This document shows, piece by piece, positions 1 to 64,000 of a stretch of DNA of 64,000 nucleotides (positions are counted from its first letter, which is position 1; every line of letters starts with the position of its first letter). Location of the stretch: positions 5,456,001 through 5,520,000 of the forward strand of contig NC_135820.1 in NCBI RefSeq assembly GCF_964213995.1, written 5' to 3'. The notes below the pieces were generated by a model. That model worked only from the letters and a program-made list of their open reading frames with translations, did not search any database and had not been told where the DNA came from. This stretch comes from Mustelus asterias (Eukaryota). A program made the position numbers and the translations under genes.

Positions 1-699
1 TACCGACTCTCTGACGGAGTATCTTACCCAGGCCCTCTCCCCAGCACTATCCCCGTAACCCCACATATTTACTCCGCTTATCCCCCTAACCTACACATCT
101 TTGGATACTTAGGAGCAATTTACCATGGCTAATCCACCTAACCTGCACATCTTTGGATCGTGGGAGGAAACTCGAGGAAACTCATGGGAAACCCTCATGG
201 GAATGATACTATCACAGTTGTCTTGGTGACTGGCCTGGGATGGAGAAAAAGGTCGACATTCAAGAATATCGCCAACATACAAATTAGGAGCAGGAGTAGG
301 ACATTTGGCACCTCAAGCCTGGCTCTCCATTCATTTAGTTCCTGGCTAATGTGGCTGTGCCCTCAGCCCCACTTTCCATCTTCCCCCCTTGATAATTGAT
401 GAGTGAGTGAGAATCTGTCTACCTCAGTCTGGCCCTGCCTCCACTCATCTTTGGGGAAGAAATTTCCATAGACTCACAACAACCTGAGAGAAAATAATTC
501 TCCTCATCTCCATCTGAAATAGGAATTTTCTTCAATTTTGAAATGGTGTTACCTTGTTCCAGTCTCTCTGGCAAGGGGAAGAATTATTTAAGTATCCACC
601 CAGTCAAGTCCCATTAGGAGCTTATAAGTTTTGAATATATAAATATATTGGCCATTCCTTCACTGTTGCTGTGTCAAAATCCTGGATAGAATAGTATAG

Positions 700-1048
700 A
701 ATAGAATAGAATCCCTGCTGAAGAAGGCCAAGTGGTCCATCGAGTCTGCACCATCTGTCTGCCAGAGCATCCTTCCCAGGCCCTATCCCCGTAACCCCAC
801 ATATTTACCATGTGAATACTCATAATCTACACAACTGTGGACACCAAGGAACAATTTAGCAAGGTCAATCCACGTAACCTGCACGCCTTTGGACTGTAGG
901 AGGAAACCGGAGCATCCGGAGGAAACACACGCAGACACGGGGAGAACGTACAAACTCCACGCAGACAGTCATCCAAAGCCAGAATCGAAACCGGGTCCCT
1001 GGCGCGGTGAGGCAGCAGTGATAAACACTGTGGCACCATGCTGTCCCA
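700..1048 (-). mobile_element. HE1-type V-SINE
   Basis: tRNA-like head, central TCTCCCCGTGTCTGCGTG..TTTCCTCCGG V-domain, CR1-derived tail. Confidence 0.85.
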
Positions 1049-1224
1049 CTCTTTCCCTCACAGCACTGTGGGTGTACCTACATCACATGGACTGCAGCGG
1101 TTCAAGACTGCAGCTCACCTCCATATTCTCAAAGGGCAATTCGAGATGGGCAATAAAGGCTGGGCCTTGCCAGTGATGCCCACATCCTGTAAATGAATTT
1201 TCTAAAAAATGTAACATCCCAAAC

Positions 1225-1480
1225 AGGAGGAGAAATAGGCCATTCAGCCCCTCAAGCCTGATCTGCCTCCCAACTCTTCTCAACTCCATTGGGTACAGGC
1301 CCAACCTGCTCAACCTTCCCTCATTGGGTAATCCCCGGAACCCTGGAATCAATGGAGTGAACTTTCTCCATACTGCTTCGAATGCAATTATATCCTTTTG
1401 CAAATAACGGCAAAACTGCGCACAGTACTCCAAATGTGGTCTTCCCACCCCCCACATAACTGCAGCAAAACGTCCCTTCT
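1225..1480 (-). mobile_element. CR1/HER1 LINE 3' fragment
   Basis: RPHLEYCAQF...GRLSRLGLY C-terminal ORF2 motif. Confidence 0.75.
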
Positions 1481-1681
1481 TCTATCGAAGGCTCTGACGA
1501 AGGATCATATAGACTCGGAACGTTGGCTCTATTCTCTCCTCATAGATGCTGTCAGACCTGCTGAGAATTTACAGCATTTTTCTGTTTTTGATCCCTACTT
1601 CTACATTCCATTTGCCTTCTTAATCATTTGCATATTAAGAAACATACTAACATGCTGGGGTGAGGATATTCCAGGATGTAC

Positions 1682-1945
1682 CTGGTGAGTCCAGCCGGTA
1701 CTCCCTCACACTGACACCGTGCTCATTCTGTGCCATACACAAGATCAGATTTTCAGATCCAGTTGGGTGAGTCAGTCTCAGGGAACTCTCCAGCAAGTGG
1801 GGTGCAATCTCTGAAATGTTTCTGATGATGTTTCTCCCACCGAGGTTCCATGTGATGTTTGCTGCGGGATTGGCTTTGACACGGCAGATACAGTGAACAT
1901 TCTTCAAACTGGTGCAGTTCAGATCTGATACTATTGTGGGTCTAT
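1682..1945 (-). CDS. Gene A C2-set exon 3
   Basis: 264 nt open to a possible donor CCAG|GTACAT. If unspliced it reads on GTSWNILTPAC to a TAG at 1647-1649. Confidence 0.8.
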
Positions 1946-4900
1946 CTATAGAGAAAAAAAAAGAGAGGGTTGAATTTAAGAGCCTTTCACTCATGCAGTT
2001 ATATTTTATAAATCTATCTGACTAAGGCCAGCAAGGTGGCACAGCGGTTAGCACTGCTGCCTCACAGCGCCAGAAACCCAGGTTCAATTCCGGCCCTGCC
2101 TGTCTGTCTGTGCGGAATCTGCACATTTCTCCCCGTGTCTGTGTGGGTATCCTCCAAGTGCTCCAGTTTCCTCCCACACTCCAAGGATGTGTGGGTTAGG
2201 TGGATTGGCCATGCTCAATTGCCATTTAGTGTTCGGGGGATTAGAAGGGTGAAAATATGGGGGTTATAGGGATGGGTGGGATAGTTGTCAGTGCAGACTT
2301 GATGGGCCCAATGGCCTCCTTCTGCACTGTAGGGATCCTATGATTCTATGAACTTATGCTAACGACCAACCAACTGTAATGAAAGGGTTGTCACTGACAA
2401 TATTTTACCCTTTTAATTAAAAACACTAATCAAAGATAAATTAATGAGGGGGTTGCATGGAGGGGTGAGAGAGACTCTGAGGGTGGTGAGGGCACTGTGA
2501 CAAAAAATCAATACATTAAAATCAAATTAAAACCTCCACCCCAGGGGTGATGATGCACCCAGCCCTAACGGTGCCAACTGGTCACAGAAACAATCATTTA
2601 TATATTGACAGGGGCATAACTAAACATCACTGCCGGAATGTTATGACCTCACTCGGGCGAGCGGGTAAAATCCCGCCCGAGGTCAATGGAGAATTCCATT
2701 CTGCGAGCTTCGCCCACCCCGATTCCGGGACCGGCAGGGTGGGAAAATTCCAGCCCACAAATCACTCCAGAGGCATATTAATCAACAGAAGTTAAGACCA
2801 ATCACATCAGGAGATTTCTTTTAGACAAACACAAACAGGGTAAGGGCCTGATTTTAAGCGGTATCTCAAAGGAGGAGAGTAGCTCAAGAGAATGTCAAGG
2901 ATTGGGGAATTTAAAACATTCGCGCCCAAGGAGCCGGCAAAGTCCTCGCCGGAAATGATCTCGTCGTCAAAGTCTGGGGTGTACAAGAGACCCAGAGGTC
3001 AGGGAGGGTGGAGACTCAGAGGTTTCTGGAGCTGTGGGAGGTTATAGAGATACGGAGGGAAGAGTTCATGGAGAGATTTAAAATCGAGACAGTTATTTCT
3101 AATCAAAAGATAAGACTTTGCTGGACTGGGCACCCCATGAGTTTAACATGAATCAATCACATTAAACCGGTTAATGGCTTAACAGAGTGGCCATTTTCCT
3201 AATCTGTAATAAATCAGTAAGACAGTTGTAAGTTTACAATGAGCAGTGAGATAAACTGTCCTGGAGGTGATGGACTATCGCTGGGATACAGATTCTGAAT
3301 AATCCCAGACTCGCTCCGGGAATCTGTCAGTTCTGAGCAACACCTCAGCAGCATTCAATCAGGTTACTCTCTCGAACATCAGGGCCCAGCCAGGGGAATC
3401 TCAAAAAGCCTCATGTGTTAACTGCAGGAATCGGCTGAGTTCCCACACAATCCCACCCCTCCGGGAACAAATTGCTGCCTCTGTACTTGCCTCACATCCC
3501 ATCATTTGGCTGACACTCAATCTGAAATACATTTCCAAGAACCGGGTTGGGTTATTCCATCAGTTGGTCCACTTTCTCCAATTTCACTGACCTTTCTGGG
3601 AATATTCCTGACACTGGCCCCTGTGGTAATTGTGTGTTTACATTGGGGAACAACACACCCGTTACAATTCATGGGAGTGACATTATTGATGTCCCTGTGT
3701 GTATCTGAAGGGTCCCACTCATCACTTACACTGCACGGAGATGTGTGTGGAACTCCTGGCGGTGCCCAGATTATTTGCAGCCTCGCACCAATATTCCCCT
3801 TCATCTTCAGAACTCACATTGTGAATGAAGAGCTTCAGCTCCGCGGCGCGAGAGTTGCTGATCTCTACCCCACGTCGACTCAATGTTAAATTGACTGGGG
3901 GTATCCCCGAAGCTTTGCAACACAATAAGAATGAACTTCCTTCCACTGATACTATAGAGGAATTGAAGATTGGTTTGCAAGGCGCACCTGAAACACACAG
4001 GTTCGTTGGTGCTATAAGAAAATGAAGATTAAAATTTTAAAAAACAAGAAAATAAGAATATCTTCTAGATATGGTGTTTAATTTGTTAAATAAACTGGAA
4101 AAATATTGGTGTCTAATTGCTTAAGCATAAGTTAAACTTAAACATCTATTCAATCGGCATCTTCACTTCAGTTCGTTGTCTAGTTACCTGACTGAACTTC
4201 TAATCAATAAACCTTTCAACCCAGAGACCATTCTTCCCAGATTGAGGATTCTTAACTTTCCCAATGGCATTGAACTCAGTTTTAGCATCAAGACCAACAC
4301 CCCAGCAGCTCCACACAGAAACTAATGATCATTTGATTTTCTGACTTACACGATATCAGCGATTAATCAAGCTGTGGGATAATAGTGGTGGCACAGTGGT
4401 TAGCACTGCTACCTCACAGCACCAGGGACACTGGTTCGATTCCTGGCTTGGGTCACTGTCTGTGCGGAGTTCGCACGTTCTCCCCATGTCTGCATGGGTT
4501 TCCTCTGGGTGCTCTGGTTTCCTCCCACAGTCTGAAAGACATGCTGGTTAGGGGCATTGGCCATGCTAAATTCTCCCTTAGTATACCCGAACAGGTGTCG
4601 GAGTGTGGCGACTAGGGGATTTTCACACTAACCTCATTGCAGTGTTAATGTCAGCCCACTTGTGACACAAATAAATTAACTCAAACGTAAGGAACAAACA
4701 TCCATTAGCCACACATGTCACTCCATGTGTCAGCGACAATGTTAAATAATATAATGGACCAGTAATGGCTGAGAGTTTGATTGATAGACAATGGGGAGAA
4801 GTGACCTCCAGCCCTTACAAATAGATCATGGCGGCTCAGAATTTTAGTGGCGGCTGATATCATAATACTTCATCTCCACCTAGTCATCGAGGTTTACAGT

Positions 4901-7900
4901 ATGGAAGCAGGCCCTTTGGCCCAACATGCCCATGCTGCCCAGTTTTTAACCACTAAGCTATTCCCAATTGCTCACATTTGGCCCATGTTCCTCTCTACCC
5001 ATCTTACCCAAGTAACTGTCCAAATGCTTTTTAAAAGAATAAATTGTACCAGTCTCTACTACTACCTCTGGCAGCTTGTTCCAGACACTCACCACCCTCT
5101 GTGTGAAAAAATTGCCGCACTGGACACTTTTGTAACTCTCCCCATCGCCTTAAAACTTTGCCCTCTAGTTTTAGACTCCCCTGCCTTTGGGAAAAGATGT
5201 TGACTATCTAACGCATCTATGCCCCTCATTATTTTCTAGACTTTCATAAAATCACACCTAAGCCTCTTTCGCTCCAGGGAAAAAAGTCCCAGTCTATCCA
5301 GCTCTCCTTATACCTCAAACTATCAAGTCCCGATAGCATCATGGTTAATCTTTTCTGCACTCTTTCTCATTTAATAGTATTTTTTCCATAATAAAGTGAC
5401 CAGAACTGTAAACAGTATTCCAAGTGTGGCCTTACCAATGCCTTGTACAACTTCAACAAGACGTCACAACTTAAAAATGAAATCTCGCAATCTCAGTTTT
5501 ACAAATGTTCAGTTTTCCAGGCGAGACTCAGACAGATTCTGATATGATTTACCGTCAGGGTGATTGAATAAATCCCAGCGCAGATACCGACACTGCACAT
5601 CCAGTCTCAGAGATTCTTGGACAGTTGTCTGCCCATCGCCACTGATGAGTTTACAGGTCAGGGATTCCCCATGCTGATCCAGTGATGGGGTGAAGGAGAA
5701 AGTTGATGAAACCGTCCAGGAATCCTCCAAACTGTTCCTGGTGTGTTGTGAAGTTAGAGCGCCCGGCAGAAAGGGAGATTCTTCTTCAATCCACTCCAGA
5801 TTAAACTCCGGAACTGAACAACTCTGGGTGAGTGAGCAGGTGAACCGGGCTGGTTTTCCAGCTATCAACTGTCCCAGGACTGAGATATGCAGTTTCTCTG
5901 TCAGGAACAGAGGAAATTCGAGTTACCCAAGATTGCAATTTACAAAACCGAATAAGAGGAGAGCAAAGTCCGAGAAATAATCACATTAATAAATCGATTA
6001 TCTGATTATTGTCTCTGTTATCGGCTGCAGGTTAAAATCCCTAAGTTCCCCCGAGTCAATCGGAACACACTTGTGTTCATTCTGTTAATAATCTGCCCCC
6101 TTCTTTCTGAAGAATTGACCAATGACCTATGAATGTATCACATTATTTGTCAGAAGTGTCTCTGGATGCCCTGGTCCTGACCAGACAGGGTAATAATTAA
6201 CGGGGAAACTGGATAAAATAGAAAGACAACCTTCTCCCTTTGAACCCAATTTGTTAAACACCAGCCTGTTTACTCGACCTGGGAATTATATTTCCCCTCA
6301 TTCAGTTTCTTGTCCTTGCCTTGGAAACATTTTATTAACGTTGAATTCTGTTTTCTGAGGGAGGTTTGGACATTATCAAAGGAGTTTTCACTCCTTTGGG
6401 GAAATGTACTGAAGAGAGGTGGCAGTTTTTCAAGGAATGTCTGTCTAGAGTTCTACAGGACAATGTTCCGAGCAGACAGAGAGGTGTTGGTCGGTTAAAG
6501 GAACCGTGGTGCACGAAAGCTGTGCAGGACCGAGTCGAGAAGAAAGGGAAAGCGTACAAAAGGCGCAGAGAGCTTGGCGAAGATAGGGATTTAGAAGAGT
6601 ATACGGCTTGTAGGAAGGGACTAAAGAAGGAAATTAGGACAGCCAGAAGGAGTCACGAGAAGGCCCTGGCAGGTAGGATTAAGGAGAACCATAAGGCGTT
6701 CTATAAATATGTGAAGAGTAAAAGGATGAGACATGACGGAATAGGACCTATAAAAGGTGAAGGCGGGAAAGTCTGTACGGAACCAGTAGAAATGGCAGAG
6801 GTGCTCAATGAGTATTTTGCCTCGGATTTCACAGAGGAGAAGGACCTGGGTGGATGTACTGCGGGCATGCGGTGGACTGAAAGGATTGAGTATGTGGACT
6901 TTAAGAAAGAGGTTGTGCTGGAATCTTTGAAAGGCATCAAGATAGATAAGTCGCCGGGTCCGGATGGGATGTACCCCAGGTTACTGTGGGAGGCAAGGGA
7001 AGAGATTGCAGAGCCTCTGGCGATGATCTTTGCATCGTCGATGGAGATGGGAGAGGTGCCAGAGGATTGGAGGATTGCGGATGTGGTTACTATTTTCAAG
7101 AAGGGGAATAGGGATAGCCCAGGTAATTACCGACCGGTGAGTCTAACCTCAGTGGTTGGTAAACTGATGGAGAAGATCCTGAGGGACAGGATATATGAGC
7201 ATTTAGAGAGGTTTAGTATGCCCAAGAATACTCAGCATGGCTTTGTCAAAGGCAGATCGTGCCTTACGAGCCTGGTGGAATTCTTCGAAAATGTGACTAA
7301 ACACATTGACGAAGGGAAAGCGGTAGATGTGGTTTATATGGATTTTAGCAAGGCGTTCGATAAGGTCCCCCATGCAAGGCTTCTCAAAAAAGTGAGAGGG
7401 CATGGGATCCAGGGGCCTGCTGCCCGGTGGATCCAGAACTGGCTTGCCCAAAGGAGGCAGAGAGTGGGTATAGATTTGTCTTTTTCGAAATGGAGGTCGG
7501 TCACCAGCGGTGTGCCCCAGGGATCTGTTCTGGGACCCTTGCTGTTTGTCATTTTCATAAATGACCTCAATGAGGAAGCAAAGGGATGGGTTGGTAAGTT
7601 TGCCGATGACACGAAGGTTGGTGGGGTTGTGGACAATCTGGAGGGATGTCAGAAGTTACAGAGGGACATAGATAGGATGCAAGACTGGGCGGACAAGTGG
7701 CAGATGGACTTCAACCCAGATAAATGCGTCGTGGTCCATTTTGGTAGGACAAATGGGATGAAGGAGTACAATATACAGGGAAAGACTCTTTGTACGGTAG
7801 ACGATCAGAAGGACTTGGGGTCCGGGTCCATAGGACTCTGAAATCGGCCCCGCAGGTGGAGGAGGTGGTTAAGAAGGCGTATGGTGTGCTGGCCTTTATC

Positions 7901-10016
7901 AATCGAGGGATTGAGTTTCGGAGTCCAGGGATAATGATGCAGCTATATAAGACCCTAATCAGACCCCACTTGGAGTACTGTGCTCAGTTCTGGTCGCCTC
8001 ACTATAGGAAGGATGTGGAAAAGATTGAAAGGGTGCAGAGGAGATTTACAAGGATGTTGCCTGGATTGAGTGGCATGCCTTATGAGGATAGGCTGAGGGA
8101 GCTCAGTCTTTTCTCCTTGGAGAGACGAAGGATGAGAGGAGACCTAATAGAGGTGTATAAGATGTTGAGAGGCATAGATCGGGTGGACTCAGGGTGGAAA
8201 TGTCTGCTACGAGAGGACACAGGTTTAAGGTGCTGGGGGATAGGTACTGGGGAGATGTTAGGGTTAAGTTTTTCACACAGAGGGTGGTGGGCGAGTGGAA
8301 TCGGCTGCCGTCAGTGGTGGTGGAGGCGAACTCAGTGGGGTCTTTTAAGAGACCCCTGGATGAGTACATGGAGCTTAATAGGATGGAGGGTTATAGGTAG
8401 GTCTAGAAGGTAGGGATGTGTTCGGCACAACTTGTGGGCCGAAGGGCCTGTTTGTGCTGTAGTTTTTCTATGTTTCTATGTTTCCACACTGGATAATAAC
8501 ATTTTCTAAGGCATAAACATTCAGTGGGATCTCCCAGATAACCAGTCTTCAAAGCAAAGTTCTGACCTTAAGTTTTTTTGATGTTGTAAATTAATGGTTC
8601 CACTTTGCATTCGATGGTAACACTTTTGCGCACATTCAAAACCAATGAGATCTCCAAGGTAACATGCCTTTATCATAAAGTTAGGGCTCAGGTTGTGGGA
8701 CTCTCCTTGCCGGCTGAAAATTGGGTTCAAATCCCACTGCCGAGAATACATTAGGGCAGTGACACTTTATTAGTGATGAATCTGTTTGGGACGACCTCAG
8801 CTCATGAAAGGCGCTATTTAAATGCAGGACGCACTCCTGCCTTCATTAAACGGAGGGGTATTAACGACGGGATTCCTCCCATGTACTGACCGTGTGTCCC
8901 TCCATCCATTCAGAGTGTGAATCTACACTCAATGTTCAGTCTCGATTAAGGATTGTTTTTTGTTGTTGTTCTGTATAGTTCATTTTCCCAAATTACATTT
9001 AGTAAGTGGACAGCGGGGGGAATTTCTGCGGGTTTGGGATGTCAGTAACCTGTTTGAGTTCAGGTCAATAACATCACACACACCTGGATATGGTACACTG
9101 TACCACCTTGGAGTCGAAGCCTTTAACATTCGCCAATAGTAACAGCACACAATAACACCCTGCTCACTGAGAAAGCGGAATATAAACTCCTCACAAATGA
9201 ATGGAAAACCTACCCAGAATTGAGAGAGAGACAGGAATTTTCTGAAGGTGATTTTCGGCACTATTCCAGGGACTGGTCATCTTCACTCTGATGTAATAAT
9301 CCCCTTCATCTCCGCTCCTGATGTCCTTTATCAATAAGGAGAACTGTTTCTTTGCCACCTTTCCCTTCAGCTCAATTCTCCCTCTATATCCCGGGGCTGC
9401 TCTCCCCGGCTCTGCGGAATCATAGATAACAGAAACCCCAGGAGTACGAGGATCAGAACCCCCCTTCAGCCACAGAATCCGTGGATTGCTGTATGTGTCG
9501 GGATAATCAAATGTACACGGGATTTCTGCACACGAGCCTCTCACAGCCGTCACATTCCAGGGAATCCTCACAGACCATCGGGAACTATGGAGAACTGATA
9601 AACAAATATCCATTTCATTAATAATGAGCTGGCCAATGATAAACCGAATAAAATAATCCCAAAATTACAGCTCGCCACTGTTACATTTCCCTTGAAGCAT
9701 CCACTGTTATATATACATCGCCAACAATTACAACTCTGCAAGTTCCCATTGAAACGATTCAAATTTTAGTAAATATTTCATTCAAACACATTGAAGTCAG
9801 AATTCTGTCAATTCAGTAAAATACAGAATAGAATTTCCAATATGAGATGCATTACAGCCTCAACATTAAATACAAATTTTTAATTAACCATTCTTATCTC
9901 TGGACTTCATGAATATTTTATTTTATTCACCAGACGGATACACCCTCAATCGGAAATTATTAAAAGAATCTTGTACCTTGGATAAACATCAGGATGAGGG
10001 GAACACACTTCATCAT
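1682..10016 (-). CDS. Gene A: Siglec-like ectodomain (leader-V-C2-C2-C2), open reading frame, 3' part not identified in the window
   Basis: Exons 9977-10016, 9214-9594, 5592-5897, 3730-3987 and 1682-1945 are all phase 1 and open, and are a near-identical inverted copy of gene B exons 1-5. No TM exon was found in 1-1680. Confidence 0.75.
2028..2350 (+). mobile_element. HE1-type V-SINE (inverted paralog 51168-51487)
   Basis: A/B boxes, V-domain and TTCTATG tail. Confidence 0.88.
2631..2757. mobile_element. Possible MITE-like element (paralog about 50772-50897, related pieces about 52357-52482 and 52793-52932)
   Basis: GC-rich insert absent from the paralogous intron near 17700, bounded by imperfect inverted termini GCCGG(A/G)ATTTT...AAAATTCCAGC. 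Confidence 0.4.
3730..3987 (-). CDS. Gene A C2-set exon 2
   Basis: 258 nt open, TTTCAG| and |GTAAGT. Confidence 0.85.
4385..4676 (+). mobile_element. V-SINE variant with a different 3' tail (inverted paralog 48858-49150)
   Basis: Same head and V-domain, but ends GGCGACTAGGGGATTTTCAC...AATAAA. Confidence 0.8.
4881..5470 (-). mobile_element. Old CR1/HER1 3' fragment duplicated with the gene (also + at about 17020-17448, 33090-33517, 46805-47392)
   Basis: LYKTLVRPHLEYC...QRVVSVWN motif at the same position downstream of C2 exon 1 in four copies. Confidence 0.85.
5592..5897 (-). CDS. Gene A C2-set exon 1
   Basis: 306 nt open. The donor is T|GTCGGT, weaker than GTAGGT in gene B. Confidence 0.82.
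6395..8482 (+). mobile_element. 5'-truncated CR1/HER1 LINE, specific to gene A intron 2
   Basis: RT motifs (KSPGPDG, YRPVSLTS, DFSKAFD, GVPQGSVLGP, FADD), a frameshift near 7820 and a (TTCTATG)n tail. The paralogous site near 41700 is empty. Confidence 0.95.
9214..9594 (-). CDS. Gene A V-set exon V1 (open, E-strand Cys replaced by Phe)
   Basis: 381 nt with intact splice sites. YYIRV is kept, but KQFSLL replaces KQCSLL. Confidence 0.85.
9977..10016 (-). CDS. Gene A leader exon L1
   Basis: MMKCVPLILMFIQ + G|GTACAA, same as L6. Confidence 0.78.
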
Positions 10017-10794
10017 AATCATCACTACAGAAGGTTCACCATTGTAGGAAGGAACTGATTTCAGATTAAAACCTGGTGCTGAATTCCAGACGCTGCTAAT
10101 CGATTGCTGATCGATTACAATGGAATCGGAGCTGCTGGGCACCCCCTCATTGGGAATCGATTTAACCTCGCACAGTTTGGCAATCTCACTCCCTCTCAGC
10201 GACCGCCACTAGCTGTCTCAGACAGCGACAGCATGGAGCTGGGCAGTAATGTGTTACTCACACAGTTAGTGGGTGCAATGGTGCCAAACTAGTGACAAAG
10301 GCTCACCAACTGATAATGAACCCTTCATTGTGATCGGCTGTTCAGATAACAGGACAGGAACAAACATTTTAGACTGGAAAACCAAAAATAGCCCAGCAGC
10401 GCACAAGCTTCAGCCCGCTGTCTCACACATCTTTCTCTACTTTTCAGTCAGTACGCTCTGAATGTGATGTTGTGGTTATTTCTGTAACCGCTGCTTGCAA
10501 ATAAGTCGCTTCGCACCTTCAAACTTTTGCGCCAAAACATGTATCTTAAACGTCAATGGGACGTAAGCATTTTCTCGCACTAAATACTCGGAAAGACCAT
10601 GAGAGGGGAGGCTATTGTAGAGTGGTATTGTCACTAGTGGTACTGTCACTCACCATCTGACTTGGAAATACAGTCACCAAAGGCCAGAACAATGCTCTAT
10701 TCGAATCCCACCACAGATTCAATAAACTCTGGAACTAAAAATCTAATGACCATGAAACCATTGTTGAAACGTCCTGTCGGGGAGGAAATGTCCC

Positions 10795-11240
10795 ACAACA
10801 CCAGGTTAAAGTCCAACAGGTTTATTTGGTAGCAAATATCATAAGCTTTCGGAGCGATGCCCCTTCGTCAGATGGAGTAGTTATCTGTTCTCCAACAGTA
10901 CACAGACACAGAAATCAAGTTACAGAATACTAATTAGAATGCAAATCTCTACAGCCAGCCAGGTCTTAAAAGGTACAGATAATGTGGGTTCCCTCCACCC
11001 ACATTATCTGTACCTTTTAAGACCTAGCTGGCTGTAGAGATTTGCATTCTAATTAGTATTTTGTAACTTGATTTCTGTGTCTGTGTACTGTTGGAGAACA
11101 GATAACTACTCCATCTGACGACAGGGGATCGCTCCGAAAGCTTATGGTATTTGCTACCAAATAAACCTGTTGGACTTTAACCTGGTGTTGTGAGACTTCT
11201 TACTGTGCTTACCCTAGTCCAACGCCGGCATCTCCACATC
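10795..11240. mobile_element. Penelope-like element family 1, hairpin insertion
   Basis: Inverted arms of about 195 bp centred near 10990, 3' tail CCGGCATCTCCACATC, hammerhead motif in each arm. Confidence 0.8.
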
Positions 11241-12261
11241 GGGAAGGAACTGTGCCACCCTTACCAGGCCTGGCTTACATCTGGCTCCAGACCCACAACA
11301 CCAATGGAATTGACTCTTAACCGTCCCCCTCAAATGCCTTTAGCAAACTTAACCCCCAAAATAAAGCACAAGTCAATGTCCTTTAGGGAAGGAAATTTGC
11401 CGTCCTTACCTGGTCTGGCCTACATGTGACTCCAGAGCCACGGCAATGTGGTTGACTCTCAACTGCCCTCAGTCAATTGGGGATGGGCACTAAATGCTGG
11501 CCAACCAGTGTCGCCCATGTCCCATGAAGGAATGAAAATAAAATAGTTCCAGAACCAACAATGGGATCTGGAGAAAAAACAATTTGAAGAGGATTATTGT
11601 ACGGCTGGGATTAATTGGACTGAATTTCATTTTGTCAAATGTTAGAATTAACACATGAGGTCACATCGAAAAGTAGCAGATTAACTGCGGAAAAGTATTT
11701 GCTGAGAAAATGCTTACGTCCCATTGACGTTTAAGATACATGTTTTGGCGCCAAAGTTTGAAGGTGCGAAGGCCACTTATTTACAAGCAGCGGTTACAGA
11801 AATAACCACAACATCACATTCAGAGCGCATTGACTGAAAAGTAGAGAAAGATGTGTGAGATAGCGGGCAGAAGCTTGTGTGCTGGGCTATTTCTGGTTTT
11901 CCAGTCTAAAATGTTTGTTCCTGTCCTGTTATCTGAACAGCCGATCACAATGAAGAGTTCATTCTCAGTTGGTGAGCCTTTGTCACTAGTTTGGCACCAT
12001 TGCACCCACTAACTGTGTGAGTAACACATTACTGCCCAGCTCCATGCTGTCGCTATGTGAGACAGCTAGTGGCGGTCACTGAGAGAGAGTGAGATTGTCA
12101 AACTGTGCGAGGTTAAATCGATTCCCAATGAGGCGGTGCCCAGCAGCTCCGATTCCATTGTAATCGATCAGCGATCGATTAGCAGCGACTGGAATTCAGC
12201 ACCAAGTTTTAATCTGAAATCAGTTCCTTCCTACAATGGTGAACCTTCTGTAGTGATGATT

Positions 12262-15200
12262 ATGATGAAGTGTGTTCCCCTCATCCTGACGTTTATCCAA
12301 AGTACAAGATTCTTTTAATAATTTCCGATTGAGGGTGTATCCGCCTAGTGAATAAAATAACATATTCATTACTTATAGAGATAAGAATGGTTAATTAAAG
12401 ACTTGTAAATTAATGTTGAGGCAGTAATGCATCTCATATTGGAAATTCTATTCTGTATTTTACTGAATTGACAGAATTCTGACTTCAATGTGTTTGAGTG
12501 AAATATTTACTAGAATTTGAATCGTTTCAATGGGAACTTGCAGAGTTGTAATTGTTGGCGATGTATATATAACAGTGGATGCTTCAAGGGAAATGTAACA
12601 GTGCTGAGCTGTAATTTTGGGATTATTCTATTTGGTTTATCATTGGTCAGCTCATTATTTATGAAATGGATATGTGTTTATCAGTTCTCCATAGTTCCCG
12701 ATGGTCTGTGAGGATTCCCTGGAATGTGACGGCTGTGAGAGGCTCGTGTGCAGAAATCCCGTGTACATTTGATTATCCCGACACATACAGCAATCCGCGG
12801 ATTCTGTGGTTGAAGGGGGGTTCTGATCCTCGTACCCCTGGGGTTTCTGTTATCTATGATTCCGCAGAGCCAGAGAGAGCAGCCCCGGGATATAGAGGGA
12901 GAATTGAGCTGAAGGGAAATGTGACAGGGAAACAGTGCTCCTAATTGACAAAGGACCTCAGGAGGGGGGAAGGAGGGGATTATTACATCAGAGTGAAGAT
13001 GACCACTCCCTGGAATAGTGCCGAAGATCACCTTCAGAAAATTCCTGTCTCTCTCCCAATTCTAGGTATGTTTTCCATTCATTTGTGAGGAGTTTATATT
13101 CCGCTTTCTCAGTGAGCAGGGTGTCATTGTGTGCTGTTACTGTTGGCGAATGTTAAAGGCTTCAGCTCCAGGGTTGGTACAGTGAACCATATCCAGATGT
13201 GTTTGATTGTATTGACCTCAACACAAGTTCTAGAGAGGTTGAGGAAAGAATTGCGGAGTCAATCCTGCTTAGGAGTGAAAGTAATAGGGCAATTGTTATG
13301 GGGGATTTTAACTTGACTAATATTGACTGGAATTGTTATAGCTCTAGCTCGTTAGAGGGGTCAGTTTTTGTTCAAAGCGTGCAGGAAGGTTTTTTGACTC
13401 AGTATGTAGACAGGCCAACTAGAGGTGAGGCTATATTGGATCTGGTGCTGGGAAATGAGCCAGACCAGGTGCTAGACTTGGAAGTTGGTGTGCATTTTGG
13501 TGATAGTGACCACAATTCGGTTACGTTCACCTTAGTGATGGAAAGGGATAGGCATGAACCTCGGGCCAGTGGTTTTAGCTGGGGGAAGGGTAATTATGAG
13601 GCTATTAGGAGAGAATTAGGAAACATAGGTTGGACTAGGAGATTACAGGGACTGGGAACGTCCGACATGTGGAGTTTTTTCAAGGAGCAGCTACTGCGAG
13701 TCTGTGATAGGTATGTCCCTGTCAGGCAAGGAGGAATTGGTAGGGCTAGGGAACCGTGGTGCACCAAAAAAGTTTCTTTGTTGGTTAAAAAGAAAAAGGA
13801 GGCTTATGTTCGGATGAGACGTGAGCACTCGGGTAGTGCACTAGAAAGCTTTAGATTGGCTAAGAGGGAGTTGAAGAGCGAGCTTAGAAGGGCTAAAAGG
13901 GGACATGAGAAGACTTTGGCGGATAGGGTTAAAGAGAATCCTAAGGCGTTCTATAGGTATGTCAAGAACAGAAGGTTGGTTAGGGCAAGTTTAGGGCCAG
14001 TTATAGATGGCAGAGGGAAGTTATGTGTGGAACCGGAGGAGATTGGTGAAGCATTGAACCAATATTTCTCTTCGGTGTTCACGCAAGGGGACATGAATAT
14101 AGCTGAGGAGGACACTGGGTTGCAAGGGAGTAGAATAGACAGTATTACAGTTGATAAGGAGGATGTGCAGGATATTCTGGAGGGTCTGAAAATAGATAAA
14201 TCCCCTGGTCCGGATGGGATTTATCCAAGGATTCTCTGGGAGGCAAGAGAAGTGATTGCAGAGCCTCTGGCTCTGATCTTCAGGTCGTCGTTGGCCTCTG
14301 GTATAGTACCAGAAGATTGGAGGTTAGCGAATGTTGTCCCATTGTTTAAGAAGGGGAACAGAGACTTCCCCGGGAATTATAGACCGGTGAGTCTCACTTC
14401 TGTTGTCGGCAAGATGTTGGAAAAAATTATAAGGGATAGGATTTATAGTTATTTGGAGAGTAATGAATTGATAGGTGATAGTCAGCATGGTTTTGTGGCA
14501 GGTAGGTCGTGCCTTACTAACCTTATTGAGTTTTTTGAGAAAGTGACCAAGGAGGTGGATGGGGGCAAGGCAGTGGACGTGGTATATATGGATTTTAGTA
14601 AGGCGTTTGATAAGGTTCACCATGGTAGGCTTCTGCAGAAAATGCAGATGTATGGGATTGGGGGTGATCTAGGAAATTGGATCAGGAATTGGCTAGCGGA
14701 TAGGAAACAGAGGGTGGTGGTTGATAGTAAATATTCATCATGGAGTGCGGTTACAAGTGGTGTACCTCAGGGATCTGTTTTGGGGCCACTGCTGTTTGTA
14801 ATATTTATTAATGATCTGGATGAGGGTATAGTTGGGTGGATTAGCAAATTTGCTGATGACACCAAAGTCGGTGGTGTGGTAGACAGTGAGGAAGGGTGTC
14901 GTAGTTTGCAGGAAGACTTAGACAGGTTGCAAAGTTGGGCCGAGAGGTGGCGGATGGAGTTTAATGCGGAGAAGTGTGAGGTAATTCACTTTGGTAGGAA
15001 TAACAGATGTGTTGAGTATAGGGCTAACGGGAGGACTTTGAATAGTGTGGAGGAGCAGAGGGATCTAGGTGTATGTGTGCATAGATCCCTGAAAGTTGGG
15101 AATCAAGTAGATAAGGTTGTTAAGAAGGCATATGGTGTCTTGGCGTTTATTGGTAGGGGGATTGAATTTAGGAGTCGTAGCGTTATGTTGCAACTGTACA

Positions 15201-16897
15201 CAACTCTGGTGCGGCCGCACTTGGAGTACTGTGTGCAGTTCTGGTCCCCACATTACAGGAAGGATGTGGAGGCTTTGGAGAGGGTGCAGAGGAGGTTTAC
15301 CAGGATGTTGCCTGGTATGGAGGGGAGATCCTATGAGGAGAGGCTGAGGGATTTGGGATTGTTTTCGCTGGAAAGGCGGCGGCTAAGAGGGGATCTTATT
15401 GAAACATATAAGATGATTAGAGGTTTAGATAGGGTGGATAGTGATAGCCTTTTTCCTCTGATGGAGAAATCCAGCACGAGGGGGCATGGCTTTAAATTGA
15501 GGGGGGGTAGTTATAGAACCGATGTCAGGGGTAGGTTCTTTACCCAGAGGGTGGTGAGGGATTGGAATGCCCTGCCAGCATCAGTAGTAAATGCGCCTAG
15601 TTTGGGGGCGTTTAAGAGATCCGTAGATAGGTTCATGGACGAAAAGAAATTGGTTTAGGTTGGAGGGTCACAGTTTTTTTTTTTAACTGGTCGGTGCAAC
15701 ATCGTGGGCCGAAGGGCCTGTTCTGCGCTGTAATGTTCTATGTTCTATGTTCTATGTTCAAACAGGTTATTGACATTCCAAACCCGCAGAAATTCCCGCC
15801 GCTGTCCACATACTAAATGTAACTTGGGAAAAGATTTGGAACTACACAGAACAACGAAAAACAACCCTTAATAGAGACTGAACATTGAGTGAAGGTTCAC
15901 ACTCTGAATGGACAGGAAGGTGCACACGGTCAGTACATAGGAGGAATTCCGTCGCCAATTCCCCCCGATTTTCCGTTTAATGAAGGTAGGAGTGTGTCCT
16001 GCATGTAAATAGCACATTTCATGAGCTGAGGTCGTTCCAAACAGATTCATCACTAATAAAGTGTCACTGCCCTAATGTACTCACACTCTCGGCAGTGAGA
16101 TTTGAACCCACTTTTCAGCCGGAGAGGCGAGTCCCAGAACCTGAGCCCTAACGTTTGTTCAAGGCAAGTTACCTTGGAGATCCCATTGGCCGTGATACAG
16201 AGCCGGAAAGTGTTACCATCGAATGCAAAGTGGCAACATTAATTTACAATATCAAAAAAACTTAAATCCAGAACCTTGCTTTGAAGACAGGTTATCTGGG
16301 AGATCCCACTGAATGTTAATGTCCTGGAAACTCCAGTGTGGAGTGAAAAATCCATGGATAATGTCCAAACCTCCCTCAGAAAATAGAATTCAATATTAAT
16401 AAAATGTTTCCAAGGCAAGGACAAGAAACTGAATGAGGGGAAATATCATTCCCAGGTCGAGTAAACAGACTGGTGTTTACTGAATTGTGTTCAAAGGGGG
16501 AAGGATGTTTTTCTATTTTTCTATTTTATCCAGTTTTACCCGTTAATTATTACCCTGTCTGGTCAGGACCAGGGCATCCAGAGACACTTCTGACAAATAA
16601 TGTGATACAACCCGGGACAGTTGATGGCTGGAAAACCAGTCCAGTTCACCTGCTCACTCACCCAGAGTTGTTCAGTTCCAGAGTTTAAACTGGAGTGGAT
16701 TGGAGAAGAATCTCCCATTCTGCCGGGCGCTCTAACTTCACAACACACCAGGAACAGTTTGGAGGATTCCTGGACGGTTTCATCAACTTTCTCCTTCACC
16801 CCATCACTGGATCAGCATGGGGAATCCCTGACCTGTAAACTCATCAGTGGCGATGGGCAGACAACTGTCCAAGAATCTCTGAGACTGGATGTGCAGT
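12262..16897 (+). pseudogene. Cassette 2: L2 (12262-12301), V2 (12685-13065), 5'-deleted C2 exon 1 (16611-16897)
   Basis: V2 has a TTA>TAA nonsense codon at 12942-12944. The C2 exon has lost its acceptor and first codons. No downstream + strand exons of its own. Confidence 0.88.
13220..15758 (+). mobile_element. 5'-truncated CR1 LINE with an uninterrupted ORF2 (partial APE, RT, C-terminus)
   Basis: ORF 13199-15658 has GDFN, GDSDH and a complete RT, followed by a (TTCTATG)n tail. Confidence 0.96.
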
Positions 16898-19014
16898 GTA
16901 GGTATCTGCGCTGGGATTTATTCAATCACCCTGACGGTAAATCAGATCAGAATCTGTCTGAGTCTCGCCTGGAAAACTGAACATTTGTAAAACTGAGATT
17001 GCGAGATTTCATTTTTAAGTTGTGACGTGTTGTTGAAGTTGTACAAGACATTCGTACGGCCACACTCGGAACACTGTTTACAGTTCTGTTCACCGTATTA
17101 CATAAATAATATTATTAAACTGGAAAGAGTGCAGAAAAGATTTACTAGGATGCTGACGGGACTTGATAGTTTGAGTTATAAGGAGAGGCTGGATAGACTG
17201 GGACTTTCTTCCCTGGAGGGTAGGAGGGTTAGGGGTGACCTTATAGATGTCTATAAAATAATGAGGGGCATAGGTAAGGTAGATAGTCAACACCTTTTCC
17301 CAAAGGTCGGGCAGTCTAAAACTGGAAGGCATAGGTTTAAGGTGAGAGGGGAGAGATACAAAAGGGCTCAGAGGGGCATTTTCTTCACTCAGAGAGTGTT
17401 GAGTGTCTGGAACGAGTTGCCAGAGGTAGTAGTAGAGGTGGGTAAAATAATGTATATACTATTTTAAATAAACCCAATAATCAAAAATAAACTGGTGGTG
17501 GGAGAGGGGTAGTGGGTCTGGCGGGGGGGGGGGGGGGGGGGGGGGTAGGGAGGTGTGACAGCCACTGGTGAGACACTGACAAAAATCGAAAACTTAAAGG
17601 GGACTTACAAAATCAGATTACAATGTCCTTCCCAGCCCCAATGGTGCCTATTGTCACAAAAGCAATAATTTATACTACTGACATTGGAATAATAAATCAT
17701 CCTAAATCACTCCAGAGGCATACTTGCAAACAGAAGTTGAGACCAGCTACATAAGGAGATGTCTCAGAGGGCAACCACCAAACAGGGTAAGGGCCTGATT
17801 TTAAGCGGTATCTCAAAGGAGGAGAGTAGCTCGACAGAATGTCGAGGATGGGGAATTTAAAACATTTGCGCCCAAGTGACTAAAGTCCTGGCTGGCAATG
17901 ATCCAGTCATTAAAGTCTGGGGTGTACAAGAGACCCAGAGGCACGAAGGGAACATATTGCTGCCTCTGTATTTGCCACACATCCCACCTAATCTGAAATA
18001 TATTTCCAAGGACCGGGTTGGGTTATTCCATCAGTTGGCCCACTTTCTCCCATTTTCCCTGACCTTTCTGGGAATATTCCTGACACTGGCCCCTGTGGTG
18101 ATTGTTGTGTTGACATTGGGGAATATCATACACGTTACAATTCATGGGAGTGACATTATTGATGTCCCTGTGTGTATTGAAGGGTCCCACTCATCACTTA
18201 CATTGCACGGAGATGTGTGTGGAACTCCTGGCGGTGCCCAGATTATTTGCAGCCTCGCACCAATATTCCCTTCATCTTCAGAACTCACATTGTGAATGAA
18301 GAGCTTCAGCTCCGCGGCGGGAGAGTTGCTGATCTCTACCCCACGTTGACTCAATGTTAAATTGACTGGGGGGATCCCTGAGCTTTGCAATACAATAAGA
18401 ATGAACTTTCTTCCACTGATACTATAGAGGTGTTGAGGATTGGTTTGCAAAGTGCACCTGAAACCACAAGTTTGTTGGTGCTATAAGAAAATGAAGATTA
18501 AAATTTAAAAAAATAAGTTTCCCTCAGTGTCACCAAACAGGTGCTGGTTTGTTGCAACCTGGGGATTTTCACAGTGACTTAATTGCAGTGTTAATGTAAG
18601 CCTACTTGTGACACTAATAAATAAATAATTCTTCACTTCAGTTAATTGTTTAATTACCTGGCTGAACTTCTAATCAATAAACCCATTAACTCCAAAGGCC
18701 ATTCTTCCCAGATTGAGAGTTCTTAACTTTCCCAATGGTGTAGAACACAATTTTAGCATCAAGACCAACACCCCAGCAGCTTCACACAGAAACTAATGAT
18801 CATTTGATTTTCTGACTTGCACGATATCAACGGTTAGCAATGTAGAAGGACAACATCTCACCAACATTCAATCAGATTACTCTCTCTATCTAATGTTGTA
18901 AAATTATTCATTTCTGATTTGAGAACAATTCAGCTCAATGTAATTTAGCTCAGAGGATAACATAGGTTTAGTTTCAGTAACACATGGGGAGGGAAGAGTT
19001 AAAATTATTCTTAC

Positions 19015-19068
19015 TCCCTGGTGATTCAGTGGTTAGGATTCGGCGCTTTCACTGCCACGGCCCGGTTT
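19015..19068 (+). pseudogene. Truncated tRNA-Glu(TTC)-like sequence fused to a SINE (second copy 35052-35105)
   Basis: TCCCTGGTGATTCAGTGGTTAGGATTCGGCGCTTTCACTGCCACGGCCCGG matches the 5' two-thirds of vertebrate tRNA-Glu. The T-loop and 3' acceptor strand are missing. Confidence 0.75.
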
Positions 19069-19380
19069 GGCAGCACGGTGACACAGTGGTTAGCACGACT
19101 GCCTCACAGCGCCAGGGACCTGGGTTCAATTCCAGCCTCAGTTGACTCTCAGTGTGGAGTTCTGCCCGTGTCTGCGTGGGTTTCCTCTGGGCGCTCCGGT
19201 TTCCTCCCACACTCCAAAGATGTGCGGGTTTGGTGGATTGGCCATACCAAATTGCCCCTTAGTGTCAGGGGGACTAGGATGTTAAATATGTGGGGTTAAG
19301 GGATAGAGCTTGGGTGGGATTGTTGTTCGTGCAGACTCGATGAGCCTAATGGCCTCCTTCTGCACTGGAGGATTCTGTAA
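19069..19380 (+). mobile_element. HE1-type V-SINE (paralog 35106-35416)
   Basis: GGCAGCACGGTGACACAGTGGTTAGC head, V-domain and CR1-type tail. Confidence 0.85.
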
Positions 19381-20539
19381 AAGCTTTGGATATCAATGGT
19401 TTTTAATTCTGTGTGAATGCATTTAATTGAAGTGAAATTATATATTATGACTGTTTGTGAAGTATTTTTATTTAACTGAGAAAACATCTTTTAAGTAATA
19501 TATATTAACTAAAATTTAACATGTCTGTGTCTCTCACTAAAAATGGTAACACTACAAATATTCCAAGCAGTTAGTTAAAAATGCAGAAGCGGCAGTGATG
19601 GAATTTGAATGTTCATGATCTGCTTAACAGTGACATCATGTTTCAATATAAGAACAAACAATGCAACATCGAATTTGGAATATCATTAACAAGCCTGAGA
19701 TAACATCAGATCCAAGGGCCCTGGATTTGATATCATCAAGATGCTTTGGTATTTATGTCACAGATAATACAAGAAAGGAATGGCATCTTAAGATTGTGCC
19801 ATATCGGTGGCAATCAGATATTCAGAATCATAGAATCACAGAATCCCACAGTGCAGAAGAGGCCCCTCGGCCCATCGAGTCTGCACTGATGCACAAAATG
19901 CCCTGCTCACCTAATCCCACTTGCCAGCACTTGGCCTATAGCCTGATGGATATTGGGATGGATCAATAGAAACATCACTATGTCACTATAGAGTGGTGAA
20001 TCTGTGGAACTCTTTGCCACATAAGGCTGTGGAGGCCAGGTCATTGAGTTTCTTTAAGACAGAGATAGATAGGTTCTTGATTAATAAGGCGATCAGGAGA
20101 ATGGAAATGAGAAAGAAAATCAGCCATGATTGAATGGCAGAGCAGACTCGATGGGCTGAGTGGCCTAATTCTGCTCCTATGTCTAATGATCTTATATTGG
20201 GTGGCATATTGCAATTGACTATGATGTTTGACATGGTAAAGAATGGCAATTTAACATGCAATAAAATCGAATTAAACAAAAGACTTAATAAGAAAAATAT
20301 ATAATTGTATTTTTTTGGAATGATTTGATTTGATTTATTATTGTCACATAGAAACATAGAAACCCTACAGTGCAGAAGGAGGCCATTCGGCCCATCGAGT
20401 CTGCACCGACCACAATCCCACCCAGGCCCTACCCCCACATATTTTACCCGCTAATCCCTCTAACCTACGTATCCCAGGACTCTAAGGGACAATTTTTGAC
20501 CTGGCCAATCAACCTAACCCACACATCTTTGGACATATA

Positions 20540-21017
20540 TGAGCATGCAGTGGAAAGTATTGTTTCTTGCACGCGATACAGACAAAGCATATCATTCCGA
20601 GAGAACGAAATGAGAGATTGCAGAATGTGGTCTTATAGTCATAGCTAGGGTGCAGAGAAAGATCAACTTAATGCAAGGTAGTCCATTCAAAAGTCTGACA
20701 GCAGCAGGGAAGAAGCTGTTCTTGAGTTGGTTGGTACGTGACCTCAGACTTTTGTATCTTTTTCCCGATGGAAGAAGTTGGAAGAAAGTATGTCTGGAGT
20801 GCGTGGTATCCTTGATTATGCTGGCTGCTTTGCCGAGGCAGCGGGAAGTGCAGACAGAGTCAATGGATGGGAGGCTGGTTTGCGTGATGGATTGGGCTAC
20901 ATTCACGACCTTTTGTAGTTTCTTGCTGTGTTGGGCAGAGCAGGAGCCATACCAAGCTGTGATACAACCAGAAAGAATGCCTCCTATGGTACATCTGTAA
21001 AAATTGGTAAGAGTCAC
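20540..21017 (-). mobile_element. Rex1/Babar-like non-LTR retrotransposon 3' fragment (second copy about 38740-39241)
   Basis: LTNFYRCTI..ILSGCITAWYGSC...LLPSGKRY..RT..LKNSFFP.AVRLLN C-terminal motif. Confidence 0.7.
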
Positions 21018-21919
21018 AAAGTTGGGATTTTTGGAAGGCTTAGTGGTATTCTGTAGCTTGGCAATCTGAGGATTTCCCTTTAGCCATTCTTTATGTTCGT
21101 GTCTGTCTATGTAAGTTTTATATGTTTTTTAAAATAAATCTTGGTACGCTTTCAAACCGAAAGATTTTGCCTTTGCGAGATTTAATTTTCAAAATATTTA
21201 GTTTTTCTAAGGAAGCAGGCCGTCATTCGAAATATCCCCACTTCAAGCAACCTGTGGGATAATAGTGGGTTCGAAGCAAACTCATTGAGCTACCAATATC
21301 ACTCCGTGTGTCAGCGACAATGTGAAATAATATGATGGACCAGGAACGGCTAAGAGTTTGATTGATAGACAACGGGGAGAAACGACCTCCAACCCTAACA
21401 AATAGATCATGGCGGCTCAGTACTTCAATGGCGGTTGATATCGCTCTACTTAAAAATGAAATCATGCAATCACAGTTTTACAAATGCTCAGTTTTCCAGG
21501 CGAGACTCAGACAGATTCTGATTTATCGGCAGGGTGGTTGAATAAATCCCAGCGCAGATACCGACACTGCACATCCAGTCTCAGAGATTCTTGGACAGTT
21601 GTCTGCCCATCGCCACTGATGAGTTTACAGGTCAGGGGTTCCCCATGCTGATCCAGTGATGGGGTGAAGGAGAAAGTTGATGAAACCGTCCAGGAATCCT
21701 CCAAACTGTTCCTGGTGTGTTGTGAAGTTAGAGCGCCCGGCAGAATGGGAGATTCTTCTCCAGTCCACCCCAGTTAAAACTCCGGAACTGAACAACTCTG
21801 GGTGAGTGAGCAGGTGAACGGGCCTGGTTTTCCAGCTATCAACTGTCCCGGGACTGAGATATGCAGTTTCTCTGTAAGGAACAGAGGAAATTCAAGTTAC
21901 CCAAGATTCCAACCAGTGA

Positions 21920-22377
21920 ATGCGTTGAGCTTCACTGGAACATTGCAGCAAGAAAAGGACTTGCTCCCATGCCCACATGTCTATCCTTGGCTTGCTGCAA
22001 TGTTCCAGTGAAGCTCAATGCAAACTGGAGGAACAGCATCTCATCTCCTGGCTAGGCACTTTACAGCCTTCCGGTCTCAACATCGAATTCAACAACTTCA
22101 GATGATTTGCTCTACTCCACCTCGACCCCTTTGTTTTCATTCCATTTTATTTAATTTTTTTACTATTCTCTACCTTTTATTTCTTTATGGTCTTTCTTCA
22201 TTTTTCGCTCCCCCCTCACCCCCACTCTTTCCTTCCCCCTACTTCATCCCTCTTTTCTCCCTCCCGCTTACCCTTTTCTACATTCTACTTCTGGCCCATT
22301 CCACCCCGCACCCACCCCCCCCCCCCCCCCCCCCCCCCCACCCAAATCTCCATCTGTCACAGTTTACAGCTTTCCCC
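21920..22377 (+). mobile_element. Penelope-like element family 2 fragment (paralog about 40130-41560, 3' end also at about 1483-1592)
   Basis: Encodes KLEEQHLI..LGTLQPSGLNIEFNNFR*, resembling a GIY-YIG C-terminus, with a short inverted copy at the 5' end. Confidence 0.7.
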
Positions 22378-22792
22378 AAGGCGGCCTTCACGACACACGA
22401 CAGCGCAGAGTCGCTGAGCAGAAACTGATAGCCAAGTTCCGCACACATGAGGACGGCCTAAACCGGGATGTTGGATTCGTGTCACATTATGAGTAACCCC
22501 CACAGCTTGCCTCCTGGACTTGCAGGCTGTCCTGTCTGGAGACAATACACATCTCTTTAACCTGTGCTTAATGCTCCCTCCACCCACATTGTCTGTATCT
22601 TTAAGACCTGGCTGGTTGTAGGGATTCGCATTCTAATCAGTATTCTGTAACTTGATTTTGTGTTTCTGTGCACTGTTTTAGAGCACATTTCCACTCCATC
22701 TGATGAAGGAGCAGCGCTCCGAAAGCTTATGGTATTTGTTACCAAATAAACCTGTTGGACTTTAACCTGGTGTTGTTAAAACTCTTACTGTG
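22378..22792 (+). mobile_element. Penelope-like element family 1, 3' fragment
   Basis: Encodes QGGLHDTRQRRVAEQKLIAKFRTHEDGLNRDVGF*, resembling a GIY-YIG C-terminus (R..E..I...T..GLN), followed by a pLTR with a hammerhead motif. Confidence 0.8.
22696..22732 (+). ncRNA. Minimal type I hammerhead ribozyme motif
   Basis: CCAT-CTGATGA-A-GGAGC-AGC-GCTCC-GAAA-GC-TTA-TGG: both core boxes, a 5-bp stem II, palindromic AAGCTT stem III and a CCA/TGG stem I. Confidence 0.75.
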
Positions 22793-23354
22793 ATCTCCCA
22801 GATAACCAGTCTTCAAAGCAAAGTTCTGACATTAAGTTTTTTTGACATTGTGAATTAATGTTTCCACTTTGTATTCAATGGCAACACTTTCCGGCTCTGT
22901 ATCGTGCCAATTCACAGCCAATGGGATCTCCAAGGTAACTTGCCTTTAACAAAGGTTAGGGCTCAGGTTGTGGGACTCTCCGGCTGAAAAGTGGGTTCAA
23001 ATCCCATTGCCGAGAGTGTGAGTACTTTCGGGCAATGACACTTTATTAGTGATGAATCTGTTTGGAACGATCTCAGCTCATGAAAGGCGCTATTTAAATG
23101 CAGGACACACTCCTACCTTCATTAAACGGAGGGGTATTAACGACGGGGTTCCTCCCATGTACTGACCGTGTTCACCTTCCTGTCCATTCAGAGTGTGAAC
23201 CTTCACTCAATGTTCAACCTCGATTAAGGGTTGTTTTTTGTTGTTGTTCTGTACAGTTCCAAACCTTTTCCCAAGTTGTACTTAGTAAGTGGACAGCGGC
23301 GGGGATTTCTGCGGGTTTGCAATGTCAGTAACCTGTTTGAGTTCAGGTCAATAA

Positions 23355-26300
23355 ATCCTTATTTTTTCGCGGGGTTTTAGTTAGTTAAGAGTTTGAGTGG
23401 GAACCGGAAGTAGGAAGGGAGCGGCGTGACGTGGGAAGGATTTTTGTAGTTTTTTTTTAGCGCGAGGTATAAAAAATAGGCGGCTCTAACCAGCGGGCAC
23501 GTTGAGAGCGGGCAGCGTTGAGAGTGGGCAGCAGAGTGAGCTGGGAGTAGAGTGAGAGTTGTAAGGGCTTTGGCTCGAAGGGCTTAGGCGGAAAGGGCAA
23601 GGCGGGGTAACTTTAATTCTTAAGTACGTTTCTCTGTGTTCCTTGAAACAGAAAGGAAAATTATGACTGTGAGGCCAGTCTGTTGTTCCCAATCTAGGAT
23701 GTGGGAGGTCCTGGAGGCTCCTGGCCTCCCAGACGTCCATATCTGTGATGGGTGTGTTGAGCTGCGGTTCCTAAGGGACCGTGTTAGAGAACTGGAACTG
23801 CAGCTCGAGGATCTTCATCTGGTTAGGGAAAATGAGGAGGTGATAGACAGGAGCTATCATCAGGTGGTCACACCAGGGCCACGGGAGGCAGGCAAGTGAG
23901 TAACGGCCAGGAGGAGGAAAGCTCGGGTGATAGAGAGCACCCTGGTGGATGTGCCCCTTCACAATAAGTACTCCTGTCTGAGTACTGCTGGGGGGGACAG
24001 CCCACCTGGGCGAAGCAGCAGTGGCTGTGTCTCTGGAGCAGAGTCCGGCCCTGTAACTCAGAGGGCTAAGGAAAGGAGGAGGAAGGCAGTATTAATCGGG
24101 CACTCAACAGTAAGGGGGTCGGACAGGCATTTTTGTGGAGGCAGACGGGAGTCTCGGGTGGTGGTCTGCCTCCCTGGTGCCGGGATCCGGGATGTCTCTG
24201 GTTGCATCCCAGAAATCCTGAGGGGGGAGGGAGAGGAGCCAGAGGTCGTGGTACATATTGGTACTGCTGAGATAGGTAGGAAGAGGGAAGGGGTCATGAA
24301 AAGAGAATATAGGGAGTTAGGTCGACAGTTGAGAAGGAGGAACACAAAGGTAGTAATCTCAGGATTACTGCCTGTGCCACGGGAAAGTGAGAGCAAGAAT
24401 GGAGTGAGGTGGAGGATGAATGCGTGGCTGAGGGAATGGTGCAAGGGGTAGGGATTCGGGTTCCTGGATCATTGGGACCTCTTTAGGGGCAGGTGTGACC
24501 TGTATAAAGAAGACCGGTGGCACTTGAATCCCAAGGGGACCAATATCCTGGCAGGAAGGTTGGCTAAGGCTACTGGAGAGACTTTAAACTAGAAAGGTTG
24601 GGGGGAGGGAATCATGATGAGGTGACTGGGAGCGAGGAGGGTAGCCCGCAAATAGAGAGGGATTGTAGACAGCGTAAGAGGGAGAATAGACGGGTGATGG
24701 AGAAGGGGAGAGCTCAGACCAATGGTTTGAGATGTGTCTATTTTAATGCCAGGAGTGTAGTAAATAAAGTGGATGAGCTTAGAGTGTGGATCAATGCTTG
24801 GAAGTCTGATGTGGTGGCTATTACGGACACTTGGGGAGAGGGACAGGACTGGATACTTCAGGTGCCGGGTTTCAGATGTTTCAGAAAGGTACAGAGAGGG
24901 AGGCAGAAGATGGGGGGGGGGAGTGGCGCTGCTGATCAGGGATAGTGTCACAGCTGTAGAGAAGGTGGATGCCATGGAGGGGTTGTCTACGGAGTCTCTG
25001 TGGGTGAAAGTTCTGAGCGGGGAGGGGTCGATAACTTTGCTGGGTGTTTTCTATAGGCCGCCCAATAGTAACAGGGATGTTGAGGAGCAGATAGGGAAAC
25101 AGATCCTGGAGAGATGTAGTAATAACAGGGTTGTCGTGATGGGAGACTTTAATTTCCCAAACATCAATTGGAATAACCTTAGGGTAAGGGGTTTGGATGG
25201 GGAGGAGTTTATTAGGTGTGTTCTGGAGGGTTTCCTGACACAGCATGTGGATAAACCTACGAGAGGAGAGGCTGTACTCGATCTGGTACTGGCTAATGAG
25301 CCTGGACAGGTGTCGGATCTCTCAGTGGGGGAGCATCTTGGGGATAGTGATCATAACTCTATCTCCTTTACGCAAACATTGGAAAGAGATAGGATCAGGC
25401 AAGCTAGGAAAGTGTTTATCTGGAGTAAGGGGAAATATGAAGCCATCAGGCAGGAGATTAGAGGCGTAAATAGGAAGGAGGTATTCTCGAGGGAAAGTAC
25501 TGAAGTAAGGTGGCAGATTTTCAAGGAATGTTTGTCTGGAGTTCTACATGACAACATTCCGATGAGACAGGGAGGTTTTGGTAGGTTACGGGAACCGTGG
25601 CGCACGAAAACTGTGCTGAACCTAGTCAAAAGGAAAAGGAAAGCGTACAATAGGTTCAGAGAGCGAGGCGATGATGGGGATCTAGATGGGTTAATACGGC
25701 TTGCAGGAAGGGGCTTAAGAAGGAAATTAGGAGGGCCAGAAGGGGTCATGAGAAGGCCTTGGCAGGTAAGATGAAGGAGAACCCTAAGGCATTCTATAAA
25801 TATGTGAAGAGTAAAAGGATGAGATGTGAAGGAATAGGACCTATAAAATGTGAAGGTGAGAAAGTCTGTACGGAACCGGAAGAAATAGCAGAGGTGCTTA
25901 ATGAATACTTTACCTTGGTATTCACGGTGGAAAAAGACCTGGGTGGTTGTACTACAAGATTGCGGCGGACTGAGAAGATTGAGTTTGTCACATTAAGAAA
26001 GAGGATGTGTTGGAAATTTTGAATAGCATCAAGATAGATAAGTCGCCGGGACTGGATGGGATGTACCCCAGGTTACTGTGGGAGGCAAGGGAAGAGATTG
26101 CAGAGCCTCTGGCGATGATCTTTGTGTCGTCGATAGAGACAGGAGAGGTTCTGGAGGATTGGAGGATTGCGGATGTGTTTCCTATATTCAAGAAAGGGAA
26201 TAGGGATAGCCCAGGAAATTACTGACCGGTGAGTCCAACCTCAGTGGTTGGTAAGTTGATGGAGAAGATCCTGAGGGACAGGATTTATGAACATTTAGAG

Positions 26301-27645
26301 AAGTTTAGTCTGCTCAAAAGTAGTCAGCACGGCTTTGTCAAAGGCAAATCGTGCCTTACGAGCCTGGTGGAGTTCTTTGAAAATGTGACTAAACACGTTG
26401 ATGAAGGAAAAGCAGTAGATGTGGTTTACATGGACTTCAGCAAGGTGTTCGATAAGGTCCCCCATGCAAGACTTCTCGGGAAAGTGAGAGGGCATGGGAT
26501 CCAAGGGGCTGTTGCCTTGTGGATCCAGAACTGGCTTGCCTGCAGAAGACAGAGAATGGTTGTAGATGGGTCTTTTTCTGAATAGAGGTTGGTCACCAGT
26601 GGAGTGCCCCAGGGATCTGTTCTGGGACCCTTGCTGTTTGTAATTTTCATAAATGACCTGGATGAGGAAGTGGAGGGATGGGTTGGTAAGTTTGCTGACG
26701 ACACGAAGGTTGGTGGTGTTGTGGATAGTTTGGAGGGATGTCAGAAGTTGCAGAGTGACATAGATAGGATGCAAGACTGGGCAAAGAAGTGGCAGATGGA
26801 CTTCAACCTGGATAAATGTGTAGTGGTCCATTTTGGCAGGTCAAATGTGATGAAGGAGTATAATATCAAGGGTAAGACTCTTAGCAGTGTAGAGGATCAG
26901 AAGGACCTTGGGGTCTGGGTCCATAGGACTCTTAAATTGGCCCCGCAGGTAGAGGAGGTGGTTAAGAAGGCGTATGGTGTGCTGGCCTTCATCAATCGAG
27001 GGATTGAGTTTAGGAGTCGGGAGATAATGATGCAGCTTTATAAGACCCTCGTCAGACCCCACTTAGAGTACTGTGCTCAGTTCTGGTCGCCTCATTACAG
27101 GAAGGATGTAGAAATTATTGAAAGGGTGCAGGGAAGATTTACAAGGATGTTGCCTGGATTGGGTGGCATGCCTTATGAAGATAGGTTGAGGGAGCTTGGT
27201 CTTTTCTCCTTGGAGAGACGAAGGATGAGGGGTGACCTGATAGAGGTGTACAAGATGTTGAGAGGTATAGATCGGGTGGATTGTCAAAGGCTTTTCCCAG
27301 GGCTGAAATGGCTGCTACGAGAGGACACAGGTTTAAGGTGCTGGGGAGTAGGTACAGAGGAGATGTCAGGGGTACGTTTTTCACTCAGAGGGTGGTGGGT
27401 GAGTGGAATCGGCTGCCGTCAATGGTGGTGGAGGCAAACTCGATAGGGTCTTTTAAGAGACTTCTGGATGAATACATGGGACTTAATAGGATTAAGGGTG
27501 ATATTACCTATCACCCTTAATCCTATTAAGTCCCATGTATTCATCCATTCACCCTATATATGCTGAGGTAGGTAGGGAAATGACCGACTCGACTTGTGGG
27601 CTGAAGGACCTGTTTGTGCTGTAGTTTTTCTATGTTCTATGTTCT
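23355..27645 (+). mobile_element. Full-length degenerate CR1/HER1 LINE (5'UTR, ORF1 esterase, ORF2 APE-RT)
   Basis: ORF1 has a Cys-rich/zipper N-terminus and SGNH blocks (LIGHS, VVHIGT, WHLNPKG). ORF2 has several stops and frameshifts. AATAA TSD at 23350-23354 and 27646-27650. Empty site at 42296. Confidence 0.95.
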
Positions 27646-30615
27646 AATAACATCAAACACACCTAGATATGGTTCACTGTACCAGCCCTGGAGCTGAAGC
27701 CTTTAACATTCGCCAACAGTAACAGCACACAAGGACACCCTGCTCACTGAGAAAGGGGAATATAAACTCCTCACAAATGAATGGAATACCTACCCAGAAT
27801 TGAGAGAGGGGAATTTTCTGAAGGTGATCTTCTGCACTATTCCAGGGAATGGTCATCTTCACTTTGATGTAATAATCCCCTTCATCCCCCCGCCTGATGT
27901 CCTTTATCAATAAGGAGCACTGTTTCTCTGTCACCTTTCCCTTCAGCTCAATTCTCCCTCTATATCCCGGGGTTGCTCTCCCCGGCTCTGCGGAATCAGA
28001 GATAACAGAAACCCCAGGGGTACGAGGATCAGAACCTCCCTTCAGCCACAGAATCCGTGGATTGCTGTATGTGTCGGGATAATCAAATGTGCACGGGATT
28101 TCTGCACACGAGCCTCTCACAGCCGCCACATTCCAGGGAATCCTCACAGACCATCGGGAACTATGGAGAACTGATAAACAAATATCCATTACATAAATAA
28201 TGAGCTGGCCAATGATAAACCGAATAAAATAATCCCAAAATTACAGCTCAGCACTGTTACATTTCCCTTGAAGCATCCACTGTTATATATACATCGCCAA
28301 CAATTACAACTCTGCAAGTTCCCATTGAAACTATTCAAATTCTAGTAAATATTTCATTCAAACACATTGAAGTCAGAATTCTGTCAATTCAGTAAAATAC
28401 AGAATAGAATTTCCAATATGAGATGCATTACAGCCTCAACATTAATTTACAAATCTTTAATTAACCATTCTTAACTCTGTAGGTCATGAATATTTTATTT
28501 TATTCACCAGACGGATACACCCTCAATCGGAAATTATTAAAAGAATCTTGTACCTTGGATAAACATCAGGATGAGGGGAACACACTTCATCATAATCATC
28601 ACGACAGAAGGTTCACCATTGTAGGAAGGAACTGATTTCAGATTAAATCTGGTGCTGAATTCCGCTCGCTGCTAATCGATTGCTGATCGATTACAATGGA
28701 ATCGGAGCTGCTGGGCACTCCCTCATTGGGAATCGATTTAACCTCGCACAGTTTGGCAATCTCACTCCCTCTCAGTGACCGCCACTAGCTGTCTCAGACA
28801 GCGACAGCATGGAGCTGGGCAGTAATGTGTTACTCACACAGTTAGTGGGTGCAATGGTGCCAAACTAGTGACCAAGGCTCACCAACTGAGAATGAACCCT
28901 TCATTGTGATTGGCTGTTCAGATAACAGGGGACAGGAACAAACATTTTAGACTGGAAAACCAAAAATAGCCCAGCACACAAGCTTCAGCCCGCTATCTCA
29001 CACATCTTTCTCTACTTTTCAGTCAATGCGCTCTGAGTGTGATGTTGTGGTTATTTCTGTAACCGCTGCTTGCAAATAAGTCGCTTCGCACCTTCAAACT
29101 TTTGCACCAGAACATGTATCTTAAATGTCAATGGGACGTAAGCATTTTCTCAGTAAATACTTTTCCGCAGTTAATCTGCTACTTTTCGATGTGACCTCAT
29201 TCTAACATTTGACAAAATGAAATTCAGTCCAATTAATCCCAGCCGTACAATAATCCTCTTCAAATTGCTTTTTCTCCAGATCCCATTGTTGGTTCTGGAA
29301 CTATTTTATTTTCATTCCTTCATGGGACATGGGCGACACTGGTTGGCCAGCATTTAGTGCCCATCCCCAATTGACTGAGGGCAGTTGAGAGTCAACCACA
29401 TTGCTGTGGCTCTGGAGTCACATGTAGGCCAGACCAGGTAAGGACAGCAGATTTCCTTCCCTAAAGGACATTAACTTGTGCTTTATTTTTGGGGTTAACT
29501 TTTGGTTGATTTCCACAAATCGAGACAGTGGAATGTGTTTACTAACGTGAAACTGTTTATTAATAGTCAGAGCAAGCAGTAGTAGTATAGTGAATAGTTT
29601 ATTTATTCGTCAGAAGTAAGGCTTACATTATCTCTGCAAATGAAGTTACTGTGAAAATCCCCTAGTCGCCACACTCCGGCGCCTGTTCGGGTCAATGCAT
29701 CTAACCAGCACGTCTTTCAGACAGTTGGAGGAAACCGGAGCACGGGAGGAAACCCACGCAGACACGGGGAGACACTGGGACACATGCTGCTAATTTCCTG
29801 ATAGCACGGACAGAATTAACTACACCCAGGTCAGGTTTAATTGATGGCAGCGATTCTCCTGTGCTTGTTTAATGGGAGAGAAACACTCAGTGCCTGGGAT
29901 CCCTCACCAAGGATTAAGTTAAAGTGAAAAGTTAAAGTTTATTCATTAGTGTCACAAGTAGGCATACATTAACATTCGAATAAAGTTACTGTGAAAAATC
30001 CCCTAGTTGTCACACTCCATCGCCTCCCCTCTCATGGTCTTTCTGAATATTTACTGAGAAAAAATGCTTACGTCCCATTGACATTTAAGACACCTGTTCG
30101 GGCTTAAAACCTTGAAGGTGCGAAGGCGACTTCTTTGCAAGGAGCGGTTACAGAAGTAACCACAACATTGCATTCAGAGCGTATTGAGAGAAAAGGAGAG
30201 AAAGATGTGGGAGATAGCGGGCTGAAGCTTGTGTACTGGGCTATTTTTGGCATTGGAGTCTGAAATGTTTGTTCCTGTCCTGTTGTCTGTACAGCTGATC
30301 ACAATGAAGAGTTCATTCCCTGTTGGTGAGCCTTTGTCACTAGTTTGGCACCATTGCACCCACTAACTGTGTGAGTAACACATTACTGCCCAGCTCCATG
30401 CTGTCGCTGTCTGAGACAACTAGTGGCGGTCACTGAGAGGGAGTGAGATTGCCAAACTGTGCGAGGTTAAATCGATTCCCAATGAGGGGGTGCCCAGCAG
30501 CTCCGATTCCATTGTAATCGATCAGCAATCGATTAGCAGCGTCTGGAATTCAGCACCAGGTTTTAATCTGGAATCAGTTCCTTCCTACAATGGTGAACCT
30601 TCTGTAGTGATGATT

Positions 30616-32966
30616 ATGATAAAGTGTGTTCCCCTCATCCTGATGTTTATCCAAGGTACAAGATCCTTTTAATAATTTCCGATTGAGGGTGTATCCGTCT
30701 AGTGAATAAAATAAAATATTCATGACCGAGAGAGATAAGAATGGTTAATTAAAGATTTGTATTTAATGTTGAGGCTGTAATGCATCCCATATTGGAAATT
30801 CTATTCTGTATTTTACTGAATTGACAGAATTCTGACTTCAATGTGTTTGAATGAATTATTTACTAGAATTTGAATAGTTTCAATGGGAACTTGCAGAGTT
30901 GTAATTGTTGGCGATGTATATATAACAGTGGATGCTTCAAGAGAAATATAACAGTGCCGAGCTGTAATTTTGGGATTATTTTATTCGGTTTATCATTGGC
31001 CAGCTCATTATTTATGAAATGGATATTTGTTTATCAGTTCTCCATAGTTCCCGATGGTCTGTGAGGATTCCCTGGAATGTGACGGCTGTGAGAGGCTCGT
31101 GTGCAGAAATCCCGTGTACATTTGATTATCCCGACACATACAGCAATCCGCGGATTCTGTGGCTGAAGAGGGGTTCTGATCCTCGTACTCCTGGGGTTTC
31201 TGTTATCTATGATTCCGCAGAGCCGGGGAGAGCAGCCCCGGGATATAGAGGGAGAATTGAGCTGAAGGGAAAGGTGACAGAAACAGTGCCCCTTATTGAT
31301 AAAGGACATCAGGCGGGGGGATGGAGGGGATTATTACATCAGAGTGAAGATGACCACTCCCTGGAATAGTGCCGAAGATCACCTTCAGAAAATTCCCCTC
31401 TCTCAATTCTGGGTAGGTTTTCCATTCATTTGTGAGGAGTTTATATTCCGCTTTCTCAGTGAGCAGGGTGTCATTGTGTGCTGTTACTGTTGGCGATTGT
31501 TAAAGGCTTCAGCTCCAGGGTTGGTACAGTGAACCATGTCCAGATGTGTTTGATGTTATTGACCTGAACTCAAACAGGTTACTGACATCCCAAACCCGCA
31601 GAAATTCCCCCCGCTGTCCACTTACTAAATGTAAACTTGGGAAATGGTTTGGAGCTACACAGAACAACGAAAAACAACCCTTAATAGAGACTGAACATTG
31701 AGTGAAGGTTCACACTCTGAATGGACAGGAAGGTGCACACGGTCAGTACATAGCAGGAATTCCGTCGCTAATACCCCCCGAGTCTCCGTTTAATGAAGGC
31801 AGGAGTGTGTCCTGCATTTAAAGAGCGCCTTTCATGAGCTGAGGTAGTTCCAAACAGATGCATCACTAATAAAGTGTCACTGTCCTAATATACTCACACT
31901 CTCGGCAGTGGGATTTGAACCCACTTTTCAGCCGGCAAGGAGAGTCCCAGAACCTGAGCTCTGACTTTTGTTCAAGGCAAGTTACCTTGGAGATCCCATT
32001 GGCTGTGAATGGGCGCGATACAGAGCCGGAAAGTGTTACCATCGAATGCAAAGTGGAAACATTAATTCACAATATCAAAAAAACTTAATGTCAGAACCTT
32101 GCTTTGAAGACTGGTTATCTGGGAGATCCCACTGAATGTTAATGTCCTAGAAAATCCAGTGTGGAGTGAAAAATCTATGGATAATATCCAAACCTCCCTC
32201 AGAAAATAGAATTCAATATTAATAAAATGTTTCCAAGGCAAGAACAGGAAACTGAATGAGGGGAAATATAATTCCCAGGTCGAGTAAACAGGCTGGTGTT
32301 TAACTAATTGTGTTCAACGGGGGAAGGTTGTCTTTCTATTTTATCCGGTTTCCCCCGTTAATTATCACCCTGTCTGGTCAGGACCAGGGCATCCAGAGAC
32401 AATTCTGACAAATAATGTGATACATTCATTGGTCATTGGTCAATTCTTCAGAAAGAACGGGGCAGATTATTAACAGAAGGAACACAAGTGTGTTCCGATT
32501 GACTCAGGGGAATTTAGGGATTTTAACCTGTTGCCGATAACAGAGAGAATAATCAGATAATCGATTTATTAATGTGATTATTTCTCAGACTTTGCTCTCC
32601 TCTCATTCGGTTTTGTAAGTTGGAATCTTGGGTAACTCGAATTTCCTCTGTTCCTGACAGAGAAACCGCGGATCTCAGTCCCGGGACAGTTGATAGCTGG
32701 AAAACCAGCCCAGTTCACCTGCTCACTCACCCAGAGTTGTTCAGTTCCGGAGTTTAAACTGGAGTGGATTGGAGAAGAATCTCCCATTCTGCCGGGAGCT
32801 CTAACTTCACAACACACCAGGAACAGTTTGGAGGATTCCTGGACGGTTTCATCAACTTTCTCCTTCACCCCATCACTGGATCAGCATGGGGAATCCCTGA
32901 CCTGTAAACTCATCAGTGGCGATGGGCAGACAACTGTCCAAGAATCTCTGAGACTGGATGTGCAGT
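30616..32966 (+). pseudogene. Cassette 4: L4 (30616-30655), V4 (31038-31412), intact C2-1 (32661-32966)
   Basis: V4 is 375 nt, with a 2-nt deletion near 31280 leading to TAG at 31367-31369, plus the 4-nt deletion seen in V3. C2-1 is open with both splice sites. Confidence 0.88.
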
Positions 32967-35598
32967 GTCGGTATCTGCGCTGGGATTTATTCAACCACCC
33001 TGACGGTAAATCAGATCAGAATCTGTCTGAGTCTCGCCTGGAAAACTGAACATTTGTAAAACTGAGATTGCGAGATTTCATTTTTAAGTTGTGACGTGTT
33101 GTTGAAGTTGTACAAGACATTGGTAAGGCCACACTTGGAATACTGTTTACAGTTCTGTTCACCGTATTACATAAATAATGTTATTATACTGGAACGAGTG
33201 CAAAAAAGATTTACTAGGATGCTGACGGGGCTTGATAGTTTGAGTTATAAGGAGAGGCCGGATAGACTGGGACTTTCTTCCCTGGAGGGTAGGAGGGTTT
33301 GGGGTGATCTTATAGATGTCTATAAAATAATGAGGGGCATAGGTAAGGTAGATAGTCAACACCTTTTCCCAAAGGTAGGGGAGTCTAAAACTAAAGGGCA
33401 TAGGTTTAAGGTGAGAGGGGAGAGTTAGAAAAGGGTCCAGAGGGGCAATTCTTTCACTTAAAGGGTGGTGAGTGTTTGGAACGAGTTTCCAGAGGTAGTA
33501 GTAGAGGTGGGTAAAATAATGTATATACTATTTTAAATAAACCCAATAATCAAAAATAAACTGGTGGTGGGAGGGGGGGTGGGTGTGGGGGGGGGGGGGG
33601 GGGGTGGTAGGGGGGTAGGGAACTGTGACAGCCACTGGTGAGACATTAACAAAAAAATCGAAACTTAAAGGAGACTTACAAAATCAGATTACAGTGTCCT
33701 TCCCAGGGGTGATGATAAACCCAGCCCCAATGGTGCCGATTGGTCACAGAAGCAATAATTTATATACTGACATTGGAATAATAAAACATCCTAAATCACT
33801 CCAGAGGCTTATTTGCAAACAGAAGTTGAGACCAGCTACATAAGGAGATGTCTCAGAGGCAACCACAAACAGGGTAAGGGCCTGATTTTAAGCGGTATCT
33901 CAAAGGAGGAGAGTAGCTCGAGAGAATGACTGAGGATGGGGAATTTAAAACATTTGCGCCCAAGTGACTAAAGTGCTGGCTGGTAATGATTCAGCCATTA
34001 AAGTCTGGAGTGTACAAGAGACCCAGAGGCCGAGGAGGGAACAAAATTGCTGCCTTTGCACTTACCACACATCCCACTCAATCTGAAATACAGTTCCAGT
34101 GATCGAGTTGGGTTATTCCATCTGTTGGTCCACTTTCTCCAATTTTCCTGACCCTTCTGGGAATATTCCTGACACTGGCCCCTGTGGTAATTGTGTGTTG
34201 ACATTGGGGAATATCACATATGTTACAATTCATGGGAGTGACATTATTGATGTCCCTGTGTGTATCTGATGGGTCCCACTCATCACTTACATTGCACGGA
34301 GATGTGTGTGGAACTCCTGGCGGTGCCCAGATTATTTGCGGCCTCGCACCAATATTCCCCTTCATCTTCAGAACTCACATTGTGAATGAAGAGCTTCAGC
34401 TCCGCAGCGGGAGAGTTGCTGATCTCTACCCCATGTCGGCTCAATGTTAAATTGACTGGGGGGATCCCTGAAGCTTTGCAATAGAATAAGAATGAACTTC
34501 CTTCCACTGATACTATAGAGGAGTTGAGGATTGGTTTGCAAAGCACACCTGAAACACACAGGTTTGTTGGTGCTATAAGAAAATGAAGATTAAAATAAAA
34601 TAAATAAATTTTTCCTCAGTGTAACCAAACAGGTGCTAGTTAGTGAGAACGATGGGATTTTCACAGTGACTTAAGTGCAGTGTTAATGTAAGCCTACCGG
34701 TGACACTAATAAATAAGTCTTCACTTCAGTTAATTGTTTAACTACCTGGCTGAACTTCTAATGAATAAACGCATTCAGTCCAAAGACCATTCTTTCCAGA
34801 TTGAGAGTTCTTAACTTTCCCAATGGTGTAGAACTCAATTTTAGCATCAAGACCAACACCCCAGCAGCTCCACACAGAAACTAATGATCATTTGATTCTC
34901 TGGCTTACACTATATCAGCGATTAGCAATGTAGAAGGACAACACCTCACAACATTCAATCAGGTTACTCTCTAAATGTAATTTAGCGAAGAGGATAACAT
35001 ATGTTTAGTTTCAGTAACACATGGGGAGGGAAGAGTTAAAATGATTCTTCCTCCCTGGTGGCCCAGTGGTTCGGATTCGGCACTTTCACTGCCTCGGCCC
35101 AGTTTGGCAGCACGGTGACACAGTGGTTAGCACGACTGCCTCACAGCACCAGGGACCCGGGTTCAATTCCAGCCTCTGTTGACTCTCAGTGTGGAGTTCT
35201 GCCCGTGTCTGCGTGGGTTTCCTCTGGGCGCTCTGGTTTCCTCCCACACTCCAAAGATGTACGGGTTTGGTGGATTGGCCATACCAAATTGCCCCTTAGT
35301 GTCAGGGGGACTAAGTTGGTAAATATGTGGGGTTATGGGGATAGAGCTTGGGTGGGATTGTTGTTGGTGCAGGCTCGATAGGCCGAATGGCCTCCTTCTG
35401 CACTGGAGGATTCTGTAAAAACTTTGGATATCAATGGTTTTTAATTATGTGTGAATGCATTTAATTGAAGTGAAATTATATATTATGACTGCTTGTGAAG
35501 TATTTTTATTTAACCGAGAAAACATCTTTTCAGTCATATATATTAACTAAAATTTAACATGTCTGTGTCTCTCAGTAAAAATGCTAACACTGCAAATA

Positions 35599-37870
35599 GA
35601 AACATAGAAACATAGAAAAACTACAGCACAAAACAGGCCCTTCGGCCCCACAAGTTGTGCCGAACATATCTCTACCTTTTAGGCCTACCTATGACCCACC
35701 ATCCTATTAAGCCCCATGTACTCATCCAGGAGTCTCTTAAAAGACCCTATTGAGTTTGCCTCCACCACCACTGACGGCAGCCGATTCCACTCGCCCACCA
35801 CCCTCTGTGTGAAAAACTTCCCCCTAATATTTCCCCTGTACCTGCCCCCCAGCACCTTAAACCTGTGTCCTCTCGTGGCAGCCATTTCCACCCTGGGAAA
35901 AAGTCTCTGAGAGTCCACCCGATCTATGCCTCTCAACATCTTATACACCTCTATTAGGTCTCCTCTCATTCTACGTCTCTCCAAGGATAAAAGACCGAGC
36001 TCCCTCAGCCTATCCTCATAAGGCATGCCACTCAATCCAGGCAACATCCTTGTAAATCTCCTCAGCACCCTTTCAATCTTTTCCACATCCTTCCTGTAAT
36101 GAGGTGACCAGAACTGAGCACAGTACTCCAAGTGGGTCTGACGAGGGTCTTATATAGCTGCATCATTATCCCCGGACTCCGAAACTCAATCCCTCAATTG
36201 ATAAAGGCCAGCACACCATACGCCTCTTAACCAACTCCTCCACCTGCGGGGCCAATTTTAGAGTCCTATGGACCCGGACCCCAAGGTCCTTCTGATCCTC
36301 GACAGTACTAAGAGTCTTTCCCTTTATATCGTACTCCTTCATCTCATTTGACCTGCCAAAATGGACCACTACGCATTTATCTGAGTTGAAGTCCATCTAC
36401 CACTTCTCCGCCCAGTCTTGCATCCTACTTATGTCCCTCTGTAACTTCTGACATCCCTCCAGACTATCCACAACCCCACCAACCTTCGTGTCGTTGGCAA
36501 ACTTACCAACCCATCCCTCTGCTTCCTCATCCAGGTCATTTATGAAAATGACAAACAGCAAGGGTCCCAGAACAGACCCCTGGGGCACACCACTGGTGAC
36601 CGACCTCCATTTAGAAAAAGACCCATCTGTACCCACTCTCTGCCTCCTTTGGGCAAGCCAGTTCTGGATTCACAGGGCAGCAGCCCCTTGGATCCCATGC
36701 CCTCTCACTTTTTCTAGAAGCCTTGCATGGGGGACCTTATCAAACGCCTTGCTAAAATCCATATAAACCACATCTAACATTTTCCCTTCGTCAATGTGTT
36801 TAGTCACATTTTTGAAGAACTCCACCAGGCTCGTAAGGCACGACCTGCCTTTGACAAAGCCATGCTGAGTATTCTTGAGCATACTAAACCTCTCTAAATG
36901 CTCATAAATCTTGTCCCTCAGGATCTTCTCCATCAGCTTACCAACCACTGAGGTTAGACTCACCGGTCAGTAATTTCCTGGGCTATCCCTATTCTCCTTC
37001 TTGAAAATAGGAACCACATCCGCAATCCTCCAATCCTCCGGCACCTCTCCCGTCTCCATCGACGATGCAAAGATCATCACCAGAGGCTCTGCAATCTCTT
37101 CCCTTGCCTCCCACAGTAACCTGGGGTACATCCCATCCGGACCCGGCGACTTATCTATTTGATGCATTCAAAGATTCCAGTACAACCTCTTTGTTAAAGT
37201 CCACATACTCAATCTTTTCAGTCCACCGCAAGCCCGCAGTACATCCACCCAGGTCCTTCTCCTCCGTGAAAACCGAGGCAAAATACTCATTCAGCACCTC
37301 TGCCATTTCTACTGGTTCCGTACAGACTTTCCCGCCTTCACCTTTTATAGGCCCTATTCCTTCACGTCTCATCCTTTTACTTTTCACATATTTATAGAAC
37401 GCCTTAGGGTTTTCCTTAATCCTACCTGCCAGGGCCTTCTCGTGACCCCTTCTGGCTCTCCTAATTTCCTTCTTTAGTCCCTTCCTACAAGCCGTATACT
37501 CATCTAGATCCCTATCTTCGCCAAGCTCTCTAAATCTTTTGTACGCTTTCCTTTTCTTCTCGACTAGGTCCCGCACAGCTTTCATGCACCATGGTTCCTT
37601 TAACCTACCAACTCCTCCCTATCTGCTCGGAATGTTGTCCTGTAGAACTCTAGACAGACATTCCTTGAAAAACTGCCACCTGTCTTCAGTACATTTCCCC
37701 GAGAATACCTCCTTCCAATTTACTCCTCTAATTTGCTGCCTTATGTCTTCATATTTCCCCTTACTCCATATAAACACTTTCCTAGTTTGCCTGATCCTCT
37801 CTTTTTCCAAGGCAAGCATAAAGGAGATAGAGTTATGATCGCTATCCCCAAGATGCTCTTCCACTGAGAG
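35599..37870 (-). mobile_element. 5'-truncated CR1/HER1 LINE
   Basis: Fragmented ORF2 with RT motifs and a CATAGAA tail. Empty paralogous site near 19558. Confidence 0.95.
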
Positions 37871-40212
37871 ATATTCCAAGCATTTAGTTAAAAATGCAGA
37901 AGCGGCAGTGATGGAATTTGAATGTTCATGACCTGCTTAACAGTGACATCATGTTTCAATATAAGAACAAACAATGCAACATCGAATTTGGAATATAATT
38001 AACAAGCCTGAGATAACATCAGATCCAAGGGCCCTGGATTTGATATTATCAAGATGCTTTGGTATTTATGTCACAGATAATACAAGAAAGGAATGGCATC
38101 TTAAGATTGTGCCATATCGGTGGCAATCAGATATTCAGAATCATAGAATCACAGAATCCCACAGTGCAGGAGAGGCCCCTCGGCCCATCGAGTCTGCACT
38201 GATGCACAAAATGCCCTGCTCAGTGGTTGGTAAGCTGATGGAGAAGATCCTGAGGGACAAGATTTATGAGCATTTAGAGAGGTTTAGTATGCTCAAGAAT
38301 ACTCCCACTTGCCAGCACTTGGCCTATAGCCTGATGGACATTGGAATGGACCAATAGAAACATCACTATGTCACTATAGAGTGGTGAATTTGTGGAACTC
38401 TTTGTCGCAGAAGGCTGTGGAGGCCAGGTCATTGAGTGTCTTTAAGACAGAGATAGATAGGTTCTTGATTAATAAGGGGATCAGGGGTTATGGGGAAAAG
38501 ACAGGAAAATGGAGGTGAGAAAAAAAATCAGCCATGATTGAATGGTGGAGCAGACTCGATGGGCTGAGTGGCCTAATTCTGCTCCTATGTCTCATGATCT
38601 TATATTGGGTGGCATATTGCAATTGACTACGATATTTGACATGGTAAAGAATGACAATTTAACATGCAATGAAATTGAATTAAACTAAAGACTTAAAGAA
38701 GGAAAAAAGTATAATTGTATTTTTTTTGAATGACTTGATTTGATTTATTATTGTCACATATATTAGCATGCAGTGAAAAGTATTGTTTCTTGCACGCAAT
38801 ACAGACAAACCATATTGATCCTCGAGAATGAAAGGAGAGAGTGCAGAATGTAGTCTTATAGTCAGAGCTAGGGTGTAGAGAAAGGTCAACGTAATGCAAG
38901 TTAAGTCCATTCAAAAGTCTGACAGCAGTTGGGAAGAAGCTGTTCTTGAGTCGGTTGGTACATGACCTCAGACTTTTGTATCTTTTTCCCGATGGAAGAA
39001 GGTGGAAGAGAGAATGTCCGGGGTGCGTGGAGTCCTTAATTATGCTGGCTACTTTGCCGAGGCAGCAGGAAGTGTAGACAGAATCAATGGATGGGAGGCT
39101 GGTTTGCGTGATGGATTGGGCTACATTCACAACCTTTTTGTAGTTTCTTGCTGTGTTGGGCAGAGCAGGAGCCATACCAAGCTGTGATACAACCAGAAAT
39201 AATGCTTTCTATGGTGCATCTGTAAAAATTGGTGAGAGTCACAAGGTTGGGATTTTTGGAAGGCTTAGTGGTATTCTGTAGCTTGGCAATCTGAGGATTT
39301 CCCTTTGGTCATTTTTTATGTTCTTGTCTGTCTATGTAAGTTTTATATGTTTTTTAAAATAAATATTGATACGCTTTCAAACCGAAGAATTTTGCCTTTG
39401 CGAGATTTAATTTTCAAAATATTTAGTTTTTCTAAGGAAACAGGCCGCCATTCGAAAGATCCCCACTTCAAGCAACCAGTGGGATAATAGTGGGTTAGAA
39501 GCAAACTCATTGAACGACCAATATCACTCCGTGTGTCAGCGACAATAGGAATGGCGAAGAGTTTGATTGATAGACAACGGGGAGAAGCGACCTCCAGCCC
39601 TTACAAATAGATTATGGCGGCTCAGTACTTTCGTGGCGGTTGGTGTCGCTGTGCTTAAAAATGAAATCCCGCCCGCAATCACAGTTTTACAAATGTTCAG
39701 TTTTCCAGGCGAGACTCAGACAGATTCTGATTTACCGGCAGGGTGGTTGAATAAATCCCAGCGCAGATACCTACACTGCACATCCAGTCTCAGAGATTCT
39801 TGGACAGTTGTCTGCCCATCGCCACTGATGAGTTTACAGGTCAGAGATTCCCCATGCTGATCCAGTGATGGGGTGAAGGAGAAAGTTAATGAAACCATCC
39901 AGGAATCCTCCAAACTGTTCCTGGTGTGTTGTGAAGTTAGAGCGCCCGGCAGAAAGGGAGATTCTTCTCCAATCCACTCCAGTTTAAGCTCTGGAACTGA
40001 ACAACTCTGGGTGAGTGAGCAGGTGAACTGAGCTGGTTTTCCAGCTATCAACTGTCCCGGGACTGAGATCCGCAGTTTGTCTGTAAGGAACAGAGGAAAT
40101 TCGAGTTACCCAAGATTCCAACCAGAGAATGCGTTGAGCTTCACTGGAACATTGCAGCAAGACAAGGACTTGCTCCCATGCCCACATGTCTATCCTTGGC
40201 TTGCTGCAATGT

Positions 40213-40977
40213 CTGTTCTCCAACAGTGCACAGAGACACAACATCAAGTTACAGAATACTAATTAGAATGCAAATCTCTACAGCCAGCCAGGTCTTAAAG
40301 GTACAGATAATGTGGGTGGAGGGAACATTAAACACAGGTTAAAGAGATGTGTATTGTCTCCAGACAGAACAGCTAGTAAGATTCTGCAAGATCAGGAGGC
40401 AAGCTGTGGGGGTTACTGATAATGTGACATAAATCCAACATCCCGGTTTAGGCCGTCCTCATGTGTGCGGAACTTGGCTATCAGTTTCTGCTCAGTGACT
40501 CTGCGCTGTTGTGTGTCGTGAAGGCCGCCTTCGACACATGACAGCGCAGAGTCGCTGAGCAGAAACTGATAGCCAAGTTCCGCACACATGAGGACGGCCT
40601 AAACCGGGATGTTGGATTTATGTCACATTATCAGTAACCCCCACAGCTTGCCTCCTGATCTTGCAGAATCTTACTAGCTGTTCTGTCTGGAGACAATACA
40701 CATCTCTTTAACCTGTGTTTAATGTTCCCTCCACCCACATTATCTGTACCTTTAAGACCTGGCTGGCTGTAGAGATTTGCATTCTAATTAGTATTCTGTA
40801 ACTTGATGTTGTGTCTCTGTGCACTGTTGGAGAACAGATTTTCACTCCATCTGATGAAGGGGCAGCGCTCCGAAAGCTTATGGTATTTGCTACCAAATAA
40901 ACCTGTTGGACTTTAACCTGGTGTTGTGAGACTTCTTACCGTGCTTACCCCAGTCCAACGCAGGCATCTCCACATCA
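40213..40977. mobile_element. Penelope-like element family 1, large hairpin insertion
   Basis: Inverted arms of about 310 bp. 12-bp TSD TTGCTGCAATGT at 40201-40212 and 40978-40989. Empty site at 21992-22003. Confidence 0.88.
40847..40883 (+). ncRNA. Minimal hammerhead ribozyme motif
   Basis: CCAT-CTGATGA-A-GGGGC-AGC-GCTCC-GAAAGCTTA-TGG. Confidence 0.7.
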
Positions 40978-43658
40978 TTGCTGCAATGTTCCAGTGAAGC
41001 TCAATGTAAACTGGAGGAACAGCATCTCATCTTCCGGCTCGGCACTTTACAACCTTCCAGTCTCAACATCGAATTCAACAACTTCAGATGATTTGCTCGA
41101 CCCCTCCTCGACCCCTTTGTTATCATTCCATTTTATTTAATTTTTTACTGTTCTCTAATTTTTATTTCTTTATTGTCTTTCTTCATTTTTATCTCCCCCA
41201 CCTTTCCTTCCCTCTACTTCATCCCCCATTTCTCCCTCCCGCTTACCCTTTTCTACATTCTACCTCTGCCCCATTCCACCCCGCTCCCCACTCAAAATCT
41301 CCATCTGTCACAGTTTACAGCTTTTCCGCCGCTTGGCCATTCACACCCTTTCTGCTCTCTGGGAATAGCTATTAGCAGTATTTCCCCCTGGTTTCTATGG
41401 CTATGACTCATCTTTCATTCCCTCCCCCTGCAGTATAAATATCTCCCACTTTCTATGCCTTTTAGCTTTGACGAAGGGTCATCTAGACTCGAAACGTCAC
41501 CTCTTTTCTCTTCTTACAGATTCTGCCAGACATGCTGAGATTTTTCAGCTTTTCTCTTTTGCTTAAACTCCAGTCTGTTTCCTCTACCTGGGAGCTATAT
41601 TTACCCTCATTCAGTTTCTTGTCCTTGCCTTGGGAACATTTTATTAACGTTGAATTCTATTTTCTGAGGGAGGTTTGGATATTATCCATGGATCTTTCAC
41701 TCCACACTGGATAATGACATTTTCTCGGACATTAACATTCAGTGGGATCTTGCAGTCTTCAAAGCAAAGTTCTGACATTACGTTTTTTTGATATTGCGAA
41801 TTAATGTTTCCACTTTGTATTCAATGGCAACACTTTCCGGCTCTGTATCACGCCCATTCACAGCCAATGGGATCTCCAAAGTAACTTGCCTTGAACAAAA
41901 GTTGGGGCTCAGGTTGTGGGACTCTCCGGCTGAAAAGTGGGTTCAAATCCCACTGCCAAGAGTGTGAGTACATTAGGGCAGTGAAACTTTATTAGTGATG
42001 AATCTGTTTGGAACGATCTCAGCTCATGAAAGGCGCTATTTAAATACAGGACGCACTCCTGCCTTCATTAAACGGAGGGGTATTAACGACGGGATTCCTC
42101 CCATGTACTGACCGTGTGCACCTTCCTGTCCATTCAGAGTGTGAACCTTCAGTCAATGTTCAGTCTCTATTAAGGGTTGTTTTTTGTTGTTGTTCTGGAC
42201 AGTTCCAAACCTTTTCCCAAGTTGTACTTAGTAACTGGACAGCAGCGGGGATTCCTGCGGGTTTGCAATGTCAGTAACCTGTTTGAGTTCAGGTCAATAA
42301 CATCACACACACCTGGATATGGTTCACTGTACCAACCCTGGAGCTGAAGCCTTTAACATTCGCCAACAGTAACAGCACACAATGACACCCTGCTCACTGA
42401 GAAAGCGGAATATAAACTCCTCACAAATGAATGGAAAACCTACCCAGAATTGAGAGAGAGACAGGAATTTTCTGAAGGTGATCTTCTGCTCTATCCCAGG
42501 GAGTGGTCATCTTCACTCTGATGTAATAATCCCCTCCATCCCCCCTCTTGAAGTCCTTTATCAATAAGGAGAACTGTTTCTCTGTCACCTTTCCCTTCAG
42601 CTCAATTCTCCCTGCTGCTCTCTCTAGCTCTGCGGAATCAGAGATAACAGAAACCACAGGGGTACGAGGATCAGAACCCCCCTTCAGCCACAGAATCCAC
42701 GGATTGCTGTATGTGTCGGGATAATCAAATACGCACGGGATTTCGGCACACGAGCCGTCACATTCCAGGGAATCCTCACAGACCATCGGGAACTATGGAG
42801 AACTGATAAACAAATATCCATTTCATAAATAATGAGCTGGCCAATGATAAACCGAATAAAATAATCCCAAAATTATAGCTCAGCACTGTTACATTTCCCT
42901 TGAAGCATCCACTGTTATATATACATCGCCAACAATTACAACTCTGCAAGTTCCCATTGAAACTATTCAAATTCTAGGAAATATTTCATTCAAACACATT
43001 GAAGTCAGAATTCTGTCAATTCAGTAAAATACCGAATAGAATTTCCAATATGAGATGCATCACAGCCTCAACATTAAATACAAATTTTTAGTTAACCATT
43101 CCTATCTCTGGAGGTCATGAATATTTTATTTCATTCACTAGACGGATACACCCTCAATCGGAAATTATTAAAAGAATCTTGTACCTTGGATAAACATCAG
43201 GATGAGGGGAACACACTTCATCATAATCATCACGACAGAAGGTTCACCATTGTAGGAAGGAACTGATTTCAGATTAAAACCTGGTGCTGAATTCCAGTCG
43301 CTGCTAATCGATTGCTGATCGATTACAATGGAATCGGAGCTGCTGGGCACCCCCTCATTGGGAATCGATTTAACCTCGCACAGTTTGGCAATCTCACTCC
43401 CTCTCAGTGACCGCCACTAGCTGTCTCAGACAGCGGCAGCATGGAGCTGGGCAGTAATGTGTTACTCACACAGTTAGTGGGTGCAATGGTGCCAAACTAG
43501 CGACAAAGGCTCACCAACTGACAATGAACCCTTCATTGTGATCGGCTGCACAGACAACAGGACAGGAACAAACATTTTAGACTGGAAAACCAAAAATAGC
43601 CCAGCACACAAGCTGTTCTGGCTAAAAATCCTGAAGGTGCGAAGGCCACTTATTTGCA

Positions 43659-43896
43659 CAGTAAGAAGTTTAACAACACCAGGTTAAAGTCCAACAGGTT
43701 TATTTGGTAGCAAAAGCCACACAAGCTTTCGGAGCTGCAAGCCCCTTCTTCAGGTGAGAAGAACTTGAAGAAGGGGCTTGCAGCTCTGAACGCTTGTGTG
43801 GCTTTTGCTACCAAATAAACCTGTTGGACTTTAACCTGGTGTTGTTAAACTTCTTACTGTGTTTACCCCAGTCCAACGCCGGCATCTCCACATCAT
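43659..43896. mobile_element. Penelope-like hairpin insertion in the pair-3 spacer
   Basis: Inverted arms of about 95 bp plus the conserved tail. 12-bp TSD CACTTATTTGCA at 43647-43658 and 43897-43908. Confidence 0.85.
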
Positions 43897-43919
43897 CACT
43901 TATTTGCAAGCAGCGGTTA

Positions 43920-44384
43920 CAGAAATAACCACAACATTGCATTCAGAGCGCAATGACTGAAAAGTAGAGAAAGATGTGTGAGATAGCGGGCTGAAGCTTG
44001 TGTGTTGGGCTATTTTTGGTTTTCCAGTCTAAAATGTTTGTTCCTGTCCTGTTATCTGAACAGCCGATCACAATGAAGGGTTCATTCTCAGTTGGTGAGC
44101 CTTTGTCACTAGTTTGGCACCATTGCACCCACTAACTGTGTGAGTAACACATTACTGCCCAGCTCCATGCTGTCGCTGTCTGAGACAGCTAGTGGCGGTC
44201 ACTGAGAGGGAGCGAGATTGCCAAACTGTGCGAGGTTAAATCGATTCCCAGTGAGGGGGTGCCCAGCAGCTCCGATTCCATTGTAATCGATCAGCGATCG
44301 ATTAGCAGCGACTGGAATTCAGCACCAGGTTTTAATCTGAAATCAGTTCCTTCCTACAATGGTGAACCTTCTGTAGTGATGATT
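43920..44384 (+). promoter_or_regulatory. Putative promoter/5' region conserved upstream of the leaders
   Basis: About 400-550 bp is conserved upstream of all six leaders. It holds a RUNX-type AACCACA (about 43927-43933) and an Ets-type TTCCTTCC (44347-44354). The motifs are short and function is inferred. Confidence 0.4.
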
Positions 44385-44424
44385 ATGATGAAGTGTGTTC
44401 CCCTCATCCTGATGTTTATCCAAG
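44385..44424 (+). CDS. Gene B leader exon L6 (MMKCVPLILMFIQ)
   Basis: ATG, hydrophobic 13-mer, donor CAAG|GTACAA, phase 1. An in-frame upstream ATG exists at 44379. Confidence 0.8.
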
Positions 44425-47400
44425 GTACAAGATTCTTTTAATAATTTCCGATTGAGGGTGTATCCGTCTCGTGAATAAAATAAAATATTCATGACCTCCA
44501 GAGATAAGAATGGTTAATTAAAAATTTGTATTTAATGTTGAGGTTGTAATGCAACTCATATTGGAAATTCTATTCTGTATTTTACTGAATTGACAGAATT
44601 CTGACTTCAATGTGTTTGAATGAAATATTTCCTAGAATTTGAATAGTTTCAATGGGAACTTGCAGAGTTGTAATTGTTGGCGATGTATATATAACAGTGG
44701 ATGCTTCAAGGGAAATGTAACAGTGCTGAGCTGTAATTTTGGGATTATTTTATTCGGTTTATCATTGGCTAGCTCATTATTAATGAAATGGATATTTGTT
44801 TATCAGTTCTCCATAGTTCCCGATGGTCTGTGAGGATTCCCTGGAATGTGACGGCTGTGAGAGGCTCGTGTGCAGAAATCCCGTGCACATTTGATTATCC
44901 CGACACATACAGCAATCCGCGGATTCTGTGGCTGAAGGGGGGTTCTGATCCTCATACCCGTGGGGTTTCTGTTATCTATGATTCCGCAGAGCCAGGGAGA
45001 GCAACCCCGGGATATAGAGGGAGAATTGAGCTGAAGGGAAATGTGACAGGGAAACAGTGCTCCTTATTGATAAAGGACTTCAGGAGCGGAGATGAAGGGG
45101 ATTATTACATCAGAGTGAAGATGACCAGCCCCTGGAATAGTGCCGAAAATCACCTTCAGAAAATTCCTGTCTCTCTCTCAATTCTGGGTAGGTTTTCCAT
45201 TCATTTATGAGGAGTTTATATTCCGCTTTCTCAGTGAATAGGGTGTTATTGTGTGCTGTTACTATTGGCGAATGTTAAAGGCTTCGACTCCAAGGTGGTA
45301 CAGTGAACCATATCCAGATGTGTTTGATGTTATTGACCTGAACTCAAACAGGTTACTGACATCCCAAACCCGCAGAAATTCCCCCCGCTGTCCACTTGCT
45401 AATTGTAATTTGGGAAATGGTTTGGAACTGCCCAGAACAAGAACAAAAAACGACCCTTAATAGAGACTGAACATTGAGTGTAGATTCACACTCTGAGTGG
45501 ATGGAGGGACACATGGTCAGTACATGGGAGGAATTCCGTCGTTAATACCCCTCCGTTTAATGAAGGCAGGAGTGTGTCCTGCATTTCAATAGCGCCTTTC
45601 ATGAGCTGAGATCGTTCCAAACAGATTCATCACTAATAAAGTCTCACTGCCCTAACGTACTCACGCAGTGGGATTCGAACCCACTTTTCAGCCGGGGAGT
45701 CCCACAACCTGAGCCCTAACTTTTGTTCAAGGCAAGTTACCTTGGAGATCCCATTGGTTTTGAATGGGCACGAAAGTGTTACCATCAAATGCAAATTGGA
45801 AACATTAATTCACAATATCAAAAAAACTTAATGTCAGAACTTTGCTTTGAAGATTGGTTATCTGGGAGACCCCACTGAATGTTAATGTCCTAGAAAATCC
45901 AGTGTGGAGTGAAAAATCCTTTGATAATGTCCAAACCACCCTCAGAAAACAGAATTCAACGTTAATAAAATGTTTCCAAGGCAAGGACAAGAAACTGAAT
46001 GAGGGTAAATATAGTTCCCAGGTCGAATAAACAGACTGGTGTTTAACAAATTGTGTTCAACGGGGGAAGGTTGTCTTTCTATTTGATCCAGTTTTCCCCG
46101 TTAATTATCACCCTGTCTGGTCAGGACCAGGGCATCCAGAGACAATTCTGACAAATAATGTGGTACATTCATTGGTCATTGGTCAATTCTTCAGAAAGAA
46201 GGGGGCAGCTTATTAACAGAATGAACTCGGGGAATTTAGGGATTTTTATCTGTAGCCAATAACAGAGAATAATCAGATAATCGATTTATTAATGTGATTA
46301 TTTCTTTGACTTTCCTCTCCTCTCATTCGGTTTTGTAAGTTGGAATCTTGGGTAACTCGAATTTCCTCTGTTCCCGACAGAGAAACTGCGGATCTCAGTC
46401 CCGGGACAGTTGATAGCTGGAAAACCAGCCCGGTTCACCTGCTCACTCACCCAGAGTTGTTCAGTTCCGGAGTTTAAACTGGAGTGGATTGGAGAAGAAT
46501 CTCCCATTCTGCCGGGAGCTCTAACTTCACAACACACCAGGAACAGTTTGGAGGATTCCTGGACGGTTTCATCAACTTTCTCCTTCACCCCATCACTGGA
46601 TCAGCATGGGGAATCCCTGACCTGTAAACTCATCAGTGGCGATGGGCAGACAACTGTCCAAGAATCTCTGAGACTGGATGTGCAGTGTAGGTATCTGCGC
46701 TGGGATTTATTCAATCACCCTGACGGTAAATCAGAATCTGTCTGAGTCTCGCCTGGAAAACTGAACATTTGTAAAACTGAGATTGCGAGATTTCATTTTT
46801 AAGTTGTGACGTCTTGTTGAAGTTGTACAAGACATTGGTCAGGCCACACTTGGAATACTGTTTATAGTTCTGGTCACTCTATTATGGAAAAGATATTATT
46901 AAACTAGAAAGAGTGCAGAAAAGATTAACCAGGATGCTACCGGGACTTGATAGTTTGAGTTATAAGGAGAGGCTGGAGAGACTGGGACTTTTTTCCCTGG
47001 AGGGTAGGAGGTTGAGGGGTGATTTTGTGGAAGTCTATAAAATAATGAGGGGCATAGATGAGTTAGATAGTCAACATCTTTTCCCAAAGGCAGGGGAGTC
47101 TAAAACTAGAGGGCAAAGTTTTAAGGTGAGAGGGGAGAGTTACAAAAATGTTCAGAGGGGCAATATTTTCACACAGAGGGTGGTGAGTGTCTGGAACAAT
47201 CTGCCAGAGGTAGTAGCAGAGGCGGGTACAATTTTGTCTTTTAAACAGCATTTGGACAGTTACATGGGTAAGATGGGTAGAGAGGGATATGGGCCAAATG
47301 TGGGCAATTGGGAGTAGCTTAGTGGTTAAAAACTGGGCAGCATGGGCAAGTTGGGCCAAAGGGCTTGTTTCCATGCTGTAAACCTCGATGACTAGGTGGA

Positions 47401-50400
47401 GATGAAGTATTATGGTACCAGCCGCCACTAAAATACTGAGCAGCCATGATCTATTTGTAAGGGCTGGAGGTCATTTCTCCCCATTGTCTATCAATCAAAC
47501 TCTCAGCCATTACTGGTCCATTATATTATTTAACATTGTCGCTGACACATGGAGTGATAGAACATAGAACATAGAAAGGCTACAGCACAAATAGGCCCTT
47601 TGGCCCACAAGTTGCGCTGAACATGTCCCTACCTACTAGGCTTACCTATAACCCTCTATCTTACTAACTTCCATGAACTTATCCAAAAGTCTCTTAAAAG
47701 ACCCGATCGAATCCGCCTCCACCGCCACTACTGGCAGCCGATTCCACACACCCACCACCCTCTGAGTGAAAAACTTACCCCTAGTATCTCCTCTGTACCT
47801 ACTCCCCAGCACCCTAAACCTGTGACCTCTTGTGGCAACCATTCCAGCCCTGGGTAAAAGCCTCTGAGAATCCACTCTATCAATACCTCTCAACATCTTA
47901 TACACCTCTATCAGGTCACCACTCATCCTTCGCCTCTCGAAGGAGAAAAGACCGAGCTCTCTCAACCTATCCTCATAAGGCATGCCATCTAGTCCAGGCA
48001 ACATCCATGAAAATCTTCTCTGCACCCTTTCTATGGCTTCCACATCCTTTCTGTAATGAGGTGACCAGAACTGGGCACAGTACTCCAGGTGGGGTCTGAC
48101 CAGGGTCCTATACAGCTGCAGCATTATCTCCCGATTTCTAAACTCAATTCCTCTATTGATGAAGGCCAGTATTCCATACGCCCTCTTAATTACAGCCTCT
48201 ACCTGCGACGCTGCTTTGAGCGTCCTATGAACCCAGACCCCAAGATCCTTCTGATCTTCCATACTGCCAAGGGTCTTACCCTTAATATTATATTCTTTCA
48301 TCCTATTCGACCTGCCAAAATAAACCACCACACACTTATCTGGGTTGAAGTCCATCTGCCACTTCTCCGTCCAGTCTTGCATCTTATCTATGTCTCGTTG
48401 CAACTGCTGACATCCCTCTACACTATCCACAACCCCACCAACCTTTGTGTCATCAGCAAACTTGCCAACCCATCCTTCCACTTCCTCATCCAGGTCATTT
48501 ATAAAAATCACCAAGAGCAAGGATCCCAGAACAGATCCCTGGGGCACTCCACTGGTGACCGACCTCCATGCTGAAAAAGACCCATCTACAACCACTCTTT
48601 GCCTTCTGTGGGCAAGCCAGTTCTGAATCCACAAAGCAATGTCCCCTTGTATCCCATGCCCCTTCACTTTCTCAATAAGCCTTGCATGGGGCACCTTATC
48701 AAACGCATTGCTGAAATCCATATAAACTACATCTACTGCTCTTCCCTCATCTCTGTGTCTAGTTACATCTTCAAAAAATTCAATTCGGCTCGTAAGGCAT
48801 GATCTGCCTTAGAGTGATATGTGTGGCTAATAGATGTTTGTTTCTTAAGTTTCAGTTAATTTATTTGTGTCACAAGTAGGCTGACATTAACACTGCAATG
48901 AAGTTACTGTGAAAATCCCCTAGTCCCCACACTCCGGCACCTGTTCGGGTATACTGAGGGAGAATTTAGCATGGCCAATACACCTAACCAGCACGTCTTT
49001 CAGACTGTGGGAGGAAACCAGAGCACCCGGAGGAAACTCATGCAGACATGGGGAGAACGTGCGAACTCCGCACAGACAGTGACCCAAGCCAGGAATCGAA
49101 CCAGTGTCCCTGGTGCTGTGAGGTAGCAGTGCTAACCACTGTGCCACCACTATTATCCCACAGCTTGATTAATCGCTGATATCATGTAAGTCAGAAAATC
49201 AAATGATCATTAGTTTCTGTGTGGAGCTGCTGGGCTGTTGGTCTTGATGCTAAAACTGAGTTCAACGCCATTGGGAAAGTTAAGAATCCTCAATCAGGGA
49301 AGAATGGTCTCTGGGTTGAAAGGTTTATTGATTAGAAGTTCAGTCAGGTTGTTAGACAACTAACTGAAGTGAAGATGTCGAATGAATAGATGTTTAAGTT
49401 TAACTTATGCTTAAGCAATTAGACACCAATATTTTTCCAGTTTATTTAACAAATTAAACACCATATCTAGTAGAAATTCTTATTTTCTTGTGTTTTTAAA
49501 TTTTAATCTTTATTTTCTTATAGCACCAATGAACTTGTGTGTTTCAGATGCGCTTTGCAAACCAATCCTCAACTCCTCTATAGTATCAGTGGAAGGAAGT
49601 TCATTCTTATTGTATTGCAAAGCTTCAGGGATCCCCCCAGTCAATTTAACATTGAGTCGACGTGGTGTAGAGATCAGCAACTCTCCCATTGTGGAGCTGA
49701 AGCTCTTCATTCACAATGTCAGTTCTGAAGATGAAGGGGAATATTGGTGCGAGGCTGCAAATAATCTGGGCACCGCCAGGAGTTCCACACACATCTCCGT
49801 GCAGTGTAAGTGATGAGTGGGACCCTTCAGATACACACAGGGACATCAATAATGTCACTCCCATGAATTGTAACGGGTGTGTTGTTCCCCAATGTAAACA
49901 CACAATTACCACAGGGGTCAGTGTCAGGGATATTCCCAGAAAGGTCAGGGAAATTGGAGAAAGTGAACCAACTGATGGAATAACCCAACCCGGTTCTTGG
50001 AAATGTATTTCAGATTGAGTGTCAGCCAAATGGTGGGATGTGAGGCAAGTACAGAGGCAGCAATTTGTTCCCGGGGGGTGGGATTGTGTGGGAACTCGGC
50101 TGATTCCTGCAGTTAACACATGAGGCTTTTTGAGATTCCCCCGGCTGGGCCCTGATGTTCGAGAGAGTAACCTGATTGAATGCTGCTGAGGTGTTGCTCA
50201 GAACTGACAGATTCCCGGAGCGAGTCTGGGATTATTTAGAATCTGTATCCCAGCGATAGTCCATCATCTCCAGGACAGTTTATCTCACTGCTCATTGTAA
50301 ACTTACAACTGTCTTACTGATTTATTACAGATTAGGAAAATGACCACTCTGTTAAGCCATTAACCGGTTTAATGTGATTGATTCATGTTAAACTCATGGG

Positions 50401-53400
50401 GTGCCCAGTCCAGCAAAGTCTTATTTTTAGATTAGAAATAACTGTCTCGATTTTAAATCTCTCCATGAACTCTTCACTCATATCTGTATCACCTCCCACA
50501 GCTCCAGAAACCTCTGAGTCTCCACCCTCCCCGACCTCTGGGTCTCTTGTACACCCCAGACTTTAACGACTGGATCATTGCTGGCTGGGACTTCATCCAC
50601 TTGGGCGTGAATGTTTTAAATTCCCCATCCGAGACATTCTCTTGAGCTACTCTCCTCCTTTGAGATACCGCTTAAAATCAGGCCCTTACCCTGTTTGTGT
50701 TTGTCTAAAAGAAATCTCCTGATGTGATTGGTCTAAACTTCTGTTGGTTAATATGCCTCTGGAGTGATTTGTGGGCTGGAATTTTCCCACCCTGCCGGCC
50801 CCGGAATCGGGGTGGGCGAGGCTCGCAGAATGGAATTCTCCATTGGCCTCGGGCGGGATTTTACCCGCTCGCCCGAGCGAGGTCATAAAATCCCGGCAGT
50901 GATGTTTAGTTATGCCCCTGTCAATATATAAATGATTGTTTCTGTGACCAATTGGCACCGTTAGGGCTGGGTGCATCATCACCCCTGGGGTGGAGGTTTT
51001 AATGTTTTGCTTTTTTGTCACAGTGCCCTCACCACCCTCAGGGTCTCTCTCACCCCTTCATGCAACCCCCTCATTAATTTATCTTTGATTATTGTTTTTA
51101 ATTAAAAGGGTAAAATATTGTCAGTGACAGCCCTTTCATTACAGTTGGTTGGTTGTAAGCATAAGTTCATAGAATCATAGGATCCATACAGTGCAGAAGG
51201 AGGCCATTGGGCCCATCAAGGCTGCACTGACAACTATCCCATCCACCTATCCCCCACATATTTACCCTTCTAATCCCCCAAACACTAAGGGGCAATTGAG
51301 CATGGCCAATCCACCAAACCCACACATCTTTGGTGTGTGGGAGGAAACTGGAGCACTCGGAGGAAACCCACACAGACACGGGGAGAACGTGCAGAGTCCA
51401 CACAGGCAGTGACCCAGGGCCGGATGGAACCTGGGTTCCTGGCACTGTGAGGCAGCAATGTTGATAATCACTGTGCCACCATGCTGGCCTTAGTTGGATA
51501 GATTTATAAAATAAAACTGCATGAGTGAAAGGTTCTTAAATTCAACCCTCTTTTTTTTCCTGTATAGATAGACCCACAATAGTATCAGATCTGAACTGCA
51601 CCAGTTTGAAGAATGAGGTTCACTGTATCTGCCGTGTCAAAGCCAATCCTGCAGCAAACATCACATGGAACCTCGGTGGGAACATTTCGGTGGCAAACAT
51701 CACATGGAACATCACTGGGAACATTTCAGAGATTGCACCCCACTTGCTGGAGAGTTCCCTGAGACTGACTCACCCAACTGGATCTGAAAATCTGATCTTG
51801 TGTATGGCACAGAATGAGCACGGTGTCAGTGTGAGGGAATACCAGCTGGACTCACCAGAATATCCTGAACGTGAGTGAATACAGACTGCTCCCTCACTGA
51901 GACAACTGTTGAATAGCCATGGTGGAAATGCAAAATAATCTTTGACATTATACTGAGCCCATTGTCAATTTGAACAGACTCAGTGTCCATTCCCTGACTG
52001 AGTCAGCGTCTCACTGAAACTCTGTTCAGTGTATTCTCTGATTTTCTTGAATGCGTTTATGGATGCTTTTGTCAAAATCAGGATTAATTCACGTAAAAGC
52101 ATCTCACTCATAGAATCCTTACAGTGTAGTGCACTAAGGGGCAATTTAGCGTGGCCTAACCCACACAACTTTGGAGTGTGGGAGGAAACTGGAGCACCCG
52201 AAGGAAACCCACACAGACACAGGGAGAATGTGCAAACGTCACACATTAACCCAAGCCGGGAATTTAACCCGGGTCCCTGGTGCTGTGAGGCAACAGTGCT
52301 AACCACTGTGCTACCGTGCCATCCCAGTACTAATTTTTGAATATCGAATCAGTTAGACCGAAATATTCCTGTTCCGCCAACTGTGGGAATCGTACCGGGT
52401 ATGGGGTAGATCATGCAAAGGTCCATTGACATCGGGTGGGATTTTCCAGTTTTGGGGTGAGTGAGGCTGGAAAATCCTACCCTTAAAGTAGAATGTGGAT
52501 ATGTACTCCGTACCCGGGTTCTACCTGGAAATAGAATCCAAATGACAATGTTAATCTCATCTTGTGGAGTTAGGTATCACCCTGGTTGTGTATATGTTGC
52601 TCTGTATGTATGGTTCTGTGTAATTGTGTTCGGGACTGATGTTACGGTTTTTCAAAGCAGTTTGGTTGCATTGAGAGATTCGTGACTTGCTGGGCAGACT
52701 TAGAGATGTAAATGACATTGTACCTGCACTTTCCAATTCGCTTTAACATTATTTGAGTTCAACGTGGGTTTAATTATTTGCGTTCAACTCAAAGGGTGTG
52801 ATTTTCCAGCTGTGCTCACCCTCAGACTGGAAAATCCTGTCCGAGGTCATGGTCTGCCTCTCCCCACCATGGTTGCATGGTCTGCCTCTCCCCACCCGCT
52901 GTGATTCCTATAGGACGGGAAAATTCTGCCCAAAATGTTAATTTCAGCTTAACACGAGACACAAAGGCCAGAAGATCTGTGTGAAATCCAGTTCCGATTC
53001 TTATAAAGAGTTTAAATGCTGCCCTATCTTTATTAAAGTGAAGGATTCCCAATGCATTGTTAAATCACTTCAGGAGAGTTGTATAAAAATTGTAAAATCC
53101 TGAGTTTTAGGATTGGACAGCTATATAATATAACAATAACGATATATTCATGTTAACATACTTCTTTAATTCATTCATGGGATGTGGGCATCGCTGGCTG
53201 GGCCAGCATTTATTGCCCGTCCCTAATTGCCCCATTTCAGGGGACATTTGAGAGTTAACCACATTGTTGAGGCTCTGGAGTCACATGTCGGCCAGACCAC
53301 GAAAGGACGACAGATTTCCTTCCCTAAAGGGCCATGAGTGAAGTAGATGTATTTTTACAACAATCAGCATGGTCATCATTTAATTCCAGAATCCTATTGT

Positions 53401-56400
53401 TGTGGTGGGATTTGAACCCGGGTCCCCAGAACATTACCCTGGATTACTAGTCCAGGGAAAATACCAGTATACCGCTGCCTCTTCATTAGATGTAACAGTG
53501 CTGCATGCAGATATACATTGTATCTTATTGTCATCTTGTAATTTAGAACTATAATGCCCAACAAGACTTTTTTTTATATTTTAGGAACTTTTCCCTGGTG
53601 GATCGTCATCCTGATAGTTACGGCTGCAGCTATTATTCTGATTCTCATCATGGTGAAGGTGCAGAGGTATGTGTGTGCTTCCTAAATACTGAAACTCACA
53701 TGGTCATCACAAATTTGAAAGGCTTTCAGGGGGCTGAGAGGAGGGTTGTCGGGATTTCTGCAGATGAGGAACGATTGTTCAAAGTGGTACGCCCGGAGAT
53801 TCCCTGAGAAGTGTTGTGAAGGGGGAGAGTGAATGGAGGCCAGGTCTTCATGTGGGGAAGATAGGGAAATGGCAAATTCTCCAAGTCCCCTGGTCAGTCT
53901 ATCACTGACTTCTGCCGGCAATCATGTTCTAGACTTTTGGTTTGGTCGGTGCCTTTGTGTTATGTACTTAAGTGGTTGAAGGATTGCTTTAGGAGCAGGT
54001 CGCATGATTTGATGGTGATGTCATTAGGGTGTTTCAGAGGCTCCTGCTTTTAGAACATAGAACATAGAACAGTACAGCACAGAACAGGTCCTTCGGCCCA
54101 CGATGTTGTGCCGAGCTTTATCTGAAACCAAGATCAAGCTATCCCACTCCCTATCATCCTGGTGTGCTCCATGTGCCTATCCAATAACCACTTAAATGTT
54201 CCTAAAGTGTCTGACTCCACTATCACTGCAGGCAGTCCATTCCACACCCCAACCACTCTCTGCGTAGAGAACCTATCGCTAATATCCTTCCTATATCTCC
54301 CACCACGAACCCTATAGTTATGCCCCCTTGTAATAGCTCCATCCACCCGAGGAAATAGTCTTTGAACGTTCACTCTATCTATCCCCTTCATCATTTTATA
54401 AACCTCTATTAAGTCTCCCCTCAGCCTCCTCCGCTCCAGAGAGAACAGCCCTAGCTCCCTCAACCTTTCCTCATAAGACCTACCCTCCAAACCAGGCAGC
54501 AACCTGGTAAATCTCCTCTGCACTCTTTCCAGCGCTTCCACATCCTTCTTATAGTGAGGTGACCCGAACTGCACACAATATTCCAAATGTTGGAATTTCA
54601 GTTTGTCCTCTGTGCAGGCAAGAGCTCCTTCAATAAATCTGTTGTTGTTACTTTGAATCTACATGTGCAAGCCACATCTTTTTTTCTTTTTGTGTAAAAC
54701 TCAATAATTAGGACATTACACTTTCCCTGCAGTGTTGTAAAATAAAATATGGGTTTAGACTTCAGAATTAAGTATAGAAACAGAATATCCCCCTCACACT
54801 GTACCGCAGTGGGGCATTGTGAGAGATGCTGTCTCTCCTAACAGATGTGTAACCCAAAACACCCTCAATTAGCAGAAACAGATGCTAAGGTATTAGCGCA
54901 AGAGGAGTGAGGTTCTATCACTATCATCCCAAACAGGCAACCCACCACAATAGAATAATTGATCAGTTGTCACCAAGCTGTTTTATGGGGACCAGGACTG
55001 CATTAAAGGACTTCCACATTTGAAACAATTCCCATAAAATTCAAGAAGAATTGAGATGTGCACTTGTAATGCCAAGGCACACAAGGCTACGGACCGAGTG
55101 CTGGGAAATGGGATCAGATCTTTGACTGGCGCAGGTGTGATGGGCCGAAGGGCATTTTTCTATGCTGTACACCTCTATGATGCTGACAATCTGGTTACAC
55201 TTTCAAAATTAAATAATGACCTGGGCAAGTTCGTTCTGGCTGGTTTGGACTGGAATAGTCAAACAACAGATTTGCATTACTGTAGTAACCTTATTCTTCC
55301 CCGAGGGTTTAACGGCGGGCGGGGCGGGGGGGGTGGCGCGGAGGCAGAATAGAACATAGTGAGGAGGCAAATTTGAAACAGCGGATGGTGTTGGAGACAA
55401 ATTTCAAAGCAGCAGATAGTGTAAGAAGCAGTGACAACCCAGTGCAAACAGTAAGAAGTCTCACAAAACCAGGTTAAAGTCCAACAGGTTTATTTCATAT
55501 CACGAGCTTTTGGAGCGCTGCCCCTTCATCAGGGGCGGCACGGTAGCACAGTGGTTAGCACTGCTGCTTCACAGCTCCAGGGATCTGGGTTCGATTCCCG
55601 GCTTGGGTCACTGTCTGTGTGGAGTTTGCACATTCTTCCTGTGTCTGCGTGGGTTTCCTCCGGGTGCTCCGGTTTCCTCCCACAGTCCAAAGATGTGCGG
55701 GTTAGGTTAATTGGCCATGCTAAATTGCCCCTTAGTGTCCCGGGATGCATAGGTTAGAGGGATTAGCGAGTAAATATATGGGGATAGAGCCTGGGTGGGA
55801 TTGTGGTCGGTGCAGACTCGATGGGCCGAATGGCCTCTTTCTGCACTGTAGGGTTTCTATGATTGATCTATGATTGAGGTGAGTCATCTTGTGAGACTTC
55901 TTACTGTGCCTACCCGAGTTCGATGCCGGCATCTCCACATCAATCCAGCGCAAAGGCATTTGTTTATGGAGGATCTTACCACGGGAGCATTTACAAGTTC
56001 AAATCAGACCTGTTTGACCCACATTACAAACCCACATTCATTGATCCATCAAATCCTGGATTGAGACTTCAACACCATCAGGCTCTGAGATAGAGACAGT
56101 ACACTCTCTGTGGGATGATCAAGGGATTTAAAGAGAAGTATTTGTCTGACGCATAGCGGGAATTTTCTTATTAACATCCACAAGCTTGTTGTCAACATTT
56201 TTTTCTAACTCTGCTGACGTTATTTAGTCTCCACGAGTCACATCACAAAATTACATCTGAATATCTAAACTAACAATAGCAATGGACTGGTCAATTTATC
56301 AAAAATAAAAAAACTGGGACCAATCGAATTGAAGTAACTCCAGAACTTCGGACAAGTCATGAATGCAAAGATATTAAACAATAAATCATAGGAGATGTTT

Positions 56401-59400
56401 GTGTTTGAAAAATGAAGACTTGGCCCTTGCTTGAACCCCAATGCCTGGTATCACAGCACAAAGATGTGTATCTATTTTTTAATTATTCATTTACAGGAAG
56501 TGGGTGTCGCTGACTTGGACAGCATTTATTGTCCATTCCTAATTGGGAGTAAATAGAATCCATAGAATCCCTACAATACAGAAGGAGGCTTTTCGGCCCA
56601 TTGAGTCTGTACCGACCACAATCCCACCCAGACCCTACTCCCGTAACCCTCGTTTATCCTGCTAATCCCCCTGACACTGGTCAATTTAGCATGGCCAATC
56701 AACCTAACCCGCACATCTTTGGACTGTGGGAGGAAACCTTCAATGTTTAAGGTAGTGGATGAAGTGCCAATCAAGTGGGGCTGTTTTGCCCCGGATGGTG
56801 TTGAGCTCCTCGAGTGTTGTTGGAGTTGCGCTCAAACAGGCAAGTGGAGAGTATTCCATCCCACTCCTGACTTGTGCCTTGGAGATGGTGGGCAGGCTTT
56901 GGGGGAGTCAGGAGGTGGATATCTCAATGAACTCTCAATATCTCAATGAGCTGGGGATGAGAAAAATATCAGCCATGATTGAATGGCAGAGCAGACTCAA
57001 TGGGCCAAGTGGCCTAATTCTGCTCCTATGTCTTATGGTCTCTCACATGGATGAGTGAATGAAATGGTTTGTTGCCTCCAATTCACCAGAACAGAATGAA
57101 GAAACTATAAACCCTTTAACTTTAAGAAAGTGATATTGGAAACGTAAGATATTATAATTAGGAGGAGGTGGGGCGGAGAGGTTGGGTGCAGGCTAGCTGT
57201 GAGGAGGAGATGGGGGGTTCCAGTTGGGAGGGAGGGAAGATATATTTGGCCATGATAGCTCAAACATGGTGGTACAGGGTGCCTCTGATAGGTCACCTGA
57301 TCCTTTCTTGCTCATCGTAACCATACATGGAAGTCCTGCTGAAATTTTTAAAAGTTTTTTTGTTGAGGCAGGGGTTTAATCTCTTCCTCCTGCTCTGTAT
57401 TTAAAGAAAAATGTCTGAAAATCCTACTGGTTAACAAGATGGGAACTTTCTACGCGAAACACTTGTTTGCTGCTTAATACAATGTTAAGACTCTGTAAGA
57501 AAATCCAACACAGGGTTAGCAATCTGTAACTCTCCCTTATACTTATTAAAGCTACACCGGGTTTTTCTTACAATAAACTACCTGTTATTTAAAAAATGAA
57601 ACATTGTTTGTGCTATCAGGAAGAAGACAAGTGACATCGTCTCTGTCCCAGAAATCAGTGATGATTCAGTGACTTACGCTGCGGTGAGACATTCGCTGAA
57701 CACCCAGGTAAGGAAGGAAAAAGAAACTCACCAAATGCAAAGGAGATATCTACCTGATTGGTCAGAAACAAATTTTTAAACAATGTGAATTTTATTCTCC
57801 AAAAAAATATCTACATTTCATATCAAACATTCTCAGGTGGTTTCTTTTTGGAAGGAAATCATTAATTGACAGAACAGACAATGTTACTCGGGGAGGAGGG
57901 GGGGGGGGGGGAAGAATCCCTACAGTGCAGAAGAAGGCCATTTGGCCCATCGAATCTGCACTGACTCTCCAAAAGAGCACTCTACCTACGCCCACTCCCC
58001 TGCCCTATTCCTGTAACCCCACACATTTAGCATGGCCAATCCATCGAATCTATACATCTTTGGACATTAAGGCGCAATTTAGTATGGCCAATCCATCTAA
58101 CCTTGGTAATGAATTCCACACATTCACCACCCTCTGGGTGAAGAATGTGTAGAATTCACTACCACAGAAAGTAGTTGAGACCAAAACGTTGTGTGATTTC
58201 AAGAAGAAATTAGATACTGCTCTTGGGGCTAAAGGGATCAAGGATACGGGGCGAAGGGAGGGATCAGGATATTGAATTTGATGGTCAGCCATGTCTTTGG
58301 ACTGTGGGAGGAAACCAGAGCACCCGGAGGAAACCCACTCAGACATGGGGAGAACGTGCAGACTCCACACAGACAGTGGAACAGGCTCAAAGGGCTGAAC
58401 GGCCTCCTCCTGCTTCTATGAAATCTGCACAGCATTGGACACTAAGGGTCAATTTAGCATGGCCAATCCACCTAACCTACACATCTTTGGACTGTGGGAG
58501 GAAACCAGAGCACCCGGAGGAAACCCACTCAGACATGGGGAGAACGTGCAGACTCCACACAGACAGTGACCCAAGCCAGGAATTGAACACGGGTTCCTGG
58601 TGCTGTGAGACAGCAGTGCTAACCACTGTGCTACCGTGCCGCCCATGACCTTACACCCTCCCCTTTTCGCTGTGTGAAGCAACTGCTGCTGTCTCCGAGC
58701 ACTGGCGATGGCAGGCAGACGCAGCCTGGGTGAGGGACTTCGGCCTCACTCACCTGTGCGGGTACATTGCCTTTGCACTGCCTCCTCACTCTGTGAAGCT
58801 GTTGCTGTGTCTGAGGGTGATTATTGGGGGATCAGAAGGGAAATTAATCATCTTAGAAACTGATTTGACAGTGGGGACTGCACAGCCTAAAATCATTTCA
58901 GAAACAGCCAACTGCTGCGATGGAAGATCTTTTGTTTCTGAGCGATTGAATGAATTGAGAAAGAAGTTCAAAGCCTCTCTCCCCCCACAAACCTGTTCCT
59001 CTATCTTGTGATTGAAGTGATACAATGCCATCCTCTGCTGGTGGACGGATGCTACTGCACAAGAGGATGGGGAAATCACCAGAAATTCAATAAAAGGGAT
59101 ACTTCAGGTAAAATGACAGAAAAATAACAACAGATGCCTTCCAGTTACATTAGATCCTGCAGTTTGGATTCTCAACAGGGTCAGGTAGAATAAGGGGTTT
59201 GAAAAAAACAAACAGCATCAGTGTATTTTGTAACCAGCTGGAATTTCAGCCTTGGATTTATGGTGCTGTTTTTATCCCAGGGAAGGGGGAGTGGGGGGGG
59301 GAGAGAGGGAGGGTGGACGGAGGAAGGGGGCGGGGGGGGGGGGGGGGGGGGTGATCCCTGTCCAGGAAGTGGGTGAGAAATGGCCAACCACATGGGAGAA

Positions 59401-61100
59401 GTTGGGACTGTTTCCAGGGTAGAAATGTCATTCACCGGGGGACATAGGTTAAAGGCAAAAGGGGGAAAGTTTAAAGGAGATGTGACAGGCAAGTTTTTTA
59501 CAGAGGGTGGTAAGTACTTGGAATGCACTGCCAGAGGAGGTGGTAGAAGCAGATACAATAGCGGCGTTTAGGAGGCATCTCGACAGATACATGAATAGAT
59601 CATAGATCTTCATAGATCATGGAATCCCTACAGTGCAGAAGGAGGCCATTCGGCCCATCAAGTCTGCAGTGACCACAATCCCTCCCAGGCTCTTTCACTA
59701 TAATCCCATGCACTCAGGGACAACTTAGCATGGCCCAATCGATCTAACCTCTTTAGACTGTGGTAGCAAATCTGAGCACCTGGAGGAAACAGGTAGGAAT
59801 TAGAGGGATACGGACCACGTAGAGGCACTAGATCTTCAGTTTATAGAACCCCAAAAAGCAGAAGGAGGCCATTTGGCCCATCGAATCTGCACCGACCACA
59901 ATCCCACCCAGGTCCTATCTCCGTAGCTCCATTTACCCTAGCTAGTCCCCCTGACACTAAGGGACAATTTAGCATGGCCAATCCACCTAACCCGCACATC
60001 TTTGGACTGTTTCGAAAGGCTTCATGTGTCGGCATAGGCTTGTTGGGCTGAAGGGTCTGTTTCTGTGCTGTACTGTTCTTTGTTCTCCTTGGAGAGAAGG
60101 CTATGAGGAGATTTGATGGAGATGTTCAAAATCATGAGAGGTCTGGTCAGAGTAGACGGGGAGAAACTGTTCGCGCTTGTGAAAGGATCGAGAACGAGGG
60201 GGCATAGATTTTAAAGTGATTTACGAAAGAAGCAATGTGAGAAAAAACATTTCCATGCAGTGAGTGGTTGGGGTCTGGAATGCACTGCCTGGAAGTGTGA
60301 CTGAGGCAGGTTCAATTGAGGCATTTGAGAGGGCATGAGATAATTATTTGAACAGAAACAAGATGCAGGGGTGCAGGTTGCGGTTGGGGGTGGGTGGGTG
60401 GCGGTGGTGGTGAAGGGAGGGCAGGGGAAAGGTCATTAAGTCATGTTTGTTTGGAGAGCCAGTGTAGACTCGGGGTGGGGGGTGGTGGGGTGGGGAGGGG
60501 GGGGTGGTGGGGGGGGGGGGGTCAAAGGGCCTCCTTCTGCACCTTATTAATTCTGTGATTCTGAGCTGGCAGAGATTGGGATTGCCCTATTTCCATAAGG
60601 ATTGTAACCCTGTGCAAGGTTTGAGATGAAGTTAAGTCTCGTCGAGAGGGTGTGTTGGAGCTAAAATACCTCCAAACATCAGCAAAAATGGATTGTCAGG
60701 CCATTTGTAAAACAACTTTTGGCGCAAATAACTCCAAATGTAACTCATTGCCACTGAGTGTCTGTAATGTGCTCTTTAAATATAAGACAATATGTATCGG
60801 AATTAAAAGTGATTTTTCCCTGACTGAGTGTGAACAGTAGATTGGTATCAGAGATTGAATAAAGTAGATTATTCTGGTACAGATATTACACTCCCATCCA
60901 CGTCACTATGTCTAACACACAGTTTTCTGCTACAGGACCAAGGCCTGGGCAGGAATATTGATGGTCCAGGGACTGCATCCAAATCAGCTCAAAGTGAGGA
61001 GGTTCTGTACGCAGCACTCAATGTCTCAAACATTCACAAACCTGAAATGCATCTCCAGACTGAGGAACCCAACCAATACGCTGCAATTAAATGGAAATGA
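44385..61100 (+). CDS. Gene B: complete Siglec-like inhibitory receptor (V-C2-C2-C2-TM-ITIM), 8 coding exons, 1623 nt, 540 aa
   Basis: Exons 44385-44424, 44807-45187, 46381-46686, 49548-49805, 51568-51870, 53585-53666, 57620-57707 and 60936-61100 are all joined by GT-AG introns with matching phases (1,1,1,1,1,2,0) and have no internal stop. Siglec V-set signature GSCAEIPC..W..GR..CSLLI.D..D.G.YYIRV, hydrophobic TM and ITIM-type tail are present. Confidence 0.88.
44807..45187 (+). CDS. Gene B V-set exon V6 (intact)
   Basis: TTTATCAG| acceptor, CTGG|GTAGG donor, 381 nt open. Keeps CxxxPC, the E-strand CSL Cys (45058-45060) and the F-strand Arg of YYIRV (45112-45114), which in Siglecs binds the sialic acid carboxylate. 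Confidence 0.92.
46381..46686 (+). CDS. Gene B C2-set exon 1
   Basis: GACAG| ... T|GTAGGT, 306 nt open. FTCSLTQSC..W..FSFTPSLDQHGESLTC matches Siglec domain 2, including the extra Cys for the d1-d2 disulfide. Confidence 0.92.
47560..48811 (-). mobile_element. 5'-truncated CR1/HER1 LINE in gene B intron 3
   Basis: 359-aa open RT/C-terminal ORF. 8-bp TSD GAGTGATA at 47552-47559 and 48812-48819. Empty site in gene A near 4720. Confidence 0.95.
49548..49805 (+). CDS. Gene B C2-set exon 2
   Basis: TTTCAG| ... T|GTAAGT, 258 nt open, with VSSEDEGEYWCEAANNLG Ig F-strand motif. Confidence 0.92.
51568..51870 (+). CDS. Gene B C2-set exon 3 (membrane-proximal)
   Basis: Polypyrimidine tract + TATAG|, donor C|GTGAGT, 303 nt open. 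C-x7-CxC..ANP..CMAQNEHG resembles the last Ig domain of MAG and long CD33-related Siglecs. Confidence 0.88.
52110..52325 (-). mobile_element. HE1-type V-SINE (internally deleted)
   Basis: Head and V-domain motifs. Confidence 0.8.
53585..53666 (+). CDS. Gene B transmembrane exon (RTFPWWIVILIVTAAAIILILIMVKVQR)
   Basis: TTTTAG| ... AG|GTATGT, phase 1 to 2, with an uncharged hydrophobic run of about 20 residues. Not shown in the ORF track in this frame. Confidence 0.88.
54052..54590 (-). mobile_element. CR1 LINE 3' fragment
   Basis: EYCVQFGSPHYKKD...QRVVGVWNGLP and a (CATAGAA)n tail. Confidence 0.9.
55449..55941. mobile_element. Penelope-like hairpin remnant with a nested HE1-type SINE (55533-55875, +)
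   Basis: Same termini as the other copies. Degenerate 13-bp TSD AACCCAGTGCAAA / AATCCAGCGCAAA. Confidence 0.78.
57620..57707 (+). CDS. Gene B cytoplasmic exon 1 (KKTSDIVSVPEISDDSVTYAAVRHSLNTQ)
   Basis: TATCAG| ... CAG|GTAAGG, phase 2 to 0, with ITIM consensus VTYAAV at 57669-57686. Confidence 0.85.
57915..58645 (-). mobile_element. Cluster of HE1-type SINE pieces with an embedded CR1 3' fragment
   Basis: V-domain duplicated at about 58295-58378 and 58485-58568, head at about 58580-58645. Confidence 0.75.
60936..61100 (+). CDS. Gene B terminal cytoplasmic exon (DQGLG...EEVLYAALN...EEPNQYAAIKWK*)
   Basis: TTTTCTGCTACAG| phase 0, ITIM VLYAAL, and a distal NQYAAI motif just before the stop, as in Siglec tails. 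Confidence 0.9.
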   Translation, partial: DQGLGRNIDGPGTASKSAQSEEVLYAALNVSNIHKPEMHLQTEEPNQYAAIKWK

Positions 61101-61217
61101 AATCGAGGTGGCCTGATTCTCATCAACAGAGATCAGCAATAGCTGAAGACAACATGTTTAATGGCGTAGAACAGCAAGTTCATATTGTCCAAAGTGCTTT
61201 GAGAATGGTTATCTTTC

Positions 61218-63060
61218 AAAGAACAAAGAACAGTACAGCGCAGGAACAGGCCCTTCGGCCCTCCAAGCCCGTGCCGATCATGACGCCCTAACTAAACTAA
61301 AAAAAAACCTTCTGCCCTTATTCCCTCCCTATTCATGTACCCATCCAGGTGCCTCTTAAATGTTGCTGATGTACCTGCTTCCACCACCTCCTCTGGCTGA
61401 TGTACCTGCTTCCACCACCTCCTCTGGCAGCGCGTTCCAGGCACCCACCACTCTCTGTGCGAAAAACCTCCCCCGCACATCTCCCTTCAACTTTCCCCCT
61501 CTCACATTGAACCTGTGCCCCCTTGTAATTGACACTTCCACCCTGGGAAAAAGCCTCCAACTATCCACCCTGTCTGTGCGTTTCATCATTTTGTAGACCT
61601 CTATCAGGTCTCCCCTCAGCCTCCGTCTTTCCAGTGAAAACAATCCTAGTTTATTCAACCTCTCCTCATAGCCAACACCCTTGAGACCAGGCAACATCCT
61701 GGCGAACCTTCTTTACACTCTCCCCAAAGCTTCCACATCCTTCTGGTAATGTGGTGACCAGGACTGTACACATATTCCAAATGCAGCCTAACCAAGGTTT
61801 TATATAACTAAACATGATTTCCCAACTCTTGTACTCAATGCCCCGGGTGATGAAGGCAAGCATTCCATATGCCTTCTTAATCACCTTGGCCACCTGTGTT
61901 TGTCACTTTTCGGGAACTGTGGACCTGCACGCCCAGATCCCTCTGTATGTTAAGGTTCCGAAGAGTTCTGCCATTTACAGTATAATTCACACCTAAATTT
62001 GATCCTCCAAAATACATCACGTCGCATTTACCTGGATTAAACCCCTTCTGCCATTTCTGTGCCCAAGTTTCCATATCTATATTCTGTTGTATTCTCTGAC
62101 AATCCCCGGCACTATCAGCAACTCCACCAATCTTTGTGACATCCGCAAACTCACTAATCAGAACTCCCACATTTTCCTCCAGATCATTTATATATACTAC
62201 AAACAACAGAGGTCCCAGCACTGATCCCTGCGGAACACCACTAGCACAGTAAGAAGTCTCACAACACCAGGTTAAAGTCCAACAGGTTTATTTGGTAGCA
62301 AATACCTGGTATGGTATTTGCTACCAAATAAACCTGTTGGACTTTAACCTGGTGTTGTGAGACTTCTTACTGTGCTTACCCCAGTCCAACGCCGGCATCT
62401 CCACATCAACACCACTAGCTACAGATCTCCATTCTGAAAAACACCTTTCCACTACTACTCTCTGTCTTCTATATCTGCCTTCTATAACTAAGTCAGTTCT
62501 GTATCCGTCTAGCCAGCTCACCCCGGATCCCATTTGATTTTACTTTTTGTACAGTCTGCCATGTGGGACCTTGTCAAACGCTTCGCTAAAGTCCATATAA
62601 ACTACATCCACAGCCCTTCCCTGACCAATGGTCTTTGTCACCTCTTCAAAAAACTCAAGTTGGTGAGACATGACCTTCCCCGTATAAAACCATACTGCCT
62701 GTCACTAACTAGTTCATTTTCTTCCAAATGTGCAGATATCCTGTCTCTCAGTATCTTCTCCAAAGGCTTCCCCACCACAGATGTCAGGCTCACTGGCCTG
62801 TAATTGGCTGGATTATCCCTGCTTCCTTTCTTAAACAAGGGAACAACATTGGCTATTCTCCAGTCCTCTGGAACCTTGCCTGTGGTCAAAGAGGATGTGA
62901 AGATATCTGTTAAGGCCCCAGCTATTTCTCCCCTTGCCTCCCGCAGCAACCTGGGATCGATCCCATTTGGCCCCAAGGACTTGTCTACCTTAATGCAATT
63001 TAGGATATTCAACACTTCCCACTTTGATATATTGACATTCTCCAGAGCCTTCACACATCT
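61218..63060 (-). mobile_element. Degenerate 5'-truncated CR1 LINE just downstream of the gene B stop
   Basis: Fragmented RT ORFs, interrupted by a Penelope-like hairpin insertion. Confidence 0.92.
62246..62407. mobile_element. Short Penelope-like hairpin inserted in a CR1 RT region
   Basis: Inverted arms of about 57 bp plus tail. 12-bp TSD AACACCACTAGC at 62234-62245 and 62408-62419. Confidence 0.85.
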
Positions 63061-63413
63061 AATCTGCTAAAATGTTAAAATCTCATTGAGGGTGATTTTA
63101 TTGACAATCCCAAAGGTGTTTCCATTTCCCAACATACGACTGAATTGGAGCAGGGGCTGGCTCTCGGAAGGTCAGTGTAAACATTTAGACTGTTTAAGAT
63201 GCTTTAATAAAATAATTATTTTCATAATTCTAACTCTGTTACATTATTCTTTCATTAAAGACTTTAACACAATTAAAACATCTCACTCTGAAAAACGCTA
63301 CATAAAGATGCTCATGTAAAAGCATGTCGAAATGTGTGTGTGTTTGTTTATATGTGTGTGTGAGACTATGCCGGTCTGTTTGTGTTTCTCTCTGTGTATC
63401 TCTGAGCGGGTTT

Positions 63414-63720
63414 CATAGAATCCCTACTGTGCACAAAGAGGCCATTCGGCCCATCAAGTTTGCACCAACCACAATCCCAGCCAGGCCCTATCACCATAAC
63501 CCCATGCCTTTACCCTAGCTAGTCCCACTGACACTTTAGCATGTCATCTAACCCACACATCTTTGGACTGTGGGAGGAAACCGGAGCACCTGGAGGAAAC
63601 CCACACAGTCACAGGGAGAATGTAAAAATTCCACAGAGGCAGTGACCCAAGCCAGGAATCGAACCCCGGTCCCTGGCGCTGTGAGGCAGCAGTGCTAACC
63701 ACTGGGCCACCGTGCCACCC
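63414..63720 (-). mobile_element. HE1-type V-SINE
   Basis: Complete head, V-domain and tail. Confidence 0.85.
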
Positions 63721-64000
63721 CAACAAATGCAGGCCCAGCCAGCTACACCACCATCCCATAAATATAGAATCATAGAATCCCGACAGTGCCCAAGGACACC
63801 ATTCAGCCCATCGAGCCTGCACTGACAGCAATCCCACCCAGATCCTATCCCCGTAACCCCACGTTTTCATTCTACTGATGCACCGACACTAAAGGGCAAT
63901 TTAACATGCTAATCCATGTCTGATTTGGTTTGTCTCTGTGTATCTGTGTGTGTGTTTCTCTCTGCGTGTATCTCTGTATGTGTCTGGGTCTGAGTCTGTG

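Follow-up and report, generated by a model that had tools for sequence, protein, structure and literature searches.

Activating members of paired receptors have been defined by a short tail and a charged transmembrane (TM) residue (PMC13358205). In the closest described systems, SIGLEC11/SIGLEC16 and SIGLEC5/SIGLEC14, near-identical ectodomains are kept alike by conversion, and an ITIM tail in one partner is set against a short tail with a charged TM in the other (PMC5701461, PMC6288428). SIGLEC11 and SIGLEC16 lie head to head and are alike up to a point near the 3' end of exon 8, and SIGLEC16 is reported to have arisen before the split of Old World monkeys and apes (PMC5701461). Activating Siglecs are described as using DAP12 (PMC6288428, PMC13233462). 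An Arg at the outer TM end is described as a feature of FcRγ-coupled receptors (PMC2413239, PMC6557307, PMC4536121). The NxxR-type FcRγ receptors (LILRA2, PIR-A, NKp46, GPVI, OSCAR, FcαR, and XFL TM1 of Xenopus) join this Arg to a short tail and an acidic inner TM end (PMC6557307, PMC2413239).

In the KLRC, KLRA, KLRB, KLRI, and PIR pairs of rodents and primates, the ligand-binding parts are homogenised within a lineage while the opposing signalling parts persist, a pattern termed merohomogenisation (PMC3210942). Fish Siglec-15 is reported as an activating Siglec with a charged TM residue (PMC7226832); this residue is a Lys, and the gene is conserved and has no described inhibitory twin. The passages on teleosts in the same source state that fish genomes lack CD33-related Siglecs (PMC7226832), and the passages of the whale-shark genome paper that touch on the family hold a single general mention of Siglecs (PMC8455134). 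Paired Siglecs with conversion have so far been described from primates. The listings returned by searches of the open-access literature contain no description of a paired Siglec in sharks.

Here we describe a candidate pair in the shark Mustelus asterias. The window, the whole stretch of 64,000 nt that was analysed (G000:C20:5456001-5520000), contains two full Siglec-like ectodomains, gene A on the minus strand and gene B on the plus strand. Gene A, predicted to splice from a GTACAT donor to an Arg-bearing TM exon 5.7 kb away, is probably the activating partner of gene B.

Results

Genes A and B lie head to head. As in paired receptors, they are linked, with 34 kb between their start codons, and closely alike, with protein identity of 94-95% in each domain and DNA identity of 94-98% (95.6-97.7% in exons, 94.1-95.4% in introns). 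Since exons and introns are both this similar, whole blocks appear to have been replaced; the pattern points to gene conversion or re-duplication as the mechanism. The crude pN/pS between A and B is about 0.7 (32/964 versus 14/296), and selection is not evident from it.

The stretch between the two genes (11694-43614) holds partial copies in both orientations, namely four signal+V, four Ig-2, and two Ig-3 copies. The window as a whole has six signal+V, six Ig-2, and four Ig-3 copies, two last-Ig exons, and one TM/tail set. All four V exons besides those of A and B carry a stop or frameshift. The copies form dense inverted and direct partial duplications of ectodomain exons, interspersed with repeats, and may have arisen as side products of whatever maintains the likeness of the pair. 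An assembly artefact is an unlikely source, as the long copies are 3-16% divergent. Elsewhere on the contig, at least 20 more V-set exons with 28-40% identity cluster near its start (G000:C20:119837-893286).

The five exons of gene A in the window are all open. They are the 40-nt, phase-1 signal-peptide exon (9977-10016), identical to that of B, the V-set exon (9214-9594), Ig exon 2 with the donor GTCGGT (5592-5897), Ig exon 3 (3730-4011), and the last Ig exon with its phase-1 end (1682-1945), all on the minus strand. The RefSeq model of A uses an in-frame Ig-2 donor 39 nt beyond GTCGGT, and intron 2 of A contains a 2-kb repeat. The ectodomain matches V-set and Ig_CD22 in Pfam, and in the PDB its domains, taken singly, match sialoadhesin and Siglec-5 best (E about 1e-11), with scores that do not separate the subfamilies. 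Gene A has the architecture of a Siglec, with an N-terminal V-set domain, C2-type Ig domains, and a single TM whose join is predicted. It also has the essential F-strand V-set Arg (9287-9289), which aligns with sialoadhesin residue 97 in the PDB match. This Arg is present in A and B and missing from four of the ten aligned rows, both catsharks among them, so the ligand of A and B need not be sialic acid. At 9341-9343, A has a Phe where sialoadhesin and nine of the ten aligned shark rows, B included, have a Cys; we take this to be the second cysteine of the V-set disulfide. The same Phe-for-Cys change is seen in the broken V copy at 42435-42808. The intra-sheet disulfide of the V-set domain is described as a feature of the Siglec family (PMC9875244), and A departs from it. 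Since this structural feature fails and binding is predicted from sequence, we file gene A as Siglec-like, with sialic-acid binding putative.

Gene B comprises ectodomain exons at 44385-44424, 44807-45187, 46381-46686, 49524-49805, and 51568-51870, a TM exon with an uncharged core (53585-53666), and two tail exons (57620-57707 and 60936-61101), all on the plus strand. The tail carries the ITIM-type motifs VTYAAV and, in the second exon, VLYAAL followed by a distal tyrosine motif, in agreement with the initial annotation of B as ITIM-bearing. ITIMs with an uncharged TM are the features of the inhibitory side of a paired receptor. The TM of B scores 80-87 to ITIM-bearing catshark and white-shark TMs and 31-34 to Arg anchors. 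The last Ig exon of B lacks GTACAT and is extended to a GTGAGT 12 nt further on (51858-51876). This splice is predicted and unsettled, because RefSeq XP_078093182.1 joins B at another junction with a longer linker. Within the same exon, a short in-frame internal duplication (51670-51730) adds N-glycosylation-type motifs relative to A. The block with the last ITIM exon of B (60792-61189) is identical at 392 of 398 nt to part of gene C (G000:C20:5804842-5805239, L023:4842-5239). Gene C is a distant paralogue of B, 290 kb away, with TM and first-tail-exon regions 67-82% alike. This looks like conversion of a signalling exon between the inhibitory genes B and C, the reverse of the usual pattern.

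The junction strings of A and B were both found where the initial annotation had placed them. It had set the end of A/B homology exactly at the last Ig exon; similarity does end near there, and runs a few bases further, to 10 nt into the A intron by local alignment (BLAST 1672 to 51867), or to 19 nt if the 11-nt gap of that annotation is accepted. Past the junction the two genes are unrelated, as proposed: the 5,681-nt intron of A and the 1,714-nt intron of B share three short matches (185, 66, and 22 nt), which we read as repeats. The GTACAT donor of A (1676-1681, minus strand) had been called weak, a description that does not hold. Of the 11 positions of the U1 consensus, the donor agrees with 7, a value inside the span seen in both genes (5-9 of 11 in the seven donors of B, 5-7 in the other four of A). 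G|GTACAT closes the homologous exon in three of five paralogous exons elsewhere on the contig; one of the other two has TTACAT and one is apparently cut by a repeat. Eight of nine TM-bearing models pass straight from the last Ig domain into the TM, and B alone has an extension. Given this shared site and the direct Ig-TM join, the comparison indicates that the GTACAT junction of A is ancestral and the junction of B derived, with the donor lost. We also considered the junction as the repair scar of a fresh truncated duplicate and rejected this, as the donor is ancestral and a conserved TM exon lies downstream. Intronic read-through of A (1647-1681) is open for 11 codons up to a TAG (1649-1647), and includes a second phase-1 GT donor after 1652.

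The A intron, of which 1-1681 lies in the window, leads to the Arg-bearing TM/tail exon at G000:C20:5452000-5451888 (L001:6000-5888, minus strand), 4,000 nt beyond the window edge. Inspection of this strand to the left of the window for a phase-1 TM exon with a Lys or Arg had been proposed; such an exon, with an Arg, begins 5,681 nt past the donor. The minus strand of the 210 kb left of the window was scanned for exons in phase 1 that contain a hydrophobic 19-mer. The A exon is the best and nearest of ten candidates (211.7 kb, left minus strand), is single-copy, and lies in unique DNA. As a control, the same scan over 12.2 kb behind B returned the TM of B alone. At a stricter cut-off the A exon was the sole match in the 210 kb, against one match in 370 kb of control strands. 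In the encoded TM (core FPIRVAV) the Arg lies close to the outer face, some 10 residues beyond the last Ig domain. After it come 17 uncharged residues and an Asp, then a short tail and a stop. The predicted tail of about nine residues has no ITIM. With the splice as predicted, A shows the features of the activating side of a paired receptor, namely a TM residue with a positive charge and a short tail that lacks ITIMs.

RefSeq XP_078093181.1 (P0003) joins the same last-Ig and TM exons and ends at the same stop. It omits the signal and V exons of A and takes its 5' part from broken upstream copies; this chimeric model, named 'myelin-associated glycoprotein-like', is corrected by the present analysis. 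The six exons of A, in contrast to the four broken sister V exons, contain no stop or frameshift. A B-like TM and ITIM tail was sought for A: the TM/tail exons of B have no DNA match in 120 kb to the left, and its TM and first tail exon have no protein match in 210 kb to the left of the window. The TM of A is unrelated to that of B (local score 31). Unique sequence within 30 kb holds 17 phase-2 acceptors, none of which resembled a signalling exon. About 18.7 kb left of the window lies a fructose-bisphosphate aldolase gene, tail to tail with A (L002:241-396 (+), ~L002:1240-1330). We read the TM exon as terminal because no acceptor leads to a signalling-like exon, the aldolase gene closes the space, and basking-shark sequence is still alike beyond the possible donor of the TM exon. 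Searched alone, the A anchor gave no useful match in PDB, Pfam, or the protein atlas.

A homologous anchor directly follows the last Ig domain in the basking-shark Siglec-like protein XP_078392811.1 (P0024). Sixteen of 36 residues are identical, the Arg included. PIRV and MNSHR are invariant, while most residues of the hydrophobic core differ. The alignment score of 89 is reached in none of 10,000 shuffles (48 at most). Among 74 TM regions scored, the basking-shark anchor (92 to A) is the one match from another species, and the next best scores 44; two region searches found no further species with an A-type anchor. On the strand of A, 18.4 kb beyond the left window edge and adjoining the aldolase gene, lies DNA that matches the modelled tail of the basking-shark protein (13 of 21 residues, E 8e-4). 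This position and strand suggest that the basking-shark anchored gene and A are the same locus. The longer basking-shark tail was not accepted as a real tail, since the match is apparently non-coding and has an internal stop. The anchor appears to predate the split of the houndshark and basking-shark (carcharhiniform-lamniform) lineages and to have persisted in both. The two orders separated roughly 150-200 million years ago.

The ectodomains give a different grouping from the anchors. Identity between A and the basking-shark protein is 49-60%, as against 94-95% between A and B. In trees of three domains, A and B cluster together (support 97-100/98-99), and the basking-shark protein falls among lamniform proteins. 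A clade of A with the basking-shark protein was rejected in all three domains (p-AU 1e-118, 1e-4, and 2e-8), in a test on quick trees with the group named after the first trees were seen. Rows with the domain missing or less than 60% covered were left out (7 of 22 for V, 5 of 22 for Ig-2, 1 of 22 for the last Ig). Ectodomains group by lineage and anchors by type; on these trees, with two species carrying the anchor, the pattern is that of concerted evolution limited to the ectodomain of an activating/inhibitory pair. Near-identical ectodomain twins also occur in the cloudy catshark Scyliorhinus torazame (P0010/P0006, 92-98%), the white shark (P0106/P0162, 91-97%), and the basking shark (P0024/P0045, 95-97%). 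One twin model in each lacks a TM (P0010, P0106, and P0045, the last ending before its TM), so among the four sharks with twins the full activating/inhibitory pair is seen in the Mustelus asterias genome only.

Candidate adaptors were also sought. The genome contains an FcRγ-like TM exon whose best PDB matches are FcRγ. A TM exon that we presume to be CD3ζ-like from its resemblance, and the FcRγ-like one, lie at L042:1501-1587 and L043:1507-1599, on C17 and C275. Complex prediction of the A anchor with two FcRγ-like TM copies gave 0.17 and 0.15 (mark 0.34). A DAP10 family search returned two marginal matches, and the one that was translated is not an adaptor. An ITAM family search gave no match anywhere, its controls included.

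Discussion

The A/B locus resembles the primate Siglec pairs in its head-to-head arrangement, in its opposed TM and tail types, and in a similarity that stops near the last Ig exon. It differs from them in its origin in the shark lineage, and we claim no orthology to CD33-related Siglecs. A and B are separated by 34 kb that include broken copies, and adaptor and ligand are predicted. The A anchor spans two shark orders, compared with the Old World monkey-ape depth of SIGLEC16. Like the NxxR-type receptors, A has an outer TM Arg and a short tail. Unlike them, neither shark has an Asn at the third position ahead of the Arg, where A has Phe and the basking shark Leu. Nor does the TM exon of either shark start with a DYT motif, an Asp six positions ahead of the Arg being present in A and missing from the basking shark, and the ectodomain is of Siglec type. 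The acidic inner TM end is found in A only, as an Asp 18 residues after the Arg, with a Gly in the basking shark. Homogenised ligand-binding parts over persisting signalling parts recall merohomogenisation, in this case for a Siglec-like family of cartilaginous fish. Compared with fish Siglec-15, the predicted activating role is shared; A has an Arg, four Ig domains, and a homogenised partner.

The initial annotation had offered A either as an activating or as a decoy counterpart of B. The Arg TM exon, the ITIM-less tail, and the anchor kept in another shark order favour the former, and the latter loses ground to the ancestral donor and the conserved TM exon downstream. The main rival is another one: the activating locus may be old and real and the present A copy a null or weakened allele, comparable to human SIGLEC16P and SIGLEC14-null. 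The lost V-set Cys, the weaker Ig-2 donor GTCGGT, the repeat insertion and heavy rearrangement beside the promoter, and the pN/pS value are in line with this, and human activating Siglecs are reported to have null alleles often (PMC6288428). We nevertheless consider it unlikely, because the six exons of A are intact while every sister V exon is broken, an in-frame second Ig-2 donor is present, and Phe-like residues occupy the Cys position in other V-set domains (pIgR rows). Moreover, two of the three GTCGGT copies besides that of A are not relevant to function.

A mainly secreted four-Ig decoy, made by read-through to the TAG at 1647, is less likely still, and we regard it as highly improbable. 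The frame is indeed open over its 11 codons, and P0010 of Scyliorhinus torazame and P0106 of white shark, the RefSeq models of the probable counterparts, have no TM. However, gene prediction commonly produces such read-through ends where a distant exon goes unrecognised, the ancestral donor matches the others of A in quality, the conserved TM exon lies downstream, and the first AATAAA comes 2,113 nt past the stop. About equally improbable is a membrane-bound A that does not signal and acts as a surface decoy or adhesion molecule, with the Arg merely marking the membrane edge. The missing NxxR motif and the placement of the Arg, between the last Ig domain some 10 residues away and a run of 17 uncharged residues, would fit such a molecule. 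Against it stand the invariance of PIRV across the two orders, in a hydrophobic core that otherwise mostly differs, and the Ile-Arg TM starts with short tails in Siglec-like P0137 and bamboo-shark P0071. The latter (XP_072409577.1, Chiloscyllium punctatum) has a 15-residue tail, is unrelated to the A anchor (score 24), and is possibly a second activating lineage. Siglec-like paralogues near 15-16 Mb of the contig have an Arg inside the TM in two of three cases and a Gly in the third (L026:9193 = G000:C20:15163193; L030 = G000:C20:15959748).

In the activating reading, A would splice from its ancestral GTACAT to the Arg membrane exon and give a protein with a signal peptide, one V-set domain, three further Ig domains, the Arg TM, and the short tail. 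This protein may reach the surface, where the TM Arg would pair with an acidic TM residue of an ITAM adaptor. FcRγ would be the first choice, slightly ahead of DAP12. The ectodomain block, introns included, would be repeatedly overwritten by the partner between the inverted genes while the anchor persists, and similarity would stop beyond the last Ig exon, since old, unrelated halves follow in the two genes. A and B may then share a ligand to which they respond with opposite signals, and, by analogy with the mammalian pairs, a microbe that engages the inhibitory B may also trigger A.

A wider reading, to which we give a little less than even weight, is that a paired Siglec system evolved in sharks on its own, long before that of primates and independently of it. 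Its shark-specific PIRV Arg anchor, of neither NxxR nor Siglec-15 type, would act through FcRγ and would have been kept since before the carcharhiniform-lamniform split, with the ectodomain overwritten in each lineage. The TM-less twins of cloudy catshark and white shark would then be mis-annotated orthologues of A.

Genes A and B are likely an old on/off immune-receptor pair like human Siglec-11/16. The design is a known one; the anchor is distinct and unusually old, much older than any of the homogenised ectodomains. A and B provide a defined pair for the counter-trap idea and for adaptor choice in cartilaginous fish. A shark pair of the same layout as the primate ones would place the origin or persistence of this design at the base of the jawed vertebrates.

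What the first reader, a model, noticed from the sequence alone, without database searches (positions are those of the whole stretch)
1682..61100. Siglec-like locus built as an alternating-orientation cassette array between two divergent genes: candidate inversion/gene-conversion diversification system
Seen: the order is <-A(C3,C2,C1,V1,L1) | (L2,V2,C1)-> <-(C2,C1,V3,L3) | (L4,V4,C1)-> <-(C2,C1,V5,L5) | B(L6,V6,C1,C2,C3,TM,ITIMs)->. That is six near-identical promoter-leader-V units in three head-to-head pairs, with only one TM/cytoplasmic module in the window. All four internal V exons are disabled, while the two outer ones are open. Known: paired Siglecs (SIGLEC5/14, head-to-head SIGLEC11/16) are homogenised by gene conversion, and pseudo-V arrays act as conversion donors in chicken Ig. 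Inference: a crossover between a - strand cassette and gene B would invert the interval and attach a different V to the ITIM tail, and non-crossover repair would patch donor sequence into V6 or V1. The array could therefore be a reservoir that varies the ligand-binding domain of a shark innate receptor, in the germline or possibly somatically. I do not know of a description of this in chondrichthyans but cannot search. Plain birth-and-death decay remains a fair alternative.
Basis: partly seen in the sequence, partly recalled or inferred. Interest (0 to 1): 0.9.

Follow-up and report, generated by a model that had tools for sequence, protein, structure and literature searches.

The report
Shark paired Siglec genes with decayed copies
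This is a shark locus holding an inhibitory and a probably activating sialic-acid-receptor gene placed head to head, with four broken partial copies between them left by segmental duplication; the copies have swapped sequence over evolutionary time, but nothing shows a purpose-built diversity generator.

Summary
V1 and V6 are open and V2-V5 are disabled. Gene B has the only TM exon and the ITIM tail in the window.

The V domain belongs to the Siglec family. Gene A's TM exon lies just off the window. NCBI's model gives it an Arg-bearing TM and a short tail, so A and B look like an activating/inhibitory pair.

The architecture fits a palindromic head unit that was amplified in tandem about three times. 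That makes the inner copies truncated from birth, so their decay is expected.

The copies are mosaics:
- PHI p = 0.008-0.03, and at least 29 incompatibility events.
- U3 and U4 share a complex 4-bp deletion.
- The centre of pair 2 is flipped.

Germline gene conversion and one inversion are therefore supported.

Closest known are the primate SIGLEC11/16 and SIGLEC5/14 pairs. I found no paper on shark Siglec loci. Another note of this scan, on this same window, had already recorded the flipped spacer.

The parts
1682..10022 (-). Gene A, the part in the window. Exons: L1 10022-9977, V1 9594-9214, C1 5897-5592, C2 4011-3730, C3 1945-1682. All are open with AG/GT borders. V1 has Phe at the E-strand Cys. 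The TM exon lies off the window.
   Evidence: tail from NCBI model P0005
6398..8484 (+). LINE (reverse transcriptase) inserted in A's V-C1 intron. It is absent at the matching point of B.
10507..11773 (.). Spacer 1 between the U1 and U2 arms. It holds a 409-nt self-complementary centre at 10790-11196. The stretch 11345-11700 next to U2 recurs, inverted, next to U3.
12256..17448 (+). Cassette U2. L2 is 12256-12301, with G->A at the last exon base and Met->Thr. V2 is 12685-13065 with TAA at 12942. A LINE lies at 13227-15757. C1 is 16611-16897 and lacks its acceptor and first 19 nt.
17449..17703 (.). Tail-to-tail junction J1. Here the + copy, cut in the C1-C2 intron, meets the - copy, cut in the C2-C3 intron. 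The junction region as a whole recurs at J2.
17704..28599 (-). Cassette U3. C2 is 18480-18202 and broken (3 stops). C1 is 21871-21566 with one nonsense codon. Insertion 23358-27645, with a LINE (endonuclease ORF 24764-25771; homology to A's LINE 25491-27503). V3 is 28170-27794, with the 4-bp deletion and Arg->Lys. L3 is 28599-28554.
29082..30128 (.). Spacer 2, flipped relative to spacer 1. The stretch 29161-29502 matches 11345-11700 in inverted orientation at 95%.
30610..33517 (+). Cassette U4. L4 is 30610-30655 with Met->Ile. V4 is 31038-31412 with a 2-bp and a 4-bp deletion. C1 is 32661-32966 and open.
33518..33701 (.). Tail-to-tail junction J2, the copy of J1.
33702..43230 (-). Cassette U5. 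C2 is 34572-34291 and open. A LINE lies at 35599-37872. C1 is 40080-39775 and open. V5 is 42802-42444 with a 10-bp and a 12-bp deletion. L5 is 43230-43185.
43615..43994 (.). Spacer 3, 380 nt, with a 205-nt self-complementary centre at 43657-43861.
44379..61100 (+). Gene B, which matches NCBI XP_078093182.1 (564 aa). Exons: L6 44379-44424, V6 44807-45187, C1 46381-46686, C2 49524-49805, C3 51568-51870, an uncharged TM 53585-53666, cytoplasmic 57620-57707 (VTYAAV at 57669) and cytoplasmic 60936-61100 (VLYAAL at 61002, NQYAAI at 61071, stop at 61098). A LINE lies at 47561-48811.

Best explanation
The locus is a pair of Siglec-family receptor genes of a shark, set head to head. Gene B is inhibitory in type: an uncharged TM and two ITIMs. 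Gene A is activating in type: an Arg in the TM and a short tail, both encoded beyond the window edge.

The shared 'head' of the pair is promoter, leader, V and C1, plus C2 on the minus side. It forms an imperfect palindrome. A unit of roughly 14-18 kb of that palindrome was duplicated in tandem. An unequal crossover then made a third copy.

Because the unit ends inside introns, the four inner copies never had a full set of exons. They have decayed as pseudogene fragments, while the outer copies stayed joined to their tails and stayed open.

Since then the kilobase-long repeats have recombined in the germline. Short gene-conversion tracts made all six copies mosaics. A longer exchange keeps the heads of A and B alike. 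One crossover between the inverted arms of pair 2 flipped its centre.

Shown: the anatomy, the lesions, the mosaicism, the flipped centre, and heads that are alike joined to tails that are not. Inferred: the order of the duplications, the activating role of A, sialic-acid binding, and the claim that the exchanges are incidental rather than selected.
For: Family.
- Pfam gives V-set (3e-11) and Ig_CD22 (8e-9).
- The 18 best PDB matches are all Siglecs (sialoadhesin, Siglec-5, -8, -10, -7, MAG, Siglec-15, CD33). The Arg of YYIRV aligns with the Arg of the sialoadhesin and Siglec-5 F strands.

Pairing.
- A at 1672-10506 matches B at 43898-51867, inverted, at 93-95% across introns. The likeness stops within about 20 nt after the C3 exon.
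- A's tail, taken from P0005, is 46% identical to the tail of Cetorhinus P0011, including PIRV and MNSHR. B's tail is 58% identical to Heterodontus P0014. The tails of A and B match each other only 29% over 21 aa.
- A versus B over the four Ig exons gives pS 0.0605, pN 0.0306 and a ratio of 0.51.

Duplication.
- Three direct copies of each arm are present, and the tail-to-tail junction is itself duplicated: 16611-18885 matches 32680-34972 at 92.5%.
- In distal intron 2 the splits are U3+U5 at 8 sites and U2+U4 at 5 sites. An unequal crossover in a two-unit array predicts exactly this.
- Five separate LINE insertions lie at different points in the copies.

Decay. Every inner cassette has lesions, and all but the 4-bp deletion shared by U3 and U4 are its own.

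Exchange.
- PHI p = 0.008, 0.018 and 0.03.
- 73 biallelic informative sites give an Rm of at least 29.
- U3 and U4 share a 4-bp deletion together with an adjacent substitution.
- Mean pairwise non-CpG divergence is 3.1% in promoter, leader and intron 1, against 6.8% in intron 2.
- The A+B split is seen at 1 site upstream of B coordinate 45050 and at 15 sites downstream.

Inversion.
- Spacer 2 is flipped.
- Splits of the inner type outnumber the outer type 7 to 2 before B coordinate 44958. After 44978 the count is 4 to 23.

Generality. Neighbouring genes share 97% (Cetorhinus) and 96% (Scyliorhinus torazame) identity in V-C1. S. torazame is only 81-84% identical to S. canicula there.
Against: - A's TM and tail were never seen in DNA. 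They come from an NCBI model that is itself chimeric across cassettes and skips L1 and V1.
- V1 lacks the conserved E-strand Cys, so A may be impaired.
- No RNA run was found, so expression and splicing of A, B and the inner cassettes are unknown.
- The strand-type split that simple tandem amplification predicts (A+U3+U5) has only 3 sites, against 16 for A+B. The order of events therefore needs an added A-B exchange and is not unique.
- The pairwise run test found no pair that survives correction: the best was p = 0.0055 among 15 pairs.
- The Fisher p of 0.001 for the switch point was computed after the point had been chosen by eye.
- Lower divergence in the promoter, leader, intron 1 and C1 could partly reflect constraint rather than conversion.
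- Whether the exchanges are neutral by-products or selected cannot be told from one haplotype.
Confidence: 0.75

Rival explanations
1. Selected germline reservoir. The four inner cassettes are kept because conversion tracts and inversions from them create new V1 and V6 alleles. That would give the population a varied ligand-binding domain on a fixed signalling tail.
For: - Mosaicism is real.
- The functional V exons share variable patches with pseudogenes. V6 shares Asn78, which makes an NVT sequon, with V2, and Thr66 with V3. V1 shares Phe84 with V5.
- The 8 residues that differ between V1 and V6 all lie between codons 49 and 91, in the middle of the domain.
- An inversion with a crossover inside V exons has happened once.
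- Pseudogene-to-gene conversion is on record for primate Siglecs (passages of PMC5701461).
Against: - The direction of transfer is unknown.
- Every donor carries a frameshift or a stop within a few hundred bases of any useful patch.
- V1 versus V6 gives pN/pS = 0.54.
- The donors differ from the acceptors by only 3-6.5% and look like neutral decay.
- Truncation of the inner copies follows from how the array was made.
- No population data were available.
Confidence: 0.12
2. Somatic diversification. In leukocytes, inversion or templated conversion rewrites V6, or swaps V5 for V6, so that cells differ in receptor specificity, as in chicken immunoglobulin genes.
For: There is only the geometry. 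Inverted kilobase repeats lie 380 nt apart next to the expressed gene, and exchange has occurred at some time in the germline.
Against: - No tool result bears on somatic tissue.
- The donors keep upstream regions, leaders and splice sites.
- The nearest donor, V5, is the most damaged.
- The 15 joints shown of 176 are all skips within 33.3-35.9 kb, where the very-high-depth repeat bins lie; none joins one cassette to another.
- No such process is known for any Siglec (my knowledge, and passages read).
Confidence: 0.02
3. Assembly artefact. The repeated cassettes or their orientations were produced by mis-joining or fold-back reads.
For: Palindromes with short spacers and multi-copy repeats are hard to assemble. 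The only read support comes from what is probably the same individual.
Against: - The copies differ by 3-15% and carry different LINE insertions and different lesions. Fold-back or duplication errors would not create that.
- Unique stretches, including spacer 2 and the right side of J2, are matched exactly by contigs at single-copy depth. The depth over L and V is about four times higher.
Confidence: 0.03

Closest known systems
Primate SIGLEC11 / SIGLEC16 (with SIGLEC16P)
   Same: Both are an inhibitory and an activating Siglec gene set head to head a few kb apart. The 5' regions, from upstream sequence through the first Ig exons, are nearly identical through repeated gene conversion. A pseudogene form with a 4-bp deletion has served as donor (passages of PMC5701461). 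In the shark, the heads are 93-95% alike, the tails differ, a 4-bp deletion occurs in V3 and V4, and the copies are mosaics.
   Different: The shark locus has four extra truncated cassettes between the two genes, made by tandem amplification of the palindromic head. The two functional genes lie 34 kb apart, not 9. Orthology to any mammalian Siglec was not tested. Ligand binding, co-expression and adaptor use are unknown.
Primate SIGLEC5 / SIGLEC14 paired receptors
   Same: The ligand-binding domains are near-identical and kept alike by gene conversion, the signalling is opposite, and the activating partner is prone to loss (passages of PMC13358205; listing of PMC4042635). NCBI names gene B 'sialic acid-binding Ig-like lectin 14'.
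   Different: That NCBI name is automatic, and B has the inhibitory tail. From recall, the primate pair lies in tandem rather than head to head.
Chicken immunoglobulin pseudo-V gene conversion
   Same: An array of disabled V segments in both orientations lies next to a functional V (recalled, not checked in a paper here).
   Different: From recall, chicken donors lack promoter, leader and recombination signals and differ strongly in the binding loops, and the process is somatic and enzyme-driven. Here the donors are whole truncated gene copies with leader and splice sites, 3-6.5% diverged, and only germline exchange is evidenced.
Palindromes and inverted segmental duplications with arm-to-arm conversion and spacer flipping (for example on primate sex chromosomes)
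   Same: Both have kilobase arms in inverted orientation around a short spacer, arms kept alike by conversion, and a spacer orientation that can flip by crossover between the arms (recalled). Here spacer 2 is flipped and the arms are 94-97% alike.
   Different: The arms here are more diverged than those classic palindromes, and they carry immune-receptor exons.

Membership tests
Siglec family (I-type lectins) | N-terminal V-set Ig domain that is closest to Siglec V domains | tested here: met
   Pfam gives V-set and Ig_CD22 above their cut-offs. The 18 best PDB sequences are all Siglecs, the best at E = 5e-14.
Siglec family (I-type lectins) | Conserved F-strand arginine that binds sialic acid | tested here: met
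   The Arg of YYIRV aligns with the Arg of sialoadhesin and of Siglec-5. It is present in V1, V2, V4, V5 and V6 and is Lys in V3. That this Arg is the binding residue is recalled, and is mentioned in a passage of PMC13358205.
Siglec family (I-type lectins) | Siglec cysteine pattern: two Cys in the A'-B region and one in strand E | tested here: inconclusive
   V6 has GSCAEIPC and KQCSLL, which align with the Cys residues of sialoadhesin. V1 and V5 have Phe at the strand-E position. The structural role of these Cys residues is recalled.
Siglec family (I-type lectins) | Binds sialylated glycans | not testable with these tools
   This needs recombinant V1 and V6 proteins on glycan arrays.
Paired activating/inhibitory immune receptors | Closely linked genes with highly similar ectodomains | tested here: met
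   A and B are 93-95% identical in DNA from the upstream region to the C3 exon. V1 and V6 share 118 of 126 residues.
Paired activating/inhibitory immune receptors | One partner with an uncharged TM and cytoplasmic ITIMs | tested here: met
   B's TM reads WWIVILIVTAAAIILILIM. VTYAAV and VLYAAL lie in the two cytoplasmic exons.
Paired activating/inhibitory immune receptors | Other partner with a charged TM residue and a short tail without ITIM | tested here: inconclusive
   NCBI model P0005 ends FIFPIRVAVAIVVFFALVALVTMDMNSHRYNR. The motif is shared with Cetorhinus P0011.
Paired activating/inhibitory immune receptors | Same cells, same ligands, adaptor association | not testable with these tools
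   No RNA run was found.
CD33-related Siglec subfamily | Orthology or clade membership with mammalian CD33-related Siglecs | not tested
   No phylogeny with mammalian Siglecs was made. The PDB ranking puts sialoadhesin first and Siglec-5 second. The build is alike: a short ectodomain, a TM and tyrosine motifs.
Pseudogene-templated somatic V diversification (chicken Ig type) | Donors are bare V segments without promoter, leader or splice signals | tested here: not met
   All four inner cassettes keep the upstream region, the leader ATG and the V-exon acceptor and donor. U2-U5 also carry C1, and in two cases C2.
Pseudogene-templated somatic V diversification (chicken Ig type) | Somatic conversion tracts in expressed V | not testable with these tools
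   No RNA or tissue-resolved reads were available. Read laying gave contigs only.
Site-specific invertible DNA switches | Short specific sites and a dedicated recombinase | not tested
   The repeats are homology arms of 0.4-3 kb. Of the long ORFs, I scanned only 5 LINE-like ones, and they gave reverse transcriptase and endonuclease. No systematic recombinase search was done.

The most novel reading that the evidence does not exclude
The alternating cassettes work as a germline exchange pool. In Mustelus populations, V6 and V1 alleles are mosaics assembled from tracts of V2-V5, and cassette orientation is polymorphic. Under this reading a shark innate sialic-acid receptor pair gains binding-site variety by conversion and inversion, and the same head-homogenising process runs in several shark lineages. 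A somatic version of the process is the boldest form of the idea. On my evidence it stands at about 0.02.
Probability: 0.13. Interest if true: 0.7.

Novelty: new member of a known kind. Interest (0 to 1): 0.42.

Why it matters
Paired Siglecs kept alike by gene conversion are described for primates. A teleost study states that fish genomes lack inhibitory CD33-related Siglecs; the passages I read (PMC7226832) do not mention sharks.

This locus shows the same logic in a cartilaginous fish: an ITIM-bearing Siglec with three Ig domains beside a partner of activating type. The heads are young and alike and the tails are old and different. The near-identity of V-C1 between neighbouring genes recurs in Cetorhinus and Scyliorhinus torazame.

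This suggests that head homogenisation of Siglec pairs is either ancient or repeatedly reinvented in jawed vertebrates. It also offers a compact natural record of palindrome formation, tandem amplification, inversion and conversion.

It does not currently offer a new diversification mechanism.

Tried and rejected
Tried without result.
- A search for a TM exon of gene A in 1-1700 found one hydrophobic stretch at about 332-270 on the minus strand. It has no convincing acceptor, so I did not count it.
- My GENECONV-like longest-run test gave no pair that survives correction for 15 pairs. The best was U2-U5 at p = 0.0055.
- Read laying on 30000-35999 could not address orientation polymorphism. All four runs were short contigs, the longest laid piece was 470 nt, and repeats at 33.0-33.6 and 34.6-36.0 kb swamp the tables.
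- Run X3 is of unknown kind. It carries Nextera-type adaptor ends and patchy cover at 31118-31890 and 34143-34554, so I draw no conclusion about expression from it.
- Organism B (run X5) gave only thin cover and no listed piece over a junction.
- No run on record as RNA holds the stretch.
- Paper searches for Siglec with shark, elasmobranch, chondrichthy or cartilaginous returned no paper on shark Siglec loci. I saw the listings, and passages of PMC8455134 and PMC13262535, which mention Siglecs only in passing. Supplements were not opened and could hold gene lists that bear on this.
- The search of earlier findings by words gave two notes on other pieces of this genome. I did not use them.

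Considered and rejected.
- Fold-back or duplication artefact: the copies differ by 3-15% and have private LINE insertions.
- A shared LINE insertion in U2 and U3 as evidence of common descent: the two elements are only 71% alike, lie in opposite orientation to their host copy, and enter about 30 bp apart.
- Positive selection on V: pN/pS is 0.54.


Full report
**What is there**

The window has no N. It is full of kilobase-long direct and inverted repeats of 82-97% identity.

<-A(C3,C2,C1,V1,L1) | (L2,V2,C1)-> <-(C2,C1,V3,L3) | (L4,V4,C1)-> <-(C2,C1,V5,L5) | B(L6,V6,C1,C2,C3,TM,cyt,cyt)->

Coordinates are in the parts list.

The V exons stand as follows:
- V1 and V6 are open, 381 nt each.
- V2 has a TAA at 12942.
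- V3 has a 4-bp deletion about 15 nt before its donor, and Lys at the key Arg.
- V4 has a 2-bp and a 4-bp deletion.
- V5 has a 10-bp and a 12-bp deletion.

Further lesions lie in the inner constant-type exons:
- U2's C1 lacks its acceptor and first 19 nt.
- U3's C1 has a nonsense codon and its C2 is broken.
- The C1 exons of U4 and U5, and U5's C2, are still open.

V1 is open but has Phe where V2, V3, V4 and V6 have the conserved strand-E Cys. V5 shares the Phe.

**What family**

The V6 exon scores V-set and Ig_CD22 in Pfam. C1 scores C2-set_2 and C2 scores Ig_2.

Against PDB sequences, the 18 best matches are all Siglecs: sialoadhesin at 5e-14, then Siglec-5, -8, -10, -7, MAG, Siglec-15 and CD33. 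The alignments place the Arg of YYIRV on the F-strand Arg, and the Cys residues of GSCAEIPC and KQCSLL on their counterparts.

A search of the V6 exon against 1.84 billion representative proteins found a 564-aa protein 100% identical over the exon. NCBI names it 'sialic acid-binding Ig-like lectin 14 [Mustelus asterias]', XP_078093182.1.

That protein maps onto gene B's exons, including a cytoplasmic exon at 57620-57707 with VTYAAV. The TM is uncharged. The last exon has VLYAAL and NQYAAI and ends at 61100.

**Gene A is probably the activating partner**

A and B are inverted copies, 93-95% identical through exons and introns, from 10506/43898 to 1672/51867. The likeness ends within about 20 nt after the C3 exon.

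NCBI's neighbouring model XP_078093181.1 (P0005, 662 aa) contains A's C1, C2 and C3. It ends with FIFPIRVAVAIVVFFALVALVTMDMNSHRYNR, which is a TM with an Arg followed by a ten-residue tail.

The tails compare as follows:
- A's tail is 46% identical to the tail of a basking-shark protein (P0011), with PIRV and MNSHR conserved.
- B's tail is 58% identical to a Heterodontus protein and 45% to a Chiloscyllium protein.
- The tails of A and B match each other only in 21 TM residues, at 29%.

Heads that are young and alike joined to tails that are old and different define paired receptors, as described for SIGLEC11/16 and 5/14 (passages of PMC5701461 and PMC13358205).

Three cautions apply. P0005 is a chimeric model: it starts inside V5, takes U5's C1 and C2, adds a small exon antisense to L2, then takes A's C1-C3, skipping L1 and V1. 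And V1 lacks a conserved Cys.

Over the four Ig exons, A versus B gives pS 0.0605, pN 0.0306 and a ratio of 0.51. That is relaxed constraint, not free decay.

**How the array arose**

The arms on the minus strand (U1, U3, U5) and those on the plus strand (U2, U4, U6) each recur at about 18.4 and 13.8-14.6 kb.

Each plus copy ends at the point that matches B 47232, in the C1-C2 intron. Each minus copy ends at about the point that matches B 50770-50989, in the C2-C3 intron.

The tail-to-tail junction so formed exists twice, and the two copies are homologous across it: 16611-18885 matches 32680-34972 at 92.5%. So one tandem duplication of a head-to-head unit made the junction, and a later event copied it.

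In distal intron 2 the informative sites group U3 with U5 (8 sites) and U2 with U4 (5 sites). This is what an unequal crossover within the central part of a two-unit array yields: [a1|b1][a2|b1'][a2'|b2].

Under this origin the inner four copies never had a complete exon set, so their decay needs no special explanation.

Spacers 1 and 3 have self-complementary centres, of 409 nt at 95% and 205 nt at 94%. So each pair is an imperfect palindrome.

Five LINE insertions lie at different points in A, U2, U3, U5 and B. Pfam finds RVT_1 in the scanned ORFs of the A, U2 and B elements and the endonuclease family in those of U2 and U3. No ORF of the U5 element was scanned.

**Exchange between copies**

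A simple history predicts the split (A,U3,U5 | U2,U4,B). It has 3 sites.

A+B has 16 sites, 15 of them downstream of B coordinate 45050, and 28 more in intron 3. There A-B and U2-U4 differ by 7-8%, but the two groups differ from each other by 13-15%. So the heads of A and B were made alike after the inner copies had diverged, or one head was copied from the other.

Upstream of the middle of the V exon, all six copies are 2-6% apart with no tree.

Overall there are more than 15 different splits among six sequences. Of 73 biallelic informative sites, 21 are in CpG context. The minimum number of recombination or homoplasy events is 6 + 7 + 13 + 3 = 29 over 2.3 kb.

My PHI test gives p = 0.008, 0.018 and 0.03 for windows of 5, 10 and 15 sites, with 2000 permutations.

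U3 and U4, which are head-to-head neighbours, share a 4-bp deletion with an adjacent substitution.

Mean pairwise non-CpG divergence is as follows:

| Region | Divergence |
|---|---|
| Promoter, leader, intron 1 | 3.1% |
| V exon | 3.8% |
| C1 exon | 1.8% |
| Intron 2 | 6.8% |

Against this, my longest-run test found no pair significant after correction, and part of the gradient may reflect constraint. I take germline gene conversion among the cassettes as well supported, at about 0.85.

**An inversion**

The 355 nt next to U2 (11345-11700) recur, inverted and 95% identical, next to U3 (29161-29502). A's flank recurs next to U4.

Along the arms, splits that pair U4 with A or U5, and U3 with U2, dominate up to B coordinate 44958, by 7 against 2. 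Splits pairing U3 with U5 and U2 with U4 dominate from 44978 on, by 23 against 4. Fisher p is 0.001, but I chose the switch point after seeing the data.

The switch maps to about 28019/27999 in V3 and 31189/31209 in V4. So a crossover between the inverted arms, inside the V exons, seems to have flipped roughly 3.2 kb.

**What is not shown**

No result speaks for a system kept for diversification, nor for somatic change.
- The donors retain upstream sequence, leaders and splice sites.
- The donors are only 3-6.5% from the acceptors in V.
- V1 versus V6 gives pN/pS = 0.54.
- Each donor has a disabling lesion close to any variable patch.
- V5, the neighbour of V6, is the most damaged.

The functional exons do share variable patches with pseudogenes, so transfer from pseudogene to gene is possible. 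Its direction is unknown.

**Reads**

The look-up of sequencing runs listed 23 runs with coded names, none on record as RNA.

I laid X1, X2, X3 and X5 on 30000-35999. X1 and X2 come from one sample, probably the assembly's own. They give exact contigs at word depth about 13-16 on unique stretches: 30000-30351, 31790-31933, 32428-32573, 33619-34184 and 34687-34868. Over L4, V4 and C1 they give contigs with 1-6 differences at depth about 50-60. So the several copies are present in the reads.

All 15 joints shown, of 176, are skips between 33.3 and 35.9 kb, where the very-high-depth repeat bins lie. None joins one cassette to another. Contigs this short cannot show an inversion whose ends lie inside kilobase arms.

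**Other sharks**

The V-C1 part of P0001 found 13 proteins at E <= 1e-20 among 611 candidates, all from cartilaginous fishes.

| Comparison | V-C1 identity |
|---|---|
| Two Cetorhinus genes on one 85-kb contig | 97% (96% over 227 aa) |
| Two Scyliorhinus torazame genes on one contig | 96% |
| S. torazame against S. canicula | 81-84% |
| Mustelus against other genera | 43-63% |

Near-identity of heads within a species thus recurs. This fits concerted evolution or repeated recent duplication.

The key Arg is not universal. It is Thr in the Scyliorhinus proteins, Ala in Heterodontus and Lys in Stegostoma.

**Comparison and novelty**

The closest known case is SIGLEC11/16 with SIGLEC16P. The differences are the four extra cassettes and the lineage.

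My searches found no paper on shark Siglec loci. A teleost paper states that fish genomes lack inhibitory CD33-related Siglecs (passages). NCBI's automatic names already flag these genes.

I file the locus as a new member of a known kind, with moderate interest.

Noticed in passing
window 1682-42786 (minus strand): NCBI model XP_078093181.1 ('myelin-associated glycoprotein-like', 662 aa) is a chimera across cassettes. It starts at an internal Met of the broken V5, uses U5's C1 and C2, adds a 19-residue exon antisense to leader L2 (about 12286-12342), then uses A's C1, C2 and C3 and an off-window TM. It skips L1 and V1.
   Followed up: partly
window 9214-9594 (V1) and 42444-42802 (V5): V1, the open V of gene A, has Phe where the conserved strand-E Cys of Siglec V domains stands. 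The broken V5 has the same Phe; V2, V3, V4 and V6 have Cys. Gene A may therefore fold differently or be impaired.
   Followed up: partly
P0155, P0156, P0027 (Scyliorhinus), P0014 (Heterodontus), P0007 (Stegostoma); window 27794-28170 (V3): The sialic-acid-binding Arg is replaced in several shark relatives: Thr in Scyliorhinus, Ala in Heterodontus, and Lys in Stegostoma and in V3. It is kept in Mustelus V1 and V6, Chiloscyllium, Cetorhinus and Heptranchias. This resembles the recurrent loss of the Arg in mammals.
   Followed up: no
window 10790-11196 and 43657-43861: Self-complementary stretches of 409 nt (95%) and 205 nt (94%) lie at the centres of spacers 1 and 3, and the two are related to each other. 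They may be the original palindrome centre or a foldback element.
   Followed up: no
window 13226/13227 and 27645/27646: Two different LINEs, 71% alike and in opposite orientation to their host copy, entered U2 and U3 within about 30 bp of the same point, just downstream of the V exon.
   Followed up: partly
window 51568-51870 against 1682-1945: B's C3 exon has an extra in-frame 24 nt (NISVANIT, which repeats the neighbouring NITWN motif and adds N-glycosylation sequons) and an extra codon relative to A. A has a 10-nt insertion at the exon end that creates its own donor site.
   Followed up: no
P0010 and P0011 (Cetorhinus, one 85-kb contig); P0156 and P0027 (Scyliorhinus torazame, one contig): Neighbouring Siglec-like genes in two other sharks also share 96-97% identical V-C1 but differ downstream. 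One Cetorhinus gene has the Arg-in-TM tail.
   Followed up: partly
window 33000-33600, 34600-34800, 35000-36000: Word depth in the read contigs reaches 1e5-1e6 in all four runs, organism B included. These are very high-copy interspersed repeats shared between the two organisms.
   Followed up: no
run X3 on window 31118-31890 and 34143-34554: A run of unknown kind, with Nextera-type adaptor ends, covers only V4 plus its downstream intron and the C2 region, at depth 3-12, and nothing else that is unique in the 6 kb. I could not tell whether this is RNA, an enrichment library or chance.
   Followed up: no

Follow-up and report, generated by a model that had tools for sequence, protein, structure and literature searches.

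Mosaic V-set exons at an inverted pair of predicted Siglec genes in the shark Mustelus asterias

Results

We analysed a 64-kb stretch of the Mustelus asterias genome (the window), in which six units, each made of a leader exon (40 nt), an intron and a V exon (381 nt), span positions 9214..45187. The V exons V1 (9594-9214, minus strand), V2 (12685-13065, plus), V3 (28170-27794, minus), V4 (31038-31412, plus), V5 (42802-42444, minus) and V6 (44807-45187, plus) belong to units that alternate in orientation, are 92-96% identical and occupy about 36 kb in all. A whole-genome DNA search returned at least six V-unit matches, all inside the window. ATCAG, 10 nt upstream of CATAG, was used as the V exon acceptor; CATAG was rejected because it is out of frame.

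Judged by sequence and predicted fold, exons V1-V6 encode shark V-set domains of Siglec type. The Pfam families V-set (43.9 bits) and Ig_CD22 (36.3 bits) both score above their cut-offs, and the top PDB matches are Siglecs by sequence and by fold: sialoadhesin is the best solved sequence match (E 5e-14, about 31% identity) and the best fold match (TM 0.83 for a predicted model with pLDDT 89). Siglecs feature a B-E intra-sheet cysteine pair and a third, inter-domain cysteine; Cys35, Cys40 and Cys98 are all present in V6, and Cys98 is missing from V1. Arg116 aligns with the arginine of the sialoadhesin FRFE motif. It is found in V1, V2, V4, V5 and V6, is lysine in V3 and is absent from both catshark relatives; the part of PMC13324755 available to us describes this F-strand arginine as conserved in Siglecs. 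The exon path gives a Siglec-type V-set domain followed by C2-type domains, a transmembrane segment and a tail. Sialic acid binding via Arg116 is putative.

V6 heads an ITIM-bearing gene on the plus strand, here called gene I. It comprises the leader exon L6 (44385..44424; GT donor, phase 1), the intact V-set exon (44807..45187) with Arg116, the three cysteines and sequons at 27 and 92, C2-type exons a (46381..46686) and b (49524..49805), the membrane-proximal Ig exon c (51568..51870), a transmembrane exon (53585..53666) whose span has no charged residue, cytoplasmic exon 1 (57620..57707) with the ITIM-like VTYAAV, and a last exon (60936..61100) with the ITIM VLYAAL, a distal tyrosine motif and the stop. 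The NVT sequon at codon 92 is missing in V1. It had been annotated as an addition in V6; since GNLT stands at the same place in both catshark relatives, it was perhaps retained or regained. Two changes in the C-C' loop, H63 and R65, are private to V6 and occur in none of the other five copies.

The first-pass annotation took V6 for the one functional gene. V1, however, also heads a complete gene, with an open, splice-intact leader-V-C2-C2-C2-transmembrane path on the minus strand (gene A). Its exons are the leader L1 (9977..10016), V1 (9214..9594; open frame, Arg116 kept, Cys98 replaced by Phe), C2-type exons a (5592..5897) and b (3730..4011, with one additional Cys) and the membrane-proximal Ig exon c (1682..1945); the transmembrane exon falls outside the window, 4.0-4.1 kb before its base 1 (G000:C20:5452000-5451901, minus strand). 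This exon carries an arginine within FPIR, and under both tail models the tail is short and free of ITIMs. A candidate last exon lies 18 kb beyond the window and matches the Cetorhinus maximus Siglec P0017 in a frame other than the splice-reached one, so that the tail of gene A is provisional. A genome search for a second copy of the arginine exon returned only the exon itself. Because V1 lacks the E-strand Cys98 and exon b has an additional Cys, gene A is possibly an allele in decay. Two zeta/gamma-type adaptor exons are present in the genome.

Genes A and I lie head-to-head in opposite orientation, both with complete reading frames and canonical splice sites; 34 kb separate their leaders, and four broken units lie in between. 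The four Ig exons are 94-98% identical between the genes, and the arms as a whole about 95% over 7.9 kb. Scored per 250 columns, this identity runs at 0.88-0.99 and then falls to 0.79 and 0.52, stopping abruptly at the end of the last Ig exon, at about 51867 in gene I, and the tails are unrelated.

The sequence of the intervening units indicates that V2-V5 are broken copies from internal duplication. L2-V2 (12262..13065, plus) has a TAA at codon 100 and a C2a remnant (about 16611-16896) without its 5' end. L3-V3 (27794..28593, minus) has a 4-nt deletion, the exchange of Arg116 for Lys, a C2a exon containing a stop (21884-21567) and a frameshifted C2b exon near 18480-18190. L4-V4 (30616..31412, plus) has 2-nt and 4-nt deletions and an open C2a exon (32648-32965), and L5-V5 (42444..43224, minus) a 10-nt frameshift and a 12-nt deletion, with an open C2a exon (40093-39776) and a C2b exon (34573-34286). 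At a first duplication junction (17448..17704, unstranded) the end of a plus-strand C2a block meets a minus-strand C2b block; it is homologous to a second junction at about 33517-33793 (88% over 525 columns). The piece upstream of V2 (11345..11694, unstranded) recurs inverted beside V3 (29502-29161, 95%) and not beside V4, a sign that one head-to-head spacer flipped. The spacer between V3 and V4 has the opposite orientation to that between V1 and V2, and two spacers hold hairpin elements.

All eight shared variants listed in the first-pass annotation are present in our six-copy alignment: KQF in V1 and V5 (45059 in V6 coordinates), RSG/TSP/ENH in V1 and V6, KDF in V5 and V6 (45079), GNVTG in V2 and V6, ERA(A) in V2 and V5, RAT in V3 and V6, ISD in V3 and V5, and an identical 4-nt deletion, beside a TC repeat, in V3 and V4. 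The alignment also bears out that V6 shares patches with V1, V2, V3 and V5, and that the V1+V5, V5+V6 and V1+V6 splits conflict, failing the four-gamete test pairwise; the conflicting sites 45059, 45079 and 45087 are three non-CpG transversions inside 29 nt. The patchwork is densest at 45050..45128 (plus strand), where patches of V1+V5 (45050-45078), V5+V6 (45060-45082) and V1+V6 (45080-45128) lie and where V5 has both derived Phe residues, of which V1 and V6 have one each. Identical stretches around the shared variants measure only 12-77 nt. The background tree is (V1,V6),(V3,V5),(V2,V4), with support of 100, 100 and 78, respectively, and V3 (minus) and V4 (plus) have their identical frameshift although this tree parts them.

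Recombination is statistically significant. Informative sites are incompatible in 343 of 703 pairs, and the suggested PHI test was positive for the core (p=0.009), for three joined blocks (about 1e-4 to 3e-3) and for the 82 informative sites at all 5 window sizes (p<=0.003). It became borderline when CpG sites, whose transitions make up 6 of the 38 informative core sites, were removed (p=0.051), and was negative for the non-coding core sites only (p=0.39). The best of 105 trees needs 25 extra parsimony steps; maxima were 12-20 in 600 simulations without recombination under HKY(+G) and 14-22 in 1,200 with 10-20x CpG rates, and transversions only gave 10 extra steps versus at most 5 simulated. 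Rm is 8 in the V exon and 15 in the core. With recurrent mutation rejected by the simulations and shared stretches this short, the proposal of short-tract non-allelic exchange finds support. In a GENECONV-like longest-run check only 2 of 15 pairs reached p<0.05 (V2-V4, p=0.003; V2-V5, p=0.017; uncorrected), both runs lying outside the V exon, and none of the long identical runs joining V1 and V6 was significant (p=0.75). The mosaicism of V1-V6 is real.

A concentration of variation in the 3' half of the domain is weaker than the first-pass annotation had it: it was significant for codons 63-140 versus 14-62 (p=0.021, with the 62/63 boundary picked after looking at the data) but not for exact halves (p=0.20). 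Compared with all non-coding blocks, informative sites are denser in the 3' part (p=0.02), the whole V exon giving p=0.24. The 3' V exon has a higher density of conflicting sites (11/217) than non-coding DNA (26/1378; p=0.012), and such sites also occur in introns. Scan statistics detected clustering of informative sites (p=0.025, 0.007), clustering of all variable sites not being significant (p=0.11, 0.38). The first ~45 codons, described as nearly invariant, have variable letters in 10 of 146 columns and a 10-nt deletion in V5; they do not differ significantly from non-coding DNA (p=0.23). The regional comparison that had been advised gave no positive selection: pN/pS is 0.28 in the 5' part, 0.98 in the 3' part and 0.9 between V1 and V6, nowhere above 1. 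The 3' excess is thus modest and mostly due to 5' constraint. Most conflicting patches fall in the D-E strands and the E-F loop, away from Arg116, and sites adjoining Arg116, as placed by the sialoadhesin alignment, are common to V1 and V6.

All five tested trees that part minus- from plus-strand copies were rejected (AU p<=0.0015). Of the 82 informative sites inside the counted block, 2 split by orientation, and so does one at 45318 outside it. The commonest split is V1+V6 (19/82). Immediately 3' of the exon, a contig from another species has the V2-V5 letters at 5/5 V1+V6 sites, which makes the V1+V6 states there look derived; this contig is possibly a paralogue collapse, and the comparison covers 40 of 265 difference rows.

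P0017 has the same tail type as gene A, with LPIR and no ITIM (44% over 39 aa, E 1e-9), and was the one of 26 fetched other-species proteins with the arginine tail in sense. P0004 (Scyliorhinus canicula) starts with an antisense reading of the arginine exon (62.5% over 48 aa); in the sense reading that it implies, the place of the transmembrane arginine can only be taken by K or R. Searched against 1.84 billion representatives, the 37-aa arginine exon matched solely the window's own model P0003. In a 15-row tree built from the last Ig domain, genes A and I group together (100/99), and the basking-shark activating-type protein stands apart from gene A with two Carcharodon proteins (100/98); two S. 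torazame proteins, encoded on contigs of the same length, are 95% identical to each other. That the ectodomains group by lineage although the basking shark has an arginine tail suggests concerted evolution of genes A and I, a likely activating/inhibitory pair. Features of paired receptors seen here are the near-identical ectodomains grouping by lineage, the ITIMs of gene I, and the transmembrane arginine and ITIM-free tail of gene A. The recombination signal is bounded by the ectodomain exons.

No RNA run stood among the 21 runs listed. Assembled contigs of 4 read runs cover introns and have no splice joints, which bears neither way on expression; X3 and X4, the runs picked as possible RNA, are among those with intron cover. 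One X3 contig with V6 intron letters and the V1/V2/V4 letter at 44886 was set aside, as such contigs are possibly chimeric across collapsed repeats.

Discussion

Our preferred reading, with a probability of roughly 0.72, is that of two head-to-head Siglec genes, one predicted to be activating and one ITIM-bearing, with V1 and V6 as their respective ligand-binding exons and with outer parts that germ-line conversion, in which the four broken copies take part, probably keeps alike. An inverted gene pair would have come first, and would be old because the arginine tail is also found in the basking-shark protein and, antisense, in the catshark model. The centre block [C2b- C2a- V- L-][L+ V+ C2a+] may then have been duplicated twice, the inner copies decaying once severed from a tail. 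Looping out would let inverted copies pair and swap tracts some tens of bases long, V1 and V6 in longer or repeated events, and at least one crossover would have flipped a spacer. Selection may hold the A-C strands fixed and tolerate change in the D-E-F-G part. By analogy, the purpose could be an activating decoy matched to an inhibitory receptor that pathogens exploit, the arginine of gene A binding a putative adaptor of FcR-gamma or CD3-zeta type.

An unlikely alternative is a diversification system in which V2-V5 are kept as donor cassettes, sending short patches in a single direction to whichever gene or genes are expressed and so varying the ligand-binding domain. Its analogues would be the pseudogene-templated conversion of chicken immunoglobulins and trypanosome VSG, systems with one expressed acceptor, silent donors, one-way flow and somatic or clonal variation of the expressed exon. 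The very short tracts, the patches that V6 shares with four other copies, the two Phe residues united in V5 and the excess of conflicting sites in the 3' V exon would fit, and a conversion from SIGLEC16P to SIGLEC11 is documented in the consulted portion of PMC5701461. Yet six sequences give no direction: the flow from pseudogene to functional gene proposed in the first-pass annotation finds no support, as the derived states are equally parsimonious both ways and the C-C' loop changes of V6 are private. The introns are full of conflicting sites too, most patches lie away from Arg116, whose neighbouring sites V1 and V6 have in common, and the donors, which have leaders and C2 exons of their own, look like the usual remains of duplication. 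Nor did the implied diversification emerge, the strongest signal being V1-V6 homogenisation and pN/pS staying at 0.98 in the 3' part. Unlike a cassette system, the locus has two intact genes, and they form its commonest split.

It is improbable that the mosaics arose mainly from reciprocal crossovers between inverted copies, that is, from flips and duplicated recombinant alleles, rather than from non-reciprocal conversion. The alternating, 92-96% identical units invite inversions, two spacers have hairpin elements and one spacer is indeed inverted relative to another, but the 8 obligate exchange points in a 381-nt exon would need many crossovers, and flips swap flanks and would leave unmade the V1-V6 likeness over 7.9 kb with unrelated tails. 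Hot-spot mutation recurring on an almost star-shaped tree, which would make exchange unnecessary, is very improbable and largely refuted: short internal branches, the CpG transitions with the weaker PHI results outside them and in the non-coding core, and the TC repeat adjoining the 4-nt deletion speak for it, but the 25 extra steps are attained in none of the 1,800 simulations, and the transversion-only homoplasy and the 82-site PHI test stand against it. False copies or mosaics from collapsed or chimeric haplotypes are scarcely credible. Assembling six similar inverted copies within 36 kb is difficult, but the copies diverge by 4-8% and carry distinct LINE insertions, their copy-specific letters and the 4-nt deletion recur in contigs of run X1 (maybe the source sample, so not independent), and V2- and V4-like pieces occur in X3 and X4.

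Germ-line conversion within a receptor pair has precedents. Primate SIGLEC11 and SIGLEC16 are described as head-to-head inhibitory and activating genes whose ectodomain exons were converted per lineage, a non-functional copy being able to serve as donor (PMC5701461, in the part consulted). They share with the shark pair the head-to-head layout, the converted ectodomain exons and the relaxed constraint on these exons. Orthology is without support (the best solved match is sialoadhesin, at about 31%), and the shark pair differs in the extent of the alike region (four Ig exons and 7.9 kb versus about 3 kb), the leaders 34 kb apart, the four broken units between them and the visible tracts of tens of bases. 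In human Siglec-5/Siglec-14, the activating partner has a membrane-span arginine, as gene A does, and the adaptor is DAP12; the genes lie in tandem, whereas the shark pair is inverted. The two, named as a pair in the consulted part of PMC13324755, resemble the shark genes in their nearly identical V-sets and opposite signalling, which in the shark is predicted. The NCBI name 'Siglec 14' of P0001, a protein with ITIMs, is a similarity label.

According to the available text of PMC5112662, paired ceacam genes of Xenopus also combine inhibitory and activating members in opposite orientation with conversion of the ligand-binding exon, followed by non-synonymous changes in the CC'C''FG face, with which H63 and R65 of V6 may be compared; they belong to another family, convert the N exon only and have activating members with ITAM-like motifs of their own. 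An N-terminal transmembrane arginine is listed for the FcR-gamma-associating receptors LILRA2, PIR-A, NKp46, GPVI, OSCAR, FcaR and Xenopus XFL, with NxxR as the motif of FcR-gamma binding (PMC2413239, as far as consulted). Gene A, whose adaptor association is putative, is like these in its arginine near the outer end of the span and its short ITIM-free tail, and unlike them in that FPIR, as well as LPIR of P0017, lacks the Asn of NxxR. Full-text searches returned no paper on this pair among those on shark Siglecs (most subscription journals being outside their scope) and 0 matches for transmembrane arginine combined with paired receptors.

A more far-reaching proposal, which we regard as doubtful, is that of an ancient activating/inhibitory Siglec pair in sharks that arose apart from the primate pairs and uses an FcR-gamma-type adaptor. 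In this lineage the four broken copies would serve as a reservoir from which micro-conversions and segment flips bring patches or entire V halves onto the inhibitory or the activating tail, making germ-line receptor alleles. Mosaicism by itself is commonplace in young tandem gene clusters, and conversion-matched paired Siglecs are already known from primates. The six-copy layout records conversion tracts at an unusually fine scale and illustrates how a working gene may receive a damaging change, such as the loss of Cys98, from a broken copy. Should the shark pair prove to be expressed, cartilaginous fish would have this design as well, with a tail of sufficient age to be common to two shark orders, pointing to either repeated independent invention or a much older origin of activating Siglecs.

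Results

The window, which spans G000:C20:5456001-5520000, holds six similar units, each with a 381-nt V exon (V1-V6) preceded by a 40-nt leader exon (L1-L6) and an intron of some 382 nt. Their orientation alternates: V1(-), V2(+), V3(-), V4(+), V5(-) and V6(+). V1 and V6 have open frames, V2 carries a stop and V3, V4 and V5 are frameshifted. As judged from sequence and predicted structure, the encoded domain is a V-set of the Siglec type: it scores above cut-off for both Pfam V-set and Ig_CD22, and mouse sialoadhesin is the top match among 39 solved sequences (E 5e-14) as well as the closest fold to the AlphaFold model (pLDDT 89, TM 0.83). P0001, an NCBI protein labelled as a Mustelus asterias Siglec, is identical to V6 at 126/126 residues. 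In the catshark and horn-shark relatives P0004, P0006, P0008 and P0009 the F-strand arginine is replaced by Thr or Ala, which suggests that these orthologues may lack canonical binding of sialic acid. The genome holds at least 34 more matches to Siglec-like V domains, at 28-42% identity. Many of them cluster on contig C20 (G000:C20:0.12-0.89 Mb, 5.79 Mb and 15.0-16.0 Mb), and others lie on C192 and C23.

A first-pass annotation had taken V6 to head the functional gene, a view we revise because V1 also heads an open, spliceable exon path to a transmembrane exon. In the V6-headed, inhibitory-type gene (gene I), three further Ig exons are followed by a transmembrane exon and then by a pair of cytoplasmic exons that carry ITIM-type motifs, in a single frame with AG/GT sites throughout (548 aa). 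Within the last Ig exon of gene I (51568-51870) about 27 nt are duplicated, which adds sequons. This exon lacks the donor used in gene A and other sharks and has a GTGAGT donor 13 nt on that keeps the frame; P0001 uses different splice sites there. In the predicted activating gene (gene A), three Ig exons with open frames follow V1 on the minus strand and lead to a transmembrane exon 4 kb beyond the window, with a canonical acceptor and the same end phase as that of gene I. An arginine lies close to the outer end of the span, past which the tail has about a dozen residues or fewer under either tail model. A possible last exon of gene A, of uncertain frame, lies about 18.4 kb before the window (G000:C20:5437643-5437543); it has a candidate acceptor and resembles the tail of the basking-shark protein P0017. 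Two genome exons presumably encode zeta/gamma-type adaptors, and from these and the arginine we infer that the product of gene A would bind an adaptor. Known FcR-gamma partners carry an NxxR motif (PMC2413239), whereas the arginine of gene A stands without it. The public model from this locus, P0003, chains V5 and C2 exons from several units onto the arginine exon; both it and the catshark model P0004 look mis-assembled.

With LINE insertions left out, the arms of the two genes are 88-99% identical in each stretch of 250 columns along some 7.9 kb, and the match ceases where the last Ig exon ends. Cys98, kept by every full-length close relative in our alignment, is lost in V1, which suggests that gene A may be undergoing decay, in this individual or in the species, comparable to the decayed partner gene SIGLEC16P (PMC5701461).

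All eight shared variants listed in the first-pass annotation are present in our alignment, and its V1+V5, V5+V6 and V1+V6 splits are all non-CpG transversions (45059, 45079 and 45087, respectively). The PHI test suggested there was significant for the core unit (p = 0.009; 38 informative sites in 1,281 gap-free columns, 343 of 703 pairs incompatible). The V exon alone gave p = 0.027 (88/171 site pairs incompatible, Hudson-Kaplan Rm = 8), non-coding core sites p = 0.39 and the core without its six CpG transitions p = 0.051; with two six-way blocks added (intron 2 and the C2a region), 82 informative sites yielded p values of 1e-4 to 3e-3 over five window sizes. The best of 105 trees required 25 extra steps. 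Simulations fell short of this number: the maximum was 20 in 600 HKY runs, some with strong rate variation and some without it, and 22 in 1,200 runs with CpG rates 10-20 times higher. Transversions alone required 10 extra steps against a simulated maximum of 5. Given the PHI results and this excess, exchange between the copies is well supported. A GENECONV-style longest-run test, likewise suggested, gave few signals (2/15 pairs), as is to be expected of tracts that are short and old. Identical stretches around eleven shared variants picked by us measure 12-77 nt, lengths that later mutations could have reduced.

Variation had also been described as concentrated in the 3' half of the domain. 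This is true of a boundary at codon 62/63 that we set after inspecting the data (34/231 variable columns in the 3' part, 10/146 in the 5' part, p = 0.021) but not of exact halves (26/187 vs 18/190, p = 0.20). Synonymous divergence is the same in the 5' and 3' parts (0.063 and 0.066) whereas non-synonymous divergence is 0.018 and 0.065, so the contrast mainly reflects scarce amino-acid change in the A-C strands, the remainder being near neutral. By the strand assignment of the model, the conflicting patches map to the E strand, the D-E turn before it and the E-F loop after it. S121 and N128, which V1 and V6 share, stand on either side of the F-G turn beside Arg116, and H63 and R65, private to V6, sit in the C-C' loop. 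We take the F-G turn and C-C' loop regions to be the ligand face, as alignment with sialoadhesin and known structure suggest.

Between the arms a block of V, leader and later Ig exons, [C2b- C2a- V- L-][L+ V+ C2a+], is repeated with two homologous junctions, which reads as two putative rounds in which the middle of a head-to-head pair was duplicated. Such a history predicts a minus-strand and a plus-strand clade, yet all five tested orientation trees were rejected (AU p<=0.0015). The background tree instead groups V1+V6 (support 100), V3+V5 (100) and V2+V4 (78), so that the closest pair is the intact one, opposite in strand and farthest apart. LINE-like insertions, recognized by sequence appearance and unlike between units, break the otherwise collinear introns (6398-8484, 13384-15754, 25225-27503, 35599-37872 and 47557-48813) and could date the duplications. 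Near-perfect hairpin elements (7-nt loop, 97% complementary) lie mid-spacer between V1 and V2 (10790-11196, 200-nt arms) and between V5 and V6 (43657-43861, 99-nt arms), with related copies at 22378-22792 and 40212-40978. They are possibly MITE-like and perhaps break-prone; the upstream homology of V5 and V6 stops at the hairpin element.

Discussion

The reading we favor, with a probability of roughly 70%, is that germ-line gene conversion between inverted copies would keep the predicted activating and inhibitory Siglecs alike, the broken inner copies acting as donors and recipients of short patches and at least one crossover having flipped a spacer. Patches shared by nearest inverted neighbors cross the background tree (the V3+V4 deletion and Phe105 in V5+V6). 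Conversion from pseudogenes into the functional gene had been proposed earlier; exchange stands, and either direction would fit. V5 has both derived Phe residues and V1 and V6 carry one each, a pattern explained at equal cost by V5 giving both times or receiving both times. Likewise, the GNVT sequon said to have been added in V6 is real, but gain and retention both fit, as catshark relatives have GNLT at this position and another species' contig a Lys-type letter.

By sequence, the genes qualify both as Siglecs and as a paired receptor. The shark pair would work like primate SIGLEC11/SIGLEC16 (PMC5701461) and the Xenopus ceacam pairs (PMC5112662). Cassette conversion systems, in contrast, have one acceptor, a pattern from which the shark locus departs. 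Literature searches aimed at shark Siglecs found no publication on a shark Siglec pair.

Among 26 proteins fetched, the one from another species with a sense reading of the arginine tail is P0017, which is labelled as a Siglec of the basking shark Cetorhinus maximus. P0004 from the catshark Scyliorhinus canicula starts with an antisense reading of the arginine exon, with Arg and Lys as the sole residues that could stand at the position of the arginine, and this suggests the same head-to-head layout in catshark. A pair of proteins from the cloudy catshark share 95% identity, though one of them is without an annotated membrane span. In a last-Ig-domain tree of 15 of the 26 proteins, chosen for clear match, the two genes of the window form one group (100/99), and another (100/98) joins P0017 to proteins of the white shark. 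Old common tails combined with lineage-specific ectodomains, as these comparisons indicate, are the signature of concerted evolution.

Follow-up and report, generated by a model that had tools for sequence, protein, structure and literature searches.

A reversed spacer in a shark Siglec-like gene cluster and a probable past germline inversion between inverted arms

The window, a stretch of 64,000 nucleotides from Mustelus asterias, contains a cluster of six shark Siglec-like arms (the left and right arms of pairs 1 to 3), of which only the outer two, 1L and 3R, are intact and the inner four are broken; a genome search with 6 scored candidates located six arms, all inside the window, and L013, considered as a seventh Siglec copy, lacks Siglec exons and has a 70% copy of the 5' non-coding part alone. 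Gene 1L (1682..10590, minus strand) has AG/GT borders and no internal stop in its exon map, which comprises leader (10022-9977), V-set (9594-9214), C2 (5897-5592, with a weak donor, GTCGGT), Ig3 (4011-3730) and Ig4 (1945-1682) exons, a LINE at 6398-8484 and, left of the window, a membrane and short-tail exon (L001:6000-5888, minus strand). Gene 3R (43615..61100, plus strand), mapped with P0003, has an open frame of 550 aa with leader (44379-44424), V (44807-45187), C2 (46381-46686), Ig3 (49524-49805), Ig4 (51568-51870), membrane (53585-53666) and tail (57620-57707 and 60936-61100) exons. The four arms between them are pseudogenes: 1R (11696..17448, plus strand) has a stop at V codon 102, a deleted C2 5' end, a LINE at 13227-15757 and a truncation after C2; 2L (17704..29161, minus strand) has a 4-bp V deletion in common with 2R, a C2 stop, a frameshifted Ig3, no Ig4 and an insertion at 23355-27645; 2R (30046..33517, plus strand) has 2-bp and 4-bp V deletions, a stop at codon 126 and a truncation after C2; and 3L (33793..43614, minus strand) has a V frameshift, a 5' end deleted together with spacer 3 and a truncation after Ig3.

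The encoded proteins begin with an N-terminal V-set domain followed by C2-type Ig domains, with Pfam V-set, Ig_CD22 and C2-set_2 above cut-off, and their PDB matches include sialoadhesin and Siglec-5 (E about 1e-11), pIgR scoring similarly over several weak stretches. The F-strand residue of the V-set, which we take to be the putative sialic acid-binding residue when it is arginine, is Arg in 1L and 3R (YYIR of 1L aligns with YNFR of sialoadhesin) and Lys in 2L. The ectodomains of 1L and 3R are near-identical (402/430 aligned residues, the last few columns lying past the ectodomain), and the two genes differ in their tails as paired receptors do. The tail of 3R carries two ITIM-like tyrosine motifs, VTYAAV and VLYAAL, from which 3R is predicted to be, and likely is, an inhibitory-type receptor. 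The 463-aa product of 1L has a charged Arg in its membrane segment, about 9 residues after that segment and no ITIM-like motif, and because of this short tail and the Arg-bearing membrane segment it is likely an activating receptor.

The first-pass annotation had claimed that the spacer of pair 2 is flipped relative to that of pair 1, and this is borne out: a sequence X lies 5' of 1L and 2R and a sequence Y lies 5' of 1R and 2L, each about 570 bp 5' of the ATG, the X and Y coordinates of that annotation being right to within about 5 bases. BLAST of 10400-11900 against 28980-30250 placed the spacers in opposite orientation, aligning Y and its arm (11345-11876 with 29502-28980, minus strand, 95.3%) as well as the other arm and X (10402-10615 with 30233-30019, minus strand, 87.4%). 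The X common to both pairs is only about 22-27 bp long and consists of one exact 22-mer, X1 at 10591-10612 on the plus strand and its reverse complement X2 at 30022-30043 on the minus strand, which has two occurrences in the window and likewise two in 184 kb. Y1 (11345-11695, plus strand), a repeat fragment plus unique sequence, returns in reverse complement as Y2 (29162-29502, minus strand). The spacer centres are without homology except for one 81-bp match between dispersed-repeat copies: that of pair 1 (10613-11344) is an old repeat copy interrupted by two younger ones that are inverted relative to each other (10790-11240), without counterpart in spacer 2, and that of pair 2 (29503-30021) has, besides two old repeat copies, two stretches that occur only once in 194 kb. 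The presence of old repeat copies in both centres is consistent with long separation. Pair 3 has neither X nor Y; its spacer is replaced by a deletion junction at 43614..43615, which also occurs in a contig of run X4 from another sample, with a repeat copy at 43661-43896. Y is probably the ancestral upstream side, because its proximal 40-50 bp recur upstream of the distant 70%-identical copy in L013. The centre of one pair is reversed relative to its direct homologue, one of the marks expected of inversion mediated by inverted repeats.

The outer markers record direct tandem duplication. Parts of 31570-42300 recur as a direct copy at 15758-23354, the block running from 1R through the tail to 2L is a direct copy of that from 2R through the tail to 3L, about 7% apart, and the outer arm halves group as 1R+2R and 2L+3L. 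Because of the direct copy at 15758-23354 and these outer groups, pair 2 did not arise by inverted copying of pair 1, and the possibility raised earlier that a single inverted duplication of the whole pair accounts for all flanks does not hold. A larger inverted duplication around the cluster, of at least 350 bp and at least 80% identity and beyond dispersed or tandem repeats, was not found within 60 kb on each side. The identity between 1L and 3R stops at the end of the Ig4 exon. The intron of 1L beyond Ig4 resembles the read-through tail of Scyliorhinus P0008 (8/10 aa, E 3.1), and Scyliorhinus P0005 gives an antisense match to the tail exon of 1L (62.5% over 48 aa, E 2e-14); among 16 annotated protein candidates of 364-1159 aa, the only one with a homologue of this tail exon was the query itself (1/16). 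Judged by sequence, 1L is an old gene in place and not a recent copy of 3R, because the identity with 3R ends at Ig4 and the intron and tail exon of its own have these likenesses in Scyliorhinus. Gene conversion is pervasive among the arms, and the 4-bp frameshift common to 2L and 2R indicates that the arms of one pair exchange sequence.

Within the V exon, the grouping of the arms changes. In the quartet 1L, 1R, 2R and 3R, which was picked after inspection of the data as one of 6 tried, 9 sites inside the break join 1L with 2R and 1R with 3R, and 4 sites join 1L with 3R and 1R with 2R, whereas outside the break no site joins 1L with 2R and 26/26 join 1L with 3R (Fisher 3.4e-6; 0/1000 permutations). 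The corresponding ratios were 9:4 inside versus 0:24 outside for SNPs only, and 5:4 versus 0:20 (p 0.001) when CpG sites were left out. The swapped pattern occupies all 4/4 sites just inside the break, and private alleles are found in both reciprocal groups. Exclusive pairs among the six arms were most often 1L+2R (3) and 1R+3R (3) inside, and 1L+3R (17), 2L+3L (8) and 1R+2R (5) outside. The shortest tree among 15 inner-half swaps was that exchanging 1L and 1R (296 steps; an exchange of 2R and 3R is topologically equal), compared with 299 steps unswapped and 300 for 2L and 2R. The quartet switch would place the left crossover interval at 9314..9351 (minus strand) in the V exon of 1L and the right interval at 12928..12965 (plus strand) in the V exon of 1R, delimiting a putative inverted segment of about 3.6 kb (about 9330-12950).

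Although the switch (2R positions 31279-31316) reaches significance, the grouping on its inner side is weak: the three groupings inside the break have 9, 4 and 5 sites, 9 versus 4 taken by itself falls short of significance (p about 0.13, calculated by hand), the bootstrap for the inner tree is 35-52%, and the significant p-value denotes a change of pattern, not proof that the inner part truly swapped. The quartet 1L, 1R, 2L and 2R gave no significant break (7 flip, 4 direct and 3 within-pair sites in the inner part; 5, 13 and 5 in the outer part). Along the inner arm the sites go back and forth between the swapped and the unswapped pattern, with five alternations (2R positions 31189-31279, 30729-31013, 30527-30542, 30310 and 30128-30182), and the promoter-proximal 184 bp of 1L differ by 16% from 2R and by 5-6% from the Y-linked arms. 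Y1 and Y2 are 2.1% apart (7 differences in 335 bases compared), below the 7% of the tandem duplication (p 3e-5), and a single crossover therefore requires extra conversion of Y. The flip is not datable from Y divergence, because distal Y (6/120) and proximal Y (1/215; differences counted by eye) differ.

A single crossover in the germline between 1L and 1R, the inverted arms of pair 1, within their V exons, would explain both the V-exon switch and the spacer flip, and with some reserve we hold it to be the probable history. The ancestor would have been an old head-to-head pair of an activating-type 1L and an inhibitory-type 3R. Two tandem duplications (about 13-14% and 7% divergence) would have added truncated copies inside it, after which every spacer would have had Y on the left and X on the right; this ancestral orientation is itself deduced, spacer 3 being deleted. 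Gene conversion would have kept the arms alike, in 1L and 3R up to where the last Ig exon ends. A single recombination between 1L and 1R, with a crossover as its outcome, would then have turned about 3.6 kb, and the working 1L would have received promoter, leader and the first two thirds of V from its neighbour 1R. X and Y would have travelled with their own promoter, leader and 5' V, the 3' body joined to them changing. The earlier proposal that recombination between inverted arms inverted one centre is thus upheld insofar as a crossover in pair 1, with a candidate breakpoint, is the best single explanation, though part of the probability stays with non-reciprocal copying; the accompanying claim that inversion swaps which upstream region drives which V has to be given up if the break lies in the V exon, since X and Y then keep their own promoter, leader and 5' V. 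That the array undergoes inversion applies to a past germline event, and we saw no sign of ongoing or somatic switching. The event was likely a repeat-mediated inversion of the ordinary kind and no programmed switch: 4/6 arms have V stops or frameshifts, and every arm has its own C2 exon. The candidate break is in ordinary coding sequence. With 1R, 2L, 2R and 3L all broken, the cluster lacks a set of functional V units among which a switch could choose. An unlikely extension is that the locus is a germline head-shuffling cassette, in which the four dead copies in the middle would serve as a store of variant promoters, leaders and V domains, and nested inversions, occurring repeatedly and together with conversion, would move the stored heads into the working activating and inhibitory genes; the five alternations are the trace expected from an odd number of nested flips, and such a locus would be polymorphic in orientation.

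Non-reciprocal copying would yield the flip with no DNA turned in place, the centre of pair 2 (or 3) being copied backwards over pair 1 by one long conversion or template switch, or by two one-sided conversions, X to 1L and Y to 1R. The youth of Y1 and Y2, the private alleles common to 1L and 2R inside the break, and a 1-bp insertion and SNP common to 1R and 2L at 2R position 30761-30762 agree with such copying, as does human palindrome P6, for which PMC3723533 gives a conversion to inversion ratio of 56 to 3 and tracts that can exceed 9 kb. However, copying predicts that inner 1R is nearest 2L, whereas three exclusive SNPs join it with 3R and one with 2L; the unlike spacer centres, both with old repeats, call for two deletions soon after a recent copy, and with two conversions a pair of one-sided events is required and the old Y must have been lost, so that we regard copying as possible but rather improbable. 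Inversion of the centre of pair 2 instead of pair 1, by a crossover between 2L and 2R, also gives the X/Y flip and the sharing between 1L and 2R, and fits the frameshift and the SNPs at 31314-31397 common to 2L and 2R and two sites common to 2R and 3L at 30285-30290. It is distinctly unlikely, given that the 2L-2R inner swap lengthens the tree (300 vs 299), that 2L keeps its grouping with 3L to either side of the V exon, and that 2R has promoter-proximal variants in common with 3R, its relative on the same strand.

Our first reading, that a whole pair was duplicated in inverted form (2 or 3 to 1), was dropped in view of the exon map and of the intron and tail exon that 1L has conserved. The inverted match of 1672-10506 with 43898-51867 (93-95%) and the young Y speak for it. 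Whether in this form or as inversion of the whole cluster followed by crossover between both haplotypes, we now consider it very unlikely: the outer half of 1R is sister to 2R, not 2L, the tail-to-tail blocks are direct copies, the 1L/3R match stops at an exon border beyond which 1L keeps its old intron and tail exon, and inner 1L, predicted to be nearer 3R, is placed nearer 2R by shared sites. Assembly error flipping one centre is scarcely credible, even though no read or contig examined covers a whole pair and none listed among the contigs of four runs bridges the 1L breakpoint with the letters of 1L itself. The arms are 3-10% apart, and an artefact is unlikely because the longest identical run between aligned 1L and 1R is 122 bp and short-read contigs match both spacer-2 junctions exactly; these contigs, from runs X1 and X2 (one sample, which may be the source of the assembly, with no contig covering the whole pair), are identical to 29449-29625 and 29996-30351 with 0 differences.

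The cluster suggests that sharks have a Siglec pair evolving in concert, one member inhibitory and the other activating with a tail of the Arg type. Like the FcR-gamma-coupled activating receptors with an NxxR motif (LILRA2, NKp46, GPVI, OSCAR, Fc-alpha-R and Xenopus XFL TM1; PMC2413239), 1L has Arg at the N-terminal side of the membrane segment and lacks an ITIM-like motif in its short tail; unlike them, it has FPIR in place of NxxR, as defined there, at the start of that segment, with Phe and not Asn three residues before Arg, and adaptor binding by 1L is putative. Repeat-mediated inversion is itself a well-known mechanism, and its functional effect here may be small because the inverted neighbour 1R is now a pseudogene. 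A literature search, with subscription journals mostly outside its coverage, returned no report of shark paired Siglecs or of inversion in a Siglec pair. In the yeast 24-kb flip/flop region, gene-containing inverted repeats are likewise homogenised and the centre occurs in two orientations, but flipping recurs across strains (PMC9731477), whereas the shark locus has a longest perfect run of only 122 bp and is represented by one haplotype. Recombination between the inverted arms of human Y palindrome P6 is, as would hold here, mostly conversion and rarely a crossover inverting the centre, and P6 inversion is recognised by a phase switch of arm variants (PMC3723533); unlike P6 (>99.9%), the shark arms are about 2-5 kb long and 90-97% identical, with a candidate break in a coding exon and one haplotype. 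Similar in gene content, primate SIGLEC11/SIGLEC16 also consists of head-to-head inhibitory and activating Siglecs whose upstream region and ectodomain exons are homogenised by conversion, with a conversion boundary at an exon end and a nonfunctional allele as donor (PMC5701461); the words 'inversion' and 'inverted' are absent from the main text of that paper. By likeness and not orthology, the shark locus differs in that four truncated copies separate its working genes, which are about 34 kb apart, and in that a spacer is flipped, and it offers a mapped candidate for crossover, beyond conversion, as a means by which a paired Siglec exchanges its ligand-binding head with a neighbouring copy.

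In the window, the spacers between the head-to-head arms of pairs 1 and 2 (Siglec-like gene copies; L, minus strand, R, plus strand) lie in opposite orientations, as the first-pass annotation had read them, and alignment bears this out: marker Y (11345-11695) stands upstream of 1R and its reverse complement (29162-29502) upstream of 2L, while marker X stands upstream of 1L and of 2R. The X sequence in common is one exact 22-mer, with two occurrences in 184 kb, and both markers lie ~570 bp from the ATG. The centres of spacers 1 and 2 are not homologous to each other, and spacer 3 is deleted, with the deletion junction also in a contig of run X4, from another sample. We conclude that the feature is real and was most probably left behind by an ancient inversion within this cluster of paired receptors. 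The spacer-1 centre carries one inverted pair (arms 96.5%) of a short repeat family with copies at 10790-11240, 22378-22792, 40212-40976 and 43661-43896, several of which are inverted pairs or palindromes.

All six copies of the 1.4-kb arm among the scored candidates from a search of this 3.68-Gb genome fall within the window, and the M. asterias NCBI proteins P0003 and P0004 align to exons here with identities reaching 100%. Three exons are common to all arms: a leader of 46 nt, a V-set and a C2 exon. The V domain matches Siglecs, sialoadhesin among them, and retains the Arg of the F strand. Beyond C2, 3R adds two further Ig exons, one exon for the membrane segment and a tail that carries the motifs VTYAAV and VLYAAL (frame open for 550 aa). 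1L has four Ig exons as in 3R, and its final exon is a different one, located 4 kb outside the window on the left (L001:6000-5888, minus strand); the resulting 463-aa open frame has a membrane segment containing an Arg and ends in a very short tail. Since 1L is without the NxxR motif, which FcR-gamma-coupled receptors have according to PMC2413239, we can only infer that it is an activating-type receptor. In all four inner copies (1R, 2L, 2R and 3L) V is interrupted by stops or frameshifts and the later exons are absent, so that the cluster consists of two complete genes flanking four truncated copies rather than the array of V units first proposed. Judged by sequence features, it qualifies both as a Siglec cluster and as a receptor pair. 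The beginning of Scyliorhinus protein P0005 matches the 1L tail exon in antisense (E 2e-14); by deduction, this match forces Arg/Lys and TAA/TAG at the Arg-codon and stop positions, whatever the codons, which makes both the charged residue and the short tail look conserved. At 51865-51880, 3R lacks 11 bp holding the Ig4 splice donor of 1L, with cryptic GT sites just downstream, and 1L/3R identity stops there. The database model P0004 (1682-42786, minus strand) links 3L exons with 1L exons and the 1L tail exon and is probably an annotation artefact; same-strand read-through to a shared tail exon is possible. 1R and 2L each carry a LINE-type insertion in the corresponding intron (13213-13227 and 27646), at positions ~13 bp from each other; the two elements are different (68% identical, opposite in orientation relative to the gene) and represent independent insertions at almost one site.

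Over 1672-10506, 1L aligns with 3R in reverse orientation at 93-95%, and the alignment stops where the last Ig exon finishes. Beyond this point 1L has an intron resembling the read-through tail of Scyliorhinus P0008 (weak alone). We infer from the sequences an old head-to-head pair whose ectodomains are kept similar by conversion, as in SIGLEC11/SIGLEC16 (PMC5701461). The two tail-to-tail blocks repeat each other in direct orientation with 7.0-7.5% divergence, and inner and outer copies show an older split (13-15%). In the outer arm, on the far side of the V-exon break, 1L and 3R exclusively share 17 sites (bootstrap 100), 2L and 3L 8 (99), and 1R and 2R 5 (74). By these groupings, pair 2 did not arise from pair 1 by inverted copying; together with the direct tail-to-tail copies they argue against the single inverted duplication that had been raised as an alternative, and whole-pair or whole-cluster routes to the flip are quite improbable. 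Around the window, minisatellite arrays (L002-L006 and L010-L011; units of ~33/66, 37/74 and 60 bp) are in several cases common to distant sites, and weak tblastn matches to Ig V-like sequence in L012 (~117464-117661, E 0.04) and L007 (~68074-68136, E 1.4) may perhaps mark another Ig-superfamily gene to the right.

In the quartet 1L, 1R, 2R and 3R, the pattern of shared variants changes between 2R 31279 and 31316 (1L 9351-9314, 1R 12928-12965). On the spacer side, 9 sites group 1L+2R against 1R+3R and 4 follow the outer pattern; outside, the counts are 0 and 26 (5:4 and 0:20 with CpG sites removed), and private alleles are present in both swapped groups. No permutation out of 1000 reached this change, in a test that left out 1L+1R sites (5 inside, 2 outside) and concerned one quartet of six, picked after inspection. 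The inner region is almost star-like, with 2-6% between all arms and bootstraps of 35-52%. Reversing a 1L/1R swap yields the shortest of 16 trees, by a margin of just 3 steps and in a tie with a 2R/3R swap; undoing the 1L/1R swap, unlike undoing the 2R/3R swap, also restores one marker order to both pairs, Y beside the minus-strand arm and X beside the plus-strand arm.

A single crossover within the V exons of 1L and 1R would thus account for both the variant pattern and the X/Y order, reversing the pair-1 centre, and we lean towards this origin. Inversion of pair 2 is improbable. Non-reciprocal copying is the less unlikely rival, though still doubtful. Between inverted repeats conversion is common and crossover rare (56 to 3 in human palindrome P6, PMC3723533), Y1 and Y2 are too similar for the age of the duplication, and the promoter-proximal stretch of 1L looks to have been converted by a Y-linked arm. 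The 2R segment 30046-30230, 15-17% from 1L, 1R and 2L and 10% from 3R, is likely a remnant of the old plus-strand lineage that escaped conversion. At the Y2-centre and X2-2R junctions, contigs of runs X1 and X2 are identical to the assembly, though these runs possibly derive from the very sample that was assembled and their contigs are unable to phase a pair; an assembly error is very improbable. That some centre has inverted, by whichever route, is fairly probable.

The flip had been taken to swap which upstream region drives which V; if the break lies in V, each upstream region keeps its V, and promoter, leader and the first two thirds of V would travel jointly onto another 3' body. About 260 kb away (L013:5775-6033) lies a copy, 70% identical, of the 5' non-coding region of the arms, with no Siglec exon within the 10 kb examined; it may be a relic or else belong to a more distant relative as a conserved promoter. 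Because this copy continues into Y-like sequence, the original upstream side is probably Y, and X probably marks where the first duplication was joined. With just 122 bp as the longest perfect identity left between 1L and 1R, frequent flipping today seems unlikely.

A literature search over titles and abstract openings found no publication on shark paired Siglecs. The cluster does not qualify as a programmed V switch; we liken it to SIGLEC11/16 conversion combined with palindrome-type inversion.
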